Shown piece after piece: positions 1 through 64,000 of a DNA stretch of 64,000 nucleotides; the stretch's first letter is position 1; the number at the start of each line of letters is the position of its first letter. The DNA comes from Pseudanabaenaceae cyanobacterium (lineage in GTDB: Bacteria > Cyanobacteriota > Cyanobacteriia > Pseudanabaenales > Pseudanabaenaceae). Under the pieces are notes generated by a model. It was given only the letters and a program-made list of their open reading frames with translations, had not been told where the DNA came from and searched no databases. A program made the position numbers and the translations under genes. The stretch spans positions 80,755 through 144,754 of the forward strand of contig JBKBMU010000005.1 of assembly GCA_046295715.1 (NCBI GenBank). The letters run 5' to 3'.

Positions 1-216
1 ATGTTCTGCATCGGGGGGCTGTGCCGCCAACCACAACATCCACGCCGTAAACACAACGGCCACTAGGTTCACCAAAGACTCTAAAGCATCTGCCAATAGA
101 GCCAGCGAGTTGGTCAGTAGATATCCGTAGCCCTTTAGCACGATAGTAGCGATCGCCGTTGCGATCGACAAACGGGCATAATGAGATACCGACCACTGAG
201 GCAGTGGTGGGAACAT
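1..216 (-). CDS. cation diffusion facilitator (CDF) family metal transporter, N-terminal part; gene runs off the window start
   Basis: Own minus-strand translation from ATG at 216-214: MFPPLPQWSVSHYARLSIATAIATIVLKGYGYLLTNSLALLADALESLVNLVAVVFTAWMLWLAAQPPDAEH. The LLADALESL segment and the PxDxEH motif are typical of CDF/FieF-type transporters. It is absent from the ORF track because it is open at the window edge. Confidence 0.6.
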   Translation of the reverse strand, partial: MFPPLPQWSVSHYARLSIATAIATIVLKGYGYLLTNSLALLADALESLVNLVAVVFTAWMLWLAAQPPDAEH

Positions 217-286
217 ACAATCTGCTTGAGATGTGAGCTATCACTTATTTTAATGGGGGGAGCGCTCCCCCCTGTGATGTTTGACT

Positions 287-1882
287 TTACTTAATAACCC
301 CCTGTCTGACTAAAAGTTGATACATCATTGCTGCTACCTCAGCTCTGGTGGCAGGGCGGTTCGGCTCAAACACCTTGGGATCAGGGTGATTGACCACTAG
401 TTGATTGACTTGGGCGGTGGCAATGGCTTGCAGGGCATAGTTGGGGATGTCACTGGCATCATTGAATACCTCCTTGAGGCGGGCAGGATCGCCCCCATTG
501 AGCTTGTTACCACTGACAAGAGCGACCAGCACCTGCACTCTGGGGATATTGTCAGCGGGACGGAATTCTCCACTGGGGAAGCCAGACATGAACCCTGTGG
601 CAAAGGCTTGCCCGATCACCCCATGCCCCCAGAAAGTATCGGGGACATCACTAAAGGTTTGAACGGGACGCACCTTAGGTTTTTGGGGGAAAGCGGCGGC
701 TAGAATAGCAGCAAATTGGGCACGGGTTACGGGTTGTTCGGGACGGAATGTACCATCTTCAAAACCTTTGATAATATTTCGTTGCGCCAGAGCTATGATC
801 TGCCGTTCTGCCCAGTGTCCACGCACATCAGCTAAGCCTTGATTGGCAGGGGTAGGGGCCGTGGGGGGGGTAATAGCAACATCGGCGGGGATGAGATCGA
901 CAGTGCCGACTACCTTTTTGCTGTCTAACTGGTTGCCCACAGCAACTTGCACGGCGCGGGAAGCATTGTTGATGTCTACCCTATTATTCTCAAAAATGTT
1001 CCTGCCCGGTTGTGCCACCGTGCCCATATTTACCACAGGATTGCCGTTGCGATCGGGCAGGATCACAATTCCTGCCTCTTGATTGTTGGCGATCAAATTG
1101 CCCCGAATTGTGGGGGTAGCCAAATTATTAATAATAATGCCCCCGCGATTATTGACAATGCGATTATTGCTCACTTCCACACTCGATCGCTGGGAAATGA
1201 CAATGGCAAAGCCAGTATTATCAAAGGTGTTGCCTGTGATTACGCCACTACTGGATCCGACCGCAGAAATTCCATTCGCACCATTGCCCTGAAAAATATT
1301 GCCAGTGATATCAGCGCGGGTGGTGCCCGTCATAAAAACCCCGTCATGCACACTGTTGATCAGGGTATTATTCACCACAGCCGCATTCTGGGCGGACTCT
1401 AACCAGAGGGCGTAGCCCCGACGATTGGGGTTAGTAACCGTTACCCCCTCGACACGGGCTTGATCCCCTACCAAGATCGCAATATTTTGATCGGCAAAGG
1501 TCGGACTCATGAACCGACCGCCACCTGTAATCACAATACCTGCTCCATTGTTACTGGTATCCCCCCTGAGAATCACACCCTTGGGTAGCCTGATCGGGAA
1601 AGTTTCACCCGTCTCCTGACTATAGGTGCCCTGCACCAGCTGGATGATTGTACCCGCTTGAGCGCGTTGCACAGCGGCAGTGATCGTCCGTAAAGGTTGC
1701 CCTTGACTGCCGTTGTTATTATCATTGCCCAAGGGAGATACAAAAATCATACTTGCCCCTTGTTTGGGTTGAGCCGTAAGGGCAGAGTTGGGATTAGTTG
1801 TCAGCAAAGGACTGGCTACCAAGGCAAATTGGGGAGCGATTAGCTCCAGCGTCAGCATTACCGCAATATGTGTTTTAACCAT
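287..1882 (-). CDS. secreted right-handed parallel beta-helix (DUF1565-like) protein with C-terminal SLH domains
   Basis: 531-aa ORF with an N-terminal signal-like segment. It has repeated xNNxIxxNxxxGI beta-helix turns. The C-terminal S-layer-homology motifs are VRGHWAERQIIALAQRNIIKGFEDGTFRPEQPVTRAQFA, DTFWGHGVIGQA..GF..G.FRP and IPNYALQAIA. Confidence 0.75.
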   Translation of the reverse strand: MVKTHIAVMLTLELIAPQFALVASPLLTTNPNSALTAQPKQGASMIFVSPLGNDNNNGSQGQPLRTITAAVQRAQAGTIIQLVQGTYSQETGETFPIRLPKGVILRGDTSNNGAGIVITGGGRFMSPTFADQNIAILVGDQARVEGVTVTNPNRRGYALWLESAQNAAVVNNTLINSVHDGVFMTGTTRADITGNIFQGNGANGISAVGSSSGVITGNTFDNTGFAIVISQRSSVEVSNNRIVNNRGGIIINNLATPTIRGNLIANNQEAGIVILPDRNGNPVVNMGTVAQPGRNIFENNRVDINNASRAVQVAVGNQLDSKKVVGTVDLIPADVAITPPTAPTPANQGLADVRGHWAERQIIALAQRNIIKGFEDGTFRPEQPVTRAQFAAILAAAFPQKPKVRPVQTFSDVPDTFWGHGVIGQAFATGFMSGFPSGEFRPADNIPRVQVLVALVSGNKLNGGDPARLKEVFNDASDIPNYALQAIATAQVNQLVVNHPDPKVFEPNRPATRAEVAAMMYQLLVRQGVIK

Positions 1883-2331
1883 AAGATAATTCTCAAGTTA
1901 GGGTTACATTTCTGGGCCCAAGACCGACAACTACAGCAGAAAGTTTCTGTGGTTTGGGCGGAAACAGTATAGCTGACTGATGGGAAATTGCAAGCCTATT
2001 TTACTCTGAATCATTAGACTTCACCCCTGCTCTTTTTCCACGAGAGTAGCCCCTGGGATCGCCAACTCCAAAAGTTATATTCATTTCATTAAAAATCAGA
2101 CTAGAGCACTAGGTAATAGACTCTGAGGGTTGGTAAATGTCTCAAATTTATTAGAAATAACTGTAATCTAACCTTTGGGTAAGGCAACTATCCTAAATAA
2201 AAGAGAAGATAGGATTTGTGTTTAGTGTTTTAATCTCAAAAGCGCTTTTGTTTCTGCATGAGCAACAAAAACTGAAGACTATGCCAGTCAGTGGTTTAAG
2301 ATAATGTATCTGGCAGTGCTGGCATATTCCT

Positions 2332-2913
2332 ATGATTCAGAATGATATTTGGATCGCCAAAATGGCAAAGCAGGGGATGATTACCCCATTTGAACCGCAG
2401 TTAGTGCGTCAAGTGGATGATCTGCGGGTAATCAGCTATGGCTTATCTTCCTATGGTTATGATATTCGCCTATCACCCAAGGATTTTCGGGTATTTCGCC
2501 ACATTCCGGGAACAGTAGTCGATCCCAAAAATTTCAACCCAGATAACCTTGAACCAGCCAAACTACATCGCGACGGAAATGGGGAATTTTTTATTATGCC
2601 TGCCCATTCCTATGGTTTGGGTGTAGCTCTGGAGCGATTGGAAGTACCAGAAAATGTAACAGTGCTGTGCATTGGTAAAAGTAGCTACGCCCGCACAGGC
2701 TTAATTGCTAACCTCACCCCTGCCGAGGCGGGCTGGCGGGGACACCTGACTTTGGAATTTTCCAATTCTTCTAGTGCCGATTGTCGCATCTATGCCAATG
2801 AAGGAGTGGTGCAGTTGTTATTTCTAGTGGGTGAACCCTGTGCTGTAAGTTACGAAAAACGCAAAGGTAAATATCAGGATCAAAGCGAAACAGTTACCCT
2901 AGCTAGAGTTTGA
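2332..2913 (+). CDS. dcd: dCTP deaminase
   Basis: 193-aa ORF. MIQNDIWIAKMAKQGMITPFEPQLV...ISYGLSSYGYDIRL and the ...GWRGHLTLEFSN... core are characteristic of Dcd. Confidence 0.9.
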   Translation: MIQNDIWIAKMAKQGMITPFEPQLVRQVDDLRVISYGLSSYGYDIRLSPKDFRVFRHIPGTVVDPKNFNPDNLEPAKLHRDGNGEFFIMPAHSYGLGVALERLEVPENVTVLCIGKSSYARTGLIANLTPAEAGWRGHLTLEFSNSSSADCRIYANEGVVQLLFLVGEPCAVSYEKRKGKYQDQSETVTLARV

Positions 2914-2960
2914 TAAGGCATATAAAATGCTTATAATTGCGTTATTGATACTTAAGATAA

Positions 2961-3185
2961 CGCCAGTTTGGGTTAAGCAAAGCCCTGTAAGCCTTGTTTT
3001 GTCTGCAAGGAGGGCTTTTTAGGCTGATGACCAATGATATTGCCCATAGCATTCGGTGGCGACTGTGTTCTACTTGCGAAATATTCTTCAGTTGGTCAAT
3101 AATCGTCTCAATAATTGCTCTTTTGCGACTCAACAATTTATCTTGAAATCCAGAGATGTTGAATCCTGCAACGAGACTTGATATT
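2961..3185 (-). mobile_element. IS982-family transposase 3' remnant with terminal repeat (degenerate)
   Basis: The minus-strand translation ...[30 protein letters not shown] matches the conserved C-terminus of cyanobacterial IS982-family transposases, then goes out of frame. The element end cGCCAGTTTGGGTTAAGCAAAG at 2961-2982 recurs at 38956, at 43650 (inverted) and, in variant form, at 6358. Confidence 0.7.
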
Positions 3186-3199
3186 TTAATTTTAATATT

Positions 3200-3481
3200 T
3201 TAATAGACAATTAGCTCCGGCTGCCAATCAAAGCTCCAATGAACCATGGAACACCGGCAACTCAGTTTAAGTTGCACATATCGTAACTTATCTAACACCT
3301 TCCTGCCAAAGTATTCAGGTATGTCCACCAGCTCTGATATTAAATACCCAATCAATACCATGTATATCTGATTCACTGCCCCATTCACACTCTTTGTCAT
3401 CAATCGGTCTAACCATAAGTGCACTTTTAAGAATTTCCATAAGTTCTCAATCGCCCACCGCTGCCGATACAGTTCAGCCAC
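3200..3481 (-). pseudogene. IS4-family DDE transposase, C-terminal fragment only
   Basis: The 93-aa ORF starts inside the YREK region (ELYRQRWAIENLWKFLK). No upstream DDE domain is present. It abuts a different IS fragment. Confidence 0.7.
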
Positions 3482-3529
3482 TTCCTGTTTTGGCAGACTA
3501 GAACTTATCTTTCAATCACAATTCAGTAT

Positions 3530-4087
3530 TTACGAGCTTTTCTCGCTCACTTTTTGTAATAGCCAGAGGGAAGTAACTAGCCCGCAAAAATGGGAGAGAA
3601 TGATGTTAGTAGTTGCCTGAATCACGAAAAAGTCGATCGGTTGCACAGGTAGGGTAGTAACTGTAACAATGTTGGGTTGTTGTTGCAGGGATTTAGCAGT
3701 TAGTGTGCCCACGATCGCCCCTGCTCCTAGGAGGGTGAGGAACATGCCTACTAGGCTAATAATTACGCCGATTTTGACTTGTTGCAGGGTCTCTTGTTTG
3801 GTGGGGCGATTGTCCCGTTTGAGTTTTTCTGCCCAGCGGGTGTAACGCCAATGCCAAAAAATACTCACCCCGATCATCAGTAGTCCCAGCCCGGCAAAGC
3901 CCAAACCGGGTAGGGTGGCAGGGTTAGCTTCCGTATTTGGTGGCGCAGACAGATTGCGTGTACTCAAAAATACAATTAGAATTACTCCTGAAACAACACT
4001 GAGTACCACTTGTACCCATAAGCCTGCCCATCCCCAGAAGCGTAGGGTAGCACTGGCTTTGAGGACATTAGCGGAAGTCATTTGCAA
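3530..4087 (-). CDS. DUF3611-family membrane protein
   Basis: 185 aa with four predicted TM helices. The N-terminal LKASATLRFWGWAGLWVQVVLSVVSG is typical of cyanobacterial DUF3611 proteins. It overlaps the upstream gene by 10 nt, which suggests an operon. Confidence 0.6.
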   Translation of the reverse strand: MQMTSANVLKASATLRFWGWAGLWVQVVLSVVSGVILIVFLSTRNLSAPPNTEANPATLPGLGFAGLGLLMIGVSIFWHWRYTRWAEKLKRDNRPTKQETLQQVKIGVIISLVGMFLTLLGAGAIVGTLTAKSLQQQPNIVTVTTLPVQPIDFFVIQATTNIILSHFCGLVTSLWLLQKVSEKSS

Positions 4088-4731
4088 TAGTTGGAGACAT
4101 CAACACCTTTCTCTGCCAGAAAATTGAGGGAGCGGAAACGCAAGCCCATCAACTGGTCAAAGAGGGGGTTCAGTTTGCACATCGCTGGAATATGGGCGAT
4201 CTTCTTGCCAAATAGAGTGATGTCGCGCTCAAAGGGACATTGGGCAGGGATCACACGACAGATCAATTTGGCTAATCGTTCATCTTTGATTTCCATGTGG
4301 TCTAGCCACTCTTTGACTGGTTCTAGCAGGTCGGGATGATGTTCCGACTCCGTTCCCAACTTCAGTTTTAGTTCTACCATAGGTTTCAGTTCTTGTTGGA
4401 GTGCTGTGCAAAATTCGTGAATCACTTCGTCTTCGGCAGTGGAATAGTCTCCATCTGCCATTGCCATCATCACTGCCATCCGTAAAAAGTCTTGCTTAAC
4501 TTTAGGATCGTCTCCCAAAGCCTCAGCCAACTCTCGAGCCGAAATAGGCTGGGCATAGTCTATTTCTTGCTCGGGATGATAGCTAGTGGTTACTTCGGTA
4601 AATAACTCACGCTCGGTTTGACTGAATTCTCCATCGGCAAGGGCGACCCGCATCAACCCTCTTAACCATGCAGTAATTTGGGTCTGGCTATAGGTTTGCA
4701 TATGGTTGGCACAACACTGTGATTTGCCCAC
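4078..4731 (-). CDS. TerB-like N-terminal domain fused to a Mo-dependent-nitrogenase-C-terminus (Mo-nitro_C) domain
   Basis: 217 aa. The N-terminus has two DGE/DGD..S..E repeats (ALADGEFSQTERELF, AMADGDYSTAEDEVI), as in TerB-type modules. The C-terminus ICRVIPAQCPFERDITLFGKKIAHIPAMCKLNPLFDQLMGLRFRSLNFLAE resembles the Mo-nitro_C family as I remember it. Confidence 0.55.
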   Translation of the reverse strand: MGKSQCCANHMQTYSQTQITAWLRGLMRVALADGEFSQTERELFTEVTTSYHPEQEIDYAQPISARELAEALGDDPKVKQDFLRMAVMMAMADGDYSTAEDEVIHEFCTALQQELKPMVELKLKLGTESEHHPDLLEPVKEWLDHMEIKDERLAKLICRVIPAQCPFERDITLFGKKIAHIPAMCKLNPLFDQLMGLRFRSLNFLAEKGVDVSNYCK

Positions 4732-4903
4732 TACAATATTATCTCATACATTAGTGAGGTTGAGTGTACATTTGCGGAGAAGTAATTTAATCTATGGGTT
4801 CTGGGGCTTTACCCCCTGGCTTCAAAACTTTCGTTTTCTCTAAAATTCACTAAAATTCAGTGTAAGTTCTATATTTAGCTTTTCTTTGGGATCGAGGTCG
4901 ACC

Positions 4904-6337
4904 ATGAGTAATGTGGGAGTTGCTAGAGCCGAAGGGATGCCTGATTTCTGGGGCGATCGCGCCCTATTGCGGTATTGGGCACAGTCAGAACTGCTGAGGC
5001 ATTTTCAAGGGTGTGGTTATGAGTTGCTGGAAGTGCCGATTGTGGAGCAAACTGAACTCTATTTGCGCAAATCGGGGGAAGATATAGTAGCACAAATGTA
5101 TGATTTCGAGTACCAAAATCATCGTTTATGTTTGCGTCCCGAAATGACAGCTTCTGTAATTCGCAGTTATATAGAGCATTTTCCTAGTGGTTCGTGGCAA
5201 AGGTTTTGTTACAGTGGGGCAGTATTTCGCTATGAAAAATTGGCTAATCATAACTACCGCCAGTTTACCCAGATCGGGGTGGAGTTGATAGGTAGCAGTT
5301 CTTTAATCGCTGATGCGGAAGTAATTTATACTGCCTGCGCTGGTCTGCGTCAATTGGGGATCAACAATTTTCAGCTAGTGATTGGACATATCGGGGTGTT
5401 AATTACTTTTTTAAGGCGGTTGAATCTACACGATCGCTTGATCAGTATTTTATTAGCGAGTATGGCACTGTTACACCAAGAAAATGGTAGGGCTGAATTA
5501 GAAAAACAGTTGCAAATGAATTATTTAACACCAAAGGTAGAGGGCAAATTAGCTGGTATTTTGGCGGACATGAATGAAGAGACTGCGCAAGCCGCTGTGT
5601 TAGAAATGTTAGCTAATCTAAAAATTGCGGTGAATGGCAATCGTGATCCCCAAGAGATTGTAGGCAGATTAGTAGCCAAAATGAAGCAACCCGATCAAAC
5701 TGTAGCTGTGCAAAAAGCCATCGATTTCATGTCTCATTTAGTTAAGTTAGAGGGTGCGCCCTATGAAGTTTTAATCAAGGGTAGGGAGTTGTTACAGGAA
5801 TATAAAATTGACTTGCAACCTCTGACTGATTTAGAAAAGATGATTGAACTGCTGGAAGTGTTTAATAGTGTGTTGAATTTACCCAGTAATTTGAAAATCG
5901 ATCTAGGTTTAACTAGAGGTTTACAATACTACACTGGCACAATTTTTGAATTGTTGGACCAACAGGGCAGACACCTAGGCGGGGGCGGGCGATATGATGA
6001 TTTGGTTTACACTTTGGGGGGCGATCGATCTACACCTGCTACGGGCTTTTCCTTGAGTTTAGACGAGTTATGTAACTGTATAGAAAGACATGGCAATATT
6101 TTACCATTAGTAAACATCAATTGTGCCTTGGATAACCTTTCCTCTTGTTTGCAGTTATCAAATAGATTGCGGAAATTAAACTTACGAGTACAGTTAGTGT
6201 GGGAAGAGCAAACTAATCAAAACTGTTGGCAAGTAACTACCATTGGCGATCGTTGGCAAGTCTACGATCCCCATAAACAACAGACTTTGTCCATGGATGA
6301 AGCTAGTTTAATTAACTATCTCCAGCAGCAGGTTTAA
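4904..6337 (+). CDS. histidyl-tRNA synthetase-like class II paralog (HisS/HisZ family)
   Basis: It carries LCLRPEMTASVIR (HisRS/HisZ motif), FRYEKLANHNYRQFTQIGVELIG (degenerate motif 2) and GGGGRYDDLV (motif 3). The track start at 4886 is TTG; the first ATG is at 4904. Confidence 0.6.
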   Translation: MSNVGVARAEGMPDFWGDRALLRYWAQSELLRHFQGCGYELLEVPIVEQTELYLRKSGEDIVAQMYDFEYQNHRLCLRPEMTASVIRSYIEHFPSGSWQRFCYSGAVFRYEKLANHNYRQFTQIGVELIGSSSLIADAEVIYTACAGLRQLGINNFQLVIGHIGVLITFLRRLNLHDRLISILLASMALLHQENGRAELEKQLQMNYLTPKVEGKLAGILADMNEETAQAAVLEMLANLKIAVNGNRDPQEIVGRLVAKMKQPDQTVAVQKAIDFMSHLVKLEGAPYEVLIKGRELLQEYKIDLQPLTDLEKMIELLEVFNSVLNLPSNLKIDLGLTRGLQYYTGTIFELLDQQGRHLGGGGRYDDLVYTLGGDRSTPATGFSLSLDELCNCIERHGNILPLVNINCALDNLSSCLQLSNRLRKLNLRVQLVWEEQTNQNCWQVTTIGDRWQVYDPHKQQTLSMDEASLINYLQQQV

Positions 6338-6357
6338 TTTAAGGTAAACTTTATCTA

Positions 6358-6389
6358 CCTCAGTTCGGGATCAGCAAAGTTCTGTAAGC
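6358..6389 (+). repeat. variant copy of the IS982-type terminal repeat (start of a MITE-like patchwork)
   Basis: cctCAGTTCGGGaTcAGCAAAGTTCTgtAAGc matches gcCAGTTCGGGtTaAGCAAAGTTCTacAAGg at 38956 at about 24 of 30 positions. Confidence 0.5.
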
Positions 6390-6859
6390 ATTTCTCTGGA
6401 TGGAGAGAAGTTTTTCCAGTTAGCAAGATTATTCATGTCTGAAGTCTTACAGCTTAAGGGTTTCTCCGTTGCCTGACCAACTTGATCCTAAACTCAAGTT
6501 AATACTCATAGACCTTAGGACATTAAACTTACTCCCAACTCCTTTCCCATCAAAGGAAAGGGTAGAAAACTCTGCACTTCCTTGAGCTTGTCTAAGCGGT
6601 ATTACCTTATCCCAGAAACCCTACCCCGGAATTTCGCACCTAAAGAATTAGTTGTGATCAAGATTTTGGGTTGAATTACTATAGTTGTTTTCAACAAGTT
6701 TGAGACATTTACTAAAACTCAGAGCTTGCTGACAACTGCTTTTTCGGTAACAAATGTCTCATTTTAGATAAAATGACTATAACAATTACATAGAAGGTGC
6801 TGTGCTCATGGGATCGCCCACAGTAACAGTCTATACTTGAAGCTCTGAAATTGATAAAT

Positions 6860-7912
6860 TTATTGCAAATTTTCAGCAAATACTTCCTTAAACACCTTCT
6901 GTACTTTGTAGCCAGAATCTACTGACTCTAGGGGGTCTTTGCGCAAACGGTGGCGCAGACAGAGGGGCAGTACCTGCTCTATTTCCTGCACAGTTACTTC
7001 TGTTTTGTGATGAAATGCGGCTAGGGCTTTGGCAGCGCGATTAGTAACGATGTCTCCCCGCAAGCCATCGATGTTCAACTGGGCGCACACTTGGGATATT
7101 TTCAAGCGTAGGTCATAGGGGATATGCACCTCTGGCAGGAGAGCTTGTGCCGAGATAATTTTTTCTTGGAGTGCCTGTTGCGCCGATCGATAGTTGTCCA
7201 GATAAGCTTGGGGATCGCGATCGAAAAGGATGCGCTGTTCCACAATTTTGACCCGCAGTTCAGGGTCTTTGACAGTGCGAATTTCTGCATACATTCCAAA
7301 ACGGTCTAACAACTGGGGGCGCAGTTCCCCTTCCTCAGGGTTGCCCGATCCCACCAAGACAAACCGTGCTGGGTGGCGGATCGAAATCCCTTCCCGCTCC
7401 ACCGTATTCCAGCCCGAAGCCGCCGCATCCAAGAGCACATCTACTAGGTGGTCATCCAACAGATTCACTTCATCAATATAGAGAATGCCCCGATTGGCCT
7501 TAGCCAACAGCCCCGGCTCAAACGCCTTTACCCCCTCCGCCAGAGCCTTTTCAATGTCGATCGTCCCGCAGACCCTGTCTTCCGTTGCCCCCAAAGGCAA
7601 ATCCACCATCGGCACCTGGCGATACACCACTGGCAGTGCTTCACCCCTAGCCAACCTTTGACGCACTTCCTCGCTTTGTAGTTCAGGTTCAGAGGGATGA
7701 CTGTTAAAGGGATCGTCTGCCACCACAGGCATTTCAGGTAATAGGTCAGTCAAAGCCCTAACTGTGGTGGATTTGCCTGCGCCCCGATCCCCCATAATCA
7801 TCACCCCGCCAATTTTGGGATCGATCACATTTAATAACAGAGATAATTTCATCTCCTCCTGCCCCACGATCGCAGTAAAAGGGAACACAGGGCGTTTGCT
7901 TGCCTTAACCAT
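6860..7912 (-). CDS. chlI: magnesium chelatase ATPase subunit I
   Basis: 350 aa. [47 protein letters not shown] and the rest of the protein are collinear with ChlI/BchI. Confidence 0.92.
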
Positions 7913-7966
7913 TACCAGACGCTCAATACAAATAAAAAACTAACACCGCTCTATCTTAAGTTATTT

Positions 7967-8545
7967 CTAGGCAGGGCGCACAAACCAGAGACTGCGCTTA
8001 CCGTCATGGCTGACACAATCCAGCATAAACTCTTTGACCTTGAGGGGCAGTTGGCGTTCTTTGCGGGCTTTGCGCAGGAGGTCGGGAGAACAGCCCAGAA
8101 TTTTGGCAATATCGACTGTCGTCCACAACTTAGTAAATAAGTTATCTGGTAAACCCTGCATCTCCTTAGCTACTTCTGCCCACGATTGCAAATATACTTC
8201 TGTAGCCTGATCGTGTTGGATCCCTGTGGGTTCAAGGGGACGATCCCCATAAATCTCTGTATCCACATACACCTGTAAATTGAGAATCTCCCCCCAACTT
8301 TTCACATAATCGGCATTGTCCTCCGGTAAATTGGCAATCAGGGGTTTGTCCTGTTTTAGTTTAGCTATTAGTTCCGCCAGTTCCTCCCGCACAGTTGACT
8401 TCAGTCCCGCCTGCCACAAACCCTGTAGTTCCTGCACTAAGGGAGCTAGTTCCGCATCCACCGATACTGTAACCACTGGCGTTGTTCTGCTACCCACTAC
8501 ACCAAGCAGTATAACCCGAACAGGGGTTTTGCGCACAAAAGCCAA
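7967..8545 (-). CDS. hypothetical protein with a C-terminal HTH-like segment, divergent from the chemosensory cluster
   Basis: 192-aa ORF with no family I recognise. The C-terminus is TVDIAKILGCSPDLLRKARKERQLP. It lies about 60 bp from the first response-regulator gene on the opposite strand. Confidence 0.45.
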   Translation of the reverse strand: MAFVRKTPVRVILLGVVGSRTTPVVTVSVDAELAPLVQELQGLWQAGLKSTVREELAELIAKLKQDKPLIANLPEDNADYVKSWGEILNLQVYVDTEIYGDRPLEPTGIQHDQATEVYLQSWAEVAKEMQGLPDNLFTKLWTTVDIAKILGCSPDLLRKARKERQLPLKVKEFMLDCVSHDGKRSLWFVRPA

Positions 8546-8608
8546 AAGGGCAGGTTATACTTTTTGGCTCTAGCGCTATACTTTATAGTAGAGACACATT
8601 CTAGCTAT

Positions 8609-9832
8609 ATGACCAAAGCCGTCAACCCTTCTAGCTCCTCCCAGGGTGATTACACTAGTGTCCAGGTAGGGACAAACACCGTAGTACCTGCAGGTAGGAC
8701 TATGGCAAATCTCAACATAGACAGTTTGCTGACTACCATCAGTTTGGTTTTGGATACTACAGGCATCATGCGGGTAGAAAACCCTTATCACAGTTGGCGA
8801 CTGTTGATTTGGGGAGGCACGATCGCCTTGGTGGAGGAAGAAAACGAACTAGCGCGCACACTCCTACGCAAACTCCGCAGTCAAAAAGTGCATCTAGCTG
8901 AACCTGAGCAACTGCATGAACAGATGTCGGGCATGGTGCTCTACCAAGCCATCAGCCAAATTTATCAAGACCACACTGAAGTAATGCGTCCCATTCTCAA
9001 GGAAGTTTTATTTGAGAATCTGTTAGCTTTGTATCTAGAGAAGGACTTTACTTGTATCTGGCATCCTGTAGACAACTTGCCACCCCTACAACTGCCCACT
9101 TGGAAGCTGAATATCCTGGATGAAGTAGCCCGCCGTGCTGTAGAACAGTGGCAGGAGCTAAAAAATATCAAACATCCCCACCAGACTGTGCAACTTTTAG
9201 ATCAACAAAGCCCGATCGCTTTTCTGCCCCTGTTTGCCAAAGTTACCAATGGCAAGTTCCGCATCACAGAAATTGCTGACGAATTCAAACAGCACATTTC
9301 CCGCACTGCCCAAAAACTGGACAAACTAGCGGAAATTCGCACTGTTGCCATTTTGCCCCTGCCCCTGCGCCAAAACAAGACCCAAGAAATTGAAACCGCC
9401 CCCAATGACATCAATCTCAGTCAGATTCCAGAAGTGATGGTTATAGATGACTCCCCCATCCAACTCAAGCAGATGGGTGAACTGTTAAAGAGTTGGGGTT
9501 ATCGCATCCATTTAATCAACGATCCCCATGCTGCTATCCAAGCGATGCACCAGCGCAAACCCAACATTGCCTTCATGGATATAAATATGCCTGGGCTGAG
9601 TGGCTTTGATTTAATTAAAGAAATCCGCAGAGATACAGAGCTAAAAGATATAGAGCTGGTGCTAATTACTTCTGCCGACAATATTCAGAATAAATTCCGG
9701 GCTAACTGGGCAAAATGTCGTTTTTTGGCTAAACCCCGCAGTAGCGAAGACCATCATATCCAAGAATTTCGCGGTAATCTGCGCAAGATTTTGCGGGAAG
9801 TTGTTCCCTTACCAACAGATGTTTTAGTATGA
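8609..9832 (+). CDS. PatA-type response regulator 1 (PATAN/DUF4388 N-domain + C-terminal receiver), PilG/HmpA class
   Basis: The C-terminal REC domain contains VMVIDDSPIQL...MDINMPGLSGFDLIKEIR...LAKP. A long N-terminal domain precedes it, as in PatA/PixG/PilG. The track start at 8564 is TTG; in-frame ATGs occur at 8609 and 8702. Confidence 0.8.
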   Translation: MTKAVNPSSSSQGDYTSVQVGTNTVVPAGRTMANLNIDSLLTTISLVLDTTGIMRVENPYHSWRLLIWGGTIALVEEENELARTLLRKLRSQKVHLAEPEQLHEQMSGMVLYQAISQIYQDHTEVMRPILKEVLFENLLALYLEKDFTCIWHPVDNLPPLQLPTWKLNILDEVARRAVEQWQELKNIKHPHQTVQLLDQQSPIAFLPLFAKVTNGKFRITEIADEFKQHISRTAQKLDKLAEIRTVAILPLPLRQNKTQEIETAPNDINLSQIPEVMVIDDSPIQLKQMGELLKSWGYRIHLINDPHAAIQAMHQRKPNIAFMDINMPGLSGFDLIKEIRRDTELKDIELVLITSADNIQNKFRANWAKCRFLAKPRSSEDHHIQEFRGNLRKILREVVPLPTDVLV

Positions 9833-9914
9833 CTACCGTAATTGTGCCCAAAATTGCTATATTAGTATCAGGCTTCGTGTTGATGACCAGATCACCCCAA
9901 CCCCGACCAGGACG

Positions 9915-11111
9915 ATGGCTATGTCAACCACACAGTTAAACCTTGGCGCAGGCGCTGACGCTCAAATGGTCAGGGATGCCACGCTCAATGTCCTTCTGCC
10001 AGCCATGCGGGTTATGAGCCGATCGACAGGTATCCTGCATGTAGAGACCAAGCACCATCATTGGAAAATCCTACTCCAGGGGAATGGCATGGTGCTGATG
10101 GAGTTGGAAGGCGCAGTAATTCCCACCCTTGTCAGTAAGTTTGGTGCCAAAGGGATCAAGTTCGGCCGTATCCCTGAGTTAGAGGTCAAACAGCATAACC
10201 GCCCCTACTGCTACGCCTTTGTGCATCAGGTCTATAAACGCTTTGCCAAACAGACTGAAGAAGTGCTGTTGGATGTAATCAACGAAAACTTTTTAGCCCT
10301 GCACCTTGAAGATAGGTTTACTTTTACTTGGTTTCCCACCAGCGATCTAGTCGTAGATTTGCCTGCCCACAACATTGCTGAGCTGGAAAAAGGGATCATG
10401 CCCGAAGTGCGCCGCTGGCAGACTGAGTTTGAGTATGTCAAGCATCCCTTCCAGCGCATCCAGTTACTAGATGCAGCGGCCCTGTTGGCACGGGTCGGCA
10501 ACGACAACTTCCCATTATTTGCCAAGGTAACTACAGGTCAGCACCGCATTACTGAGATCGCCGAAAACTTCAAACAACCCCTATATCGCACGGCAGTATT
10601 GCTCGATCGCCTGGCACAGAAGCAAATTATCTCGGTACTGCCCTTACCAGAGGTACAACATACACCAGTAACTGCTCCTGAGGATAGTCACCGCAGCAGC
10701 CACAGCAACGAACCCAAGATATTTATTGTGGACGACTCCACCTTACTGTTGAATCAATTCCGCAGTTTGCTGGAGGGGTGGGGCTATCAGGTGGAGGTGA
10801 CGGACGATCCCACCCAAGCCACCCAACTGATCATGCAGTACCGCCCCAGTGTGGTGTTTGCCGATATCAATATGCCCAGTTTGAATGGCTTTGAGTTAAT
10901 CAAACAGATTCGCCGACATCCCGATATGCAAAACCTGCCTTTGGTGTTGGTAACTGGGGAAAACAACATGACCAATAGTTTTCGGGCAAGGTGGGCAAAC
11001 TGCCGCTTTATTGCCAAAGCCAAGTCTCCCTCGGATACTGAACGGTTTCGGGATGAATTAAGAGAATTGTTGCGGGAACTGGCACCCCTGTCCACAGACA
11101 CCTTAGTTTAG
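9915..11111 (+). CDS. PatA-type response regulator 2 (tandem paralog of the preceding gene)
   Basis: 398 aa and collinear with RR1. Examples: HHWKILLQGNG vs HSWRLLIWGG; FPLFAKVTTGQHRITEIAENFKQ vs FLPLFAKVTNGKFRITEIADEFKQ. The REC domain contains IFIVDDS...ADINMPSLNGFELIKQIR. Confidence 0.8.
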   Translation: MAMSTTQLNLGAGADAQMVRDATLNVLLPAMRVMSRSTGILHVETKHHHWKILLQGNGMVLMELEGAVIPTLVSKFGAKGIKFGRIPELEVKQHNRPYCYAFVHQVYKRFAKQTEEVLLDVINENFLALHLEDRFTFTWFPTSDLVVDLPAHNIAELEKGIMPEVRRWQTEFEYVKHPFQRIQLLDAAALLARVGNDNFPLFAKVTTGQHRITEIAENFKQPLYRTAVLLDRLAQKQIISVLPLPEVQHTPVTAPEDSHRSSHSNEPKIFIVDDSTLLLNQFRSLLEGWGYQVEVTDDPTQATQLIMQYRPSVVFADINMPSLNGFELIKQIRRHPDMQNLPLVLVTGENNMTNSFRARWANCRFIAKAKSPSDTERFRDELRELLRELAPLSTDTLV

Positions 11112-11157
11112 GTTAATATACTCTGTTAGTGAACATGGCTGGATTTGGTGATTAACA

Positions 11158-11535
11158 ATGGGGCAGAGATTTTTGATTGTGGACGACAGTCCAACCGAGC
11201 GTACCCTACTCAGTGCAATGCTCAAGGAGTTGGGCCATGAGGTAGAGGTATGCGAGTCGACCAAAGGGGTGCTGGAAAAACTGGCAACGGGTGACTATGC
11301 CGCCATGTTTTTGGATATTGTTTTGCCTGAAGGGGACGGCTACAAATTTTTACGGCAGTTGCGCTCCAATCCCAAAACTGCCAATCAATATGTGGTATTT
11401 TCTTCCACGAAGCGCAGTAAGTTGGAGATTGACTATGGGTTAAAAAGGGCAGGGGCAGATGACTACTTACCTAAGCCAGTAACAAGGGATAGTCTATTAG
11501 AAGTATTGCAAAGAGTTAAACAAAAGGTGAAGTAA
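11158..11535 (+). CDS. single-domain CheY-like response regulator (PilH/HmpB class)
   Basis: 125 aa with FLIVDDSPTER...FLDIVLPEGDGYKFLRQLR...LPKP receiver motifs. Confidence 0.85.
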   Translation: MGQRFLIVDDSPTERTLLSAMLKELGHEVEVCESTKGVLEKLATGDYAAMFLDIVLPEGDGYKFLRQLRSNPKTANQYVVFSSTKRSKLEIDYGLKRAGADDYLPKPVTRDSLLEVLQRVKQKVK

Positions 11536-11537
11536 CT

Positions 11538-11975
11538 ATGTCTGCCCCTAGTGCTTACAACCGCTATATTTTGACGGGTTTAGGGGGGGGCAATCAGCAG
11601 GTAGTGGTTTTCCCTGATGCGGTGGTGTCTAGCATTATCGTGGTAGATCGGGGGAATGTAATGCCTGTGCCTTTTTATGACGGGTCGATCGCGGGTTTGC
11701 TGCATCATTTGGGGCAGGTGATCCCAGTGGTGGTACTGCGGCGGGCTTTGGGGGAACAGGGGGTATTGTTACCGGAGAATTTTCCGATGGTGCACCTCAG
11801 TGCCTTGGCTGGTGGGTTAGAGGGTGTGGGTTTGGTGGTGGATCAGGTACTGGAAAGTGTTACAGTGAGTCAGTATCAACCCCAGCCCCATCATCTGATG
11901 GTGGATCAGGTGTTAGATCGTTTGCCCCTATCCCTGTGGCAACCGCGACGGTGGGCGGGGCGAATGGCTGGATAG
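11538..11975 (+). CDS. CheW-like coupling protein (PilI/HmpC class)
   Basis: 145 aa with a CheW-like fold pattern (VVFPDAVVSSIIVVDRGNVMPVPF...IAGLLHHLGQVIPVV.L). It sits between the cheY-like and MCP genes. Confidence 0.7.
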   Translation: MSAPSAYNRYILTGLGGGNQQVVVFPDAVVSSIIVVDRGNVMPVPFYDGSIAGLLHHLGQVIPVVVLRRALGEQGVLLPENFPMVHLSALAGGLEGVGLVVDQVLESVTVSQYQPQPHHLMVDQVLDRLPLSLWQPRRWAGRMAG

Positions 11976-12002
11976 ACTTGTAGCTAGGCAAAAGGAAGGA
12001 TT

Positions 12003-15000
12003 ATGGCAGTTACCACAAAAACCCAAAAAGTTAAGTCCCAAACTCTTAGCCCCAGTCCAGCAAAAACTAGGGGCAGTGGGGGTTCGATCGGGACAGGGTT
12101 ACTGCTGGCTGTCTGTGGGAGTGCGGTGTTAGGAGTGGGGACGCTGGGATTTGTGCTTTACCAAGAGCTGTGGAAGGGTGCACAGCAGGAAATGGAAGGG
12201 CTGGTCAGGGCGGGGTCCCTACTGCTGGCAGAAGTAAAGTCACCAAACTCAGAAGCTAGGCCACTAAGCCAACTAGTCAGTCAAAAGGGTCAGGGCTACT
12301 TGGTATTAGTTGATGAAGAGGGCCAGATTTTGTCAGCTTCTGGCAGTCAAAGTGGGGAGGTGTCAGGGATCCCAGAACTGCGGGCTGTGTGGCAAGCAAG
12401 GGGTGCAAAAATTAGTGATACCGCCCAAGTAGGTGGGAATCTGGTAGCTTACCGCCAGTTACAACTGGGGGAACAAAAAGCATGGCTGTTTGGGGTGCTC
12501 CCTGAAGCAGAGGTGCGCGATCGGGTACTGTGGCAGACCCTGGGGGTGACGGTCGGTGTGGCTCTGTTGTTGGGGCTGGTGGTGCTGTGGTTTGTGAATT
12601 ATCTCAACCGCCGCTTGCAAAAAATTATGGATGAGTGCCAACAACTGGCACAGGCCCGGGGCGGTGTGGTTGAAGGGCAGAATAGTGGTGGAGATGAGCT
12701 GGATCGCCTAGAAACTGTTTTCCGTCAGTTAGTGGCGCAGATTGTCCAGCATGAAGAGCGCATCAGAGAAGAGACGACTAGGTTAGTCCAAAACCAAGAA
12801 CGACAGCGCATTGCCCAAGAACTGCAACAGGAACAGGAAGCCAGTGAACAGGAAGTGGGTTTACTGCTGGAGGTGGTCTCTTCCATTGAAGAGGGAGACT
12901 TGACCGTAGAAGCGGAGGTGAGCGATCGGGCCACTGGTCTGGTGGCAGACACCCTGAACCGTCTGCGGGAGCGGTTAGCCGAGACAATTGCGCGGGTGTT
13001 GGCGACTGCGCAGCAGGTGGCAATAGGGGCGGAAGAACTGCAAAGCCTAGCGCGCACTGTAGCGGCAAACACGGTAGAACAGGCGCAATCGGTGGCACAG
13101 GGGCGGGCACTGACGGAACAGGTGGCCAACTCTGCCCAAAGTTCAGCGGATCAGGTGAAAATTGCCAACCGGGCGCTCCAAGAGGTACAAAAGACGGTGG
13201 AATCAGCCCAAGCTGCGATTACTAAGCTGACAGAAGGGATCGCTGTTCTGCAGAAGGGATCAGCCCAGATTGTGCAGAGGATGAAAACCCTGGGGGAGTT
13301 TGTGGGTTTGGCGGAACAATTTGTGCAGGATCAGAGCCAGATTGCATCTTTGACCCAAGTGCTGGCGATCAACGCCACCCTAGTTGCCGCCCGTGCCGCT
13401 GAACAAAGAGACCCGAAACAGTTTATCGGGGTGGCGCGGGAATTTGAGACGATCGCAGAGCAGGTAAACGCCTTGGCGACGCAGACCAACCAAGGCTTGA
13501 CTGTACTGCGCCAACGCACAGGGCAGATTCAGGCGGTGGTGTCAGCGGTGGATACGGAAGTGCAGAGCTTAGGCGGTCTGGTGGCAGGCTTTACGGCTGG
13601 GGTAGAGCAGTCTGCTACTGCCTTCCAAAGTGTGCGCCAAGTAACGGAGCAGGTGGTAAAAGTGGGGCAGAGTGTTACCAGCTCCTCCTTGGAAATTGCC
13701 GATGCGGCCGTGTCCACCGCTAGGTATATCAGTGAAATTGCTACCCTCGCTGAACAAACTGCTCAATTGACGGCAACTGCCCGCCAACAGGCAGAAACCA
13801 TGGGAGCGATCGCCCAAGAACTCCTAACAGGGATTCGCTTCTTCCGTTTGCCAGAGGCGATGCTACCGAGTTTGGAAACAGCGATCGCTACACCGACTAC
13901 GGTGGATACCGCTGCCAGAGAGGAGTTGGAACTACTAGACTTTGAAGAAGAGGAATTCAGCGATATCACTGACTTTGCTGACCTAGCTGAAGCAGAAGAA
14001 ATGAGCGCACTAGACGGACAGGTAGCTACTGCTGAATGGGCTGACACCGAAGATAAGGAAGGTCCCAATACCTTTGCTGAAGTCCTGATGGATCGGGACT
14101 TGATGGAAATGGAAGAAGCAGAATTAGCATCACCTGCGCCCGAACTGCACCCAGAGGAGGCAAGGGCAGTTTCTACACCCTCCTATATAGGAGTGTCAGT
14201 GAGTGAGACAGATGAGGATAGCTTTGGGGATGTCTTACTGGATGAAGACTTACAGGAAATGGAAGCAGAAGTCAATGGGGCAATAGCTGATGCTGACAAA
14301 CCCTTGGCAGTTGCGCCGATGGCTGACCAGTGGGCAGAGACATCAACCAGTGAGTTAGAAGAGTTGGAGTACATACCAGAGGCAAGCTCTGAAGAAGTAG
14401 CTCTGCAGACTGAACCTACTGTGTATGAAGATAGTTTTGCTGATGTCCCGCTCCCAGCTACCCCAGAAGAGGAAGACTGGTTAGATGTGCCCATAGATGA
14501 CCTGCCGCCTCCACCAAATCAAGGGCTCGTAGATACTACCGAGCCAGATGTAGAAGATGACTTTGCGGCAGTGATGTTGGCAAGTGATGAAGATAGTTCT
14601 AACACCTTTGGTGAAGTGCTGGCTGACCCCGATTTGATTGAAATGGAACGGGAACAGGTAGCCATGCCTACGCCTATGGCTGAAGAATTTGAGGACTTAG
14701 TAATCGCAGAAGAAGCCTACCCAGAGGAAGTGGCTCCGGAGTTAGATTTTGACCAGATCGCTGACCTTGCAGAAACCACAGCAGATGACCTAGCTGACTT
14801 CGTTGTACCTGTAGCAGTAGATGCTGGTGATGCAGTGGTGGAAGTAGCAGATGTGCCCCTAGAGGACACTCTGCAAGAGCCTTTTGATATTCCTACCCAA
14901 ATTTTGGCGGCGTCGGTCATGCCAGAACCATCTAGTTCTATTCTGGTGGCAGAGTTGGCGGCAGACACTGGAGAATCAATGGATGACTTAGATTTGGTGG

Positions 15001-15272
15001 TGGCAGAGGAAGCAGAAATTCCCATGAATCAAGATTTTGAGGCTCTGGTTTCCGCTTTGGATGCAGAAGCAGGGATGCAAGCTGAGGTGGGAGCAGAACT
15101 AGGCGAAGAGGTAAGTCAGGGAAATATAGAACAGTTCCTACTGCAAATTCCAACCCCAGAACTTACAGCTAAGCCAGAAACTGAAGAGCTAGAAGAATGC
15201 TTGCCCCTCTTGAGTGAGGAAGAGAATACAACTCCCTTTGCTTTTGATTTTGACCTCATGAATGAAGAGTGA
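12003..15272 (+). CDS. methyl-accepting chemotaxis protein with a ~125-aa extracytoplasmic loop and a ~475-aa acidic C-terminal extension
   Basis: 1089 aa. Two TM segments lie at about aa 30-55 and 180-200. The MCP signalling hairpin is LTQVLAINATLVAARAAEQRDPKQFIGVAREFETIAEQVNALATQTNQG. After about aa 615 comes a D/E-rich tail carrying repeated SF[GA][DE]VL.D.DL.EME motifs. Confidence 0.85.
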   Translation: MAVTTKTQKVKSQTLSPSPAKTRGSGGSIGTGLLLAVCGSAVLGVGTLGFVLYQELWKGAQQEMEGLVRAGSLLLAEVKSPNSEARPLSQLVSQKGQGYLVLVDEEGQILSASGSQSGEVSGIPELRAVWQARGAKISDTAQVGGNLVAYRQLQLGEQKAWLFGVLPEAEVRDRVLWQTLGVTVGVALLLGLVVLWFVNYLNRRLQKIMDECQQLAQARGGVVEGQNSGGDELDRLETVFRQLVAQIVQHEERIREETTRLVQNQERQRIAQELQQEQEASEQEVGLLLEVVSSIEEGDLTVEAEVSDRATGLVADTLNRLRERLAETIARVLATAQQVAIGAEELQSLARTVAANTVEQAQSVAQGRALTEQVANSAQSSADQVKIANRALQEVQKTVESAQAAITKLTEGIAVLQKGSAQIVQRMKTLGEFVGLAEQFVQDQSQIASLTQVLAINATLVAARAAEQRDPKQFIGVAREFETIAEQVNALATQTNQGLTVLRQRTGQIQAVVSAVDTEVQSLGGLVAGFTAGVEQSATAFQSVRQVTEQVVKVGQSVTSSSLEIADAAVSTARYISEIATLAEQTAQLTATARQQAETMGAIAQELLTGIRFFRLPEAMLPSLETAIATPTTVDTAAREELELLDFEEEEFSDITDFADLAEAEEMSALDGQVATAEWADTEDKEGPNTFAEVLMDRDLMEMEEAELASPAPELHPEEARAVSTPSYIGVSVSETDEDSFGDVLLDEDLQEMEAEVNGAIADADKPLAVAPMADQWAETSTSELEELEYIPEASSEEVALQTEPTVYEDSFADVPLPATPEEEDWLDVPIDDLPPPPNQGLVDTTEPDVEDDFAAVMLASDEDSSNTFGEVLADPDLIEMEREQVAMPTPMAEEFEDLVIAEEAYPEEVAPELDFDQIADLAETTADDLADFVVPVAVDAGDAVVEVADVPLEDTLQEPFDIPTQILAASVMPEPSSSILVAELAADTGESMDDLDLVVAEEAEIPMNQDFEALVSALDAEAGMQAEVGAELGEEVSQGNIEQFLLQIPTPELTAKPETEELEECLPLLSEEENTTPFAFDFDLMNEE

Positions 15273-16644
15273 TATGGCAGTAGCTACAGGATTGGGGCGA
15301 TCGGGGGTAGTGGAGCGTCTGCGCACTACCATCAACTTTATGGCGGGCATAGGGGTGGTAGGGATTGTCCTAGCCAGTGTAATGGGCAGTACCAATTTAC
15401 TGGGGGGGTTGGCAGTGGGGATCGTGGTTTTGGCGGGGGGCTTCCTGTGGACACAAGCGCAACTGCGCCCTCTCACTAAACCCTTGGCAAACCTCCATCA
15501 GTTGGCTCAGACCTATGCTCACAAGTATCTGCCTGATCTTAACTTTACGGGTGATGAATTGACCAACCTGCAAAACATAGTCCAACAGATGGGGGAACGG
15601 CTCACAGAATTGTCAGAGCAACTGGCAGCAGAGGGGAGCGCAGATATTCAACTCCAAAACCGACTGCGGGAATTGTCCCAAATTGTGGCGAATCTAGCCC
15701 AAGGGAATTTGGATATTCAAACCAAGGAAGGAGAAGAAGTAAATCGCTATATTCAAGCGCTAGTGGATACGGTCAGGGCAATCTACAGCCAAACTGAACA
15801 AGTCAAGAACGAGCTCACAGAACTGCAAACTGTAACCACAGACCTGCGGGATCGTGCCCAAGCCCAACAGTCCTATTTACAAAAAACTCAGGCAGATTTG
15901 GCAAAGATGGGCAAATTAGTGAAACTGGCCCAAGAGCAGGAGCAGGCGGTGACAGAAGCGACCCAAATGGCTGAACTGGCGGTACAGGAAGCGGGACAGG
16001 GGATTGTCAGCCTCACCGAGTCGATCAATTCCCTCCAGACAGGTACAGGCTTGATTGTGCAGAGAATTCGCAACCTAGATGAATTCGTTACCCTGGCGAA
16101 GGAATTTGTACTGGAACAGAAACGATTGGCATCTTTGACCCAAGTGCTGGCGATGAACGCCTCTATGGTGGCGGCGCGCGCCGTGGAACAGCGGGAGCCA
16201 GACCAATTTGCCAGCGTAGCCCGTGAGTTTGCGGCGATCGCCTCTCAAGTGAACAGCCTTGCCACCCAGACCAATCAAGGGCTGGTGGTACTGCAACAGC
16301 GCACAGGCTTTGTGGAAGTGGTAGTGTCAGGGATTGATAAAGATATCAAAGATGTAACTAACTTGGTGAGTCAATTCACTGACAGCGTGAACCGTTCCCA
16401 GCAGAGTTTTGATTATCTCAAACAGGTATCAGCCCAAATGGCACAGGTAGCAGAACAGGTACTCACCACCAACCAAGCCTTGGGAAATACCGTACAGTCG
16501 GTATTAGGAGCCACTGAGCAGGTTTTTGCCAGGAGTGAAGAACTACTTAGGCAGATTAACGCTGTCCAATCCCAAGGGCAAGCCCTCAGCCAGCAGATCG
16601 CCCAACTAGCTCAACAGATTGCCAAGTTTCGTTTACCTGCATAG
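15262..16644 (+). CDS. methyl-accepting chemotaxis protein 2 (TM hairpin, no sensor loop)
   Basis: 460 aa. The signalling tip LTQVLAMNASMVAARAVEQREPDQFASVAREFAAIASQVNSLATQTNQG is paralogous to MCP1. ATG 15262 overlaps the MCP1 stop; an alternative ATG lies at 15274. Confidence 0.85.
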   Translation: MKSDMAVATGLGRSGVVERLRTTINFMAGIGVVGIVLASVMGSTNLLGGLAVGIVVLAGGFLWTQAQLRPLTKPLANLHQLAQTYAHKYLPDLNFTGDELTNLQNIVQQMGERLTELSEQLAAEGSADIQLQNRLRELSQIVANLAQGNLDIQTKEGEEVNRYIQALVDTVRAIYSQTEQVKNELTELQTVTTDLRDRAQAQQSYLQKTQADLAKMGKLVKLAQEQEQAVTEATQMAELAVQEAGQGIVSLTESINSLQTGTGLIVQRIRNLDEFVTLAKEFVLEQKRLASLTQVLAMNASMVAARAVEQREPDQFASVAREFAAIASQVNSLATQTNQGLVVLQQRTGFVEVVVSGIDKDIKDVTNLVSQFTDSVNRSQQSFDYLKQVSAQMAQVAEQVLTTNQALGNTVQSVLGATEQVFARSEELLRQINAVQSQGQALSQQIAQLAQQIAKFRLPA

Positions 16645-16648
16645 TCCT

Positions 16649-19600
16649 ATGGATGAGCAACAGCTACAGCACGAACTCCGCCAACTCTTTGAGATGGATG
16701 CCCAGAAATATCTGCAAATCTATCTCTCCACCACCGGGCAATTGAACCCCCAGACATGGAAAGAAGACATCAATGCAGTTTATCGGGCAGTGCACACGAT
16801 CAAAGGCAGTGCGGCTACCGTAGGGTTTATGGCGGTGCGGCAGGTAACAACAGTCCTAGAAGATTTACTCTCCGATCTGCGCTATCTTGACCCTGCGCCA
16901 GAATTGAGCGATGGGGGCTTGATTGCCATGCTCCAAGAAGCAGGGGAACTGCTGATGGCTAGTCTGGAGATGGACCAACAGGAAGAACCGACAGCCATGG
17001 TAGAGCGCATCCAAGCCCTGCGCTTGGAGATACAGCGGCAGTATCTGCTGGACTGGAATGAAATGCTCTTGGCACAACAGGAATTTGCGGAACAGGGCTT
17101 TGATTTAGTTACCTTAGATTTGGATATGGCATTGGATGAACTGCCAGAAACAGGGGCAGTGCCAGCAACCGCGATCGCCAGCGCCCAAGAAGCGATCCAA
17201 CAACTGCGGGAGATCGGCAGTGAATTACAGATGGGGGCAGGCTGGTTTCAACTCCTAGACCGCAGTGGGGAACTGATTGCCCTGCCCACCGCCGAAGCAT
17301 GGCGATCCCAGTGGCGGCCCTATTTGCAGGAACTCAAAGCCTGCGGCAAAACTGGCGGCAAACCTCTACCTGCCACACCCAAGGTGCAGCCTATCAAAGT
17401 AGCTACCCCCACCAACCTCGATCCCGAACAGCAGGAACTGCGCAAACTCTTCAACTTAGATACAGAACGGGATGTACAGACCTACATCAGCACTATTCAA
17501 CTCCTGAGCGATGCCACTTGGAAAGAGAACATCACCCAACTCTATCGCTCCATTCACACGATCAAGGGCAACTCAGCTACGGTCGGTGCAGATGCCATTC
17601 GCCAGATTACCGCCGCCCTTGAGGATATCCTCTCTGATTTAAGATACCTGGAAACTGCGCCACCTCTGGGCGATGGCAAACTCCAACAGTTACTCACCGA
17701 AGCAGGGGAATTATTGATCGGGGGCTTACAACTGCCTGACCATGAGCCACCCACCGAAATCGTAGAGCGGATCAGAGCCATCCATGAACAGGTCAAGACC
17801 AACTTCCTAGCGGAATGGAACGAACAACGCCAGTTATGGCAGGAATTTGCCACCCAAGGCTTTGACCTAGTGGTCTTGGCATTGGAAATGGCACTAGAGC
17901 AACTACCTGAAACAGGGGCAGTGCCCGAAACCGCCAAAACTACCGCCCAAGAAACTTTGACTCAATTGTTGGAGATCGGGAATGATATGAACTTCAGCCC
18001 CGCTTGGGCAGAATTGATTAAACAGGGGGAAGACCTAATCACCAAACCCTTAGGGGCATGGAAGACTGAATTTACCCCCTACCTAGCCATGTTGAAAGAA
18101 GCTGCGAAATTGGGGGGAGTCCTGCCGAAGCCCAAAACAGCAGCCCCGCCCCAAGAGACCCTAGAGCAAGAATTTGCCCGCATCGCCAAAGTGCCGCCCA
18201 AACCCAAAACTACAGAAACCGTCGCCGATATTCAAGTGCCGGTGCCTTTGGAACGACTGGACCGCTCTTCCCAGTATTTGATCGAGACCCTGATGACCAC
18301 CCGTGCCGCCCAAGGTTATTACCAAGCTGTGCAGAACAACCTCCTACCCCTAGTGTCCCTAGCCCAAGACAGTGTGCAGTACATCACCCAATTGCGTCAA
18401 GTCCAAGATGACTACGCCCTGAGCGATACCAATGTCAGCCGCAGTGGGCTACAACTGGAAGGCTACCGCAAGGGTTACACTGCCATTAACCGCCTGCTGG
18501 AAATCAGTCTGCGGCTAATTGAGTTGGGGGCAGAAACAGGAGAATATGCCCGCCGTACCACCGAGAGCTTGCAAAAACTGGATACCAGTCTGCGCAACCT
18601 CCAGCAGACCATTGAGGAGAGTCGCCTCCTGCCCTTTGAAACTTTGGCGTTTCGGGCGCGGGGGATTCTGCGCGACCTGACAACCCGCATGGGCAAACCC
18701 GCCCAGATGGTGGTATCTGGGGAGAAGATCGAGATGGATGCCAGCACCCTGCGCAACCTTGAACCAGTACTCCTGCACATGATCCGCAACTCCTTTGACC
18801 ACGGCTTAGAGAGCAAAGAAGAGCGAGAAAAAGCAGGCAAACCGCCCCAAGGCAAAATTGAACTAGCCCTTGCCCGAAGGGGTAATAGCTTTATCTTACA
18901 AATTAGGGATGACGGCAAAGGGATCGATCCTCAGAAAATTGCCAGTATTGCTCAAGCTAAAGGTTTACCTTTAACGGATACTTCTACACCAGAAAAATTA
19001 CTGGCGGTGATTTGCCAGCCGGGCTTCACTTCTGCCAAAACCGTATCTGATGTATCGGGACGGGGTGTGGGCATGGATGTAGTTGCCAGTCAGATCGCCG
19101 CCATGGGGGGACAGTTGCTCCTCAACAGTAAAGTGGGGGTGGGCACTACCTTTACAATCCAGATTCCTGTGCCCCAAATGTTGGTGCGCTGTATGCTCCT
19201 GCAGGCGGGCGATCGCCAGTTCGCCATACCAACTGCGGAAATTTTTACAACTATGTTACTGGGGGACTTACTGTGGGAGCAGGTGAACCGTCCCACCCAT
19301 GCCATAGAAATTGTGGAAGAAACAGGTAAAGTCCCTGGGATAGACCTATACCAGTACTGGCAGGGGGACATGACTCCCCGCCCCCTACTGCCGACTACTA
19401 TCGCTGTGCGGTCTAAACTACCCGATCAAACCGAAGGCTTGTGGTTCATTGCCGATAGTCTAGTGGGGCAGAGCGACCTAGTGGTGAACTCGATCCCCTA
19501 TCCCCTGCAAGCCCCGATCGGTCTGGTGGGGGTGAGCCTGATGCCCAATGGCAAGCTGATCCCTGTGATTGATGCCATTTCCCTGATTGAAACTCTAGTA

Positions 19601-20032
19601 ACCAAGCAACGCCTAGATGTCCTCCTAGAATCAATTGGCGGTCAAGAAGCTATTACTACCAGCCGTGCCCGTTGTCAAATCCTAGTAGTAGATGATGCCG
19701 CCCTGATGCGTCGTCGGATTGAGGGCAGTTTAACGGCACAAGGGTATCAGGTGCGTACTTGCAGTGATGGTCTAGAAGCCTTTGAGTGGATGCAAGCCAA
19801 TGAGCCACCCCTCTTACTAATTACAGATATTGAAATGCCCCGAATGGATGGCTTAACTCTCATCGATCGCTGCCGGCAGATGGGCTATACCATGCCAATT
19901 CTGGTAATCTCCTCCCGTCTAGCGGAAGAATGGTCAAGGGAGACCAGCCGTTTAGGCGCAACCGACTTTTTAACTAAAGGCTTCTCTACCCCAGAACTAT
20001 TGCAAAAGGTTGCCGAACTCTTGCCTTTATAA
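16649..20032 (+). CDS. hybrid CheA-type histidine kinase (2 x Hpt module, dimerisation/HATPase, CheW-like, C-terminal receiver), PilL/HmpE class
   Basis: Two Hpt sites are present (HTIKGSAATVG and HTIKGNSATVG). The kinase core contains HMIRNSFDHG, RDDGKGID and GRGVGMDVV. A CheW-like region follows, then a REC domain (ILVVDDAALMRR...DIEMPRMDG). The track start at 16619 is TTG inside the MCP2 3' end; ATG 16649 follows the MCP2 stop. Confidence 0.88.
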   Translation: MDEQQLQHELRQLFEMDAQKYLQIYLSTTGQLNPQTWKEDINAVYRAVHTIKGSAATVGFMAVRQVTTVLEDLLSDLRYLDPAPELSDGGLIAMLQEAGELLMASLEMDQQEEPTAMVERIQALRLEIQRQYLLDWNEMLLAQQEFAEQGFDLVTLDLDMALDELPETGAVPATAIASAQEAIQQLREIGSELQMGAGWFQLLDRSGELIALPTAEAWRSQWRPYLQELKACGKTGGKPLPATPKVQPIKVATPTNLDPEQQELRKLFNLDTERDVQTYISTIQLLSDATWKENITQLYRSIHTIKGNSATVGADAIRQITAALEDILSDLRYLETAPPLGDGKLQQLLTEAGELLIGGLQLPDHEPPTEIVERIRAIHEQVKTNFLAEWNEQRQLWQEFATQGFDLVVLALEMALEQLPETGAVPETAKTTAQETLTQLLEIGNDMNFSPAWAELIKQGEDLITKPLGAWKTEFTPYLAMLKEAAKLGGVLPKPKTAAPPQETLEQEFARIAKVPPKPKTTETVADIQVPVPLERLDRSSQYLIETLMTTRAAQGYYQAVQNNLLPLVSLAQDSVQYITQLRQVQDDYALSDTNVSRSGLQLEGYRKGYTAINRLLEISLRLIELGAETGEYARRTTESLQKLDTSLRNLQQTIEESRLLPFETLAFRARGILRDLTTRMGKPAQMVVSGEKIEMDASTLRNLEPVLLHMIRNSFDHGLESKEEREKAGKPPQGKIELALARRGNSFILQIRDDGKGIDPQKIASIAQAKGLPLTDTSTPEKLLAVICQPGFTSAKTVSDVSGRGVGMDVVASQIAAMGGQLLLNSKVGVGTTFTIQIPVPQMLVRCMLLQAGDRQFAIPTAEIFTTMLLGDLLWEQVNRPTHAIEIVEETGKVPGIDLYQYWQGDMTPRPLLPTTIAVRSKLPDQTEGLWFIADSLVGQSDLVVNSIPYPLQAPIGLVGVSLMPNGKLIPVIDAISLIETLVTKQRLDVLLESIGGQEAITTSRARCQILVVDDAALMRRRIEGSLTAQGYQVRTCSDGLEAFEWMQANEPPLLLITDIEMPRMDGLTLIDRCRQMGYTMPILVISSRLAEEWSRETSRLGATDFLTKGFSTPELLQKVAELLPL

Positions 20033-20093
20033 GTAAAAACCCCACCTCAGCGATCGCAGGGGCTGAAAGCCGCTCTGCAAGACTTATACAAAT

Positions 20094-21209
20094 CTATACA
20101 GCCAAGTCAAATAGACTCATACTGGCTTCCTGCTTCATCGAAGTCTCAAAAGCTACGCTCTCAAGGGGTATTACTTCTCCACAAGCTTCAATTCCCCCAG
20201 AGCTTGGGGTATTTTTGTAATTCAATAGATTTAGACTCCCATTCAAGTCTCTATTTATGGAAATGCCACAATGAGAACAGTTGTAAACTCGTTCTTTTAG
20301 CGGCATCTTTTGCCGATGCCCGCAGTTAGAGCATATTTGGCTGGAGGGGTAAAACCTGTCCACAACAGTTAATTTACTCCCATACCAGGCGCATGCCGGC
20401 GAAATTCAAAGAAACCACAATCGGCTATGGCATTTGCCAACCGGTGGTTCTTAAGCATACCCGATAATTCAGGTCTTCAATGATCACCTCGCCGTGGTTC
20501 TTAGCTAAATAAGTGGTGATATCCATCCTCATATCGGATACTCTCTTGTAGGCTCTGGCTAACCTGACTCTAGCTTTCTTTCTGTTGTTGGATTTAATTT
20601 GCTTTTTACTTAGCCTCCTTTGTAATCGTGATAGTTTCTTCTTGGCTTTCCTATAGGGTTTAGGATTAGGAAAGACTTTACCATTAGAGCAAGTTACTAA
20701 GACGTTTATACCTATATCTACGCCTATTTTATCTGCCTGATTGACAGTGGGTTTATGTTCTATTTCGTACTTAAAGCTGATGTACCACTTATCAGCTCTT
20801 TTACTGATAGTTACATTCTTTGGCGAAACTGAGGGTAAAAGTTCATCACAGGTTAGCCACCCAAATATCGGGACTCTAATTTTGTTTCCTGATATTTTAA
20901 TAACACCCTCCAAGTAAAAACTATCCCTTTTGCCTTTCTTTTGTATGTTGGTTTCTTGCAGTGTTTGTGTTTCCGCCAATTCTTGAAAACTCGTTCTAAA
21001 TTTCTTAGAGCTTCTTGAGGAGCACATTTGCTAACCTCGTAGTACCACCTGTTCACAGGTTTAACCTCTGCGACCAGTTTCTTGTGCAAATCTATCCCAC
21101 TGGGGACTTTCTGTTTATTCTCTAGTGCCGCCAAACAAACATCCAAACCCCAGTTATAGGCATGTCTCGCAACTCCGGCATGTTTCGCCGCAAAAGCCTG
21201 AGACTAGTC
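20094..21209 (-). pseudogene. tnpB: tnpB (IS200/IS605-IS607 accessory OrfB, RNA-guided-nuclease family), multiple frameshifts
   Basis: One TnpB reading is spread over three frames. The pieces are FAAKHAGVARHAYNWGL...QEALRNLERVFKNW (track 20853..21146), KKGKRDSFYLEG...IGVDIGINVLVT...EVIIEDLN (20425..21027) and the zinc-ribbon end FYPSSQICSNCGHRQKMPLKERVYNCSHCGISINRDLNGSLNL (20094..20363). The N-terminal ~20 aa are lost. Confidence 0.85.
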
Positions 21210-21430
21210 TTAAAGCTGACGAGTGACATTTCTCAACTCCCGCACCAATTGCTTGTTTTTCTCACTTCTGGAACCGTAAAGTCGGGCGGAAAATACGGTT
21301 ATTATCTCTAATACATCCTGTGCTAAATCCTCCTCAAAGGAACTGTCCTCGGTTCTATTTATAATGGCAACTTCTGTGCCAAATATCTCGCATAGGGAGA
21401 AAATTAGCTCGCTGCCAAAACGCAATAACC
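21210..21430 (-). pseudogene. tnpA: IS607-family tnpA (serine recombinase), C-terminal fragment
   Basis: LLRFGSELIFSLCEIFGTEVAIINRTEDSSFEEDLAQDVLEIITVFSARLYGSRSEKNKQLVRELRNV is the conserved C-terminal third of MerR-HTH/resolvase-type IS607 transposases. Sequence upstream of 21430 is unrelated. Confidence 0.85.
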
Positions 21431-21476
21431 CTTGACGCTGGGAGTATAATGCTCTGGGATTTTAGCAGATGGCAAC

Positions 21477-22796
21477 ATGAAAATCAGTGTGTTTCTGGGG
21501 AGTGCAATCGCCATCGCCATGGCGAATCCTGCATGGGCAAGGCCGATCTATGTGCATCCGCAAACGGGGAATGACCAGACGGGGGATGGTTCCCCTGCCC
21601 AACCATTTCGTACCATCAGCCGTGCCCTCCAAGCCAGCACAGGCGAAACAGTCATTCAACTGGCAGATGGGGTTTACAGTGAAGAACAGTTTCCCTTGGT
21701 GCTATCTCGCCAGACCATTGTCCAAGGCAATATCACCAACCAAGGCGCAAGTGTGGTGATCAAAGGAGGGGGCAATTTTCGTTCCCTGTTTTTGGGACAG
21801 CAAAACACAGCGATCGTCCTCCAAGATCAGGCGCAACTGCGGGGGGTTACAGTTACCAATCCTCAACCTAGAGGCTTTGGCGTGTGGATCGAGCGGGGCA
21901 GTCCCACCCTCAGCTACAGCACCCTCACCGCCAACAGCCAAGACGGGATCAGCATCACGGGCAGAGCAGGGGGCACTATCACTCACAATCTGGTGCGTGC
22001 CAATTCTGCCAACGGGATCACGATCGATGGTTTAGCTACCCCCCAAGTTAAACATAATCTCATCACTCAGAATGTTTTTGGGATCAATATCCGCCAAAAT
22101 AGCGCACCCCAACTATTCTCTAACCAAATCACCAATCACCAAGACGGGGTCATGATTCAGGGGCAGTCCCGTCCTCGCCTGCGCCAAAATACCATCACCC
22201 ACAATCAGGGCACAGGGGTCATGATCCTAGGGCAAGCCATCCCCGACCTAGGCACAGCCGACAACTCTGGTAACAATGTTTTCAGCGACAATAAAACCGC
22301 CGACATTCGCAACCAGACCAGTCAAACCATAGTCGCCAGTGGCAATCAATTTAGCACACCCAAGCTCATCGGCAGTATTGAGCTGGCTGGTACAGCAATC
22401 GCCCCTCTGCCCAGCCCCCCCGCCCATGGGAATAATTCCATAGTGGTCTCCCTCACAGGGCAACCGCCCAAACTGCCTACTGACATTTCCCCTCATCTCC
22501 CCCCCATCACCACCACTCCCCCCAAAGGCGATCCCGTCAATCAGCCGATCGTGATCCGCCCCCCCCGTCCGATCGCGGTAATTACCCAACCCCCCCGTTG
22601 GCGAGTAGTGGTAACCCTTGTTACCCCTGAAGTGCTCCAGCAGGTACGCACCCTATTTCCTGAAGCTTTTGCCTCCAACCGCGCAGGCAGAAGCGTAATC
22701 CAGATCGGTGCCTACAGTAACCAAAACATTGCCCTTGAACGACTACAGCAATTAACCCAAATGGGCTTACCCGCTGAAATGGAAACTATTCAATAG
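21477..22796 (+). CDS. secreted parallel beta-helix (DUF1565-like) protein with Pro-rich linker and C-terminal SPOR-like domain
   Basis: 439 aa with a signal peptide (MKISVFLGSAIAIAMANPAWA). The N-domain is paralogous to ORF 287..1882 (QPFRTISRALQASTGETVIQLADGVYSEE vs QPLRTITAAVQRAQAGTIIQLVQGTYSQE). The C-terminus RWRVVVTLV...IQIGAYSNQNIALERLQQLTQMGLPAEM has a SPOR-like pattern. Confidence 0.7.
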   Translation: MKISVFLGSAIAIAMANPAWARPIYVHPQTGNDQTGDGSPAQPFRTISRALQASTGETVIQLADGVYSEEQFPLVLSRQTIVQGNITNQGASVVIKGGGNFRSLFLGQQNTAIVLQDQAQLRGVTVTNPQPRGFGVWIERGSPTLSYSTLTANSQDGISITGRAGGTITHNLVRANSANGITIDGLATPQVKHNLITQNVFGINIRQNSAPQLFSNQITNHQDGVMIQGQSRPRLRQNTITHNQGTGVMILGQAIPDLGTADNSGNNVFSDNKTADIRNQTSQTIVASGNQFSTPKLIGSIELAGTAIAPLPSPPAHGNNSIVVSLTGQPPKLPTDISPHLPPITTTPPKGDPVNQPIVIRPPRPIAVITQPPRWRVVVTLVTPEVLQQVRTLFPEAFASNRAGRSVIQIGAYSNQNIALERLQQLTQMGLPAEMETIQ

Positions 22797-22987
22797 CAGA
22801 AGTGTTGAATGTCAGGAAAAAGGTAGAAAAAAGGAGCCAGAAATGATATTTTAGCTCTAAGAAAAACAAAAAACTAACCCTATAGCAACTTATCAAGCCC
22901 TTGCTAATGATTATCGTGTTTTGGATTCTCAACTGTTTGTCCTCATCTGGATACATTTCATTTTAGATGCCAGAATTTCGACCATAA

Positions 22988-23160
22988 GGGGCTTATTCAT
23001 CTGGTTTTTAAGGTTGATATATCTACTTTTTCTAAAGCATGTAAACATCTTAGTGCTGAACCGTTTCAACGGATTTTAAGAGAGTTACAAGAGCGACTTA
23101 AAAACCAAGACCAAGCAGAATTCAAACATTTATTTCCTCTGGATTCTACTGAACTGATGG
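22988..23160 (+). pseudogene. DDE (IS4/IS5-type) transposase N-terminal fragment
   Basis: Own translation: GLIHLVFKVDISTFSKACKHLSAEPFQRILRELQERLKNQDQAEFKHLFPLDST. It ends at the first catalytic D(ST) and then diverges. It has no start codon and an in-frame stop immediately upstream. Confidence 0.4.
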
Positions 23161-23432
23161 AGAAATTACGATATTTACAGATAGAAATAGGCAGACATTG
23201 TACTTTAATGCAAATCTTAGGGGTTGAGCCTGTGGTAGGGTAAATCTAACCCCTAATGTTAAGTTTTGTTACAGAGGTGCAACATTTTTGCAGAGATAGA
23301 GGTACTTTGGGGGCAGATCAACATGGAATCCTAGATCAAAATTACCAGAAAAGAGATAACTGAGCTAAGTCTTTATTCCCCAGTGCCTTACCGTAGTAAT
23401 ATAGGGTTGGGTGTTTACGCATTAGTTTTTCA

Positions 23433-23873
23433 GTGGAACTATCGCTCAAAAGTGAGTATGCTCTCCTTGCCTTGATTGAGTTAGCCAACAATTATGATCG
23501 GGATCACCCCCTGCAAATTAAGCAGATTGCTACCCTGCAAAATATACCCGATCGCTATTTAGAGCAATTACTAGCATCCCTCAAACGGCAGGGCTTAGTA
23601 AGGAGCCAGCGGGGAGCGAAGGGGGGCTATATTTTGGCGCGAGAGCCTTGGCAGATCAGCATATTAGAGATTATCCGCTCTGTAGAAGGAAGCAATCCAT
23701 TTCTGCCTCGCCAACCTGAAGGTGGAGTAGTTTCCCCTGCGCTAGCAGCACTATTAGAAGTGTGGTATTCTGCCCAGAGCGCCGCTGAGGCTATTCTGCA
23801 AGAATATACTCTCAAAGATTTATGTGAACTAGCAAAACAGAAATCCCAAGTTGGTGTGATGTACTATATTTGA
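23433..23873 (+). CDS. Rrf2-family transcriptional regulator
   Basis: 146 aa with a GTG start. LSLKSEYALLALIELA...IKQIATLQNIPDRYLEQLLASLKRQGLVRSQRGAKGGYILAR is the Rrf2 winged-helix signature. Confidence 0.85.
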   Translation: MELSLKSEYALLALIELANNYDRDHPLQIKQIATLQNIPDRYLEQLLASLKRQGLVRSQRGAKGGYILAREPWQISILEIIRSVEGSNPFLPRQPEGGVVSPALAALLEVWYSAQSAAEAILQEYTLKDLCELAKQKSQVGVMYYI

Positions 23874-23955
23874 GGGTCTGAACTCTAGTAATCTAATCAT
23901 TCTAGGCTGGAACCTCAACTGCTAACTAATCAATTTAGAACGCTCCTATGCAACC

Positions 23956-24552
23956 ATGAATCAGAACCGCATTAGTAAAATCAATCGTCGTACGGGCGAA
24001 ACAGATGTGGAAATTTGGCTCAACCTTGATGGTAGTGGCAAGGGGAGTATCCATACGGGAATTCCCTTTTTGGATCATATGCTGCAACAACTGGCAACCC
24101 ACGGCCTGTTTGATCTGGAAATCAAAGCTGTAGGGGATTTGCATATTGACGATCACCATACCAACGAAGATGTGGGGATCGCTCTTGGTCAGGCATTTGC
24201 CCAAGCTCTAGGGGATCGCAAGGGTATCTATCGCTTTGGGCATTTTTTTGTGCCCCTAGATGAATCTTTGGTGCAGGTGGTATTGGATTTTTCGGGTCGC
24301 CCCTATCTAGCCTACGGCTTGGAAATCCCGACCCAACGCATCGGCACTTATGACACCCAGTTAGTAAGAGAATTCTATCAAGGGTTTGTCAATCACGCCC
24401 AGATTACCTTGCATATTCGCCAACTGGCAGGTATTAACTCCCATCACATTGTAGAAGCGAGTTTCAAGGCATTTGCCCGTGCCCTGCGCATGGCAGTAGA
24501 ACTCGATCCTAGGCGATCGCACCTGATTCCAAGTTCCAAAGGTGTGTTATGA
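23956..24552 (+). CDS. hisB: imidazoleglycerol-phosphate dehydratase
   Basis: 198 aa carrying [17 protein letters not shown]...[11 protein letters not shown]...HGLFDL...[19 protein letters not shown] and the second HHIVEA.FKA.ARAL motif. Confidence 0.93.
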
Positions 24553-24565
24553 TATTTGATGCCTT

Positions 24566-24636
24566 GCGGGTATAGTTTAGTGGTAAAACGAAAGCTTCCC
24601 AAGCTTTAGTTGCGGGTTCGATTCCCGCTACCCGCT
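24566..24636 (+). tRNA. tRNA-Gly (anticodon CCC)
   Basis: Folded by hand. Acceptor GCGGGTA/TACCCGC, D stem GTTT/AAAC, anticodon stem AAAGC/GCTTT with loop TTCCCAA, T stem GCGGG/CCCGC with loop TTCGATT, discriminator T. No CCA is encoded. Confidence 0.9.
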
Positions 24637-24658
24637 TTGGTTAGGGTCGAGAAAGAGA

Positions 24659-25147
24659 GTGGCAGGAGCAATTATACTAATCGGAATTCCAGGGAGTGGC
24701 AAATCCACTCTTGCTCAGTCCATGTTGCGCACCCATCCCAATCTCTATGCCTATATTTCCCCTGACCAGATCAGAGGTAGGCTCTACGGCGATGCCTCAA
24801 TTCAGGGAGAATGGCTACAAATTTGGGCAGAAGTCAAACAGCAGGTGATGACTGCTGCTGAAGCAGGGAAGAATATCATTTACGATGCCACTAACTACAA
24901 GAGTAAATATCGTAGAGAGGTGATTGAACTCCTCAAGAGTTATCATTTTCAACCGATCACGGGTGTTTGTCTGCAAGTACCGCTGTGGATTTGTTTGAGT
25001 AGAAATCAATCCCGTTCTCGCCAAGTGCCTGAAGATGTGATTATTGAGATGCATCGCTGTCTAGTATTGAATCCGCCTAGTTTGCGGGAAGGGTTCGATC
25101 GTCTCCTTGTTCAAGAAGACCGCCCTGAAAATGAATGGATCGATTAG
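24659..25147 (+). CDS. P-loop kinase-like ATP-binding protein (AAA_33 / polynucleotide-kinase-like)
   Basis: 162 aa with a GTG start and Walker A ILIGIPGSGKSTLA. Its size and the pattern ..DATNYK...R..... resemble small stand-alone P-loop kinases. Confidence 0.6.
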   Translation: MAGAIILIGIPGSGKSTLAQSMLRTHPNLYAYISPDQIRGRLYGDASIQGEWLQIWAEVKQQVMTAAEAGKNIIYDATNYKSKYRREVIELLKSYHFQPITGVCLQVPLWICLSRNQSRSRQVPEDVIIEMHRCLVLNPPSLREGFDRLLVQEDRPENEWID

Positions 25148-25161
25148 CACATGCCAAGTTC

Positions 25162-25551
25162 TCAATTCTCCCAACTATCTAAATCCATTGCTGGGGATCC
25201 CCCTCGTTCCAATTCCACTAGCAATCTACTCAATTGTCGCCACACAAAATAACTAATGCCAAGGGTGATTGGGATCGCTACTGCCAGCGCCAAAGATGGC
25301 GGAAACCCAAAAATCCCTAGCCCACAGGCTAGAAATATGCCCACATTCACCACAATGCCCAAATAAGGAACATATATTGATGTTCCTCGTAGTTCCAGAA
25401 TCACAGCTGTACTTTTGCTTTCGATCCAACGGTCAATCAATTGGCGTAGGCTCATCTCAAAAGCCTTGCCACAGCTTAAACCCAAGAGCAGAGAAGCAAT
25501 GAAGAGAAAATAGGGGGGATCGCTGGGAAAGTAGTAGCTAATCACGGTCAA
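25162..25551 (-). CDS. small membrane protein (3 TM), hypothetical
   Basis: 129-aa hydrophobic ORF whose start overlaps the recJ stop by 4 nt (ATGA-type coupling). Confidence 0.5.
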   Translation of the reverse strand: MTVISYYFPSDPPYFLFIASLLLGLSCGKAFEMSLRQLIDRWIESKSTAVILELRGTSIYVPYLGIVVNVGIFLACGLGIFGFPPSLALAVAIPITLGISYFVWRQLSRLLVELERGGSPAMDLDSWEN

Positions 25552-27608
25552 TTTCCTTGATGCTCTGGACTGCTCAATTGTACTAGAGAATGTCCACTCC
25601 TAAAACAAAATTCAGCTAGAGTAGCAATAAATTCTTTAATTGCAAAAGAATTCAAAGGAGCTTGACGCAAACTATCATTCTGTGTAAAGCTAAGCTGACC
25701 ATCACAGATACAAGGTTGTAAATAAGTAGCTTGTAAAGCTTTTATTCCTTTTTCTAGCAAAATGTCAGTTAAATACAATTTATCCTTAAGTACAGTTAGT
25801 GGAATCTGTTGTTGAGTACGGGCTAGATACTTAGCGATCCCCACTAATTCTTTCCAGATATGAATTGGATCCCTTGGAACCCTCTGGACTAATGGGGGCA
25901 AATTCTCGACTGGTTTAGGTGCAGTTGGTAAAACAACTGGGGCAACTAAGCGCCAATCAATAAGCAGCCCTTGATACTTGTATTTATTATCCTTGAATTT
26001 ATGTACAAATTCTACTAACACATCACAGCGATCCCTAGGCAGTTCACTGGGTTTGTAGTCCCAACAAATGCATTTAGTTTTACCTGTTGCATCCTGTAGA
26101 AAGTATTCAGGAAATCTACTAGAATCGACTGTAGAGAGATAGGCGTTTCTAATTAAAATTACAGGATTAGGATTGCCCATACCAAAAGGTTGCAAACACT
26201 TTAACTGCTTCGTGAGGTCTTCATTGAATTCCCCAATGTTCAGTTCTAAATCAATCTGGATTTGACGGACAAAAGAGTAATTAGGATAGTGGTGATGGAA
26301 CCTTTGATTGATCGCATGGATAAAAACCTCTAAATTTTCTTGCTTGAGAGATAAGCCACAGGCAAAAGGATGTCCACCCATACCGATCAATAAGTGTTCC
26401 TGCCCTTTGATCAACTGATATAAATCAATATCACCATAGGATCGGGCACTGGCTCTAATCACTTCTCCATCGGTAGTACCCACAATTACAGGGCGACAAT
26501 ATATATTGCTGATCCGATTAGCCGCTAAACCTAGAATTCCACCTGTCCACTCTGGATCGACTGTAACAATAATCCCTGTAGTTGATAAATCTAGCTGGCT
26601 AATTTTTTTCAAGACAGCATCGGTCAATTTGTCTTGTAAGTTTTTGCGTTTCTGATTGGCAGTCTCCATTAGATCAACTAAGGTCTGACAGTAGGTGGGA
26701 TCATTGCTAGTAAAGAGTTCCACACATCGATTTACTTGACCCCAAATCCGACTAACCGCATTCAAGCGGGGGGCGATACCAAAACTAATATCGGTAGGAT
26801 TATCGCCTGCTAGGTTACATTTATCTAGTAATAATTTTAAGCCTGTGCGCTGGCGTTGCTTGAGCACTTCTAACCCTTTCTTGGCGAGATAGCGCACATC
26901 CCCTGTCAATTCTACAAGGTCAGCAATCAAACCAATGGCTACTAAATCTAATAGTTTTTCTAAAGCTACCTGAGGATCACTTACTTGGGTTGTATATAGC
27001 CCCTCTAATAGTTTATATGCGGTCGCTACGCCTGAAAGATGATAGAGGGGATGATGATTAGATAAATACCGTGGGTTAATAATTGCCGTCACAGGAGGGC
27101 GTTCTGCAGGTAGAGTGTGATGGTCAGTAATAATCACATCTATTCCTAAATGCTTTAGATATTCTAGCTCGGCATAATTGGAACTGCCTGTATCGCAAGT
27201 AATAACTAGATCGCAGTTGTTTTTAATAGTCTCAATTCCCTTCCGGGATAAGCCGTGACCCTCTTGCAGACGATCGGGAATGTAGTATTTTAGATTGGGC
27301 AATAGAGGTTTCAATCCCTCTAAGAGAACTGCTGTAGCTGTAATTCCATCCGTATCAAAATCTCCCCAAATCCATACCCTCTCTTGCTTCTTGGCGGCTC
27401 GTTGAATTCTCTCAATCCCCCGCTCCATCTCCGCACCAAAAGCACTTGCTGGCGTAGGCTGGTAGTGGCTGGGATCAAGGAATGACATAACTTCCAGGGG
27501 ATCGGTCATACCTCTGCGCCACAGAATCTCTGCCCCGTATCTACCTGCGAGGTCAATCAACCACTGGGGGAGTGGGGTAATCTTCGTAAATATCCATTCA
27601 CTAGACAT
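25548..27608 (-). CDS. recJ: single-stranded-DNA-specific exonuclease RecJ
   Basis: 686 aa with DHH-family motifs (IWGDFDTDGITA, ITCDTGSS, VIITDHH) and DHHA1 (GGHPFACG). Confidence 0.9.
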   Translation of the reverse strand: MSSEWIFTKITPLPQWLIDLAGRYGAEILWRRGMTDPLEVMSFLDPSHYQPTPASAFGAEMERGIERIQRAAKKQERVWIWGDFDTDGITATAVLLEGLKPLLPNLKYYIPDRLQEGHGLSRKGIETIKNNCDLVITCDTGSSNYAELEYLKHLGIDVIITDHHTLPAERPPVTAIINPRYLSNHHPLYHLSGVATAYKLLEGLYTTQVSDPQVALEKLLDLVAIGLIADLVELTGDVRYLAKKGLEVLKQRQRTGLKLLLDKCNLAGDNPTDISFGIAPRLNAVSRIWGQVNRCVELFTSNDPTYCQTLVDLMETANQKRKNLQDKLTDAVLKKISQLDLSTTGIIVTVDPEWTGGILGLAANRISNIYCRPVIVGTTDGEVIRASARSYGDIDLYQLIKGQEHLLIGMGGHPFACGLSLKQENLEVFIHAINQRFHHHYPNYSFVRQIQIDLELNIGEFNEDLTKQLKCLQPFGMGNPNPVILIRNAYLSTVDSSRFPEYFLQDATGKTKCICWDYKPSELPRDRCDVLVEFVHKFKDNKYKYQGLLIDWRLVAPVVLPTAPKPVENLPPLVQRVPRDPIHIWKELVGIAKYLARTQQQIPLTVLKDKLYLTDILLEKGIKALQATYLQPCICDGQLSFTQNDSLRQAPLNSFAIKEFIATLAEFCFRSGHSLVQLSSPEHQGN

Positions 27609-28257
27609 CGTCTAAACGCTCGATCGCTGATTTTAGTTTCTGCCATAGTAATTCTAAACTCACCGGATCATTCAAGCTATGATCAGATTCCACTAAATGT
27701 AACTCTACTTGAGGATATTGTTTCTGAAACTCTATGCTCACTTCTGCGGGTACAACCTCATCTTGCTTACCGTGCAGGATCGCAATGGACAGAGTGCGCG
27801 CCAATTGCCAATGCCGATATTGCTGGGCATCTAAATAGAACTCATAATTGAGAGCAATGTTCTTCTGGAAGCCATAGTGGAAGAATTCCCTAGTACCTTG
27901 CTTTTCCCACTCAGCCAACGCTTCTGAGCCTATCCATTGTCCTATAGCCGCAGGAAAATTCAGCGCAGGTGCAAGCAGAATCATCTCTTTAATCTGAACA
28001 TTGCGGATCGCCCACTGCACCGCAATAAAACCCCCTAGACTAGAACCTACCACCAGTAAGGCTTCATTTGAGAAGGAATGCTGTAAATAATTCAGTATCT
28101 TAGTAATGGTCATAGTCTGAAAATTTCCTAGAGTCAAATCAGGAATCAAGAGTTCTCTGCTAATTTCCTGACACTTCTGTTTTAAGAATTGAGCTTTGCC
28201 TGATTGTGGGCTAGAACCAAAACCATGCAGATAAATTATGGTCATACTTTCCCCCAT
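27601..28257 (-). CDS. YqiA-like alpha/beta-hydrolase esterase
   Basis: 218 aa with IIYLHGFGSSPQSGKAQFLK at the N-terminus, the nucleophile elbow VGSSLGG and a C-terminal DH. It overlaps both neighbouring genes. Confidence 0.7.
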   Translation of the reverse strand: MGESMTIIYLHGFGSSPQSGKAQFLKQKCQEISRELLIPDLTLGNFQTMTITKILNYLQHSFSNEALLVVGSSLGGFIAVQWAIRNVQIKEMILLAPALNFPAAIGQWIGSEALAEWEKQGTREFFHYGFQKNIALNYEFYLDAQQYRHWQLARTLSIAILHGKQDEVVPAEVSIEFQKQYPQVELHLVESDHSLNDPVSLELLWQKLKSAIERLDDV

Positions 28258-29678
28258 TTTTGTAATCTTGGTAGAGCTAATCCCGCCTGATGTAGTAACA
28301 CAAAAGTAGGCATAATTTCAGGGCCTTTGGTATCGCCTGTAAGTGCACAGCGCAAGGGCTTCATTATCGCCCCCTTTTTAGTTTGACACTTGTCAATCAC
28401 AACTTGAATCAAGCCTTGGGCAGTCTCTAGTGTAAATTCCGTACTAGGGTAGGCTGACAGTAATTGAGCGATCGTGCCTATTATCTGCTGTACTTGTTCA
28501 TCTTGGAGCACCTTTTCTGCATCTACGGTGTAACTAGGCTCTTGAAAGAAAAAGTGAGTGACTTTTACGGCATCAGTGAGTACGGTCAAACTGGGGGCAA
28601 CCAAGGCTGTGAGAGCTTCTAGCCATGGGCGCGGTTGTGTGCAAGTATAGCCTGCGGACTGCCAGAATGGTATAAGCCTATCGCACAGGTCAGGAATCAG
28701 CAGATTATGGATATACTGGCTATTGAGCCAATTCAATTTATCCCAATCAAATCTAGCACCTGCGGGGTTCACTCTACTCAAATCAAATAGTTGAGCGGCT
28801 TCTGAGAGGGAAAAAATCTCTCTGCCTTCGGGGGGCGACCAGCCCAAAAGAATCATATAGTTATTGAAGGCTTCAGGTAAATAACCCATCTCTTTGAACT
28901 CCCACACCGAAGTAGCTCCATCCCGTTTGGAAATTTTTGCGCCCTGGGCATTGAGAATCAGAGGTGTATGGGCAAATTGGGGCGCAGGTTGACCAAAAGC
29001 CTCATACAAAAGAATCTGTTTAGCAGTGTTGGCGATGTGGTCTTCACCTCTAATCACATGGGAGATATTCATATCAATATCATCCACCACTACTGCGAAG
29101 TTGTATAGTGGTAAACCGATCTTGCCTTCACCCGCAGTACGAGCGATCACTAGGTCGCCACCTAGATCACGGCTATTCCAGCGCATTTCCCCTCTGACTA
29201 GATCATGCCAGATAATCTCGCGCGGTTCTTCAATCCGAAACCTCACCACTGGAATTCTTCCTTCTGTTTGATATGCCTGTCTTTCAGCTACTGTCAGATT
29301 TCTGTGGCGATTGTCATAACGGGGAGCCAGTTTTTGTGCTTTCTGAACCTCTCTGAGGGCTTCTAATTCTTCCGTAGAAGTGTAGCAGTAATAGGCTAAA
29401 CCCCGCTCCAGCAGTGTCTGTACTGCCTCTACATAGCGTTCTTGGCGTTGAGTTTGGAAGTAAGGACCTTCATCAAAATCAATCCCTAACCACTTCAATC
29501 CGTCGAGGATATTCTGAGTGAATTCAGGCTTGGAGCGTTCCTGATCCGTATCTTCTATCCGTAAAATGAATGTGCCCCCATGACGGCGCGCAAACAACCA
29601 GTTGAAGAGCGCAGTACGGGCTGTGCCAATATGTAGGTTGCCTGTAGGACTAGGGGCGATCCGAACACGAACAGTCAT
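28242..29678 (-). CDS. gltX: glutamate--tRNA ligase
   Basis: 478 aa carrying RVRIAPSPTGNLHIGTARTALFNWLFARRHGGTFILRIEDTD (HIGH region) and KISKRDG (KMSKS). Confidence 0.93.
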   Translation of the reverse strand: MTVRVRIAPSPTGNLHIGTARTALFNWLFARRHGGTFILRIEDTDQERSKPEFTQNILDGLKWLGIDFDEGPYFQTQRQERYVEAVQTLLERGLAYYCYTSTEELEALREVQKAQKLAPRYDNRHRNLTVAERQAYQTEGRIPVVRFRIEEPREIIWHDLVRGEMRWNSRDLGGDLVIARTAGEGKIGLPLYNFAVVVDDIDMNISHVIRGEDHIANTAKQILLYEAFGQPAPQFAHTPLILNAQGAKISKRDGATSVWEFKEMGYLPEAFNNYMILLGWSPPEGREIFSLSEAAQLFDLSRVNPAGARFDWDKLNWLNSQYIHNLLIPDLCDRLIPFWQSAGYTCTQPRPWLEALTALVAPSLTVLTDAVKVTHFFFQEPSYTVDAEKVLQDEQVQQIIGTIAQLLSAYPSTEFTLETAQGLIQVVIDKCQTKKGAIMKPLRCALTGDTKGPEIMPTFVLLHQAGLALPRLQKWGKV

Positions 29679-29777
29679 AAGTATTTTGCAAACTGAGCTT
29701 CTATTATATCTCTTTTGCTGTACTAATTGAAAAACTTGGCTTAAACTTATTCTCTAATTTCAATGGTATTTTAATCT

Positions 29778-30167
29778 ATGTCCACTTCTGAATTACCAAA
29801 ATCTATACTAGTAATTGATGATGAGCCTGATATTTGTGAAGTGATTCAAGTGGCTCTAGGGGAATTCGCAGGCTGGCAGGTAACTACAGCTGGTTCAGGC
29901 AAAGAAGGTCTAGAAATTCTCGATCGCCTCAGTTTTGATTTGATTCTCTTGGATATATCTATGCCAGAAATGGATGGCATTAGTGTCTTTGAGCAAATGC
30001 GATCCCATCCTACAGCCAAAGATATACCAGTAATTTTATTAACTGCCAAAGTATTAGCTTCAGATCAAGAACGGTTTGCTAAAATAGGCGTAGTGGGCGT
30101 AATTGGCAAGCCATTTAACCCCATAGATTTAAGTACTAAGATAGCTAAACTCATGGAATGGAATTAA
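29778..30167 (+). CDS. single-domain response regulator (receiver only)
   Basis: 129 aa with ILVIDDEPDI...LLDISMPEMDG...LTAK...GKPF. Its stop overlaps the start of the next gene (ATGGAATGGAATTAA). Confidence 0.85.
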   Translation: MSTSELPKSILVIDDEPDICEVIQVALGEFAGWQVTTAGSGKEGLEILDRLSFDLILLDISMPEMDGISVFEQMRSHPTAKDIPVILLTAKVLASDQERFAKIGVVGVIGKPFNPIDLSTKIAKLMEWN

Positions 30168-31270
30168 CCGCACTGAAGCAGTTATATGCCAATCGCAGGC
30201 GAGAATTTATCTGGCTAGATTTACAGGGACAAGATTTAACGGCATGGGAACTACCAGATATTATCTTGCGGGAAAGTAACCTAGAGTCAGTAATTTTAAC
30301 AAGGGCAAATTTACGCAATGCCCGTTTTCCTAAGTCTAATTTGAATGGAGCGAATTTACAGTTTGCGGATTTGGTAGGTGCAAAGTTTGTCAAGGCTAGT
30401 TTGGTAGGGGCAGATTTACGGGGCGCAAATTTAACTGATGTTGATTTTCGCTATGCTGATTTGACATCTGCTTGTTTAGATTTAGCAAATTTAACTAATG
30501 CCAATTTTATTGGCGCAAATTTAACAGGTGTAGATTGGGGCAATGCGGATGTATCAGGGGCAATCTTTGAGCCCAAACAAGTGCAAGTTGAGTCAGAACC
30601 TAATACTGCGAATACTATGATTCAATTTCAAGACAAATGGAACTATCGTCCAGAGGACTTATTAACTACGCCGCAAAAGTTAGCTTTATCCCCCTTGATC
30701 TGGCTGTGTTTTATCTTTTCTAGCTATTTCTATCAGGGCTTTTTTGCAAGTAATTTTCTAAAACATGGCTACAGTTTTGCTTTTTCAGTATTATCAGGTA
30801 TTTCACCCCTATTGTGGCTGTTAGCATCTGATTGGTATTGGCTATTTCCTGCAGTAATTACAGCCATAATTCTAGTGCTGACTTTTGATTGGTTTAGTTT
30901 TTTATTTACAGCGATCGCTATGTTTGTGTCTCTAGCTAGGGTGAAAAAATATCGGGCAGTTTTAGATCGTGTCCATCTCCATACCTTCGGGGAAGTACCC
31001 AAGAAACTGCAAAAGAGTGTCCTCAAAGATGCACTGGTGCTGTCATTGTTTGCCTTGAGCTTAGTGAGTTTATTTCGTGTGTTATTTGTTCAACCAGGGT
31101 TTGTCTTTTATTGGTTGAGCGCCTTAATCTTGGCAATATCTGGTGGAATCATTATTGACCTACGCCCGGACCAAGTCCAGCGATCCCACATTCTATTTTT
31201 ATTACTGGGGATCAGTTGGTTGGGATTAGTATGTGGTCTGGGGTGGCGGTACACGCCAAATATGAATTAA
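30158..31270 (+). CDS. pentapeptide-repeat protein with C-terminal polytopic membrane domain
   Basis: 370 aa. About 22 A(D/N)LXX repeats occupy aa ~35-145 (ANLRNARFPKSNLNGANLQFADLVGAKF...), followed by 5-6 hydrophobic helices. Confidence 0.75.
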   Translation: MELTALKQLYANRRREFIWLDLQGQDLTAWELPDIILRESNLESVILTRANLRNARFPKSNLNGANLQFADLVGAKFVKASLVGADLRGANLTDVDFRYADLTSACLDLANLTNANFIGANLTGVDWGNADVSGAIFEPKQVQVESEPNTANTMIQFQDKWNYRPEDLLTTPQKLALSPLIWLCFIFSSYFYQGFFASNFLKHGYSFAFSVLSGISPLLWLLASDWYWLFPAVITAIILVLTFDWFSFLFTAIAMFVSLARVKKYRAVLDRVHLHTFGEVPKKLQKSVLKDALVLSLFALSLVSLFRVLFVQPGFVFYWLSALILAISGGIIIDLRPDQVQRSHILFLLLGISWLGLVCGLGWRYTPNMN

Positions 31271-32431
31271 CCGATCTTCCCCGCCTGTAGCTAAAATTTG
31301 ACTGTCGGCACTAAGGGCAATGGTGTTAATTAAATCCCGATGTCCTGTGAGGCTACAAATTTCTGAGAGGGTCGCCACATCCCAGAACTTAATCACTTTG
31401 TAGCTGGCACTTACTAATACTTTGCCATCCCTACTGAATGCTAGGGCTTTCACCCAGCCCCAGTGCCCCTCTAGGGTGGCAATCTCCATGCCTGTCTGCA
31501 AGTCCCACAGCATAATTCTGGTGTCTAAACTGCCACTGGCAAGGATTCTGCCGTCGGGACTAATCGCAAATGCCAATACCCGTGCTGAATGCCCCACAAA
31601 TTCCCACACCTGCTTGCCTGTCTCTAAATCCCATGTGCGGATCGTGGTGTCATAACTGCAACTGGCAATCGTCTTCCCGTCAGGACTGAGGGCGATCCCC
31701 GCCACTAGGTTAGTGTGTCCCCTGAGGGTACGCATATCTTTGCCTGAGAGGGTGTCCCAGATTTTGATCGTGGTATCCTGACTGCCTGTAACCAACATCG
31801 TGCCATCGGGAGTAACGGCTACGGAATTGACATAGCCCAAATGCCCCGTCAGTGTCTGCTGATGAGCCCCACTGTGGATGTCCCAAACCTGAATGGTGCG
31901 ATCGCGACTGCTACTGTACAGTCTGCTGGTGTGGGGACACAGTGCTAAGGCAGTAACCATCTGTTGATGCCCCTGTAACCGCTGTCTCACCTGCCCCGTA
32001 CCCAGATCCCACAGCAAAATCTCACCATCGGTGTCGGTGCTGATCAGGGTAGCTCCATCATCAGTGAGGGCAAGGGCAGTAATTGGTTGCTGATGTGCCG
32101 TCAAAGACTGCTGACAATCCAGCAGTTGATAGTGGGTGTAGCCCGCCAAAGCCTGCCGTACCTGTGGTTCAGTCCGATGCCAGAGGAGTTGTAGGGCATA
32201 CCGCTGTACCTTGGGGGATCGATCCCCTAAACACTGGATCAACAACGCCACCCCTTGCTCCCCATACCGCAACAATTGGGGCAGTGCCGCCAATCGCTGT
32301 TCAGGATAAATACTTTGTAAATTAGACCTGATCCCCGCCCAACCACCCAAAACCACTGCCCCCGCAGGAGAAGATTGCCTCCCCCCTAACACCACGTCAG
32401 TCTTTTGGGGTTGTGATCGTAAATTTGCCAT
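31226..32431 (-). CDS. WD40-repeat protein with N-terminal HEAT-like segment
   Basis: About 7 WD repeats are present (e.g. GHQQMVTALA...IQVWDI; GHTNLVAGIA...IRTWDL). The N-terminus AVVLGG...RLAALPQLLRYGEQGVALLIQCLGDRSPKVQ is common in cyanobacterial WD40 proteins. The track start at 32440 is TTG; I prefer ATG at 32431. Confidence 0.8.
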   Translation of the reverse strand: MANLRSQPQKTDVVLGGRQSSPAGAVVLGGWAGIRSNLQSIYPEQRLAALPQLLRYGEQGVALLIQCLGDRSPKVQRYALQLLWHRTEPQVRQALAGYTHYQLLDCQQSLTAHQQPITALALTDDGATLISTDTDGEILLWDLGTGQVRQRLQGHQQMVTALALCPHTSRLYSSSRDRTIQVWDIHSGAHQQTLTGHLGYVNSVAVTPDGTMLVTGSQDTTIKIWDTLSGKDMRTLRGHTNLVAGIALSPDGKTIASCSYDTTIRTWDLETGKQVWEFVGHSARVLAFAISPDGRILASGSLDTRIMLWDLQTGMEIATLEGHWGWVKALAFSRDGKVLVSASYKVIKFWDVATLSEICSLTGHRDLINTIALSADSQILATGGEDRLIHIWRVPPPQTTY

Positions 32432-32657
32432 AGTGCTCAAGGATGTTCAACAGCAATCGCAACTGCGCCGCCGTGTGCTCCCCTTGCCATTCTAAGTACA
32501 AATGCTCAATGGGACTAGCTAAATAGTTAAATTCCTTGAAGGTGCGATATACAGGAAGCACAGTCATACCCCCCAACTGCTCTAGGTGCGCTATCAATTC
32601 CTGATACATCGCCCCCGCCAGATAGTCCTGAAAAGTAACAGTAAATCTCAAGCACAC
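32397..32657 (-). CDS. small hypothetical protein between the LuxR-type and WD40 genes
   Basis: 86-aa ORF with an alternative start at MYQELI (32609). It overlaps both flanking genes and has no recognisable family. Confidence 0.4.
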   Translation of the reverse strand: MCLRFTVTFQDYLAGAMYQELIAHLEQLGGMTVLPVYRTFKEFNYLASPIEHLYLEWQGEHTAAQLRLLLNILEHYGKFTITTPKD

Positions 32658-32995
32658 ATCTCTGAGTCTTGAATGTCTGTTATATTGTTCACGCTATTAG
32701 GGCGTTGGGGAATAGGTCGTTTGTCCAGACTGCAACAGTTTACTTCATCAATACAGACCTTACCCCATTGTAACGCCCACAGCACCAACGCTACTCTATT
32801 GTCAGTGCGAGTTTTTTTCAAGATGTTACTGACATGATTATCAACTGTGCGCTTGCTGATCGCCAACTGCTCGGCAATATCTTGATTAGTCAGTCCTGCC
32901 GCCACTAATTCGATCACTTGCAGTTCACGATCGGAGAGGGCAGAGGCAGTATCGAGGTAGTCGTTAAAACTGGTAGTAGTATTCATGGCTGGCAT
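32648..32995 (-). CDS. small stand-alone LuxR/GerE-type HTH transcriptional regulator
   Basis: 115 aa. LSDRELQVIELVAAGLTNQDIAEQLAISKRTVDNHVSNILKKT is the GerE HTH signature. No receiver domain is present. Confidence 0.85.
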   Translation of the reverse strand: MPAMNTTTSFNDYLDTASALSDRELQVIELVAAGLTNQDIAEQLAISKRTVDNHVSNILKKTRTDNRVALVLWALQWGKVCIDEVNCCSLDKRPIPQRPNSVNNITDIQDSEMCA

Positions 32996-33120
32996 CTAAC
33001 CTAGGACGGATTTACAGTGGGGATCAGATTAGTTTAGTTGATGAGAGTGGGGCATCACTAAACCCAACTTAAGTATAAGTTCTTAGTGGCACTTCTGTCA
33101 AATTTTTTTAGTGGCGGGGA

Positions 33121-33735
33121 TCACAGTTCCAGAAAGTTTGCCAGCCATTTGGGGGGAGCGGGGATCGCAATCTGGAGACGGTCAAAGATCAACCAAGCCA
33201 GCACATGGGAAATAGTTACATAAATTAAATTGCGCAGAATGACCCCCCCTACGGCAACCAGTTCCACTACCAGCAAATCCGCTTGCTCTAATGAGCCCAC
33301 CTGTTGTAACAACCAATTAACAAAGCCTGTTGCCTGTACCACCGAGTATGACCAGATATTTTCCCCAAACAGAAGTGATAATAATATCAGTTCTACGGCT
33401 GTCCCCAGTACCATCAGCCCCGTGCTCAGAGCCAAGGACATGCCCCACCTTACTCCCCGTTGCCACAGGTAGCCCAGCAGTAGCCCCAGCCCGCCAAACA
33501 AAATCAAGTATTGGGTACTGCGCACTGGTCCCATCAACACCATGACCAATAGAGTTGCCACTGTTACTGCGATCACTGCCGATCTTCCCCCCCAGCGCAA
33601 CCACACCAGCACCACTGGCAACGGATATAAATTCCGTACTAACAGAATGGGGAAATTATTGTTAATAAAAAACATTACTGCTGTGGCACTAGCCAAAAAG
33701 GCAGTTTCTACAAGGGCAAGGGGGGGGCGGGACAT
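33121..33735 (-). CDS. DUF2232-like polytopic membrane protein
   Basis: 204 aa with 5-6 TM segments. The N-terminal LALVETAFLASATAVMFFI pattern resembles the YybS/DUF2232 family. Confidence 0.5.
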   Translation of the reverse strand: MSRPPLALVETAFLASATAVMFFINNNFPILLVRNLYPLPVVLVWLRWGGRSAVIAVTVATLLVMVLMGPVRSTQYLILFGGLGLLLGYLWQRGVRWGMSLALSTGLMVLGTAVELILLSLLFGENIWSYSVVQATGFVNWLLQQVGSLEQADLLVVELVAVGGVILRNLIYVTISHVLAWLIFDRLQIAIPAPPKWLANFLEL

Positions 33736-33736
33736 T

Positions 33737-34549
33737 TTACATCACCCGATGTTGTAGGCAGGGCATTTGTCGCCGTACCTGTTCTAGGCGAGTGGGCTGA
33801 ATCTCGGCGATCGCTACCCCGACTTGATCCCCAGCATTTGCCAAGACCACGCCCCAAGGGTCAATAATCACGGCATGCCCATGGGACTGGCGACGCGGAT
33901 TGTGCCAACCCACCTGCGCAGGTGCGATCACATAGCAAGTGTTTTCAATTGCGCGCGCCTGTAGGAGTACCTGCCAGTGATCCTTGCCTGTGTATGCAGT
34001 AAACGCCGCTGGCACAAACAACACCTCTGCCCCCTGTTGAGTTAAATAGCGATAGAGTTCAGGAAAGCGCACATCGTAGCACACCGATAAACCCAAGTTG
34101 CCCAACTCTGGGGAACGATAAACTACAGGTGGTTGCGATCCCGCCTGCACCGTCGCTGACTCTTGATAAGTATTCCCATCAGGCAGGTTCACATCAAATA
34201 GGTGCATTTTCTGGTAGCGCGCCAGTTCCGTCCCCTCAGGACTGACTAGCAGAGCGGTATTGTACATCTTGCCTGTGTCTGGAGCTGGCACTGGAAACCC
34301 CCCACCCAACAGGGTAATTTGATACCTTTGTGCCATGTGAATCAAAAATTTATAGCTTTTGTCGGCGATTTCTTGCATCAGCCTGACTTTGGCATCTTCG
34401 TCCCCCAAAAACGAAAAATTTTCTGGTAAGCCCACCAAACTTGCACCTCTATTCACTGCTACTTGAATTAAATCCTCAGCTTGGGCGAGATTGGTATCCA
34501 CATCAGGGATACTGGTCATTTGAATGGCGGCAGCAAGGTAGGGTTTCAT
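33737..34549 (-). CDS. carbon-nitrogen hydrolase (nitrilase superfamily, Nit/omega-amidase-like)
   Basis: 270 aa. The E-K-C triad contexts are GLPENF, YQKMHLFD and LGLSVCYDVRFPELY. Confidence 0.85.
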   Translation of the reverse strand: MKPYLAAAIQMTSIPDVDTNLAQAEDLIQVAVNRGASLVGLPENFSFLGDEDAKVRLMQEIADKSYKFLIHMAQRYQITLLGGGFPVPAPDTGKMYNTALLVSPEGTELARYQKMHLFDVNLPDGNTYQESATVQAGSQPPVVYRSPELGNLGLSVCYDVRFPELYRYLTQQGAEVLFVPAAFTAYTGKDHWQVLLQARAIENTCYVIAPAQVGWHNPRRQSHGHAVIIDPWGVVLANAGDQVGVAIAEIQPTRLEQVRRQMPCLQHRVM

Positions 34550-34587
34550 ATCATTATTTAAACCTATTCATTAACTTAGCATAATTT

Positions 34588-37319
34588 TTACAAGTTATCT
34601 TTGCGTTTTTGCAACCCAAACACTGCCGTCATCATTAGCCCAATTTGTAATAGCATCACCTGAATATAGTGCCCTAAGTTGATAGAAAATCCCTGCCCAT
34701 AGTCATCTTTAATTTGTTGAATTAAACCTTTGGCACTCCCGATCGCACTCTCTCGTTTTTCCTTCCAGCGACTGAAATTTTTACGCCAGTCTTCCATGCC
34801 CTGCTCCCACTTTTGCATATCTTGATTGAATTGTTCCACTTTATCTCGATATTCGTCCATAGCTCTGAGACCTTCAGTAGGGTCAGGCGGATAGCTGGGA
34901 GACTTGGGACGGGGTGGTTGTTGTGGTTCAGGTTCATCTACGGCAGGATGATATTTATCTTTGATGCTAGGAAAATTACATTGCTTAAATAGACTTACAC
35001 CTAAGCAAGTACATTCATTTGCTTTATTTTCAGTCAGTTGATCCCGCTCTGACTTGGGTAATTGCCAACAGCGATCGTTAGCCACATCATAACCCAATTT
35101 AGAGATGCTAATTAACGCTTCAAACGGCCATTTACTGAGGGTAATTTGATTGAACCACCGTCCTACCATTGGGAAACTGCTCACAGGTAAAACGCCCCCA
35201 CCAAAAGTAATCTGCGGCACTAAAAAGACGATCGCTAACAATGGTGCTACATTTTGATTAGGTGCCAAAGCTGACACTAACAAGCCTAAACTCATGCCTG
35301 CTAGACTACATAAAAATAAAACAACATAGTACAGAGGCAAATCTCCGGGTAGTTCAATCCCTACATATTTGAAAAACAACAAAGTTGCCGACTGGTAAGT
35401 AGCTAACTTCATGCAAAATACTAACTTGGATAATACATAGGGCATAATTTGTAAGCCGACTGCCCGCTCCCGTTTATAAATATCTGCTTCTTTAATAATC
35501 TCGCGCATCGTAGATAGACAGCCTGCAATAATCGCTACAATTACTAAATTAAATAGCATAGTAATAGCATGCCCCGCATTGCCAGTGGTTGCATCAAACA
35601 AATCTCTGCGCCATGTTACTAGGTCTAACACTCCTAAAATTGGGGTCAATATTAACACTAACACCGTACTAATTCGATCTCTAAATAATAGGAGAAAATT
35701 CCGCTCTAACAGGATCAAGAACTGGGACCACATGGGGTTGTATTTAGACTGATCCTTGCTTACTGATGATGACTGTGGAAACTGACTAGCAATTTGTCCT
35801 TTTCTATTTCTAAATTGTCGCTGGCGATCGACTACATATTTTTGATAGTAAGATGTGCGCTGATAACTTTCCTGCCATGCTTCAGGTGTTCTACTACTCT
35901 GTTCTACGAGGCGATAAATATCAGGAAAAGTCTCAATTTTACTGCCACCCACTTCACTAAAATAATGTAAAATTTCTTTAGTTGGCCCCCAGTAAGCAAT
36001 ATTCCCATTCTTCGCTAAAAATAAAACCATATCGGCAATCTTGGCGTTTTCCGTAGCATGGGTAATCAGTAAAACGGTTTTGCCACTATCAGCAATTTCT
36101 CGGAGAATTTGCATCACTTCTGCATCCGTAGCAGGATCGAGACCAGAAGTTGCTTCATCCAAAAAGAACAGATTGGGTTGGGTTAATAACTCCAAAGCGA
36201 TCGATACTCGTTTCTTTTGTCCACCACTCAAATTAGCGATCGTCGTGTGTTTTCGTTCACTCAATTTCAACTCTTTCAATACTTGGTCAATGCGCTTTTC
36301 CCGTTCTTGGGGAGTAGTATCAATTGGCATGCGCAACCTTGCGGAAAAACTTAATGCCTGATACACGGTTAATTCCACATGAACTATATCTTGCTGAGGT
36401 ACATAACCAATTTCATTGCGATAGGCATCATAACTTTTATATAAGTCTACACCATTGACTAACACTTGTCCTGAACTGGCAGGGCGGAAACCACTAAGGG
36501 CATCTATCAAAGTTGATTTACCACTACCACTTACCCCTGCAAGCACAACAAATTCTTTTGGTAATACTGACAGGGAAACATTATTCAATAAACGGCGTTT
36601 TCTTTTAGTATTGGCATCAGTTACCACCTGACAGAGATCGATCCCATCTAACTGTAATTTACCTGTTTCATTGATGGGCGTAAAACTAGCATTGGCATTG
36701 AGAACCAGAGTATAGGAAGCAATGCGTACTGAATCCCCTTGTTGAAGAATTTTTTGCCAGTGATCCGCTGACCATTGACAAAAGTGCCATTGCGCGATTG
36801 CAAATCATTCAGATAAATTTGATTGCCCGATCGCAACAATACTGCATGAAAACTAGATACGGCAGGATGGGGAATAACAATATCATTGTCTTCATGGCGA
36901 CCAATTGTTAAGCGAGATTTGTCGCCAAAATTAATAGTTAGCGTAGCAGTTATAACATTGACATCTTTGTATTCAACAGTTTCCGTAGGAATTACACAGG
37001 TAGGCACAGCAGAAGTAACTAAAAAATTCAATTCAAAAACATCAACTTTAATTTGGTCTTGATGGTGCAGTAAATGAGGTTGGTGGGGGATAAGTGGTTG
37101 TCCATTAACTGTCGTGCCGTTAGCACTACCTAAATCAGAGATGTAATATTTATCTCCTTGGCTTTGAATACAAGCATGACGGCGGGAAACTGTATTGCTG
37201 TTAATCTGAATTTGGCATTCCTTTGATCTGCCAATGTAAGTCGTTTGATCATTTATAGGAAATAGACTGACATCACCATTTTCTCTGACCAATTGTACGC
37301 TGGCTGGCATAACTTGCAT
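34588..37319 (-). pseudogene. tandem-FHA / ABC-ATPase / ABC-2 permease fusion transporter, interrupted by a 1-nt frameshift
   Basis: ORF 36648..37319 encodes two FHA domains. ORF 34588..36627 encodes the ABC ATPase (GVSGSGKST, LSGGQKKRVSIA, FFLDEATSGLD) and a 6-TM ABC-2 domain. The FHA reading continues in the frame of the downstream ORF as ..GKK|ILQQGDSVRIASYTLVLNANASFTPINETGKLQLDGIDLCQVVTDANTKRK. The shift lies in the A6 run (plus-strand T6 at 36750-36755). Confidence 0.8.
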
Positions 37320-37372
37320 ACACTATAGGCAAACTAGGGGAACTATAGCATAGGTTTTGCGTCTTCAATTTT

Positions 37373-37888
37373 ATGCTTAAAGATAAATTCAGTCTGATTG
37401 CTCTAGCCAGTGCCCTTGCTTTGACTCCTCTGCCTCTCAGGTCTGCAGAAAAGGTAGTGTTCCGTTGGACTGGCAGTATTATTCAACCGACTATCCCCAC
37501 CAGCGATCTGGTAGAACTGGCAGAAACAGGGCAAGCCTCCCGAGATCTCCAGTTTTACTTGGAACGGACTAAACAAAGCCCTGAAAATTTGCGCCTTGCT
37601 CTGACCACGCCTATTTCCATTCACGGTGTGCGCCTATCTCAGTTCTTGAATAGTCCCCTTGGGGAAATAATTTTGGATCAGTTGGGGGAAGTGATCCAAA
37701 CCTCGGCTAATGTGGCAAATCGTCAGGCACTGCGCGCCGCTTTGGTGCAATCTGCCTTGCCCGACAATCAATTGACTCTGCTGGAAGTCATCCAAAACTA
37801 CCCTAACGAAGGGGTATATCTCAATGGCGATCGCCTATCCCAAATTACCCAACAAATCCATACTCTAGCCCAGATTTTAGGCCTCTGA
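37373..37888 (+). CDS. DUF1400-family secreted protein
   Basis: 171 aa with a signal peptide. AEKVVFRWTGSIIQPTIPTSDLVELAETGQASRDLQFYL...SQFLNSPLGEIILDQLGEVIQT follows the cyanobacterial DUF1400 pattern. Confidence 0.6.
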   Translation: MLKDKFSLIALASALALTPLPLRSAEKVVFRWTGSIIQPTIPTSDLVELAETGQASRDLQFYLERTKQSPENLRLALTTPISIHGVRLSQFLNSPLGEIILDQLGEVIQTSANVANRQALRAALVQSALPDNQLTLLEVIQNYPNEGVYLNGDRLSQITQQIHTLAQILGL

Positions 37889-38021
37889 ACCGCCAAACTC
37901 TAGAGAGTAGAGCCTATAAACTTAGCTTACGAAATATAAATTTAAGTTGAAGCCCCTAGGCCATTCTGAAAAACTTTGCTAATTTGGAAAGGGGGAAGTT
38001 TGCTAGGATCGGGAGGTACTT

Positions 38022-38153
38022 ATGAATCTCAAAGCCCTATCTGCTCTGGGTTTGCTGGTAGCAGTACTGATGATGAATAAAGTAGCTCTCATTCTAGCGA
38101 TCGCCGTGGAAGTAATTGATAGTATTATTTATAGCCGCACGGCTGAAACCTAA
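38022..38153 (+). CDS. possible 43-aa single-TM peptide
   Basis: Own reading: GGGAGG lies 5 nt upstream of ATG 38022, and the product is MNLKALSALGLLVAVLMMNKVALILAIAVEVIDSIIYSRTAET. There is no homology support. Confidence 0.3.
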   Translation: MNLKALSALGLLVAVLMMNKVALILAIAVEVIDSIIYSRTAET

Positions 38154-38896
38154 CAAGCAAAAGGTCTAGTGGGCTGATACCAGTAGTTCTTTTCCCCAGT
38201 AACGCCAAAAGCCCGTTGTAAGTTCTCTAGCTGTAAGACTTGTTGAGGATGACCTACTGCAATTAGTTTCTGATTGAGGAGGATCAATTGATCGTAGTGA
38301 TGTAAGTTTTCTCCCCAGTGATGACAACTAATGAGAATGGTTTTGCCCGCTTGTTTCAATTCTTGGTAAATCTCCAATAACAACTGCTCTGTAGTTTTGT
38401 CTACTGCATTGAAAGGTTCATCCAACAGTAATAAATCTGATTCTTGGGCGAGAGCGCGCGCTAGAAACACCCGTTGTTGCTGTCCACCTGATAGTTGGTG
38501 GATCGGGCGATCGCGCAATGGCCACATCTGCACCCGCTCTAGGGCTGATTTAACCATTTGTAAAGTTGTGGGACTGTAATTGCGCCCCCAACCTGTAGTT
38601 ACAACCCTTGCTAGTTTGACCACACTGTGCACAGTGATCGGGAAGTCCCAGTCAATTTGCGATCGCTGGGGTACATAGGCAATCCGTTGCCGTTGGCGGG
38701 CGATCGGTTGCCCACTCAGCCTGACCCAGCCTTGATCCCAAGGCACTAGCTGTAGAATTGCCTTAAACAGAGTGCTTTTGCCCGCCCCATTGGGGCCGAT
38801 CAAGCCCACGATCTTCCCCCCATCCAACTGGAGCGAAATATTACTCAGAGCAGGAATGCCCCCATAGGTAACAGATAGATTAGCTACTTCTAACAT
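38150..38896 (-). CDS. metal (Zn/Mn-type) ABC transporter ATP-binding protein, orphan
   Basis: 248 aa with GLIGPNGAGKSTLFK, LSGGQQQRVFLARAL and LLLDEPFNAVD, resembling ZnuC/MntA. No permease or binding-protein gene is adjacent, and an IS remnant lies immediately upstream. Confidence 0.75.
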   Translation of the reverse strand: MLEVANLSVTYGGIPALSNISLQLDGGKIVGLIGPNGAGKSTLFKAILQLVPWDQGWVRLSGQPIARQRQRIAYVPQRSQIDWDFPITVHSVVKLARVVTTGWGRNYSPTTLQMVKSALERVQMWPLRDRPIHQLSGGQQQRVFLARALAQESDLLLLDEPFNAVDKTTEQLLLEIYQELKQAGKTILISCHHWGENLHHYDQLILLNQKLIAVGHPQQVLQLENLQRAFGVTGEKNYWYQPTRPFAC

Positions 38897-38955
38897 AGGA
38901 GACTGATAATGATTATCAAATTTACCAGATTTACAGCTCCTATTTCCTATTCAAT

Positions 38956-39075
38956 GCCAGTTCGGGTTAAGCAAAGTTCTACAAGGCTGCTTATCCTGCA
39001 ATCTGATTTGACCTTGACCATTGCATTCGCCACAGGTGCGAAATATTTTTCAATTGGTCAATAATTTATCCTTAA
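38956..39075 (-). repeat. IS982-family end remnant (terminal repeat plus deleted 3' coding scraps)
   Basis: GCCAGTTCGGGTTAAGCAAAGTTCT is present. In addition, ...cattgcattcgccacaggtgcgaaatatttttcaattggtcaataat aligns with 3044-3104 of the copy at 2961-3185. Confidence 0.65.
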
Positions 39076-39306
39076 ATTCATTAGACCTCACCCCCGCTCC
39101 CTCTGCCATCCAGGGAAAAGGCCAACAGTATTGCGTAGCATTTCCTGCCAGAATCAAACTTGTCGGTGGTTTTCTCGTTAAACAGAGGTCATACACTGCT
39201 TGAAGTTTTCACTTCCTAGTTGGATTTTCAGAAATTGGGCAAAATGGGTCATCAGTTCCCTTGCTAGTGGTATATACTAAAAAACTGTGTCTTTAGCAGC
39301 TAGACT

Positions 39307-39483
39307 ATGGCAGTTCCTAAGAAAAAGATGACCAAATCCAAGAGCAAGAAGCGGAATGCCGTGTGGAAACGCAAGGCGTTCTTTGCCGCCCAGAAAGCTC
39401 TATCCCTCGGTAAATCCATTCTCACTGGCAAAAATGAAGGCTTTATTTATCCCTTAGCCGAAGATGAAACTGCCGAAAGTTAG
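39307..39483 (+). CDS. rpmF: 50S ribosomal protein L32
   Basis: Own translation (58 aa, below the ORF-track cutoff): [58 protein letters not shown]. The MAVPKKK..KS.....R start is diagnostic. Confidence 0.9.
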
Positions 39484-39822
39484 GCTTTTGTACCTCCAAT
39501 GGTCGCAAGGTCTAGCATGCTACGCAGTAAAAATCTCGTGGATATCTGCCAACAGTTCACGCCTGAGTTTGGGGGATAAGCGGGGCAACTTCCTGCCTAC
39601 CACTATTGTCCTGCAGTGGTTGATTTTCGGATGGGAAATATGGGCTCATTTCTAAGGAGATACTCCGTCTGTCAGTTGGCAAAGCTGACATTGTTCTCTA
39701 TTCTTAGGTAATAATTTATGAATTTCAGGTTCTTTGGTGCGATCCCAGGGCTAATCGCCCCAGTGGGCGAAAGGTCATGGCAATACCGTAAAATATAACT
39801 AAATTGTTACTGAACTGAGCCT

Positions 39823-40503
39823 ATGACTCCAGCTATAGATTTCCATGCCCCTGAGTATTTATCTGCCTACAGTCGGATTAATGCAATCGTGATTGAAGGC
39901 GAGCAGCAAGCCTATGATAATTATATGCAACTCGGGGAACTCCTGCCTGAGTGCCAAGCAGAATTTACTAAACTAGCCAAAATGGAAGAACGGCACAAAA
40001 AGGGATTTACTGCTTGTGGTAAGAATTTGCATGTAATTCCTGATATGGGATTTGCCAAGGAGTTCTTTGGGGAACTCCATGGGAACTTCCAAAAGGCAGT
40101 ACAGGCAGGTGATGTAATTACTTGTCTATTGATTCAATCCCTCTTAATTGAGTGCTTTGCGATCGCTGCCTACAACATCTACATTCCTGTGGCTGATCCC
40201 TTTGCGCGCAAGATTACTGAGGGTGTGGTCAAAGATGAGTATCTCCACTTAAATTATGGCGAAGCATGGCTACAGGCAAATTTTGCCACCGCTAAAGCTC
40301 AACTAGAGCGCGCCAATCGCCAGAATCTACCTCTAGTGTGGAAGATGCTCAATCAAGTAGAAGCGGATGCACGGACTTTGGGGATGGAAAAAGAAGCCCT
40401 AATTGAAGATTTTCTGATTCAATATGGGGAGAGTCTTGGTAAAATTGGTTTCAATACCCGTGAGATCATGAAATTGTCAGCAATGGGACTAGTGCCTGCG
40501 TAG
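39823..40503 (+). CDS. ado: aldehyde-deformylating oxygenase (alkane biosynthesis)
   Basis: 226 aa. [77 protein letters not shown] are the di-iron EX(28-29)EXXH motifs of ADO. Confidence 0.93.
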
Positions 40504-40505
40504 TT

Positions 40506-41525
40506 ATGTTTGGTCTAATTGGGCATCTCACCAGTCTCAGCCATGCCAAAGCAGTAGCGAAACGCCTCGGCTATGATGAGTATGCCGATCAGGGCTTAGA
40601 GTTCTGGTGTAGTGCCCCTCCCCAAACGGTGGATGAAATCAAGGTAGTGAGTGCTACAGGGCAGGTGATTAGGGGGGTGTATGTGGAGTCCTGTTTCCTG
40701 CCTGAGATGCTAGCAGGGAATCGCATCAAGACGGCGATCCGCAAGGTATTGAATGCGATGGCACACGCCCAAAAACAGGGGATCCATATTACGGCGTTGG
40801 GGGGCTTCTCTTCTATCATTTTTGAGAACTTCAATTTAGGGCAGATTCCCCAGGTGCGGAATATTCAATTAGACATCAAACGCTTCACCACAGGCAATAC
40901 TCACACTGCTTATATCATCTGCCGCCAATTAGTAGAAGCCAGTAAAAAATTTGGGATCGATTTACAGCGAGCGATCGTTACTGTGTGCGGTGCATCAGGA
41001 GACATCGGCAGTGCCGTATGTAGGTGGCTGACTGCCTACACACCACTCAAAGAATTACTTCTAGTGGCAAGAAATCAAGAGCGTCTGCAGGAAATTCAGC
41101 AGGAACTCAAACAAGGCAAAGTTACCTCCATTGAAGCGGCTCTGCCTCAATCAGATATTGTGGTGTGGGTAGCGAGTATGCCCAAAGGTATGGAAATAGA
41201 TGTCAATCAATTGAAACGCCCCTGTTTGCTGATTGATGGTGGTTATCCCAAAAATATGGCAAATCAAATCAGCGCTGAAGGAGTCTATGTACTCAACGGC
41301 GGCATTGTAGAACATTGTCTAGATATTGATTGGAAGATTATGGATATTGTAAACATGGCACTGCCTGCCCGCCATCTCTTTGCCTGTTTTGCTGAGTCAA
41401 TGCTCTTAGAATTTGAAGGCTGGTACACCAATTTCTCTTGGGGCAGAAATCAAATTACCCCAGCTAAAATGGAACAGATCGGCGCGATCTCTCGCAAACA
41501 TGGCTTCACTCCATTGATTGATTAA
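40506..41525 (+). CDS. aar: acyl-ACP reductase (long-chain fatty aldehyde forming)
   Basis: 339 aa. It begins [18 protein letters not shown], carries the Rossmann segment [12 protein letters not shown], and lies immediately downstream of ado as in the canonical operon. Confidence 0.92.
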
Positions 41526-41631
41526 CTATATCAATACTCAAAGACTTTAGGACATTAACCCCAGCCCCTGTGCTTCCTTGCGATCCCTTCCCTTAAGCTT
41601 GTCTCAACAGTATTGCGTAGTGCTATGCATT

Positions 41632-41705
41632 CCGCTTGAGAAATGGATAGTTTTATTATAACCATAAATAATTTTGGATAATTTATAGATTACTGCTGCA
41701 AACCC
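41632..41705 (-). repeat. solo remnant of the IS607-family left end (terminus + first ~8 tnpA codons)
   Basis: ccgcttgagaaatGgatagtttt..ttataAccataaa..ttttggataatttatagattactgctGcaaaccc aligns with 59098-59199, allowing about 27 nt of internal deletions. Homology stops at the same ...CAAACCC terminus. Confidence 0.7.
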
Positions 41706-41706
41706 T

Positions 41707-43479
41707 CTAACCGATTGCCATTTTCTTAAAACTGGGCGATTGCTCTAGTAGTTCTTGGTAAGTACCTTGGTGAATCACCTGTCCCTGATGGAACTCATAG
41801 ATCAAATCGCATTTTTCAATTGTGCTGAGGCGGTGGGCGATCATGATAATGGTCAAATTATGACTGAGGCTTTTGATAGCTTTCATAACTTCCCGTTCAG
41901 TGGTGTTATCTAAGGCACTGGTTGCCTCATCAAATACCAATACCTGTGCCTGCCGATAGAGGGCGCGGGCAATGCCCAATCGCTGTCTTTGTCCGCCTGA
42001 AAGGCGCACGCCCCGTTCGCCTACATGGGTGGCATAGCCCTGCTCCAAGCTAAGAATAAATTCTTCTAACTGAGCTAGGCGCGCCGCCATCTGCGCCCGC
42101 TCATAATCGATCTCGGCAGGATCGATCCCCAAGGCGATATTTTCCAAAATGGTGGTATCAGCAATAAAAATGGCTTGGGGCACATGGGCAATAGTCTGTT
42201 GCCATGCTCTTAGTCTTTCTCCCGCTAGGGGCTGTCCATCCACTAGGACCCTGCCTTTTTCTGGCGTAAGCAAACCTAAGATCAAATCAGCCGTAGTGCT
42301 CTTGCCACTGCCCGTAGTGCCCACAAAACCAATAGCCGTGCGGGCAGGAATCCGCAGGGATAAATCCTTCAACACCCAGCGATCGTCGGGATTGTAGCGG
42401 AACCAGACCTGGTCTAGAACCAAGGCTTCCCTAAAGTGAAAAGGCTCTTTGACTGTGAGGGCTTGCAGGGGATCAATGGGTCGTTGTAGTGCAGTAATCA
42501 CTACTTGCATCTGTTCTTGATAAGCTTGAACGATCCCTAGACAGGAGAAAATTTGCTGAAATGCAGGCAGTAAACGGTTAGCGGCAATGGCAAAACTGCC
42601 CAGTACAGGTATGCCTCTCTGCCCGATCGTCAGTGCCAACAGGGAAATAGAAGTAATGGCTACCGCTTCTAGGAAGTAGCGGGGAGTTAAAAAAATGGTT
42701 TGGTTTTCGGTTTGAGCTTGATTGTAGCTGTTAGTTAAGCTAGTGTAGATGCGACTAAAATACCCCTGTTGTCCGCCTAACAATATATCTTTAATATTAC
42801 CCAAACTCTCCATGGTCAGTTGGTTGATCGCTTGTTCAGTTTCGGTCAAAATGACACTATTTCTAGTTAGTTTATACTTGCGCCATTGGTACAGTAAGCC
42901 GTAGGTGCTAGCTAAAACCAAACCAGCAATTACTGCTACTTGTCCATCGATTAACAAGAGCCCAATCATCAAAAATAAAACTATAAAACTATTAGAAATA
43001 ATTAAGAGGATAGGTATAGAAAAATTAGCGGCTAAGTTCTTTGCCCAGAGCAGTGATTGAACGATCTCACTAGTATGATGTTGATTATAGAATAAGTAAG
43101 GCTGTGCCATAATTTTGGTGTACATCTGTTGGGATAAATCACAGGAAATTTTACTAGTTAGTATATTCTGCATACAGATACTGGTAATTCTTAAGAGGTT
43201 AGTAATAACAGTTACTCCAATGAAACCAATAATCACAACTACTAACAATTGGTCAGGGGCAGTGATCCCCGTTAGCTTTAGGAAAAGTTGCATTTTCGGG
43301 TGATTGAACAGCCTGTCTAGGTTGGTCAATGCCATCAGAAAGGGGACGCTCGATGCCACACCACAGACTTCACAAATACCGACCAGAATCATCAATCCCA
43401 AAAGCCAGCCTAGCTGGTGCTGGTGACGACTACCCAAAAAACTAAACAGCGAGCCAATGGTTTGCCACAAGGTCATCAC
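41707..43479 (-). CDS. ABC exporter, fused permease/ATPase (MsbA-like type I)
   Basis: 590 aa with six N-terminal TM helices followed by GTTGSGKST, LSGGQRQRLGIARAL and LVFDEATSALD. Confidence 0.85.
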   Translation of the reverse strand: MMTLWQTIGSLFSFLGSRHQHQLGWLLGLMILVGICEVCGVASSVPFLMALTNLDRLFNHPKMQLFLKLTGITAPDQLLVVVIIGFIGVTVITNLLRITSICMQNILTSKISCDLSQQMYTKIMAQPYLFYNQHHTSEIVQSLLWAKNLAANFSIPILLIISNSFIVLFLMIGLLLIDGQVAVIAGLVLASTYGLLYQWRKYKLTRNSVILTETEQAINQLTMESLGNIKDILLGGQQGYFSRIYTSLTNSYNQAQTENQTIFLTPRYFLEAVAITSISLLALTIGQRGIPVLGSFAIAANRLLPAFQQIFSCLGIVQAYQEQMQVVITALQRPIDPLQALTVKEPFHFREALVLDQVWFRYNPDDRWVLKDLSLRIPARTAIGFVGTTGSGKSTTADLILGLLTPEKGRVLVDGQPLAGERLRAWQQTIAHVPQAIFIADTTILENIALGIDPAEIDYERAQMAARLAQLEEFILSLEQGYATHVGERGVRLSGGQRQRLGIARALYRQAQVLVFDEATSALDNTTEREVMKAIKSLSHNLTIIMIAHRLSTIEKCDLIYEFHQGQVIHQGTYQELLEQSPSFKKMAIG

Positions 43480-43584
43480 AAAATGCTAGGTCTGAAACCC
43501 CACCCTTGAGGGCGGCTGTACAACTAGAATCCTACCATAGAGGCTTACTCCTAGCATGGCAACCAAGGAAAACAAAACCTCCTC

Positions 43585-43650
43585 TTGCCAACCAAAAAGC
43601 TTTCTATACAGGGCAAGGCCTAGAGAATTTTGCTTAACCCGGACTGGCGT
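43585..43650 (+). repeat. solo IS982-family terminal repeat (inverted relative to the copies at 2961 and 38956)
   Basis: The reverse complement reads acGCCAGTCCGGGTTAAGCAAAattctctaggccttgccctgtatagaaagcttttt, which aligns with 2960-3025. Confidence 0.65.
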
Positions 43651-43660
43651 TAGATTAAAA

Positions 43661-44317
43661 TCAACTCAATTCACTGGCAGTGGCGACCAGCGGCGGTCGG
43701 ATGCAGAGATAGATCAAGACTCCCACCAAAGGAAAAGCAGAAACCAGCGTGAATACATTGTCCCGATCGCCCCAGCCTCTGCGGCTTAGATCATCTTTCA
43801 ACAGCCAAGGCACAAGGGCACAGAGTAAACAAAAATCAAGGCTCATGACATGAATGAATCTATTAGTTTTCCATTGCAGGAGAAAATCCTGCCAATCACC
43901 AAAGCGCAGACCATAGACCATTAGAAAGATCCCCGCTACTGCAATCACAAAGCCTGTAATTCTGGAGTCGAGAATTTTCACTGCCCAGCTCTTTTCACCT
44001 ACAAATTGAGGGTTCTCTTCTCTGAGAGCTAAATAGGGGAGTAGGGCAAACGCACCCACAAAGAATGAAGCAACCACAAACAACCACGCAGGGATTTTCT
44101 GCCCTTTGCCATCGCTGACTAGGACGCAGGCATAAGCACAGGGCAACACTCCCATCAAATTAAACAGAGCTACGATCGCTGGGTTGATCCCTGCTACATC
44201 TCCCTGCACTAGCTTCGTAATTAACTCCAAAGTATTGGGAGTATCGGGGGGAGCAAACCCAAAAGCATAAGTAATAAACAAAGCCCATACTAGCCAAAAC
44301 CCAACTTTGATCTCCAT
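43661..44317 (-). CDS. polytopic membrane protein (about 6 TM), hypothetical
   Basis: 218-aa hydrophobic ORF. It is the last gene of a tightly packed 3-gene minus-strand operon. Confidence 0.55.
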   Translation of the reverse strand: MEIKVGFWLVWALFITYAFGFAPPDTPNTLELITKLVQGDVAGINPAIVALFNLMGVLPCAYACVLVSDGKGQKIPAWLFVVASFFVGAFALLPYLALREENPQFVGEKSWAVKILDSRITGFVIAVAGIFLMVYGLRFGDWQDFLLQWKTNRFIHVMSLDFCLLCALVPWLLKDDLSRRGWGDRDNVFTLVSAFPLVGVLIYLCIRPPLVATASELS

Positions 44318-44321
44318 GGCC

Positions 44322-45035
44322 CTATCTCCGCCCTGTAGCTATTTTAGCCAGAGTTGCCCCCGTAATTGCCCCATAGATGGGCAAAAACACTGCAAACGCT
44401 AGCCACAGTGCCAGCAAGCCACCTGTACCCCTCAGGATTAACAACATGGCGATCGCAGTAATGATTACCAGCCCGCCATGCAAAACCACCCACCACAGGG
44501 AATGGGGCAAATCCCTTAGCATCAACAGCCATTGCAGACCAGCCAGCACTAGCCCCGCCAGCAGCACACCCCCCAGCCCCTGCAAAAACACTCCCCAATA
44601 TTCGGCAATATTGAGCTTGACCCTGCCCCCTTCTTCCACCTCGACTAGGCCACTGATCGGGGTGTGGGCAAATTCACTCAGGCTAAGAACCAACAGCACC
44701 CAGCCCAAACAAGACACCACTAACCACCACCACGATCGCCTGATCAACCGTCGCATCAATAGTCTTTGTAAGAGCAATATAGATAAAGCTATGGGTAGTG
44801 CCCCCATCCCTAGGGCACTGCGCAAAATACAGCCCAAGTTGCCCGATCCCCCCTGACACAGCCCCACACTGACTGTCCAATTGCCAACAAAGTATAGACC
44901 GATATAACCCGCAGGCACAGCCAAGACACTGCCGATCCCAAAGCCAACCACGATCGCCAAAAACCAACGCCACCAGATACCGACCGCAGTCAAAGGTTTC
45001 GGGACTTGGGTATTGGGTAATTGAGTTTCAGTCAT
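44322..45035 (-). CDS. polytopic membrane protein (6-7 TM), hypothetical
   Basis: 237-aa hydrophobic ORF whose start overlaps the upstream stop by 4 nt. Confidence 0.55.
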   Translation of the reverse strand: MTETQLPNTQVPKPLTAVGIWWRWFLAIVVGFGIGSVLAVPAGYIGLYFVGNWTVSVGLCQGGSGNLGCILRSALGMGALPIALSILLLQRLLMRRLIRRSWWWLVVSCLGWVLLVLSLSEFAHTPISGLVEVEEGGRVKLNIAEYWGVFLQGLGGVLLAGLVLAGLQWLLMLRDLPHSLWWVVLHGGLVIITAIAMLLILRGTGGLLALWLAFAVFLPIYGAITGATLAKIATGRR

Positions 45036-46141
45036 GTTACAGTGAGCACTTGATCCAAAATTTGCGTAACTACAGTAGCAATACAGGCATCAACGATACA
45101 GGCGGCTAAATTAGGATCGCTGACGGCACTATAACCTCTTAGACTAAAACAAATAGACTGTAGTTTATGATTTTTAAGATAACAAGTATAGGCGATTTCT
45201 GTTCTGTGTCGATCGTTACTATAGCCAAATCCCATTTTAGATAGAACTAAAGCATGGGGACATACCCTGTCCACATAGCGGGCATTGTCCTTAGCCAAAG
45301 CAGTTACCAGTAACCGCAGATACTCCCACTGTCCCAGTGGTAATCTAGAATTAGTAGGTAAATGATCATGCCAGCCAATTAATGACATAATTCTAGTTAA
45401 ATCGTAGGCAGACAGATAATTTTTGCCTGTGCCTAGGTGATGGCTAGTTGTACTGTAATTTAATAGAACTTGACCAGTTTGGGGATCGATTAGTTGTGGT
45501 TGTTCTATCCATGGCAATTCCCCATACAGGCCCGTGAACTCTAAAGCTGAATTACCTGTAATCCCCTGTAGCCAAGCATTTAGTTCAGCAGGACTAAAAA
45601 ACTGCTTTAACATACCTGCTAGGGCATTAGAACTCATTTGGGGCTCGCTATAGTCCATGATGCGATCGTAAATTTGCCTGAGGGAGTAACCTCCTATTTG
45701 CCAATCTTCAGGTGGAGTAATGGGGCAATAACTGTCAATCTTAGTTAATAATGCTATCATTGGTACTACTTTAGTAGTGCTCCACATTTGCACTGGTACA
45801 AGGGCATTTTTGCCCCACCATTGGCAGTATAATTGCCCCTGCACAAAATATCCCACACAAACACAAGCCTCGGTAATTTCTATTGGTAGGAATTCTAATT
45901 TACTCTCATCAATGAGGGGAATCTGCGCTAACTCTGGATAAATTTGGGCATCACTTGGGGGCAGGTTACTATCTAATTTACTTTGCCATCTCTGCCACAC
46001 TTGTGCTAATTCAGTCTCGGAAAATTTGCGCCCTCGGTCTAACCACAACAGGCGATCGGCGTGGCAACCCTGCGCTAATTCCTCGGCAAGAATTGACTGA
46101 AATATCTTGTCGTAGTTCATCTCGGGGCGTTGGTTTGGCAT
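45032..46141 (-). CDS. hypothetical protein with serine beta-lactamase/PBP-like motif order (SxxK, SxN, KxG)
   Basis: 369 aa. S121-T-T-K, S170-S-N and K302-M-G occur in the order and approximate spacing of class A-type serine hydrolases. This is motif-level evidence only. Confidence 0.35.
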   Translation of the reverse strand: MPNQRPEMNYDKIFQSILAEELAQGCHADRLLWLDRGRKFSETELAQVWQRWQSKLDSNLPPSDAQIYPELAQIPLIDESKLEFLPIEITEACVCVGYFVQGQLYCQWWGKNALVPVQMWSTTKVVPMIALLTKIDSYCPITPPEDWQIGGYSLRQIYDRIMDYSEPQMSSNALAGMLKQFFSPAELNAWLQGITGNSALEFTGLYGELPWIEQPQLIDPQTGQVLLNYSTTSHHLGTGKNYLSAYDLTRIMSLIGWHDHLPTNSRLPLGQWEYLRLLVTALAKDNARYVDRVCPHALVLSKMGFGYSNDRHRTEIAYTCYLKNHKLQSICFSLRGYSAVSDPNLAACIVDACIATVVTQILDQVLTVT

Positions 46142-46245
46142 TATATCCTAGCACTGTAGAGTATCATAGAGAGGAAATTACTGTTGCAAGCATTGCAGCT
46201 ACTCACTACTTCTAAAATAGAAGAGAACTTAGCCCCAATCGAGTA

Positions 46246-46632
46246 ATGGAAGAAGTTAGAACTAAAGCTGAACTGCTCCTGCACCTAAAAAATATCGTGC
46301 ATCATCTCAATATCCCCACGATCGCCCATCACATTTTTATTTGCGCCGATCAGACCAACCCCAAATGCTGCGATAAGGATTTAAGTATCCAAGCGTGGGA
46401 ATATCTAAAACGACGGATCAACGAATTGAAACTGAACACTAGGGTTTTTCGCACTAAAGCTAATTGTTTGCGGGTGTGCCAAAAAGGGCCGATCGTTGTG
46501 ATCTATCCACAGGGAGTATGGTACTATGCCTGCACAGAACCTGTGCTGGAGCGAATTTTGCAGGAGCATATCATTGGTGGTCGGATAGTAGAAGAATATA
46601 TGCTCTACTGCTCAGATGCTAGTATGATTTAG
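46246..46632 (+). CDS. thioredoxin-like [2Fe-2S] ferredoxin-domain protein
   Basis: 128 aa. [14 protein letters not shown]......[19 protein letters not shown] has the Cys spacing typical of this family. Confidence 0.6.
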
Positions 46633-46659
46633 AACTTACTACCTAAATAGATTATTTTT

Positions 46660-47655
46660 ATGGCAAAACTTTACTATGACCACGATGCTGACCTGAGTGT
46701 GTTGGCAGACAAGACCATCGCTATTATTGGCTATGGTTCACAGGGGCACGCCCACGCCCTCAACCTCAAAGACAGCGGCTTGCAAGTAGTGGTAGGCCTC
46801 TACAAAGGCAGTCGCTCTTGGCAGAAGGCAGAAGCCGACGGCTTGACTGTGAAAATGGTCGCCGATGCCGCCAGTGTCGCCGATGTAATTATGGTGTTAC
46901 TGCCCGACGAAGCCCAGCGGGAGATTTACACCCGTGAAATTGCGCCTAACCTGCAAGCTGGCAATAGTCTAGTATTTGCCCATGGGTTTAATATTCACTT
47001 TGGACAGGTAGTGCCGCCCCCCGATGTGGATGTGTGGATGGTTGCGCCCAAAGGCCCTGGACACCTAGTGCGGCGGGTATTCACCCAAGGGCAGGGCGTA
47101 CCTGCCCTATTTGCGATCCAACAGGATGCCACGGGTACAGCCAGAGCTAAGGCAATGGCTTACGCCAAGGGGATCGGAGCTACCCGTGCAGGTATCTTGG
47201 AAACCACTTTCCGGGAAGAAACAGAGACCGATTTGTTTGGGGAACAGGTGGTGCTGTGTGGCGGCTTGAGTGCCTTGATTAAAGCTGGTTTTGAGACCCT
47301 TGTGGAAGCGGGCTATCAACCTGAACTCGCTTATTTTGAATGTTTGCATGAGGTGAAACTGATTGTGGATTTGGTGGTAGAGGGAGGTTTAGCCAATATG
47401 CGCCACAGTATCTCTAATACGGCAGAGTATGGGGACTACACCCGTGGCCCGCGCCTAATTAACGAAGACACCCGCCGCGAGATGAAGAAAATTCTCGCCG
47501 AAATTCAAACGGGACAATTCGCTAAAGAATTCGTACTCGAGAACCAGGCTGGCAAGCCTTCCTTTACGGCGATGCGCCGTCGGGAAGCGGAGCATCCCAT
47601 TGAACAAGTGGGCAAGGAATTGCGAGCCATGTTTAGCTGGCTGAAGAAAGTCTAA
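46660..47655 (+). CDS. ilvC: ketol-acid reductoisomerase
   Basis: 331 aa carrying [21 protein letters not shown]..., FAHGFNIHF and [17 protein letters not shown]. Confidence 0.95.
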
Positions 47656-47656
47656 G

Positions 47657-47872
47657 CTATTCTTCCAGTTCCACCAGTGCAAAACATTCCCAAGTGGTGC
47701 GGTAGTGGATTTGGAAATTGACTACTTCCTTGACGCGTTTACCGTTGACTTCACTGCCGGGGAGTGAGTTCAACCAATCCACTACTTCTAGTGAGGAATT
47801 TTTTCGCCATAACTCTGAACCTGCCCCTGCATGGTAGGTGTTGCCATTGGTGTACACAACTCGTCGCGCCAT
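47657..47872 (-). CDS. hypothetical 71-aa protein
   Basis: ORF convergent with ilvC, with no family recognised. Confidence 0.35.
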   Translation of the reverse strand: MARRVVYTNGNTYHAGAGSELWRKNSSLEVVDWLNSLPGSEVNGKRVKEVVNFQIHYRTTWECFALVELEE

Positions 47873-47959
47873 AAGTTAACTTAAGTCTGGTTGCTCCTAT
47901 AACTGCTAGGTATAAATACTAGTTCAGTATTCACAGCTACTGTTTTTTGTTAAGGAAAA

Positions 47960-48397
47960 TTACAGATTTTTGAGGTAAGCGACCAAAGCCCGCAGTCCTA
48001 GACGATAGCTGTCAATGCCAAAGCCGCTGATCTGACCGATCGCCACAGGGGCAATGTAGGAGTGGTGGCGAAATTCTTCCCGACGATAGATATTGCTCAG
48101 ATGTACTTCCACAGTAGGAAGCTCCACGGCGGCGATCGCGTCTCTGAGGGCTACGCTGGTATGGGTTAAGCCTGCAGGGTTTATGAGAATGCCCTGTTTA
48201 GCACCGATCGCCTTGTGAATTGCATCAATGAGTACTCCCTCATAATTGGATTGGAGAATCTCCAGATTTGCCCCTAGTTCTTGGGCATCAGCGAGGAGCA
48301 GTTGGTTGATGTGGTTGAGCGTGGTTTTGCCGTAAATTTTTGGCTCTCTGCCCCCAAGGAGATTGAGGTTAGGTCCATGGAGTACCAGAATTTCCAT
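47960..48397 (-). CDS. aroQ: type II 3-dehydroquinate dehydratase
   Basis: 145 aa carrying [33 protein letters not shown] and [16 protein letters not shown]. Confidence 0.93.
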
Positions 48398-48420
48398 ACA
48401 ACAGACCTAACCCTAGACAA

Positions 48421-48552
48421 TTATCTAAAACCGATTGCCGCTTGCCAGACAAACGCTAGGAGGAGGAAAAAGACTGGAATCACAGGTAGGACATCTACCA
48501 AGGGTTCTAGGAAACGGTAGGCTTCAGGAAGAGTAGCAATTGAGAACATCAT
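48421..48552 (-). CDS. psbK: photosystem II reaction centre protein K
   Basis: Own translation (43 aa, below the track cutoff): [43 protein letters not shown]. This is almost the PsbK consensus, and GAGG lies 7 nt upstream. Confidence 0.92.
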
Positions 48553-48641
48553 ATTAACCTCTGCTAGTAAATTTTTCTGTTATTGCTTGATAGTAGCATA
48601 TCTATACAGCCCATGGCAGGAAAAGGTGCTATGATATTTTT

Positions 48642-49139
48642 ATGGCTAAGTGGCGTTATCTAGTGGGGGCAATCGTTGCCATTGCCGGAGCACAGTTGTT
48701 ACAGGGCGGTGCATCCAGGAGTTTATTGAGTCGGGCTAGTCAAATTCAGGAGGGACAGCCCGTGCAGACGGCGGTACAACTGTTGGGCAAGCCCCAGCAA
48801 CAAGTGCCGATCGTGCGCTATGTGTGGCAGGGGCAGGATTTTGTCTATTGGGATGATTTCTGGGTACTGCCGTCAGGCAAACGGAGACATCCCAACGGGG
48901 CATTGTTTGCGCCTGTAACACCCAAACCTTCCAAGGCATACAGTGATTTTGTGAAGCGGCTGTTAGACCTGCCCCAGCATGCTTCCTTTGAGGAGGTGGT
49001 GCAGGTGTTGGGCAGACCTACCCGCCAGGTGGCAACGAATTTGGAAGAGTATTGGTGGCGATCGGGCAGAGAGGTAGTGATCCTACAGGTACGACGGGAT
49101 GGAACAGTTGGCTACATCACTTACTATGAAACCCAGTGA
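48642..49139 (+). CDS. hypothetical secreted/membrane-anchored protein
   Basis: 165 aa with an N-terminal hydrophobic segment (WRYLVGAIVAIAGAQLL). No family recognised. Confidence 0.45.
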   Translation: MAKWRYLVGAIVAIAGAQLLQGGASRSLLSRASQIQEGQPVQTAVQLLGKPQQQVPIVRYVWQGQDFVYWDDFWVLPSGKRRHPNGALFAPVTPKPSKAYSDFVKRLLDLPQHASFEEVVQVLGRPTRQVATNLEEYWWRSGREVVILQVRRDGTVGYITYYETQ

Positions 49140-49142
49140 AAA

Positions 49143-51140
49143 TCACTTGCCTAGGAGTTTTTGACGGAGTTGTTTAATTCTATCCCTGTACATTGCTGCC
49201 TGTTCAAATTCTTGTTGCTTGGCGGCAGATTTCATTTGCCCTTCCAACTGTTCAATCAGTTGGGGAATTTCATCGAGGGGGACTAGATCGGGGGGTAGCA
49301 CTGTGTATTCTGCCTGTTGCTCATGCAAGCGGCGGGAGATGGATAGAAAATCTAAGATCGCATTGCTAGATTTCTTCACAATTGGTTTGGGCGTGATGCC
49401 ATGTTCTTGATTGTAGGCGATTTGTAGCTGTCGCCTGCGCATCGTCTCATTGATCGCTTTTTCCATACTCTCCGTCAGGCGATCGGCATACATGATTACT
49501 TGTCCATTCACATTGCGCGCTGCTCTGCCAATGGTCTGAATTAGGGATCGTTCCGCTCTCAAAAAACCTTCCTTATCCGCATCCAGAATCGCCACTAAAG
49601 AAACTTCTGGTAAATCTAAACCTTCTCTGAGTAGATTCACGCCAATCAATACATCAAATTCTCCTTCTCTGAGGGCTTGGAGAATCTCAATTCTCTCAAT
49701 AGATTTAATATCCGAGTGCAAATAGCGGACAGGAATTTTGCGCTCCTGAAAATAATTGGTCAAATCTTCTGCCATTCTCTTTGTGAGCGTTGTAATTAAC
49801 ACTCTTTCCTTCCGTTCCATGCGTTTTCTAATTTCGCCGTACAAATCATCTACCTGCCCTGCGGTGGGTCGCACAAAGATTTCGGGGTCTAGTACACCTG
49901 TAGGGCGAATAATCTGCTCCACTATCTGTTCGGAAATTTCTAGCTCCCAATCCCCTGGGGTAGCGGACACAAAGATACACTGATGCACTTTAGCCCAGAA
50001 TTCTTCTGCCTTGAGAGGGCGATTATCTGCCGCTGAGGGCAAACGGAAACCATGTTCAATTAGGGTCAATTTGCGGGCGCGATCGCCATTGTACATTCCC
50101 CTGATTTGGGGCACTGTTACATGGGATTCATCCACCACCAACAGCCAATCATTGTGGGGAAAATAATCCACCAAACAAGCAGGTGGTTCGCCTGCTTGTC
50201 TGCCTGCCAGATGTCGTGAATAGTTTTCAATCCCATTACAGAAGCCCACTTCTCTGAGCAATTCCAAGTCATAGCGGGTGCGCTGTTCCAGCCGTTGTGC
50301 CTCTAGTAATTTATTGGCTCTCACTAATTCTTCCAATCTGTTTTCCAATTCCTCCTGGATCTGCTGACAGGCGATCTCCAATCGCTCTTGAGGGGTAACA
50401 AAGTGGCGGGCAGGATAGATATTCAAACTCTCCACTGTCTGTAAAATCTCGCCTGTTATAGGGTCAATGTAGCGGATCGCTTCGATCTCATCCCCAAAGA
50501 ACTCCAGCCGAATAATTCTATCTTCATAGGCTGGCCCAATCTCCAAAATGTCGCCCCTGACCCGAAACTTGCCCCTGCCCATTTCCACATCATTGCGATC
50601 GTATTGAATGCTAGCTAGGGCATAGAGCAATTCCCGCTGATCGCAGATGTCGCCAATTTTCAGGGGAATGGAAGCCTTGAGATACTCTTCAGGGATGCCC
50701 AAACCATAAATACAACTAATAGAAGCCACCACAATCACATCTCTGCGTTCAAATAGGGAACGGGTAGCCGAGTGCCTGAGCATATCGATTTCATCGTTGA
50801 TAGCCGCACTCTTTTCAATGTAAGTGTCAGTAACGGGAATATATGCTTCGGGTTGATAGTAATCGTAATAGGAAATGAAATATTCCACTGCATTGTGGGG
50901 GAAAAATTCTCTCAACTCATTGCATAACTGCGCCGCTAGGGTTTTATTGTGCGCCAATACTAGAGTGGGTTTGCCGTACTGAGCAATCACATTGGCGATC
51001 GTCATAGTTTTACCTGTACCCGTTGCCCCTAGTAGCGTCTGGTAACGCATACCCGATCGCAGTCCCGCTAGCAACTGAGCGATCGCTTTGGGCTGGTCGG
51101 CAGTAGGAGGCCATGGGGTCTTGAGCTGAAATCCAGACAT
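49143..51140 (-). CDS. uvrB: excinuclease ABC subunit B
   Basis: 665 aa with [16 protein letters not shown], helicase motifs and the C-terminal UVR domain ([15 protein letters not shown]). Confidence 0.95.
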
Positions 51141-51266
51141 AGGCTCAATTTAAGATTTGTTAAGTTCTGATATTACACCATATCTGAGTCTTTATGCTGA
51201 CTGCAATCCTCAAAGCCGTAGAATTAGGACTTTTTCTATCTGTGCTCAACGCCTTACGGCTAAGCT

Positions 51267-51608
51267 CTAGGGGCTTTCTAAACAGATAGAAAAACAATCA
51301 GCTACATCATTTGGTTCAGCATTTAGTCCAGGATAACGACTTGCTACTCCAAATCCAATTAGTTTTTCTAACTTGACCTCATCTGCATTCCATTCAGGTA
51401 CTGCTAGTTCATCGTGAATTCTCAAGAGATTATGAGTGTATTCAGTTGCTATCTGTCGCTGGACTAACAAAGCCTTCATCTTTTTTTCGGCGCACTGTTG
51501 AGCGTGAAAACAACAGATGTTGGGTAAATTAGGATGATTTCTGAGGAGCTACAGCACCAGCCAGTCTTCTTCAGCCTTTTTAACCCACTCTTGCCAAACC
51601 TCGATCAT
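51267..51608 (-). pseudogene. HEPN-domain protein (MNT/HEPN toxin-antitoxin type) with an in-frame stop
   Basis: Own translation from ATG 51608: MIEVWQEWVKKAEEDWLVL*LLRNHPNLPNICCFHAQQCAEKKMKALLVQ...ASRYPG. The TAG at 51549-51551 interrupts codon 20. The track ORF 51267..51479 is the in-frame remainder. Confidence 0.65.
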
Positions 51609-51735
51609 ATAAAACTCTCCCGTAATCAGCCATTTTAACCAGTGGATTGTATTGCTGGTAACGCCAAGCCACTTCCTCTGGGAACTTAACAATCAAATCC
51701 ACAGGAAACCGGCATTCCAAATTACTCCAGCCATA
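51580..51735 (-). pseudogene. nucleotidyltransferase (MNT) C-terminal fragment
   Basis: Own translation ...PVDLIVKFPEEVAWRYQQYNPLVKMADYGRVLYDRGLARVG*. The catalytic N-terminal GS..D.D part is missing. It overlaps the start of the HEPN gene, as in intact pairs. Confidence 0.55.
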
Positions 51736-51870
51736 TCAATACCTCTACCTTGGTAATCTAATAATCAGAATGTGTCTCACCATAAGCATAGATCTCTGGC
51801 TAAAATTTCTCCGCTATTTGCCGGGCTAGTGCTTCTATTTGGCGATCGCTGATTAGATGATTATTCATAA

Positions 51871-52437
51871 TTAAAACTCTGGCTCAGTAAAGAATTCACT
51901 CAAAGACAGAGAAAACCCTGGAATTACATCCTCTCCATCTAAAAAATCTCCTACTCTCAAGAACTTGTCTGGTTCTGGCTGATGATAAACTAATACATAT
52001 CGTTCATCGGGATGGATCAACCACACCAAGCGTGATCCACTGGCAAAATACTCTTCTATTTTTTGATGAATTTCTTCCACTGTGTTGCCATCTGATAATA
52101 CTTCAATTGCCAGATCAGGTGCCCCTCTAAAAAAGCCCTTAGTGAGCCTACCACTGCCCATCAATCTTGTTTTAGAAATAAATGAGCCATCAGGTGATCT
52201 TCTATTCCCAGATTCCATAATAAAAGCTGTACTGGAATCACAGACAATTCCCAAGTTGTGCTCCCGCACATAAATTGTAATCAAAGCCGCCAACAGGTTG
52301 GCATAGTAGCCATGTCTAAATCCCGCATTACCCATCTTTATTAGCTCTCCGTTAACAATTTCGTAGCGATCGCCCGTATCAGGCAATGCCATAAATTCTT
52401 TATCTGTCCAAGTTTTAGTGATAGTTTCCATATTCAT
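51871..52437 (-). CDS. Uma2-family (DUF820) endonuclease
   Basis: 188 aa. EFMALPDTGDRYEIVNGELI....HGYYANLLAAL...SPDGSFI...GAPDLAIEVLS.GNT......K...Y...G....WLIHPDERYV.VY has the PD-(D/E)XK arrangement typical of Uma2. Confidence 0.8.
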   Translation of the reverse strand: MNMETITKTWTDKEFMALPDTGDRYEIVNGELIKMGNAGFRHGYYANLLAALITIYVREHNLGIVCDSSTAFIMESGNRRSPDGSFISKTRLMGSGRLTKGFFRGAPDLAIEVLSDGNTVEEIHQKIEEYFASGSRLVWLIHPDERYVLVYHQPEPDKFLRVGDFLDGEDVIPGFSLSLSEFFTEPEF

Positions 52438-52561
52438 TAGTAGATGATAGTTACCTTCAACTCTACTTTTTTATTGTATTTATTGTACAAATCTTCTAGC
52501 CCTATGCTCAACTCCACGAACTCTAACTTGACAATATCTAAGATTCGATTGTATTCCATCA

Positions 52562-52990
52562 TTAGCCATAGTGAATCACTCTTATCTTATCCTGCTCAAT
52601 CAACAGATACTCGACAAAAGTAGGAATCGTGGGATAAGCCTCAAACTTCTCTCCACAATCATACCTCTAGTAGAATCTGATAACACTTCAGCCATCAATA
52701 AAGTATTAATTACCGTATCTTTTCTACCTTCTTGGCAACCATCACATCAGGATACGTATAAATCTGTCGATCGGGAATCCACAGGGGTTGATCGGTTGCA
52801 AACGCACGATAGGGCTTGCGCCGCAGGGCAAAATTAGGGTTGCTGCCAGATTTAGCACAATTAAATTGTGATTGGGTTTGCTTCCTGTTATTGATATATC
52901 ATGGCGCAAGTCAGACTTTACTTCCGCTTCCAAGTATTCTTGTGGGGAAATTTGTTTATTTACTCTCTCAACCATCTGTATCTGTACCAT
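52562..52990 (-). pseudogene. second Uma2-family gene, frameshifted and internally deleted
   Basis: The N-terminal part is track ORF 52742..52990 (SPQEYLEAEVKSDLRHD...NHNLIVLNLAATL). The C-terminal part is found in other frames: EVLSDSTRG and YDCGEKFEAYPTIPTFVEYLLIEQDKIRVIHYG*. Confidence 0.65.
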
Positions 52991-53636
52991 TGCTTATCTC
53001 CTTGTTGCTCTGGGTATTTCCACAAAACATAATCACTAAATTCTCCCAAAGAAAATCTCTGAAAAGTTCCTTGACTGGTATGCCTATCAATCCAAATCGG
53101 CAGGCTAATTAAACCGCGTTTATCCTTAACTAGCCAACGAATCATGCCATCAGTTTCTCGATACTTGTGAATGCCATTGACCATTGCCCAAGACTCTCCC
53201 AAGCTTAACCCGCCAAAGCGAATAATGTCTTTAGGAGATGACAGAGGGATCGCTACTCGTTCTGATAATTTGTATTGGTTAGTTCATTACCGGAGTCAAT
53301 TTTGAGAGCAATACGCACATCAGTCAGTACTTCATGAAAGTTCGGTTTGGAAAATTGACTAGCAGGATAGACTCCTGCAGTGAGCATTCATATCCTCTTC
53401 CCCCACCAGCGATAGGAGAAATCCATAGATAGTAGATAGGTTTCCTTGAAATCCCTTGCAAAGCTACGAGGGGAAAGGTCTATCCAATTTTCTGCCACTA
53501 CGAAGAAATAGTCATTTCAGGTAAAAACAACATAATTTGGGACTGTGAAAGCCCCCACTTGAGTTTTCTGCAAAAAAGGCGGGGGGTAAGGGATAAAATT
53601 ACTATATCTTGACTTCAGAAATCATATTTAAGAGAA

Positions 53637-54482
53637 CTATTGCCCAGCCAAAATGATTTTATCTTGACCGAGATAGGTAAGCGGATCGACTGGAGTTTTA
53701 CCATCAGGTTTGACCTCAAAATGTAGATGGGGAGCGGAGCTTCTGCCTGTACTACCCACTTCAGCGATCGCATCGCCTCTATTTACTAGCTGTCCCTTCT
53801 GAACTAGAATGCGGTGAGCATGGGCATAGAGAGTAACTGTACCGTCTGGATGACGGATTTCTAAATAGTGACCGTAACCATTCCCTTCATAGTCCACGGT
53901 AATCACAATACCTTCAGCCACTGCCCAAATGGGTGTGCCCATCGGGGCAGAAATATCAATTCCCTTGTGAAAACGCCGATCGCCTGTAATGGGATGGGTA
54001 CGGTAGCCAAATCCATCCGTAATTTGTCCCGCCACAGGTTGGAGAAAACCGCTAGGGGCTTGAGTAGGAGCGGGTGGCAGCAGTATCACCCACTTGCCTG
54101 AATTATCCGTAGTGAGGCGCAGAGCCGAAGTGTCTATTTGTTCATAAGCAGGGAATTCCACTACCAGACGAGTAGTTTGGGCATCACTTTTGCCAATGCG
54201 CAGGGTACGATCGCCAACCCTACGCCTCAGAGTAGCCCCGTTGTATTCCACATTTGGCAAATCAATCACTATGCGCAAAGGATTGAATAGTAGCATTCCT
54301 TTGGGTTCGATATCCGTAGGTACTGAGAATTCCAAACGACTCTGGGACACATCGTAAATGAAGTTTTGTAAGGGATTTGCCCACCCTGGGGGAGCAAGCA
54401 GAAGAATACCACTCAATACTACTAAAGTGCGCCACATATAGACTCTAGCTATACCCATGGGGGCAGATTTTAGCAGAAACAA
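53637..54482 (-). CDS. M23-family metallopeptidase with N-terminal AMIN-like domain
   Basis: 281 aa with a signal peptide. The M23 motifs are HKGIDISAPMGTPIWAVAEG and GSTGRSSAPHLHFEV. The N-terminal RLEFSV...PLRIVIDLPNV...TTRLVVEF has an AMIN-like pattern. Confidence 0.85.
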   Translation of the reverse strand: MFLLKSAPMGIARVYMWRTLVVLSGILLLAPPGWANPLQNFIYDVSQSRLEFSVPTDIEPKGMLLFNPLRIVIDLPNVEYNGATLRRRVGDRTLRIGKSDAQTTRLVVEFPAYEQIDTSALRLTTDNSGKWVILLPPAPTQAPSGFLQPVAGQITDGFGYRTHPITGDRRFHKGIDISAPMGTPIWAVAEGIVITVDYEGNGYGHYLEIRHPDGTVTLYAHAHRILVQKGQLVNRGDAIAEVGSTGRSSAPHLHFEVKPDGKTPVDPLTYLGQDKIILAGQ

Positions 54483-54740
54483 AACTGAGAGGATGTCATT
54501 TTTGAACGGTTATTGCCTCTTGTCCTGCGTAGGGAGTCGCCAAGGTTATGCTAGGGGTCTGTTGCATAAGAGACTAATGTGCTTAGGACTTACGGTTCAT
54601 GGGAGCCCTCAAACTCCCTCACTCCAGAATTTATTCTAAAGACCAGCGTAACTCTTGGTACTAAATTTGAGTTTCTCATATTTGCTCAATAAATGATTCG
54701 GTTACACTAGAGAAGCACTGCTAGTTATAGTGAACAATTT

Positions 54741-55478
54741 ATGTTGCTGTATCTTTCTACTTGGCAAGAGGTAGAGGCATATTTACAAAAATCCCAAGGC
54801 ATTATTATTCCCATCGGCTCCACTGAACAGCACGGTCCAACTGGTTTAATCGGTACAGATTTCATCTGTGCGGAGACGATCGCCAAGGGAGTAGGAGAAC
54901 GGACAGGTGCAATGGTCAGTTCTACGCTCACTATAGGTATGGCGGAGCATCATTTGGGCTTCCCCGGCACTATTAGTTTGCAACCTAAAACAATGATGTT
55001 ACTCATTTATGATGTGGTGCGATCGCTGGCTAAGCACGGGTTTCGGCGGTTATTTTTTATCAATGGACATGGGGGCAATATTGCGATCGTCCGCGCTACT
55101 TTTAGCGAAATTTATAATGATTTTCCTGAAGTACGCTGTCGTTTGGCTAACTGGTGGATGGGCAAAAATACTAGTAAATTAACCAGAGAATTGTACGGGG
55201 ATCAAGAGGGAGCCCACGCTACCCCCAGTGAAGTGGCGGTAACTATGTATGCCTATCCCCATGCCATCAAAAATGTAGAATTAACTACGCCAGCCCCACC
55301 GGATACGGGTATTTTTAGTCCTGAAGATTTTCGCAGGCGCTATCCTGATGGACGAATGGGGTCTAATCCTAAATTAGCAACTATTGAGCATGGTCAAAAA
55401 TTATATGAAACAGCTGTAGTGGAATTAGCTGACTACTATCTAAATTTCCTGAAAGATGATTCAGGAGTAGAAATTTAG
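54741..55478 (+). CDS. creatininase-family amidohydrolase
   Basis: 245 aa with IIIPIGSTEQHGPTGLIGTD and FINGHGGN motifs. Confidence 0.8.
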   Translation: MLLYLSTWQEVEAYLQKSQGIIIPIGSTEQHGPTGLIGTDFICAETIAKGVGERTGAMVSSTLTIGMAEHHLGFPGTISLQPKTMMLLIYDVVRSLAKHGFRRLFFINGHGGNIAIVRATFSEIYNDFPEVRCRLANWWMGKNTSKLTRELYGDQEGAHATPSEVAVTMYAYPHAIKNVELTTPAPPDTGIFSPEDFRRRYPDGRMGSNPKLATIEHGQKLYETAVVELADYYLNFLKDDSGVEI

Positions 55479-55639
55479 CTTTGCATCGGTCATGAGATGA
55501 GATTAGATGTTCTGCCACAAGCGCCTTTTCAAATTTGTGCAAGGTTGAGTTTAGGCTGTCGTGATGCTCCTAAACCCCTGACTCTAGCGGAGGCTGTCGC
55601 CCCCTGCCATCCCTTGAACCTTTCCTCAGTACAATTGAC

Positions 55640-55978
55640 CTATTCCACTAGGTATTGCATCTCGGCATTGGGGGCTAGAGTGATGCGGTCGCCTGCAACT
55701 AGATCGTAAGAACTGATTTTTTCCTTATTGTTGATGATAACTCCATTCACACTGGCTTTGCCTGTCATATCGCCGTCGAGGATGCGGTAGATGAACCTGC
55801 CGTCTTCACCCCTTACCCGCAACATTACCGCATGGTGGCGGGACACAAATCGTGAAAAAATCTGGATGTCATTGGATTCATCTCGCCCGATCGTGTACTT
55901 GAGACTGTCCAACACAATCCTTCTGACGCCCTTGGTGTCGTTGATCACCAAAATATGAGTAGCTGTTTTTTCGCTCAT
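55640..55978 (-). CDS. single-domain FHA protein
   Basis: 112 aa carrying YTIGRDESNDIQIFSRFVSRHHAVM...DGDMTGKASVNGVIINNK. Confidence 0.8.
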   Translation of the reverse strand: MSEKTATHILVINDTKGVRRIVLDSLKYTIGRDESNDIQIFSRFVSRHHAVMLRVRGEDGRFIYRILDGDMTGKASVNGVIINNKEKISSYDLVAGDRITLAPNAEMQYLVE

Positions 55979-56058
55979 TGGGTTATCATACAGCTTTAGC
56001 TCTGGATTTATGCCAACTATTTTTATATCTCATTCTCAGGCTAGTTTAGCGATTTGGT

Positions 56059-57166
56059 ATGGATATTACGGAAATTAAACGACATTTGCAATTGCTCCAA
56101 CAGCGACTGGGCAAAGCCCAGGACTATCTTTGACCTGCCACGGCTGTCAGCACAGATTCATGACCTAGAGCAGAGGGCGGCTCAGCCCGATTTGTGGTCA
56201 GACCCCCAGCAGGCACAGAAAATTTTGCGGGAACTGGATGCCAGCAAAGCCCAGCTACACAACTGGAAAGCTTGGCAAGACACCATTGGCAACCTAGAAG
56301 CCATGGTGGAGTTGCTGACCCTAGAAACCGACCCCGCCCTTGTGAGCGAAGCAGAACAACATATCCAGTCTCTGACCCAATCCCTCGATCGCTGGGAATT
56401 GGAACAGTTACTAGGGGGCGAGTATGACCAGCGGGATGCGATCCTGACCATCAATGCGGGGGCAGGGGGCACAGATGCCCAAGATTGGGCAGAAATGCTG
56501 TTGAGAATGTACACCCGCTTTTGCGAGGCAAGGGGCTACCAAGTGGAACTGTCTGATCTGTCGGAAGGAGAGGAGGCGGGGATCAAGTCCGCTACCTTGG
56601 TGGTGCGGGGGCGCTATGCCTATGGCTACTTGATCGCTGAAAAAGGCACCCATCGCCTTGTCCGCATCTCCCCCTTCAATGCCAACGACAAACGCCAGAC
56701 CAGTTTTGCAGGGGTGGAAGTGATGCCCCTAATTGAGGATGAAATTGATCTGGAAATCGATCCCAAAGACTTGGAAATCTCCACCAGTCGCTCCGGCGGC
56801 AAGGGCGGGCAAAATGTAAACAAAGTAGAAACTGCGGTGCGCATCACCCACCTGCCCACAGGCATTTCCGTCAGGTGTTCCCAAGAGCGATCCCAGTTGC
56901 AGAACAAAGAAAAAGCTATGCAAATTCTCAAAGCCAAGCTACTAGTAATTGCCAAAGAACAGCGCGCCCAGAAAATTTCAGACATTCGCGGCGACATGGT
57001 AGAAGCGGCATGGGGCAACCAAATCAGGAACTATGTATTTCATCCGTACCAACTGGTCAAAGACCTGCGCACTGGTGTAGAAACCACCAATATCCAAGAG
57101 GTGATGAATGGCAAACTCGATCCTTTTATTGAGGCTTATTTACGGCAACAAACTGCACCTAACTAG
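56059..57166 (+). CDS. prfB: peptide chain release factor 2 (requires programmed +1 frameshift at 56128-56133)
   Basis: Frame 0 reads ATG 56059 [24 protein letters not shown] then TGA at 56131. The +1 frame from 56132 continues [22 protein letters not shown]... and includes SPF and [16 protein letters not shown] (GGQ motif). The site is the classic CTT TGA C. Confidence 0.93.
56120..56134 (+). promoter_or_regulatory. RF2 autoregulatory +1 frameshift site (SD-like AGGA, slippery CTT, in-frame TGA C)
   Basis: The sequence is AGGActatCTTTGAC. The internal Shine-Dalgarno-like AGGA lies 4 nt before CUU, and UGA is followed by C. Confidence 0.85.
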
Positions 57167-57199
57167 CGTCAGAATGCCAACCGATACGACGCTGATGCT

Positions 57200-57619
57200 A
57201 TGGTGAACTTTTCGGCTGGTTTGCTCATGTTTTTAATATCTGTACTGGGGGAGGGGGTAGTTGCCCAAGCCCCTGTGCTTACTTTTACGGAAAATCAGAT
57301 CGACCGCTATGTAGCCGCAGTGCGGTCGATCGAGCGCAAGCGGGAAGAAGTACTCAGGCGCGCCAAAAACAGTGAAAACTGGGCGATCGCTGTGCAGTTA
57401 GCGGAAACTCACAATCGTGATATTTGCCGTGTGCCCCCTGAACAGCAACCTGCCAACATCCGAGTCCTGTGTCGGGAATTACTGGAATTTTCCGAGCGAG
57501 AAATCCGCAGGCATGGTTTGACCAACCGGGAGTTTAACCAGATCACCCAGGGCCTGCAACAGGACAAACAGCTACAGGCAAGGATTCAGCTCAGACTACT
57601 TAAACTCAGAAACCCCTAG
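57200..57619 (+). CDS. hypothetical secreted protein (possibly DUF4168-like)
   Basis: 139 aa with a signal-like N-terminus and a helical charged body. The family assignment is tentative. Confidence 0.45.
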   Translation: MVNFSAGLLMFLISVLGEGVVAQAPVLTFTENQIDRYVAAVRSIERKREEVLRRAKNSENWAIAVQLAETHNRDICRVPPEQQPANIRVLCRELLEFSEREIRRHGLTNREFNQITQGLQQDKQLQARIQLRLLKLRNP

Positions 57620-58038
57620 CGACGCACCGTACCTGTAAAGCCTACCGCCTTGAATTTTTCTAGCTTGAGGGGCGGGGGCTGATCCCTAGGTACGCTGAGC
57701 ATAATTTGGAATTCACTTTCCCCAGGGGGAATGACATCCACCGAGCCCAGTCTGCCCCGCTCTGGCAGTACATCATTGCCATTGGCATCATAGACCCGCC
57801 CAAATACATCAGCATTGTAAATGGTCTTGTTGGAAGGATTGACGGCTGTGCCTTTGATCATGTAGCAAGTAGCAGGCATTGTGCCGCCCCCCAAAACTAG
57901 GTTTTTGCCACCCTCCCCTTGACAGGGTTCATAGGTGAGATTCTTGATTTTGATTTTTACATCTGCTGAGGCAGGGTCAGCAGTGAATACCCCCCAGCAG
58001 AATAGCAACAGCAAAACTATGCCCCAAACTTTACCCAT
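57616..58038 (-). CDS. hypothetical secreted protein
   Basis: The track ORF reaches 58074, but ATG 58038 (MGKVWGIVLLLLFCWGVFTADPASA) gives a clean signal peptide preceded by AGGGG. It also removes the overlap with the upstream gene. Confidence 0.5.
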   Translation of the reverse strand: MGKVWGIVLLLLFCWGVFTADPASADVKIKIKNLTYEPCQGEGGKNLVLGGGTMPATCYMIKGTAVNPSNKTIYNADVFGRVYDANGNDVLPERGRLGSVDVIPPGESEFQIMLSVPRDQPPPLKLEKFKAVGFTGTVRR

Positions 58039-58048
58039 AGGTGTACCC

Positions 58049-58555
58049 CTAGCTGTTGAGATCGCCGCCGCCAATGCGCCCCCGCACTAGGTCATCAGGG
58101 GTAATGTCCGCCAGAAACTCCCTAAAGGCGCGCCGTTCTGCTTCATCTGCCTCTCTATCTACAGGGATCGATGCCTCTAGCACTACTTCCTCCATCACCC
58201 AAATCGGACAACGGGCACGCAGAGCCAGCGCGATCGCATCACTGGGGCGGGCATCGATTTCCCGCTTCGTTTCCCCATCTTGCAGCAGAATCACTGAATA
58301 AAAAGTGCCATTTTTGAGAGAGTGGATCACCACCTTGTCCACTGTTACCCCACAGGCATCCAGCATATTCAATAGTAGATCGTGGGTCATGGGGCGGGGC
58401 GTGGGTTTAGGGTCAAGGGCGCGGATGATCGCATGGGCTTCCACCTCACCAATCCAGATCGGTAAATTGCGTCGATCGGCTGTATCTCTTAGTAGCACGA
58501 TCGGGTTGCGACTCCCAGCGTCAATAGCGATCCCAACTACCTTCATCTCGATCAT
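58049..58555 (-). CDS. bifunctional nuclease (BFN/DUF151) family protein
   Basis: 168 aa carrying VVGIAIDAGSRNPIVLLRD....R.LPIWIG..EA.AI......PRPMTHDLL and DARPSDAIALALR. Confidence 0.8.
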   Translation of the reverse strand: MIEMKVVGIAIDAGSRNPIVLLRDTADRRNLPIWIGEVEAHAIIRALDPKPTPRPMTHDLLLNMLDACGVTVDKVVIHSLKNGTFYSVILLQDGETKREIDARPSDAIALALRARCPIWVMEEVVLEASIPVDREADEAERRAFREFLADITPDDLVRGRIGGGDLNS

Positions 58556-58745
58556 AGTTTGCTCCCTCCAACCGCTTAGCTCCGTAGAGAACTAATATAC
58601 ATCATAACCCTTAGGGGCTTAACCTCTTTTATATTCCTTAAAATCCGCTCGAGTACAGGGACAGGGCGCTTTCACAAGGTCAAGGACAATATAGGCAGAA
58701 ATGGGGGAAATAAATCTGGTTTTGGTAATACCCGCAGCTAATACA

Positions 58746-59199
58746 AACCGGTCTTTATGGGTAAGTACTAATCTTTCAACTCTATTGTCAGTAATTAAAT
58801 TGATGAGCCGCTTTAGCCCCCTTTTAGAGTAGTTCAGCCCACTGCCTAAGTCTTGAATGATTTCTACATCCATTTAAGGCACAAAGCAACTCAACAACTT
58901 CAACTTGCCTATGTAAGTCTTCCTTTTGGTTGTGGCTGGATACACGAGCATAACCTACGGTAAAGGATAATTCCGACTTTATGCCCATTAATTGAGCCAA
59001 ATCATAACAGCGATGACATTCGCGGTTCTTTCCAGTATTAATTTACCGGCAGCCTCCCACCGTCCCAGGGTTTGGGTGGAGACCCCTTTTAATTTTGCCG
59101 CTTGAGAAATAGATAGTTTACTCATAACAATTATTATATACCATAAAAGTATAAGTATGTATAGTTTTGGATAATTTAATAGATTACTGCTACAAACCC
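58746..59199 (-). mobile_element. tnpA: IS607-family element, proximal half (left terminus + tnpA 5' two-thirds, two frameshifts)
   Basis: Minus strand from ATG 59125: MSKLSISQAAKLKGVSTQTLGRWEAAGKL (MerR-type HTH). After a frameshift comes ..HRCYDLAQLMGIKSELSFTVGYARVSSHNQKEDLHRQVEVVELLCALNG (catalytic Ser region). After a second frameshift comes DVEIIQDLGSGLNYSKRGLKRLINLITDNRVERLVLTHKDR. Similarity ends at GGTT (58749-58746). The left terminus GGGTTTGTAGCAG is at 59199. Confidence 0.85.
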
Positions 59200-59247
59200 A
59201 GCCAAGTTGTGATCTGACTAACTATTTTTTTATGGCCAACAAAAAAC

Positions 59248-59268
59248 ATCCCAGAGTTAATCTGGGAT
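59248..59268 (-). terminator. possible orphan rho-independent terminator
   Basis: A perfect 8-bp stem ATCCCAGA/TCTGGGAT with a 5-nt loop is followed on the minus strand by GTTTTTTGTT. No intact gene lies upstream of it on that strand. Confidence 0.35.
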
Positions 59269-59889
59269 AAAATCCAGACCTCTGAAGATCCCTATATCAT
59301 AATTCCCCAAAAATAGAACTAGTTTAGACAATAGTCAGGAAATGCGCAGAAAGCGATGCGGGACCTAGGATTGGTCACCTGTATTCTACATGAATAATCT
59401 TACATAGTTGACTATCATCTTTTTGACAAAGATGGAGATGAAAAAAGCAAGCATGAGCACATCCAAGATATGGTCAAAAGCAAAAGCGTTGAATCTGGGC
59501 ACAAGATTTACATATCAAGCCACAAGAGTCCTAGACAAGAAATGATGGCGCATTGTTGCCTTAATTCTAACTGTAGATAACGAAACTTATCTATCAGTTT
59601 TTATTCGTAAAATACTGGAGTTTCCATTAACTGCAAAATCAAATTTATGGTATTAAAAAGTATAGTATAAAGGGTAGAAGTCCTGGGGGATAAAGGTTAT
59701 CAGGGGATCAAATTGTACTGAAGATGCCGTGATTTCTTCATGCCCTCTCCCAGACAACCCAACCCAGGAGCTTTGGGATCCCAAGCCCAAAAATTTTACT
59801 CTGGGTTGAGTTACTGACATTTACACAGGGGGTCTATCTTGGGTGTGAATTACAATTTACATTTGAACCTTTTATTTCTACGAATATCC

Positions 59890-60471
59890 ATGTTTTCCCA
59901 ACTAAACACACAACTCCAGAAATGCCGAGCGGCGATCGCATTCTATACCGTTTTACCTGTAGTGAGTCAGTCGGAAGAGTTAGCATGGCAGGGGATCGCC
60001 CTCTATGGGCCGTTAGTGGGGGTGGGACTGGGTTTAACTTGGCAGGCTTGGATTGGGTTTGGGAGTCATACAACCAGAGTGGCGGGCTTGGCTGTTAGTG
60101 CTAGTCAATATCTGGCTTACAGGTGGGCTACACCTAGATGGGGGAATGGATACAGCAGATGGGTTGGCAGTGAGTAACCCTGAACGCAGATTAGAAGTGG
60201 GGGCATTCGGGGCTATGGCTCTAGTAGTAATTATTATCAGCAAATGGCTGAGCTTGGCTGTGGTTGATGGTTGGGTACTGCCCAGTGTGATGGCATGCGG
60301 GCAATTCAGGCTTTTCCCTATCTCAAAGCTGCTGGCAAAGGTAAATTCCATCAGGAAGGCATCACTCTGCTGCAAGTGCAGAATATCGGCGCTAGCCTAG
60401 CTGTGAGTATCCTTTGTGAGCATGGGCGATCTCAGTATCGCTGGCAGGTAAGAGAATACCTCGTAAGATAA
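59890..60471 (+). pseudogene. cobS: adenosylcobinamide-GDP ribazoletransferase (cobalamin synthase), at least 2 frameshifts and deletions
   Basis: CobS-like segments lie in three successive ORFs: AAIAFYTVLPV...GPLVGVGLGL (frame of 59839..60177), [37 protein letters not shown] (60053..60400, lacking the usual MKDSR) and [13 protein letters not shown] (60271..60471). The hydrophobic C-terminal third is missing. Confidence 0.75.
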
Positions 60472-60696
60472 TCTGGAACTTACAACCCTTGGGGGAGGGC
60501 AAATTAGTTTCAGTGTTGTTTCCTGGGACACGGGAGAGGAGATATCCTAAATTTGTCTTGTTATTTCACATAAATTTCATTTGAGGAAAAGAAAAATTTC
60601 AACTTCTGTGGTTTACTCGACACATAGATATAGGCTAATCTGTACCCAGTAAAGATTCGGGTTGCCTAAACTAAAGCTTTTGCACTGGTGTGAGAT

Positions 60697-61953
60697 ATGA
60701 ATGCCACTAACTTCAAGGAAGGTCAAACTAAGTCTCAGGGTTGGGGTAGTCAAGTGTTTCGCTGGCTCAGGATTCTCATAGGTGTAGGGCTGGTGGGGAT
60801 CGCTGGTTATCTTCTGTGGCAGAGGCAGAGCCGAGTAGTGAGTCGGGTGGGTTACATCAATGGGGCACTGATTAACATCTATGCGCCGATTACGGGGACG
60901 TTTCGTTTAGAGCCAGTTCATCCGGGAGAAACGCTAACTCAAGGGAAGTTGATTGGTGAGGTCATCAATGAACGGAATTCCCAAATAGAAATTGACATAG
61001 AGGACATGCGTAGCCGTCTGCGGCTGGCCCAGAGTCAATTGCAGACTGTAAACAATCGCCTTGCCAATCGCTCAGCCATGTATTCTGCCCTAGCAGAGAA
61101 AGCCAACCAGCAGTCAGGTTTGGATGTGGCCTTTTTCCAAGCTAATTTGGAAAGAAGTCGCAGTGAATTGAGGGAAGCAGAGGCGAGATTAGAACTAGCA
61201 CGGAAAGAGGTGCAAAGATTTACCAACCTGGCACGAGAAGGGGCAGTGCCCCAGCAACGGGCAGACCAAGCGATCGCTGAAATGAAATCCATTCAGCAGG
61301 TAGTGGAGAGTCGGCGGGCAGAAATACAGCGGAATTTGACTAGCCTAGAGGCTACCCGTGCGGGACTGCAAATTGATTCAGCCCGCACTTTTAGTTTTCC
61401 AGAAATTCGGATGTTGGATTTAACTAGAGAAATCAATGATTTGGAGCAGGAAAAACGGAATCTAGAGGTAACAATTCAGAATTTACAGCGGGAAGTGAAG
61501 AATGGGGAGAAACAATTACAGTTACAGCGATCAGCGGTAATTAGGAATCCCGTAGATACAGTGGTGTGGTCGGTGAATATCCGCACAGGAGCATTGGGGG
61601 CACATGTGGGAGCAGGCACGCTCTTGGTACAGCTGTTGGACTGTCGTGAGGTGTGGGCAACGGCGCTGGTAGCAGAACAGGAAACTAGGAATTTGCGCCT
61701 CAATCAGCGGGCAGAAGTGAGAGTTTTAGATGGTACGAATAGAATTTTCAAGGGTAGAATCAAAGCGATTCGGGGAGGGGTAGGCAGGGTGCCTGTGGGG
61801 ACTGATGTAGCTGTACCACCCAGTGATCTAGTACGGAATGAGATTGAAGTACAGGTGAGTTTGGACGATCGGGGAGCAGAAATTGCTAAAGAGGGGGTTT
61901 TTTGCAGTGTCGGACAGAGTGTGGAAGTCAGTTTTGTCAGGAATAATGAATAA
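60697..61953 (+). CDS. HlyD-family membrane-fusion (periplasmic adaptor) protein
   Basis: 418 aa with an N-terminal TM segment, the barrel-hairpin start VGYINGALINIYAPITGTF, a long coiled-coil and a C-terminal beta-barrel. It lies 2 nt upstream of the cellulose synthase gene. Confidence 0.8.
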   Translation: MNATNFKEGQTKSQGWGSQVFRWLRILIGVGLVGIAGYLLWQRQSRVVSRVGYINGALINIYAPITGTFRLEPVHPGETLTQGKLIGEVINERNSQIEIDIEDMRSRLRLAQSQLQTVNNRLANRSAMYSALAEKANQQSGLDVAFFQANLERSRSELREAEARLELARKEVQRFTNLAREGAVPQQRADQAIAEMKSIQQVVESRRAEIQRNLTSLEATRAGLQIDSARTFSFPEIRMLDLTREINDLEQEKRNLEVTIQNLQREVKNGEKQLQLQRSAVIRNPVDTVVWSVNIRTGALGAHVGAGTLLVQLLDCREVWATALVAEQETRNLRLNQRAEVRVLDGTNRIFKGRIKAIRGGVGRVPVGTDVAVPPSDLVRNEIEVQVSLDDRGAEIAKEGVFCSVGQSVEVSFVRNNE

Positions 61954-61955
61954 CT

Positions 61956-64000
61956 ATGAAACTCCAATTATTGGGACGATCCCTATTTATTACTGGTGGA
62001 ATACTGGTAGGAATATTACTTTTACAGTATGTTGATTACCGTGCCCTTTTAATACTATGGACGGATATTTGGCAGTGGGGCACTTTGTATTTTCGTCCTA
62101 TCGGTTCTAGTTTGGAAGTCTTAGCTCTGCCTGCTCTAGTCTGGTTTGCCTTTGCTTTTTTACTCAAAGAAATTGCTCCCAAGCCCACACCTATTAGCAG
62201 GGTGATTGTGAGTTTGGTAACAGCATTTTGGGGATTGCGCTACCTGTTATGGCGACTATTTTCTAGCTTAAATTTAGATGACCCCCTCAGTGCCACTGTC
62301 TCTATTAGTCTATTTGGTGGTGAGTGTTTGTCTTTGTTGAATTCCATTTTTTTCTATGCCCACACTATCTTCCAGCGCGATCGCTCCCCCGAGGCAGACG
62401 AATGGAGTAAGGCAGTGATAGCGGGGGAATATCTGCCCAGTGTGGATGTGTTGATCCCCACCTACAATGAGGGTATAGAAATCCTGACCAGAACTGTAAT
62501 TGGGTGTCAGGCAATGGATTATCCCAATAAAACTATCTATCTACTGGATGATACCCGCCGTCCTGCGGTGCGAGAATTAGCGAAGGAACTGGGTTGTGAA
62601 TACCGCGATCGCCCTGATAATCGCCATGCCAAGGCGGGAAATATCAATCACGCCCTGCCTACTATTCACAGTGAGTTGATTGCTATTTTTGATGCGGATT
62701 TTGTGCCGTCTAAGAATTTTTTGACCAGAACCGTAGGTTTTTTCCAAGACCCTAAAACGGCTTTGGTACAAACTCCCCAGAACTTCTTCAATGAAGACCC
62801 AGTCTCAGTGAATTTGGGTCTGGAAGGAGTGGTAAATAATGAACAGACTCTGTTTTTTAGATATATTCAACCGAGTCGAGATTTTCTGGATGCGGTGGTG
62901 TGCTGTGGCAGTTGCTTTGTGATGCGCAGGTCAGCTTTGGATGAAATTGGTGGTATTCCCACCGATAGCATTACAGAAGACTATTTTACTAGTCTGAAGA
63001 TGCAGTCCCTAGGCTACAAGGTCAAATACCTAAATGAAGCCCTGTCAGCAGGTCTGGCTCCTGAAACCATTGGTGCATTTGTAAGTCAGCGATTGCGCTG
63101 GGGACAGGGAACACTCCAACTCCTCTTTTCCAAATGGAATTTCTTTACGATCCCCAATTTGAAATGGTGGCAGAGATTGTCCCATTCTCTGAGTATCCTC
63201 TACTGGTTGTTATCCATCCCGAGGGTGATGTTTCTGTTTGCACCCCTGTTGTACTTGCTGTTTGATATTGCTCCCCTCAGAGCCACCATCAATGACATTG
63301 TCTTTTTCTACCTGCCCTACTACCTCAGTGGGGTGATGTGCTTCTCTTGGCTGACGGAAAATCGGCGCTCTGTATTTTGGTCAGATGTCTATGATACGAT
63401 TATGTGCTTGCCTCTGACGATCACTATTGTCAAGACTTTTATTAACCCGCGCAATAAGCCTTTCAAGGTTACTCCCAAGGGGGATGTGGACCCCAATAAG
63501 ATTCGCATCAATTGGATTCTGATTCGTCCGTTGTTGGCGGTGATGATTTTGTCAATTTTAGGTTTGTTTCGCCATGGGTTGGGCTGGACGGATCGGAATG
63601 TGAACTCTGAAAATCTAGCTATCAATATCTTCTGGACGACCTACAACTGTATTTTGCTCACTATCTGCATACTGGCGGCGATCGATGTGCCCCAGCGCAG
63701 GTATCCCCGCTTCAGGCGCACAGAAGCCTGTAAATTGCAGGTACTAGACCAGACTATTGAGGGGCAAACGGTCGATCTCTCTGAAGGGGGGGCATTGGTG
63801 CAGGTGAATTTTTACCCCTATTTCCGCCCCCTGCCGGGCAGGATCACTTTTGTCGAGCCAAGTCCATTGGCGGGGATCACCATGCCTGTAATCATTGAGC
63901 CACGGCGGCAGTACAGCCCCCCTGATACGGTGCGGGTTGGGGTGAAGTTTTTGTGGGTAGAGATTGAGACCCTGCGCCAACTGATTCCTTTGCTCTACTG
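61956..64000 (+). CDS. cellulose synthase catalytic subunit (GT2, BcsA-like) with C-terminal PilZ domain; 3' end outside the window
   Basis: Own translation from ATG 61956; it is not in the ORF track because no stop lies in the window. Motifs seen: VDVLIPTYNE, YLLDDTRR, IFDADFVP, TEDYFTS, QRLRWGQG (63087-63110) and PilZ motifs QRRYPRFRR (63693-63719) and DLSEGGA (63774-63794). Confidence 0.88.
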   Translation, partial: MKLQLLGRSLFITGGILVGILLLQYVDYRALLILWTDIWQWGTLYFRPIGSSLEVLALPALVWFAFAFLLKEIAPKPTPISRVIVSLVTAFWGLRYLLWRLFSSLNLDDPLSATVSISLFGGECLSLLNSIFFYAHTIFQRDRSPEADEWSKAVIAGEYLPSVDVLIPTYNEGIEILTRTVIGCQAMDYPNKTIYLLDDTRRPAVRELAKELGCEYRDRPDNRHAKAGNINHALPTIHSELIAIFDADFVPSKNFLTRTVGFFQDPKTALVQTPQNFFNEDPVSVNLGLEGVVNNEQTLFFRYIQPSRDFLDAVVCCGSCFVMRRSALDEIGGIPTDSITEDYFTSLKMQSLGYKVKYLNEALSAGLAPETIGAFVSQRLRWGQGTLQLLFSKWNFFTIPNLKWWQRLSHSLSILYWLLSIPRVMFLFAPLLYLLFDIAPLRATINDIVFFYLPYYLSGVMCFSWLTENRRSVFWSDVYDTIMCLPLTITIVKTFINPRNKPFKVTPKGDVDPNKIRINWILIRPLLAVMILSILGLFRHGLGWTDRNVNSENLAINIFWTTYNCILLTICILAAIDVPQRRYPRFRRTEACKLQVLDQTIEGQTVDLSEGGALVQVNFYPYFRPLPGRITFVEPSPLAGITMPVIIEPRRQYSPPDTVRVGVKFLWVEIETLRQLIPLLY

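Follow-up and report, generated by a model that had tools for sequence, protein, structure and literature searches.

Long acidic, predicted disordered tails on a chemoreceptor of Tax/Pil-type gene clusters in Pseudanabaenaceae

Chemoreceptor arrays are generally described as having a single, tightly packed architecture, in which C-terminal arms measure a few dozen residues at most. Why, then, does a cyanobacterial receptor (MCP1), encoded in the 64,000-nucleotide stretch of DNA analysed here (the window), continue past its signalling domain into a strongly acidic tail (Table 1)? In receptors of this kind every subunit bears a polyanionic, disordered chain of 150-1,230 residues, and the pathway, which controls pili, has no methylation enzymes encoded in the window; this raises the questions of how such receptors pack and what the conserved islands in their tails recruit.

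Table 1. Positions of the chemosensory genes and of the tail elements of MCP1 in the window
Feature	Residues (aa)	Position (nt)	Strand	Remarks
Two PatA-type response regulators		8564..11111	+	422 and 398 aa; C-terminal REC domain
CheY-like protein and CheW		11158..11975	+	125 aa and 145 aa
MCP1 gene	1-1089	12003..15272	+	1089 aa, uninterrupted ORF
FFRLP	613-617	13839..13853	+	Family-wide end of signalling domain; anchor for tail start
Acidic disordered tail of MCP1	616-1089	13848..15269	+	474 aa; net charge -130
TVDT	633-636	13899..13910	+	Copy of family-wide mini-motif [TS][LVIY]D[IVTLA]
Motif copy 1, NTFAEVLMDRDLMEMEEAE	689-707	14067..14123	+	
Motif copy 2, DSFGDVLLDEDLQEMEAE	739-756	14217..14270	+	
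Partial ('degenerate') copy, DSFADVPLPATPEEEDW	810-826	14430..14480	+	Match in first half only
Strong copy 3, NTFGEVLADPDLIEMERE	867-884	14601..14654	+	Fourth copy of the earlier note
Possible second, degenerate PMN box, TPMAEEFEDLVIAEEA	890-905	14670..14717	+	Likeness by eye only
PMN box, EEAEIPMNQDFEALVSALDAEA, and AF2 helix	1002-1023; 1010-1032	15006..15098	+	Kept in P0001-P0007 clade
C-terminal box, LEECLPLLSEEENTTPFAFDFDLMNEE	1063-1089	15189..15269	+	TPFxxDF; clade-invariant T, P, F, D
MCP2		15262..16644	+	460 aa; ends FRLPA, without tail
Hybrid CheA		16619..20032	+	1137 aa; two Hpt, HATPase_c, C-terminal REC

The surrounding cluster, assigned on gene order, is of the cyanobacterial Tax/Pil type (PatA-type response regulators, CheY, CheW, MCP, MCP', hybrid CheA-REC). 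It contains four REC domains, and the start codon of MCP2 overlaps the 3' end of MCP1. Judged on order alone it matches Synechocystis tax1-3 and Nostoc hmp/ptx, its particulars being the two PatA-type regulators and the two Hpt domains of CheA. Most related loci examined have the same order (L001, L003, L004, L006, L009, L011 and L012), the exceptions being L005, which lacks the upstream response regulators and CheW, and L010, which lacks MCP2 and CheA. Clusters like Tax/Pix/Hmp control type IV pili (PMC12288463, PMC5812497). The earlier note on this DNA described a cluster without CheR or CheB, and our Pfam scan agrees, as neither domain occurs in any of the window's ORFs of 150 aa or more; nor did Pfam detect a P2 domain in the cluster's CheA. 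The same note named a divergent 192-aa ORF as a candidate partner of the tail, a suggestion that did not hold up: the ORF is not basic and is not conserved beside related clusters.

MCP1 runs from two transmembrane (TM) helices through a short periplasmic domain, HAMP and the MCP signalling hairpin to the tail, and is 100% identical to P0001, 'MAG: methyl-accepting chemotaxis protein [Pseudanabaenaceae cyanobacterium]'. It matches Pfam MCPsignal weakly (24 bits, where the gathering score is 34.6); its 843 homologues at E<=1e-10 are annotated as MCP, PilJ or PixJ, the JGI names being PilJ or PixJ. The AF2 model contains a long helical hairpin at aa 310-611 (pLDDT ~85), the tip residues of which are invariant in the family (alignment A1, 62 sequences). 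With a signalling hairpin of conserved tip after HAMP and TM helices, MCP1 is an MCP. The hairpin ends in FFRLP, where F613, F614, R615, L616 and P617 are invariant or almost so in the same 62 sequences, and MCP2 proteins and many homologues terminate 10-40 aa beyond it. A tail of ~475 aa starting at 13850 had been proposed; the length stands (474 aa), and the start moves to 13848, since 13850 is out of frame. Within the tail E makes up 17.9%, D 11.0%, K 0.6% and R 0.8% (D+E 29%, K+R 1.4%), against 11% D+E and 9% K+R in the core. AF2 assigns pLDDT <50 to aa 627-1008 and 1028-1089, with one helix excepted, so that composition and disorder prediction both agree with the D/E-rich, apparently disordered tail described before. 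As it contains no hydrophobic 19-mer, the tail is predicted to be cytoplasmic.

Across the lineage, long acidic tails are characteristic of this receptor: of 118 MCP1 homologues, 71 have one, ranging from 148 to 1,230 aa, and the tailed receptors are encoded in the same PatA-CheY-CheW-MCP-MCP'-CheA cluster. Composition is kept (D+E 19-34%, K+R 1-7% in all 71) though sequence is not, and phmmer detected no tail-to-tail similarity, sister clades included. Only MCP1 is tailed, MCP2 never. In Pseudanabaena, about 50 protein clusters have tails that differ little in length (mean 1024, sd 87) and keep a fixed composition, in which ~15-20 conserved islands and a possible third TM segment lie amid ~1000 variable residues. 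Because tail length varies ~8-fold and tail-less orthologues occupy the same type of gene cluster, the core pathway can do without the tail. At the related loci examined, no gene tracking its presence was found. These lineage-wide giant tails were missing from the earlier note. Reviews and literature searches yielded no description of a long acidic tail on cyanobacterial Tax/Pix/Hmp receptors, and tails of this kind on this receptor seem to be undescribed so far.

The tail of MCP1 contains, three times, a bipartite motif of 16-18 aa that reads (D/N)(S/T)-F-(G/A)-(D/E)-V-L followed by D-x-D-L-x-E-M-E. Pairwise ungapped BLOSUM62 16-mer scores are 59, 52 and 51 among copies 1, 2 and 4 (counting the degenerate copy as the third), whereas the best score averages 35.1 (sd 3.5, max 48) when the tail is shuffled 300 times at constant composition; the three strong copies are far above chance. 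Of the four copies claimed previously these three survive, the first with its end at 14123 instead of 14120 and its start unchanged, but the degenerate one is within chance (31 vs a null mean of 35; profile 0.8 bits), agreeing with the motif in its first six residues (DSFADV) only. The copies are 56-75% identical across 16 aa with sharp edges, beyond which 20-aa flanks are 0-20% identical (random expectation 9.6%) and the spacers are unalignable, their Smith-Waterman similarity not exceeding that of shuffles. At the nucleotide level the three copies are 57-72% identical (57-77% with a further comparison counted), and codons differ at 2/9, 4/12 and 6/11 identical amino acids in the copy pairs. 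With flanks that share no relationship and with divergence at synonymous sites, the copies are probably under selection and not the result of recent duplication; the codon divergence argues for purifying selection and against recent duplication or gene conversion. The strong copies, sharply bounded, diverged in codon use and separated by unrelated spacers, behave as the selected short linear motifs they had been taken for. The 18-mers are unstructured in the AF2 model (pLDDT 32-43). The earlier note had also tied its docking proposal to conservation of the motif in tailed orthologues, and here existing data speak against it: the 18-mer is absent from 119 MCP1 homologues, every tailed orthologue included, and a degenerate DNA pattern for it had zero matches in two large collections. 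On these data the motif is private to MCP1 of this genome, and selection on it is read from paralogous copies within one protein only.

Could the tail be a functionless low-complexity expansion, that is, tolerated junk produced by slippage or duplication in a purine-rich region, with the repeats as its youngest duplicates? Tail-less orthologues in the same cluster, extreme length variation and the private 18-mer would fit, as would sister protein P0002, in which near-identical long duplications indicate that duplication is active. Nevertheless, tails are kept by 71 of the 118 homologues and, across the Pseudanabaena clusters, at restricted length and fixed composition, and the motif copies of MCP1 are old at synonymous sites, conserved at the protein level and flanked by unrelated sequence; we hold this explanation to be quite improbable.

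Unlike the 18-mer, two other elements of the tail, the PMN helix and the TPFxxDF box at the C-terminus, are conserved between query and sister clade. The PMN box profile scores 43-53 bits in 7/7 proteins of the P0001-P0007 clade and has no match elsewhere, and its helix is the sole tail element with a confident AF2 model (block 1011-1020, pLDDT 79). It is amphipathic, with the consensus PMN-x-(D/E)-F-(D/E)-ALV, and common to query and sister clade. Among 1.84 billion representatives, the profile of the C-terminal box, which in MCP1 ends in TPFAFDFDLMNEE (aa 1077-1089), matches MCP1 tails of this clade only. Unlike these two elements, ~350 other tail residues are not conserved across the clade. 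Conservation of the islands and of the very C-terminus shows that the frame stays open to its last codon, a further point against a functionless tail. That the PMN/EFEALV helix (aa 1002-1032) and the C-terminal box are what the clades have in common was missing from the earlier note. TPMAEEFEDLVIAEEA, which resembles the PMN box, is not significant as a copy of it (score 35, equal to the null mean; -0.8 bits). The sister clade, with a core 72% identical to the query, has a different repeat, a 36-aa unit present in 15 copies (39-72 bits) in six proteins within unalignable surroundings. Sister lineages with the same kind of tail and different repeated motifs offer a clean natural case of short-motif turnover.

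We tentatively favour, at somewhat less than even probability, a disordered polyanionic tether with fast-evolving, short putative docking motifs. The tail would be a cytoplasmic arm leaving the membrane-proximal end of the hairpin of a Tax/PilJ-type receptor that controls type IV pili. It may evolve by internal duplication and rapid divergence, leaving no more than short hydrophobic-acidic islands, which in this genome are the three 18-mers, the amphipathic PMN helix and the TPFxxDF box. Its most likely job would be that of a multivalent tether, the islands serving as low-affinity docking sites that keep a soluble pathway partner at high local concentration beside the receptor array, much as the NWETF arm does for CheR/CheB; the acidic spacer would stretch the arm out and hold it off the membrane. 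That the islands bind, and what they bind, we infer. On the side of a tether we count the above-chance scores, diverged codons and sharp edges of the 18-mers, the PMN helix, the C-terminal box, the Pseudanabaena islands, the acidic, K/R-poor composition of all 71 tails, MCP1 specificity and the NWETF precedent; the sister clade, too, follows the same logic with another motif. We count against it the private 18-mer and its low pLDDT, a CheY fusion without gain (described below), a dispensable tail and the lack of a tail-tracking gene. FtsZ has a C-terminal linker hypervariable in length and sequence, followed by a conserved C-terminal peptide. It shares with MCP1 a folded core, a disordered linker and a short conserved terminal peptide, in MCP1 a putative docking site, although protein and partners are unrelated and the linker of FtsZ is neither polyanionic nor built with repeats inside it. 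If the receptor does bear a scaffold for docking, this would give a concrete handle on adaptation and signal termination in Tax/Hmp systems and on localisation of PatA and CheY.

How far does the likeness to NWETF reach? NWETF receptors are a precedent for a core-linker-peptide architecture, their pentapeptides being defined as xZxxZ (Z = F/W/Y) in the last five residues and usually acidic (PMC7390727). Like them, MCP1 has a disordered arm (its linker is unstructured by the pLDDT given above) that starts from the membrane-proximal C-terminal end of the hairpin and carries a short conserved acidic/aromatic element at or near its terminus, with the same presumed logic of raising the local concentration of a partner. 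The analogy, which the earlier note drew for its motifs, reaches this far, to a linker plus a terminal box. The terminus itself departs from it: we rejected an NWETF-type pentapeptide because MCP1 ends in LMNEE, which is not xZxxZ and has no W, and sister-clade ends such as VEENP, VEEKD and LEEKY do not fit at the extreme C-terminus either. Moreover, the arm is ~13x longer than the ~35-aa linker of Tar and Tsr (up to 1230 aa in relatives), is strongly polyanionic and has internal repeated motifs, and neither the cluster nor the 64-kb window encodes CheR or CheB. A classical tether of this type, serving a CheR and CheB whose genes lie in another part of the genome, could draw on the linker and the aromatic/acidic box, but with such termini and with 18-mers that are internal, not terminal, its probability is close to negligible.

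The tail might instead work as a brush or spacer, by its bulk physical properties such as charge, excluded volume and cation binding, and not through specific docking. The six arms of a trimer of dimers, each with a charge of -130, would then occupy the gap from membrane to baseplate; they could loosen or limit array packing, repel thylakoids or other anionic surfaces, or make packing sensitive to Mg2+, Ca2+ or ionic strength. The repeats would have arisen as by-products, or would act as 'stickers' for weak self-association. Composition kept across the 71 tails while sequence and length are not, the phmmer result and the nearly continuous low pLDDT would be expected. Assuming the 12-nm hexagonal lattice of chemoreceptor arrays, we estimate that six 474-aa arms (~310 kDa per trimer of dimers) take ~20% of the available volume and 1000-aa tails >45%, at which canonical tight packing looks hard. 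A pure brush, however, leaves unexplained the sharply conserved islands, from the 18-mers, PMN helix and C-terminal box to those of Pseudanabaena, and we regard it as somewhat less probable than the tether. Brush and docking are compatible, as spacer and motifs.

The cluster's REC domains are conceivable ligands. On the receptor, the acidic amphipathic islands could serve REC domains as docking sites and hold CheY-like and PatA-type regulators at the array, either as a substitute for the missing CheA P2 or as a phosphate-sink scaffold. They would be functional analogues of the EIDAL peptide at the N-terminus of FliM and of the C-terminal peptide of CheZ, a type that binds the alpha4-beta5-alpha5 face of phosphorylated CheY. 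EIDAL is an established CheY-binding motif (PMC6946799), and no CheY phosphatase is known in Synechocystis (PMC5812497). E. coli FliM begins MGDSILSQAEIDALLNG and CheZ terminates in ASQDQVDDLLDSLGF; Pseudanabaena tails conserve TARAEIDDFLSG near their C-terminus and also keep YGFADNLLDSLMDESD (36 tails vs 0.1 in shuffles), and the loose pattern E[IF][DE].[FL][LV] occurs in 53/71 tails vs 2.2 in shuffles. As in FliM and CheZ, these are short acidic amphipathic peptides in disordered parts of chemotaxis proteins, and they resemble them in sequence: the Pseudanabaena islands AEIDDFLSG and DNLLDSL match LSQxEIDALL and DDLLDSLGF at 6/9 and 6/7 residues, and the (D/E)F(D/E)ALV helix of the query clade (SEFDALVAEL / QDFEALVSAL inside the predicted helix) has, in QDFEALV, 3/6 identical positions and two conservative substitutions relative to EIDAL-type peptides. 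An hhalign comparison of the 18-mer profile with the Pseudanabaena LLDSL island spans 16 columns (P=0.012, uncorrected for three comparisons). Against this, the peptides sit on the receptor and not on a motor switch protein or phosphatase, the likeness spans 6-9 residues in a very acidic background, and in the query it is not statistically supported: PSSMs of two Pseudanabaena islands do not score above shuffles on its tail (P=0.15, 0.90), and an HMM of the PMN box fails to recognise its Pseudanabaena counterpart. Co-folding had been put forward as a check, and an AF2 fusion of the cluster's CheY to tail aa 860-1089 gave no docking signal (CheY pLDDT 92-97, tail 36-62, the PMN helix lower than in the full-length model), a weak test, read from pLDDT with CheY unphosphorylated and the tail without an alignment. 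Should the possible third TM segment of Pseudanabaena span the membrane, the islands there would be periplasmic and beyond CheY's reach. REC docking is improbable in our estimation.

The widest form of this idea, for which we see only a slim chance, is that the giant (0.15-1.2 kaa) polyanionic arms of Pseudanabaenaceae PilJ/TaxD-type receptors are multivalent scaffolds bearing FliM-N-like and CheZ-C-like REC-binding peptides, with which the receptor captures, concentrates or sequesters CheY/PatA in a loosened, non-canonical array. If true, the scaffold would supply docking and signal-shaping in a pilus pathway without CheR, CheB, CheZ and CheA-P2, and functions given to separate proteins in other bacteria would sit on the receptor.

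A smaller element lies close to the start of the tail. The mini-motif represented by TVDT in MCP1 occurs 12-25 aa downstream of FRLP in short-tailed homologues, 19 of 33 of which contain it (shuffles: mean 1.8, max 6).

The chemoreceptor MCP1 continues beyond FFRLP, the end of its signalling domain, into an acidic tail encoded in the same reading frame (see the table). The tail, first recognised in an earlier note made from the sequence alone, is real, although the start given there, 13850, lies two bases out of frame and is corrected here to 13848. The MCP1 protein (hereafter the query) is 100% identical to the database entry 'MAG: methyl-accepting chemotaxis protein [Pseudanabaenaceae cyanobacterium]' (P0001). 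Its gene cluster is of the cyanobacterial Tax/Pil/Hmp type, and the order MCP then MCP' is, we assume, that of Synechocystis tax1 and tax2. Clusters of this type control type IV pili in cyanobacteria (PMC12288463; PMC5812497). As stated in the earlier note, the cluster has no CheR or CheB: Pfam found neither domain in any window ORF of at least 150 aa.

Features of MCP1, its gene cluster and related loci
Feature	Coordinates	Strand	Remarks
PatA-type response regulator, first	8564-9832	+	same cluster as MCP1
PatA-type response regulator, second	9915-11111	+	same cluster as MCP1
CheY-like protein	11158-11535	+	same cluster as MCP1
CheW	11538-11975	+	same cluster as MCP1
MCP1 ORF	12003-15272	+	continuous, 1089 aa; fifth gene of the co-directional cluster
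FFRLP, end of signalling domain	aa 613-617	+	fully or almost invariant in the family
Acidic tail	aa 616-1089, nt 13848-15269	+	all sequence past the FFRLP end
Motif copy 1, NTFAEVLMDRDLMEME	from aa 689	+	strong copy
Motif copy 2, DSFGDVLLDEDLQEME	from aa 739	+	strong copy
Motif copy 3 of the strong set, NTFGEVLADPDLIEME	from aa 867	+	strong copy
Second MCP (MCP2), 460 aa	15262-16644	+	start overlaps MCP1 stop
Hybrid CheA, two Hpt domains and C-terminal REC	16619-20032	+	same cluster as MCP1
Hydrophobic island in homologues	P0033 aa 816-834; P0072 aa 774-792; P0042 aa 816-834; P0045 aa 776-794		loci L003 and L010
ORF of about 140 aa in related clusters	L004 18379-18807; L005 19429-19869; L006 18745-19158; L011 18978-19403		after cheA

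The tail contains 17.9% E and 11.0% D, with 0.6% K and 0.8% R, and has a net charge of -130; it holds no hydrophobic 19-mer and should therefore be cytoplasmic. An AlphaFold2 model of the full-length query, built with a 62-sequence alignment, gave the sensor, HAMP and hairpin (aa 310-611) a pLDDT of about 80-90 and the tail values below 50 over aa 627-1008 and 1028-1089, in line with the disorder that had been suspected. The sole exception in the tail is a helix at aa 1010-1032, whose block 1011-1020 reaches up to 79. Three 18-mers, the strong copies of a repeated motif, are unstructured in the model (pLDDT 32-43).

Scored pairwise as ungapped BLOSUM62 16-mers, these three copies reached 59, 52 and 51, against a best score averaging 35.1 (sd 3.5, max 48) in 300 composition-preserving shuffles of the tail. 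The repetition described in the earlier note thus holds for three copies, but a fourth, degenerate one (aa 810; score 31), which has only DSFADV in common with the others, does not rise above chance on its own. At the DNA level the strong copies are 57-77% identical, and 22% to 55% of their identical amino acids use differing codons; their 20-aa flanks show 0-20% identity (9.6% expected), and no local similarity above shuffles was found among the four spacers. Judged by this divergence the copies are old, and recent duplication or gene conversion is inconsistent with it. Because sharply conserved protein islands stand inside otherwise randomised repeats, purifying selection on the short motif is suggested. 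A single amphipathic helix does not describe the 18-mer (moment 0.05-0.15 over 18 residues, 0.27-0.48 per half); as the halves exceed the whole and a Pro lies between them in copy 3 of the strong set, we regard the motif as bipartite, F-x-x-V-L followed by D-L-x-E-M-E.

A homology search with the tail alone returned no matches, missing even the identical P0001, and phmmer run locally with the tail against 119 homologues returned none; these negatives say little, because the composition correction of HMMER strips acidic tails. Motif HMMs were run instead of whole-tail searches, with null2 off and shuffled tails as controls. Across all homologues the best foreign match to the HMM of the three 18-mers scored 2.3 bits, as did the best match in shuffled tails, so the conservation in orthologues by which the motif was to be judged was not found, a result that formally goes against the original claim. 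No tail relatives came from tblastn-confirmed scans of genome_contigs (185,579 species) and JGI metagenome_contigs, and F[GA][DE]V[LF]xDxD[LF]xEME, searched in the genome and metagenome collections as a degenerate DNA pattern, gave 0 matches. Neither the tail nor LLDSL, a Pseudanabaena tail island, had a match among PDB sequences, and NCBIfam scans of tail segments gave none. Within the reach of these searches, the 18-mer is private to the query protein.

Proteins P0002-P0007 form the nearest clade; their core is about 72% identical, and their tails measure 277-477 aa. They have a repeat of their own, which is not the 18-mer: its unit, about 36 aa long (DDLELADF.LAL.P..E...VDFDDLELDD), occurs 2-4 times in each protein (15 copies in total, 39-72 bits). 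The HMM of this repeat scored 0.6 bits in the query, under the shuffle top of 5.6, and hhalign of the 18-mer with the 36-aa repeat gave P=0.31; the by-eye likeness of aa 926-957 (TADDLADFVVPVAVDAGDAVVEVADVPLEDTL) to a decayed 36-aa copy is not supported. Query and sister clade do not align in the middle of the tail, and three islands are common to them: a proximal stretch including T(V/Y)D; a PMN box, E-x-(E/D)-(I/L)-PMN-x-(D/E)-F-(D/E)-ALV, which each of the seven proteins P0001-P0007 carries (43-53 bits) and which falls on the sole confident tail helix; and a C-terminal box ending TPF-x-(I/F)-D-(F/S). Outside the P0001-P0007 clade the PMN-box HMM had no match, and a second box at aa 890-905, seen by eye, was not significant. 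Searched against 1.84 billion representative proteins, a profile of the PMN and C-terminal module had 5 matches, all MCP1 tails or fragments from this clade; the module is therefore not shared with another protein family. The MCP1 core (12003-13847) is itself about 120-130 aa shorter than in P0002-P0006 (616 vs 732-745 aa), and the query periplasmic domain, of only about 130 aa, has no Pfam dCache_1 match, unlike these relatives.

Of the best 120 homologues, 118 could be anchored at FRLP: 47 end at most 60 aa past it, 21 have tails of 148-477 aa, and in 50, almost all from Pseudanabaena, the tail measures 845-1230 aa, with a mean of 1024 and an sd of 87. Every tail is acidic and poor in K and R (D+E 19-34%, K+R 1-7%), with net charges as low as -318. 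The gene cluster is largely alike with and without tails (loci L001, L003-L006 and L009-L012), except that L005 is without the upstream regulators and CheW, and that at L010 (Pseudanabaena biceps, P0042) the cluster ends after MCP1, where a Band_7 gene stands, with MCP2 and CheA not adjacent. MCP2 is never tailed; its length differences stem from N-terminal sensor domains. Tails in so many homologues of MCP1, within the same cluster, therefore represent a lineage trait and not a peculiarity of the query genome. A separate set of roughly 15-20 islands is conserved in the Pseudanabaena tails, including YGFADNLLDSLMDESD, EFDFSAFD and TARAEIDDFLSG. Across the lineage, tail chemistry is constant, sequence and length turn over fast, and the short islands are clade-specific. 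Giant polyanionic tails with clade-specific motifs, as a lineage-wide feature of the receptor, are the wider and more interesting result; in the literature on PilJ, HmpD, other MCPs and Pseudanabaena chemotaxis we found no description of acidic or disordered tails.

About 45 aa past the signalling domain, the long-tailed MCP1 proteins of Pseudanabaena also conserve a hydrophobic island (consensus LGLVVPAIAVAAA..ISQS), which the query and P0002 lack. The hydropathy of its 19-mer, 1.55-2.35, compares with 2.0-2.7 in their true TM helices, which it equals at the top of its range, and the island is a possible third TM helix. Were it to cross the membrane, the roughly 950-aa acidic Pseudanabaena tail would lie in the periplasm and would not be equivalent to that of the query.

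The best-supported reading, held tentatively, is that the tail would act as a polyanionic, disordered tether whose short motifs would provide multivalent docking. Specific contacts are suggested because the islands are selected, and a physical role for the spacer as well because composition is conserved. A pure polyanionic brush or spacer, compatible with such a tether, would account for composition and length variation but leaves the islands unexplained, and we consider it somewhat less likely. The earlier note had taken the 18-mers for docking sites by analogy with NWETF; the motif does look selected, but it is private to one protein and no partner emerges. In Tar and Tsr the NWETF arm leaves from the C-terminus of the hairpin, near the membrane (PMC7390727). 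This pentapeptide tether is the closest system in its working, yet the MCP1 tail is not a member of the class: it ends in LMNEE, which departs from xZxxZ, the terminal box has no W, and the repeated motifs are internal.

Could the islands bind CheY or other REC domains? Each of the two classical peptides that bind CheY~P, as taken from the E. coli genome, has a similar Pseudanabaena island: AEIDDFLSG is close to AEIDALLNG of FliM, and DNLLDSL to DDLLDSL of CheZ. The EIDAL motif is recognised as binding CheY (PMC6946799), and the query has a helix of this type, QDFEALV; hhalign also gave a weak alignment of the 18-mer profile with LLDSL (P=0.012, three comparisons made). Four REC domains are encoded in the cluster, its CheA has no Pfam match to a P2 (CheY-binding) docking domain, and Synechocystis reportedly has no known CheY phosphatase (PMC5812497). 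However, neither Pseudanabaena island matched the query tail significantly when scanned as a PSSM (LLDSL, P=0.15; EIDDFL, P=0.90), and in an AlphaFold2 fusion of the cluster CheY with tail aa 860-1089, a form of the co-folding previously suggested, CheY reached pLDDT 92-97 and all tail segments 36-62, no motif gaining confidence. Moreover, the Pseudanabaena islands would lie outside the cytoplasm if the putative third TM helix spans the membrane. REC docking is improbable, and we keep it as a novel case and not as the explanation.

For the docking tether, gene context yields no partner candidate. The divergent 192-aa protein put forward in the earlier note matches neither a Pfam nor an NCBIfam family; with a pI of 5.8 it is not basic, and related loci lack it. 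A conserved ORF of about 140 aa, without a Pfam match, lies immediately downstream of cheA in four related clusters (37-39% pairwise identity), and the window, L001, L003, L009 and L012 do not have it; a first impression that it is anticorrelated with tails did not hold, as it occurs together with a tail at L005 and L011 and as L012 lacks the one and the other.

Further observations concern the receptor family and the surroundings of the cluster. TVDT at 13899-13910 (aa 633-636) belongs to a mini-motif, [TS][LVIY]D[IVTLA], that occurs 12-25 aa past FRLP in 19 of the 33 homologues with short tails, against a mean of 1.8 and a maximum of 6 in shuffles, and could be an ancestral C-terminal peptide of the family. 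In two homologues, P0085 and P0095, it stands at the extreme C-terminus (TVDTNFD.IF); some tails would therefore have arisen by insertion ahead of it and others by addition behind it. CheA comprises two tandem Hpt-containing modules of about 270 aa each, the second (from about aa 280) echoing the first nearly motif for motif. Right after cheA, minus-strand ORF fragments of 89, 200 and 97 aa (20094-21146), the 200-aa one (20425-21027) matching the IS605 OrfB-type transposase family PF01385, look like a decayed insertion element at the operon 3' end. Farther away, at 43661-46141 (-), lie three successive ORFs of 218, 237 and 369 aa with no Pfam family at E<=1e-5. Proteins with DUF1565 and a right-handed beta-helix are encoded on either side of the cluster (287-1882, minus strand; 21477-22796, plus strand), and one of the two, with SLH domains, is probably a cell-surface protein.

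Follow-up and report, generated by a model that had tools for sequence, protein, structure and literature searches.

A 64,000-nucleotide stretch of the genome of a Pseudanabaenaceae cyanobacterium (hereinafter the window) contains, on the same strand and 37.3 kb apart, two pieces of a transposable element of the IS607 family, one with the beginning and the other with the end of a transposase gene. Are these the halves of a single element and, if so, what kind of event could have left a large segment of the chromosome inside a transposase gene without disturbing a single base of it?

Two halves of one IS607-family element

Both pieces lie on the minus strand. The first comprises the left end (LE) and the 5′ part of tnpA (59199 to 58746) and breaks off at ...AAAGACCGGTT; the second (21430 to approximately 20040), with the remainder of tnpA, a tnpB in decay and the right end (RE), begins with GGTTATTGCG (Table 1). 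The tetranucleotide GGTT (AACC on the plus strand), which is present at both breaks, is the only duplicated sequence. When the two pieces, 454 and 1,391 bp long, are fused via a single GGTT, the join reads CATAAAGACCGGTTATTGCGTTTTGGCAG, and the same sequence is found in L003, an intact member of the family in a Thermosynechococcus MAG; its TnpA (P0001) shows 88% amino acid identity to that of the split element. The joined 1.85-kb element aligns over its full length with L003 and with another intact family member, L004, with no indels, gap or overlap at the join. At the protein level, the 198-aa TnpA obtained by repairing two frameshifts and joining the halves aligns through the join (K124-D125-R126/L127) to solved catalytic domains of the IS607 family (PDB 3lhk, 3lhf, 3ilx, 6dgc and 6dgb), and the Pfam matches, MerR (residues 5-41) and Resolvase (57-186), also run across it. 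All of the best 120 TnpA homologues from a search of 5.8 billion proteins (120/120) are collinear across this position. The gapless join and the collinear protein alignments bear out the proposal, made from the sequence alone before any database search, that both pieces come from a single IS607-family element and that the halves abut in intact relatives.

The gene order of the reconstructed element is that of the family. The start codon of tnpB (ATG at 21229) precedes the tnpA stop (21210), so that the two genes overlap, and the tnpB product is matched by the Pfam OrfB_IS605 profile. The LE boundary, ggct/GGGTTTG, is fixed by three other copies; the RE boundary, GGTGGGG/ttttt, is plausible, and the flanking direct repeats amount to the G-run only. 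Subterminal repeats that are putative TnpA binding sites are present at both ends. The presumed RE terminus is located 7 nt past the stop codon of a cheA-like gene. A weak match to a RAGATH-18-like (omega-RNA) motif lies directly upstream of RE, at 20127-20185.

Table 1. Positions, in the window, of the parts of the split element, of the chromosomal block and of the relic copy
Feature	Position	Strand	Description
LE	59126..59199	-	terminus GGGTTTGTAGCAG at 59199; similarity to L003, L004 and the relic at 41705 starts exactly at GGG
LE subterminal repeats	59164-59149	-	CTATACATACTTATAC; inverted copies of the right-end repeats
tnpA, 5′ part	58746..59125	-	MerR-type HTH and first part of the resolvase-type catalytic domain; ends ...THKDR (AAAGACCGGTT)
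GGTT, tnpA 5′ part / BFN-side block end (z-end)	58746..58749	-	spanned by Logan contig L001
Chromosomal block	21431..58745	.	37,315 bp, core genes, no mobile-element genes
Second-copy relic	41632..41705	-	LE and first tnpA bases; ~86% identical, internal deletions
GGTT, DUF1565-side block end (a-end) / tnpA 3′ part	21427..21430	-	spanned by Logan contig L002
tnpA, 3′ part	21210..21430	-	LLRFGSELIF...RQL*; in frame, without frameshift
tnpB pseudogene	20094..21229	-	OrfB_IS605 / Cas12f-like; at least 4 frame segments, several deletions
RE subterminal repeats	20099-20083	-	GTATAGATTTGTATAAG; segment matches the LE region of L003 and L004 in reverse complement
RE	20040..20099	-	presumed terminus ...GAGGTGGGG at 20043-20040, not fixed by independent copies

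Both genes are decayed. The 5′ part of tnpA carries two frameshifts (a 1-nt and a 5-nt deletion), and tnpB has at least three frameshifts plus deletions, with four frame segments aligning to the TnpB of L004. The sequence-only reading had taken the decay of both halves as a sign that the event is old; the decay is confirmed, but it could predate the split, so that the age of the event does not follow from it.

No tnpA product at least 90% identical to that of the element was detected in the 5.8-billion-protein collection, which includes other proteins of the same organism, and the best TnpA identity in the searches was 88-89%. The IS607 copies at 76 metagenome loci are ~68% identical in DNA, which is not close enough to pin down where RE ends or to derive a target consensus. 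Neither metagenome contigs nor viral contigs gave a hit when scanned for exact patterns that span the join, and look-ups of exact products in Logan were likewise empty, both for the ORFs within the IS and for the cheA-like gene.

A single and exact break

Both junctions are conservative, with no base lost or gained, and the shared GGTT, which includes a GG dinucleotide, is identical in both partners; thus, the break is as exact as was originally claimed. The two halves have the same orientation and are in a similar state of decay. Most probably by far, one element was cut once, by a conservative exchange.

The least probable of the alternatives considered here is that two separate IS copies once flanked the block and that truncation struck each of them independently at one and the same base, perhaps through deletions from a hot pseudo-site. 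Truncated copies do occur at this locus: apart from the two halves, a scan of the window for IS607 sequence yielded a single 74-nt relic, which lies within the block in the same orientation as the split element and ends after ...CTCAAGCGG, at a GG. Furthermore, the ends of Logan contigs hint at additional copies in the sample. Nevertheless, in the absence of a hot spot, the chance of complementary, to-the-base ends in two independently truncated copies is approximately 1/1848, and at the 76 metagenome loci no TnpA match of a partial copy begins or ends at the split position, as judged by the reported residue ranges. Independent truncation also leaves the 9-mer of the LE terminus at the block ends unexplained (see below).

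The order and orientation of the pieces could, in principle, reflect an assembly artefact or a mixture of strain variants, given that the window belongs to a 201,503-bp contig of a MAG and that Logan contigs stop within the IS (at 58775, 59149 and 21412), which suggests repeats or variants of the IS sequence in the sample. However, both junctions are found, 100% identical to the window, in Logan contigs of run SRR31360861, a separate assembly that may derive from the same reads. A shared 4-mer is unable to produce a mis-join, and the halves are short, with no other full copy in the window. An artefact therefore appears very improbable.

The chromosomal block between the halves

The block encodes a DUF1565 beta-helix protein, Rrf2, hisB, tRNA-Gly, recJ, gltX, ABC transporters, ado/aar, ilvC, aroQ, uvrB, Uma2, an M23 peptidase, prfB and BFN; among these, the core genes hisB, tRNA-Gly, recJ, gltX, ado, aar, ilvC, aroQ, uvrB and prfB had already been recognized from the sequence, and their identity is confirmed. 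Searches against Pfam, NCBIfam and PHROGs detected no genes for transposases, integrases, recombinases, replication or partition in the block, and three ORFs at 43661-46141 match nothing in these databases. No break in composition or GC skew is apparent at the borders of the block, the composition of which resembles that of the flanks. Genes that would support an integrated plasmid, a phage or an excisable element are not found, and these candidates were rejected.

The layout, in which an IS half is followed by GGTT, the insert, GGTT and the other IS half, with a single GGTT in the intact sequence, is formally what would remain if the block had entered tnpA with duplication of 4 bp, for instance through a cut-and-paste transposase that used cryptic ends or through a staggered double-strand cut that was then filled in; the GGTT would be a target-site duplication. 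But the block ends lack terminal inverted repeats (p = 0.35), neither IS copies nor transposase genes occur at these ends or between them, and the content is housekeeping genes. These observations led us to reject a transposon with inverted-repeat ends and make 4-bp duplication in general quite unlikely.

Comparison with other genomes offers little on the original neighbours of the block. Around BFN, 80 genome loci, mostly from Pseudanabaena and at most 75% identical, include no conserved neighbours on either side; the DUF1565 homologues, at 53-55% identity, sit between prfC and purB. None of the collections searched contains a close relative: the nearest BFN homologues have 75% protein identity and the nearest DUF1565 homologue 60%, with no common gene order at either block end, so that the comparison speaks neither for nor against an ancestral adjacency of the block ends.

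The partner site

The observed junctions read ...AAAGACCGGTTTGTATTAGC and ...GCGTCAAGGGTTATTGCG, and the hypothetical parental ones ...AAAGACCGGTTATTGCG and ...GCGTCAAGGGTTTGTATTAGC. The GGTT site within tnpA reads GACCGGTTAT, the reconstructed chromosomal partner site is ...CAAGGGTTTGTA..., and the partner sequences of the proposed exchange would be CAAGGGTTTGTATTAG and AAAGACCGGTTATTGCG. The re-joined block ends contain the 9-mer GGGTTTGTA, which is identical to the left terminus of the element (59199-59191, minus strand), both its side and its orientation being correct, in agreement with the sequence-only reading. The corresponding segment of the relic (41705-41697, minus strand) reads GGGTTTGCA.

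At the other GGTT sites of the window, an extension of at least 5 nt is found in 2/519 cases (0.4%) for the left-end context and in 3/519 (0.6%) for the right-end context, so that the 9-nt match has p ~0.004-0.01; this value is post hoc, and a longer chance match, a 12-mer identical to the left-end junction, is present inside recJ. The 9-mer is weaker evidence than the low chance of complementary truncation. Past these 9 nt, the block ends do not resemble LE or RE: the alignments are no better than those with shuffled sequences or random window segments, and we accordingly rejected the possibility that the block ends are decayed LE and RE of another IS607 copy. The TTATAC/GTATAA subterminal repeats that mark both ends of the element are found at neither partner site.

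Origin of the split

In the scenario that we favour, an IS607-family element (LE, tnpA, tnpB/omega-RNA, RE) would have inserted just downstream of the cheA-like gene for a hybrid kinase, at a distance of a few bases, and would later have been cut once within tnpA, between the R126 and L127 codons. The cut would have been a conservative reciprocal exchange, at the GG-containing GGTT, with the chromosomal partner site. The most likely catalyst would be an IS607-type serine transposase, produced by the element itself before its decay or by a sibling copy; such enzymes swap strands over a GG overlap and take almost any GG target. Because the halves are in the same orientation and only 37.3 kb apart, a second event is required, which could have been either the excision of a 37-kb circle followed by its re-integration or a second, overlapping inversion. 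The sequence-only reading preferred the circle; two overlapping inversions give the identical product with the same four breakpoints, so this preference goes further than the data. Repeats in the window that could mark the second breakpoint are limited to the 74-nt relic and some 25-45-nt intergenic repeats.

GG is the documented crossover dinucleotide of IS607, with (G)GG as the preferred target, and transposition proceeds via a circular intermediate without target duplication (PMC6188088; PMC4058570). Several observations point to a transposase: both partner sites contain GG, the re-joined block ends reproduce the left-terminus 9-mer, the relic likewise ends at a GG, and the block is devoid of mobile-element features. 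On the opposite side are the lack of subterminal repeats at the partner sites, the frameshifts in the element's own tnpA, together with the failure to detect a product at least 90% identical in the protein collection, the post hoc character of the 9-mer and the need for two events; furthermore, approximately 17% of random 4-mers contain GG (an arithmetic estimate), so that GG in the overlap is weak evidence. Taken together, an IS607 serine transposase is a plausible maker of the cut, and the combined explanation, in which it cut the element at a GG and a second event placed the halves around the block, is tentative, with a probability that we put a little below even. The complete original proposal, namely that the transposase recombined a GG in its own gene with a chromosomal mimic of the left terminus and so relocated 37 kb of essential chromosome, is somewhat unlikely.

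An overlap of 4 nt is also typical of microhomology-mediated illegitimate recombination. The same reciprocal break could have arisen without a transposase, for instance as an inversion in the course of repair or replication, with another inversion later bringing the halves back into one orientation. Such a course would accommodate the sharing of just 4 nt, the missing recombinase-binding repeats at either site and the dead tnpA; in addition, the cyanobacterial gene order at this locus has little left in common with that of the nearest genomes, which implies that rearrangements are frequent. However, break repair seldom leaves both reciprocal junctions without one base lost or gained, and it accounts for neither the 9-nt match nor the GG in the overlap. 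We consider it somewhat unlikely.

If the transposase did make the cut, transposases of minimal specificity are able to rearrange chromosomes on a large scale without leaving a scar, destroying their own element in the process, and the locus would be the first natural hint that IS607 transposases catalyse large rearrangements at pseudo-sites, with implications for the genome plasticity of IS-rich cyanobacteria and for proposals of scar-free genome engineering with IS607 enzymes. If the enzyme was not involved, the locus is merely an unusually tidy rearrangement scar. To our knowledge, the effects of IS607 transposases on host chromosomes beyond simple insertion are essentially undocumented.

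Comparison with known systems

The split element shares with the rest of the IS607 family (IS607 of H. pylori, IS1535 of M. tuberculosis, ISC1904/ISC1926 and the cyanobacterial P0001 and P0002) the TnpA plan, a MerR-type HTH followed by a serine-recombinase domain, as well as the overlapping tnpB and the subterminal repeats, and its TnpA is 88% identical to an annotated IS607-family transposase; G-runs at both boundaries and the lack of terminal inverted repeats and target duplication are probably shared too. Unlike typical members, both its genes are pseudogenes, and it is bisected within tnpA by 37 kb of chromosome. We found no description of an IS607 element bisected by chromosome in the literature searched, and know of none. 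IS607 transposases are also, as far as we know, the only serine-recombinase transposases with almost no target specificity.

The proposed exchange resembles the recombination of serine recombinases at pseudo-sites, for instance that of the phiC31 integrase at pseudo-att sites, in that a conservative exchange occurs at a short identical core, with one site natural-like and the other not. Those cases are experimental and the enzyme is known, whereas here we infer the enzyme, and the resemblance extends over just 9 nt. As in the inversions and translocations associated with ISs in bacteria, a mobile element is found at the rearrangement breakpoints; those, however, usually result from homologous recombination between whole IS copies or occur at termini and leave the elements whole, whereas here the breakpoint is internal and the element is halved.

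The nifD, fdxN and hupL elements of heterocystous cyanobacteria likewise interrupt a gene with tens of kilobases of DNA between short direct repeats, and the fdxN element is excised by the serine recombinase XisF. In contrast to these elements, the gene interrupted here is that of a dead transposase, and the insert contains essential genes and no recombinase, so that its excision would be lethal and serve no purpose.

Two halves of one IS607-family element

The two IS607-family pieces lie in the same orientation and end at the same tetranucleotide, the plus-strand AACC being present at both junctions (58746-58749 and 21427-21430). Past 58746, on the minus strand, the 5′ half gives way to sequence unrelated to it (tgtattagctgc...), which lies 190 nt upstream of a gene for a bifunctional nuclease (BFN); at 21430, ...cagcgtcaagGGTT directly abuts ATTGCGTTTTGGCAGC, and the presumed right terminus lies 7 nt past the stop codon of a CheA-like hybrid kinase of 1,137 aa. 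Concatenated through a single GGTT, the halves form a 1,848-bp element that aligns over its full length (84% nucleotide identity) with L003, an intact copy from a Thermosynechococcus MAG, and also over its whole length with the copy in Gloeocapsa PCC 73106 (L004). Once a 1-nt and a 5-nt deletion of the 5′ half are repaired, the TnpA product comprises 198 aa: its MerR-type HTH spans residues 5-41 and its resolvase catalytic domain residues 57-186. Each of the top 120 homologues (almost all 200 aa in length) covers it end to end. Two unrelated truncated copies would be expected to have complementary ends by chance about once in 1,848 cases.

The sequence-only reading proposed that one element had been cut in two, with GGTT at both breakpoints, and that intact family copies should be aligned across the break. 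The junction coordinates bear this out, and the 29 nt that span the join (CATAAAGACCGGTTATTGCGTTTTGGCAG) are identical in L003 without a gap. Given the exact join and the collinear homologues, the observation is therefore confirmed: judged by sequence, the pieces are halves of one element. There is little doubt that 37.3 kb of core genes lie between the halves of a single decayed IS607-family element, which was split exactly at a tetranucleotide containing GG.

Positions of the split element, the intervening block, matching contigs and neighboring features
Feature	Position	Strand	Description
Left end (LE), start	59199	minus	reads GGGTTTGTAGCAG...
IS607-type tnpA, start	ATG at 59125	minus	runs to ...CTTACCCATAAAGACCGGTT at 58746
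tnpA 3′ part	21430->21210	minus	in-frame LLRFGSELIF...RQL-stop
tnpB, decayed	21229->20094	minus	after tnpA 3′ part
Right end (RE)	ends ~20040	minus	finishes in GAGGTGGGG
Block	21431-58745		37,315 bp
Block genes, group 1			DUF1565 beta-helix protein, Rrf2 regulator, hisB, tRNA-Gly(CCC), recJ, gltX
Block genes, group 2			response regulator, pentapeptide and WD40 proteins, several ABC transporters
Block genes, group 3			ado, aar, ilvC, aroQ, uvrB, Uma2, M23 peptidase, creatininase, prfB, BFN protein
L001	49564-58775		Logan contig, SRR31360861
L002	21412-22825		Logan contig, SRR31360861
L163	from 59149		Logan contig, SRR31360861; covers left flank
IS607 relic	41632-41705	minus	74 nt
Hairpin	59240-59266	minus	terminator-like
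RAGATH-18 match	20127-20185	minus	sub-threshold
Three consecutive ORFs	43661-46141	minus	218, 237 and 369 aa
cobS pseudogene	~59830-60500	plus	between LE and HlyD-type gene
Duplication in CheA-like gene	17078-17223, 17840-17985		right flank
Duplication in two MCP-like genes	13268-13522, 16053-16307		right flank
Intergenic repeat families	2952-2996, 6356-6391, 38953-38988, 43614-43658 (inverted)		25-45 nt, 75-93% identical
Further small intergenic repeats	3075-3103/39037-39065, 6501-6526/41533-41558		within the same 25-45 nt and 75-93% identity range

At the 3′ end of the tnpB pseudogene there is a match to the Rfam motif RAGATH-18 (29 bits, E = 0.008), which accompanies IS605/IS607 orfB genes; presumably, it is a remnant of the omega/right-end RNA of the element. 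The hairpin located ~40 nt upstream of LE on the element's strand (CCCAGA-TTAAC-TCTGGG, then ATGTTTTTTG) was seen by eye only. Apart from the split element, the window contains IS607 sequence only as a relic on the same strand, consisting of LE (GGGTTTGCAGCAG...) and the first tnpA bases (~86% identical, internally deleted). The relic begins 1 nt past the stop codon of an ABC-transporter gene (41707-43479) and ends after ...CTCAAGCGG (...GCGG); the remainder of this copy is absent from the window. One small intergenic repeat lies ~75 nt from the truncated end at 41632.

Logan contigs across the junctions

The source contig (201,503 bp) belongs to a MAG labeled Pseudanabaenaceae cyanobacterium. 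Run SRR31360861 yields three Logan contigs that match the window at 100% identity, and two of the three cross junctions; a common 4-mer cannot give rise to a mis-join in assembly. At the break, L001 reaches exactly 30 nt (k-1) into the IS and stops there; L163 reaches 51 nt into LE and L002 19 nt into the 3′ half, with positions 58776-59148 covered by none of the three retrieved contigs. Because all three stop inside the IS, its 5′ body is suggested to be repeated or variable in the sample, which hints at another copy or variant, possibly unsplit. The protein collection, whose listing does not extend to short fragments, lists no tnpA product with 90% or more identity to that of the split element, so there is room for a second copy.

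The 37-kb block and possible routes of its relocation

The block consists of ordinary chromosomal genes, and the core genes earlier read from the sequence (hisB, tRNA-Gly, recJ, gltX, ado/aar, ilvC, aroQ, uvrB and prfB) were found in it. The 37,315 bp contain no genes for transposases, integrases, replication or phage functions; the block ends show no terminal inverted repeats (p = 0.35), and the borders no compositional step. The three mid-block ORFs are matchless in Pfam, NCBIfam and PHROGs. In the left flank, the frameshifted cobS (cobalamin-5-phosphate synthase) pseudogene yields a Pfam CobS match in one frame segment only; in the right flank, diverged duplications (71-73% identical) are found within the CheA-like gene and between two MCP-like genes of a chemotaxis-type cluster.

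On one chromosome, a single reciprocal exchange would yield two circles or else an inversion that leaves the halves facing opposite ways. Halves that share an orientation and lie 37 kb apart thus require two events: excision of a 37-kb circle and its integration into tnpA, or two overlapping inversions. By our own symbolic reasoning, both routes give the same product with the same four breakpoints, namely the tnpA site, the site joining the a-end (beside the DUF1565 gene) to the z-end (beside the BFN gene), a third point within the block and a fourth past the right flank, except when the circle is excised at the a/z site itself. Within the window no feature favors circle re-integration over a second inversion, or the reverse. 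A plasmid integration would take a single event, but the block offers no plasmid genes in its favor.

Among 185,579 species-representative genomes, the nearest BFN homologs (75% identical, Pseudanabaena) have no neighboring genes in common with the window. The nearest DUF1565 homolog outside the source MAG is 60% identical, and this gene sits between prfC and purB in two relatives. Neither BFN nor cheA is found beside DUF1565 among the relatives examined (75% and 60% identity at best), so synteny at such distances is silent on the exchange.

A possible transposase-mediated exchange

Every base of the element is kept at both novel junctions, GGTT being the only common sequence. This signature fits two mechanisms. 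In a conservative reciprocal exchange, the tnpA site GACC-GGTT-ATTG would have recombined with the chromosomal site CAAG-GGTT-TGTA. An insertion with a 4-bp duplication leaves the same signature but requires transposon ends or a transposase, neither of which is present. IS607 exchanges strands over GG and inserts at GG, with (G)GG preferred, without target duplication, through a circle intermediate and with almost no other target requirement (PMC6188088; PMC4058570), which fits the conservative exchange.

Both partner sites contain GG, and its polarity matches that of the GG runs at the ends of the element. The chromosomal site, as reconstructed, includes GGGTTTGTA, identical to the left terminus of the element, on the side and in the orientation expected of LE were the block an 'insert' (analytic expectation 0.0046; among the 519 other GGTT sites of the window, an equally good context match is found at 2 for LE and 3 for RE). 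The match extends no further than 9 nt, the block ends do not outscore controls in local or banded alignments with LE and RE, and the subterminal repeats presumed to bind TnpA (CTATACATACTTATAC in LE, GTATAGATTTGTATAAG in RE) are absent from both partner sites. Furthermore, a 12-mer inside recJ (CTGGGTTTGTAG, 26047-26058, plus strand) matches, base for base, the 12 nt that span the LE junction, apparently by chance, which tempers the weight of the 9-mer. Illegitimate recombination, which also uses 4-nt microhomology, could have made the cut as well. Since the split element has a dead tnpA, the enzyme would have acted before the decay or come from another copy. These five points keep the role of the transposase short of proof. 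The 9-mer, the GG and the conservative junctions agree with the earlier proposal of a TnpA exchange at an IS-end-like site; the missing binding repeats and the short extent of the similarity count against it. That an IS607-type serine transposase made the cut, acting at a pseudo-site, is the most likely single explanation, although unproven and with chances slightly below even. Overall, the locus is best regarded as an unusual variant among IS-associated rearrangement scars.
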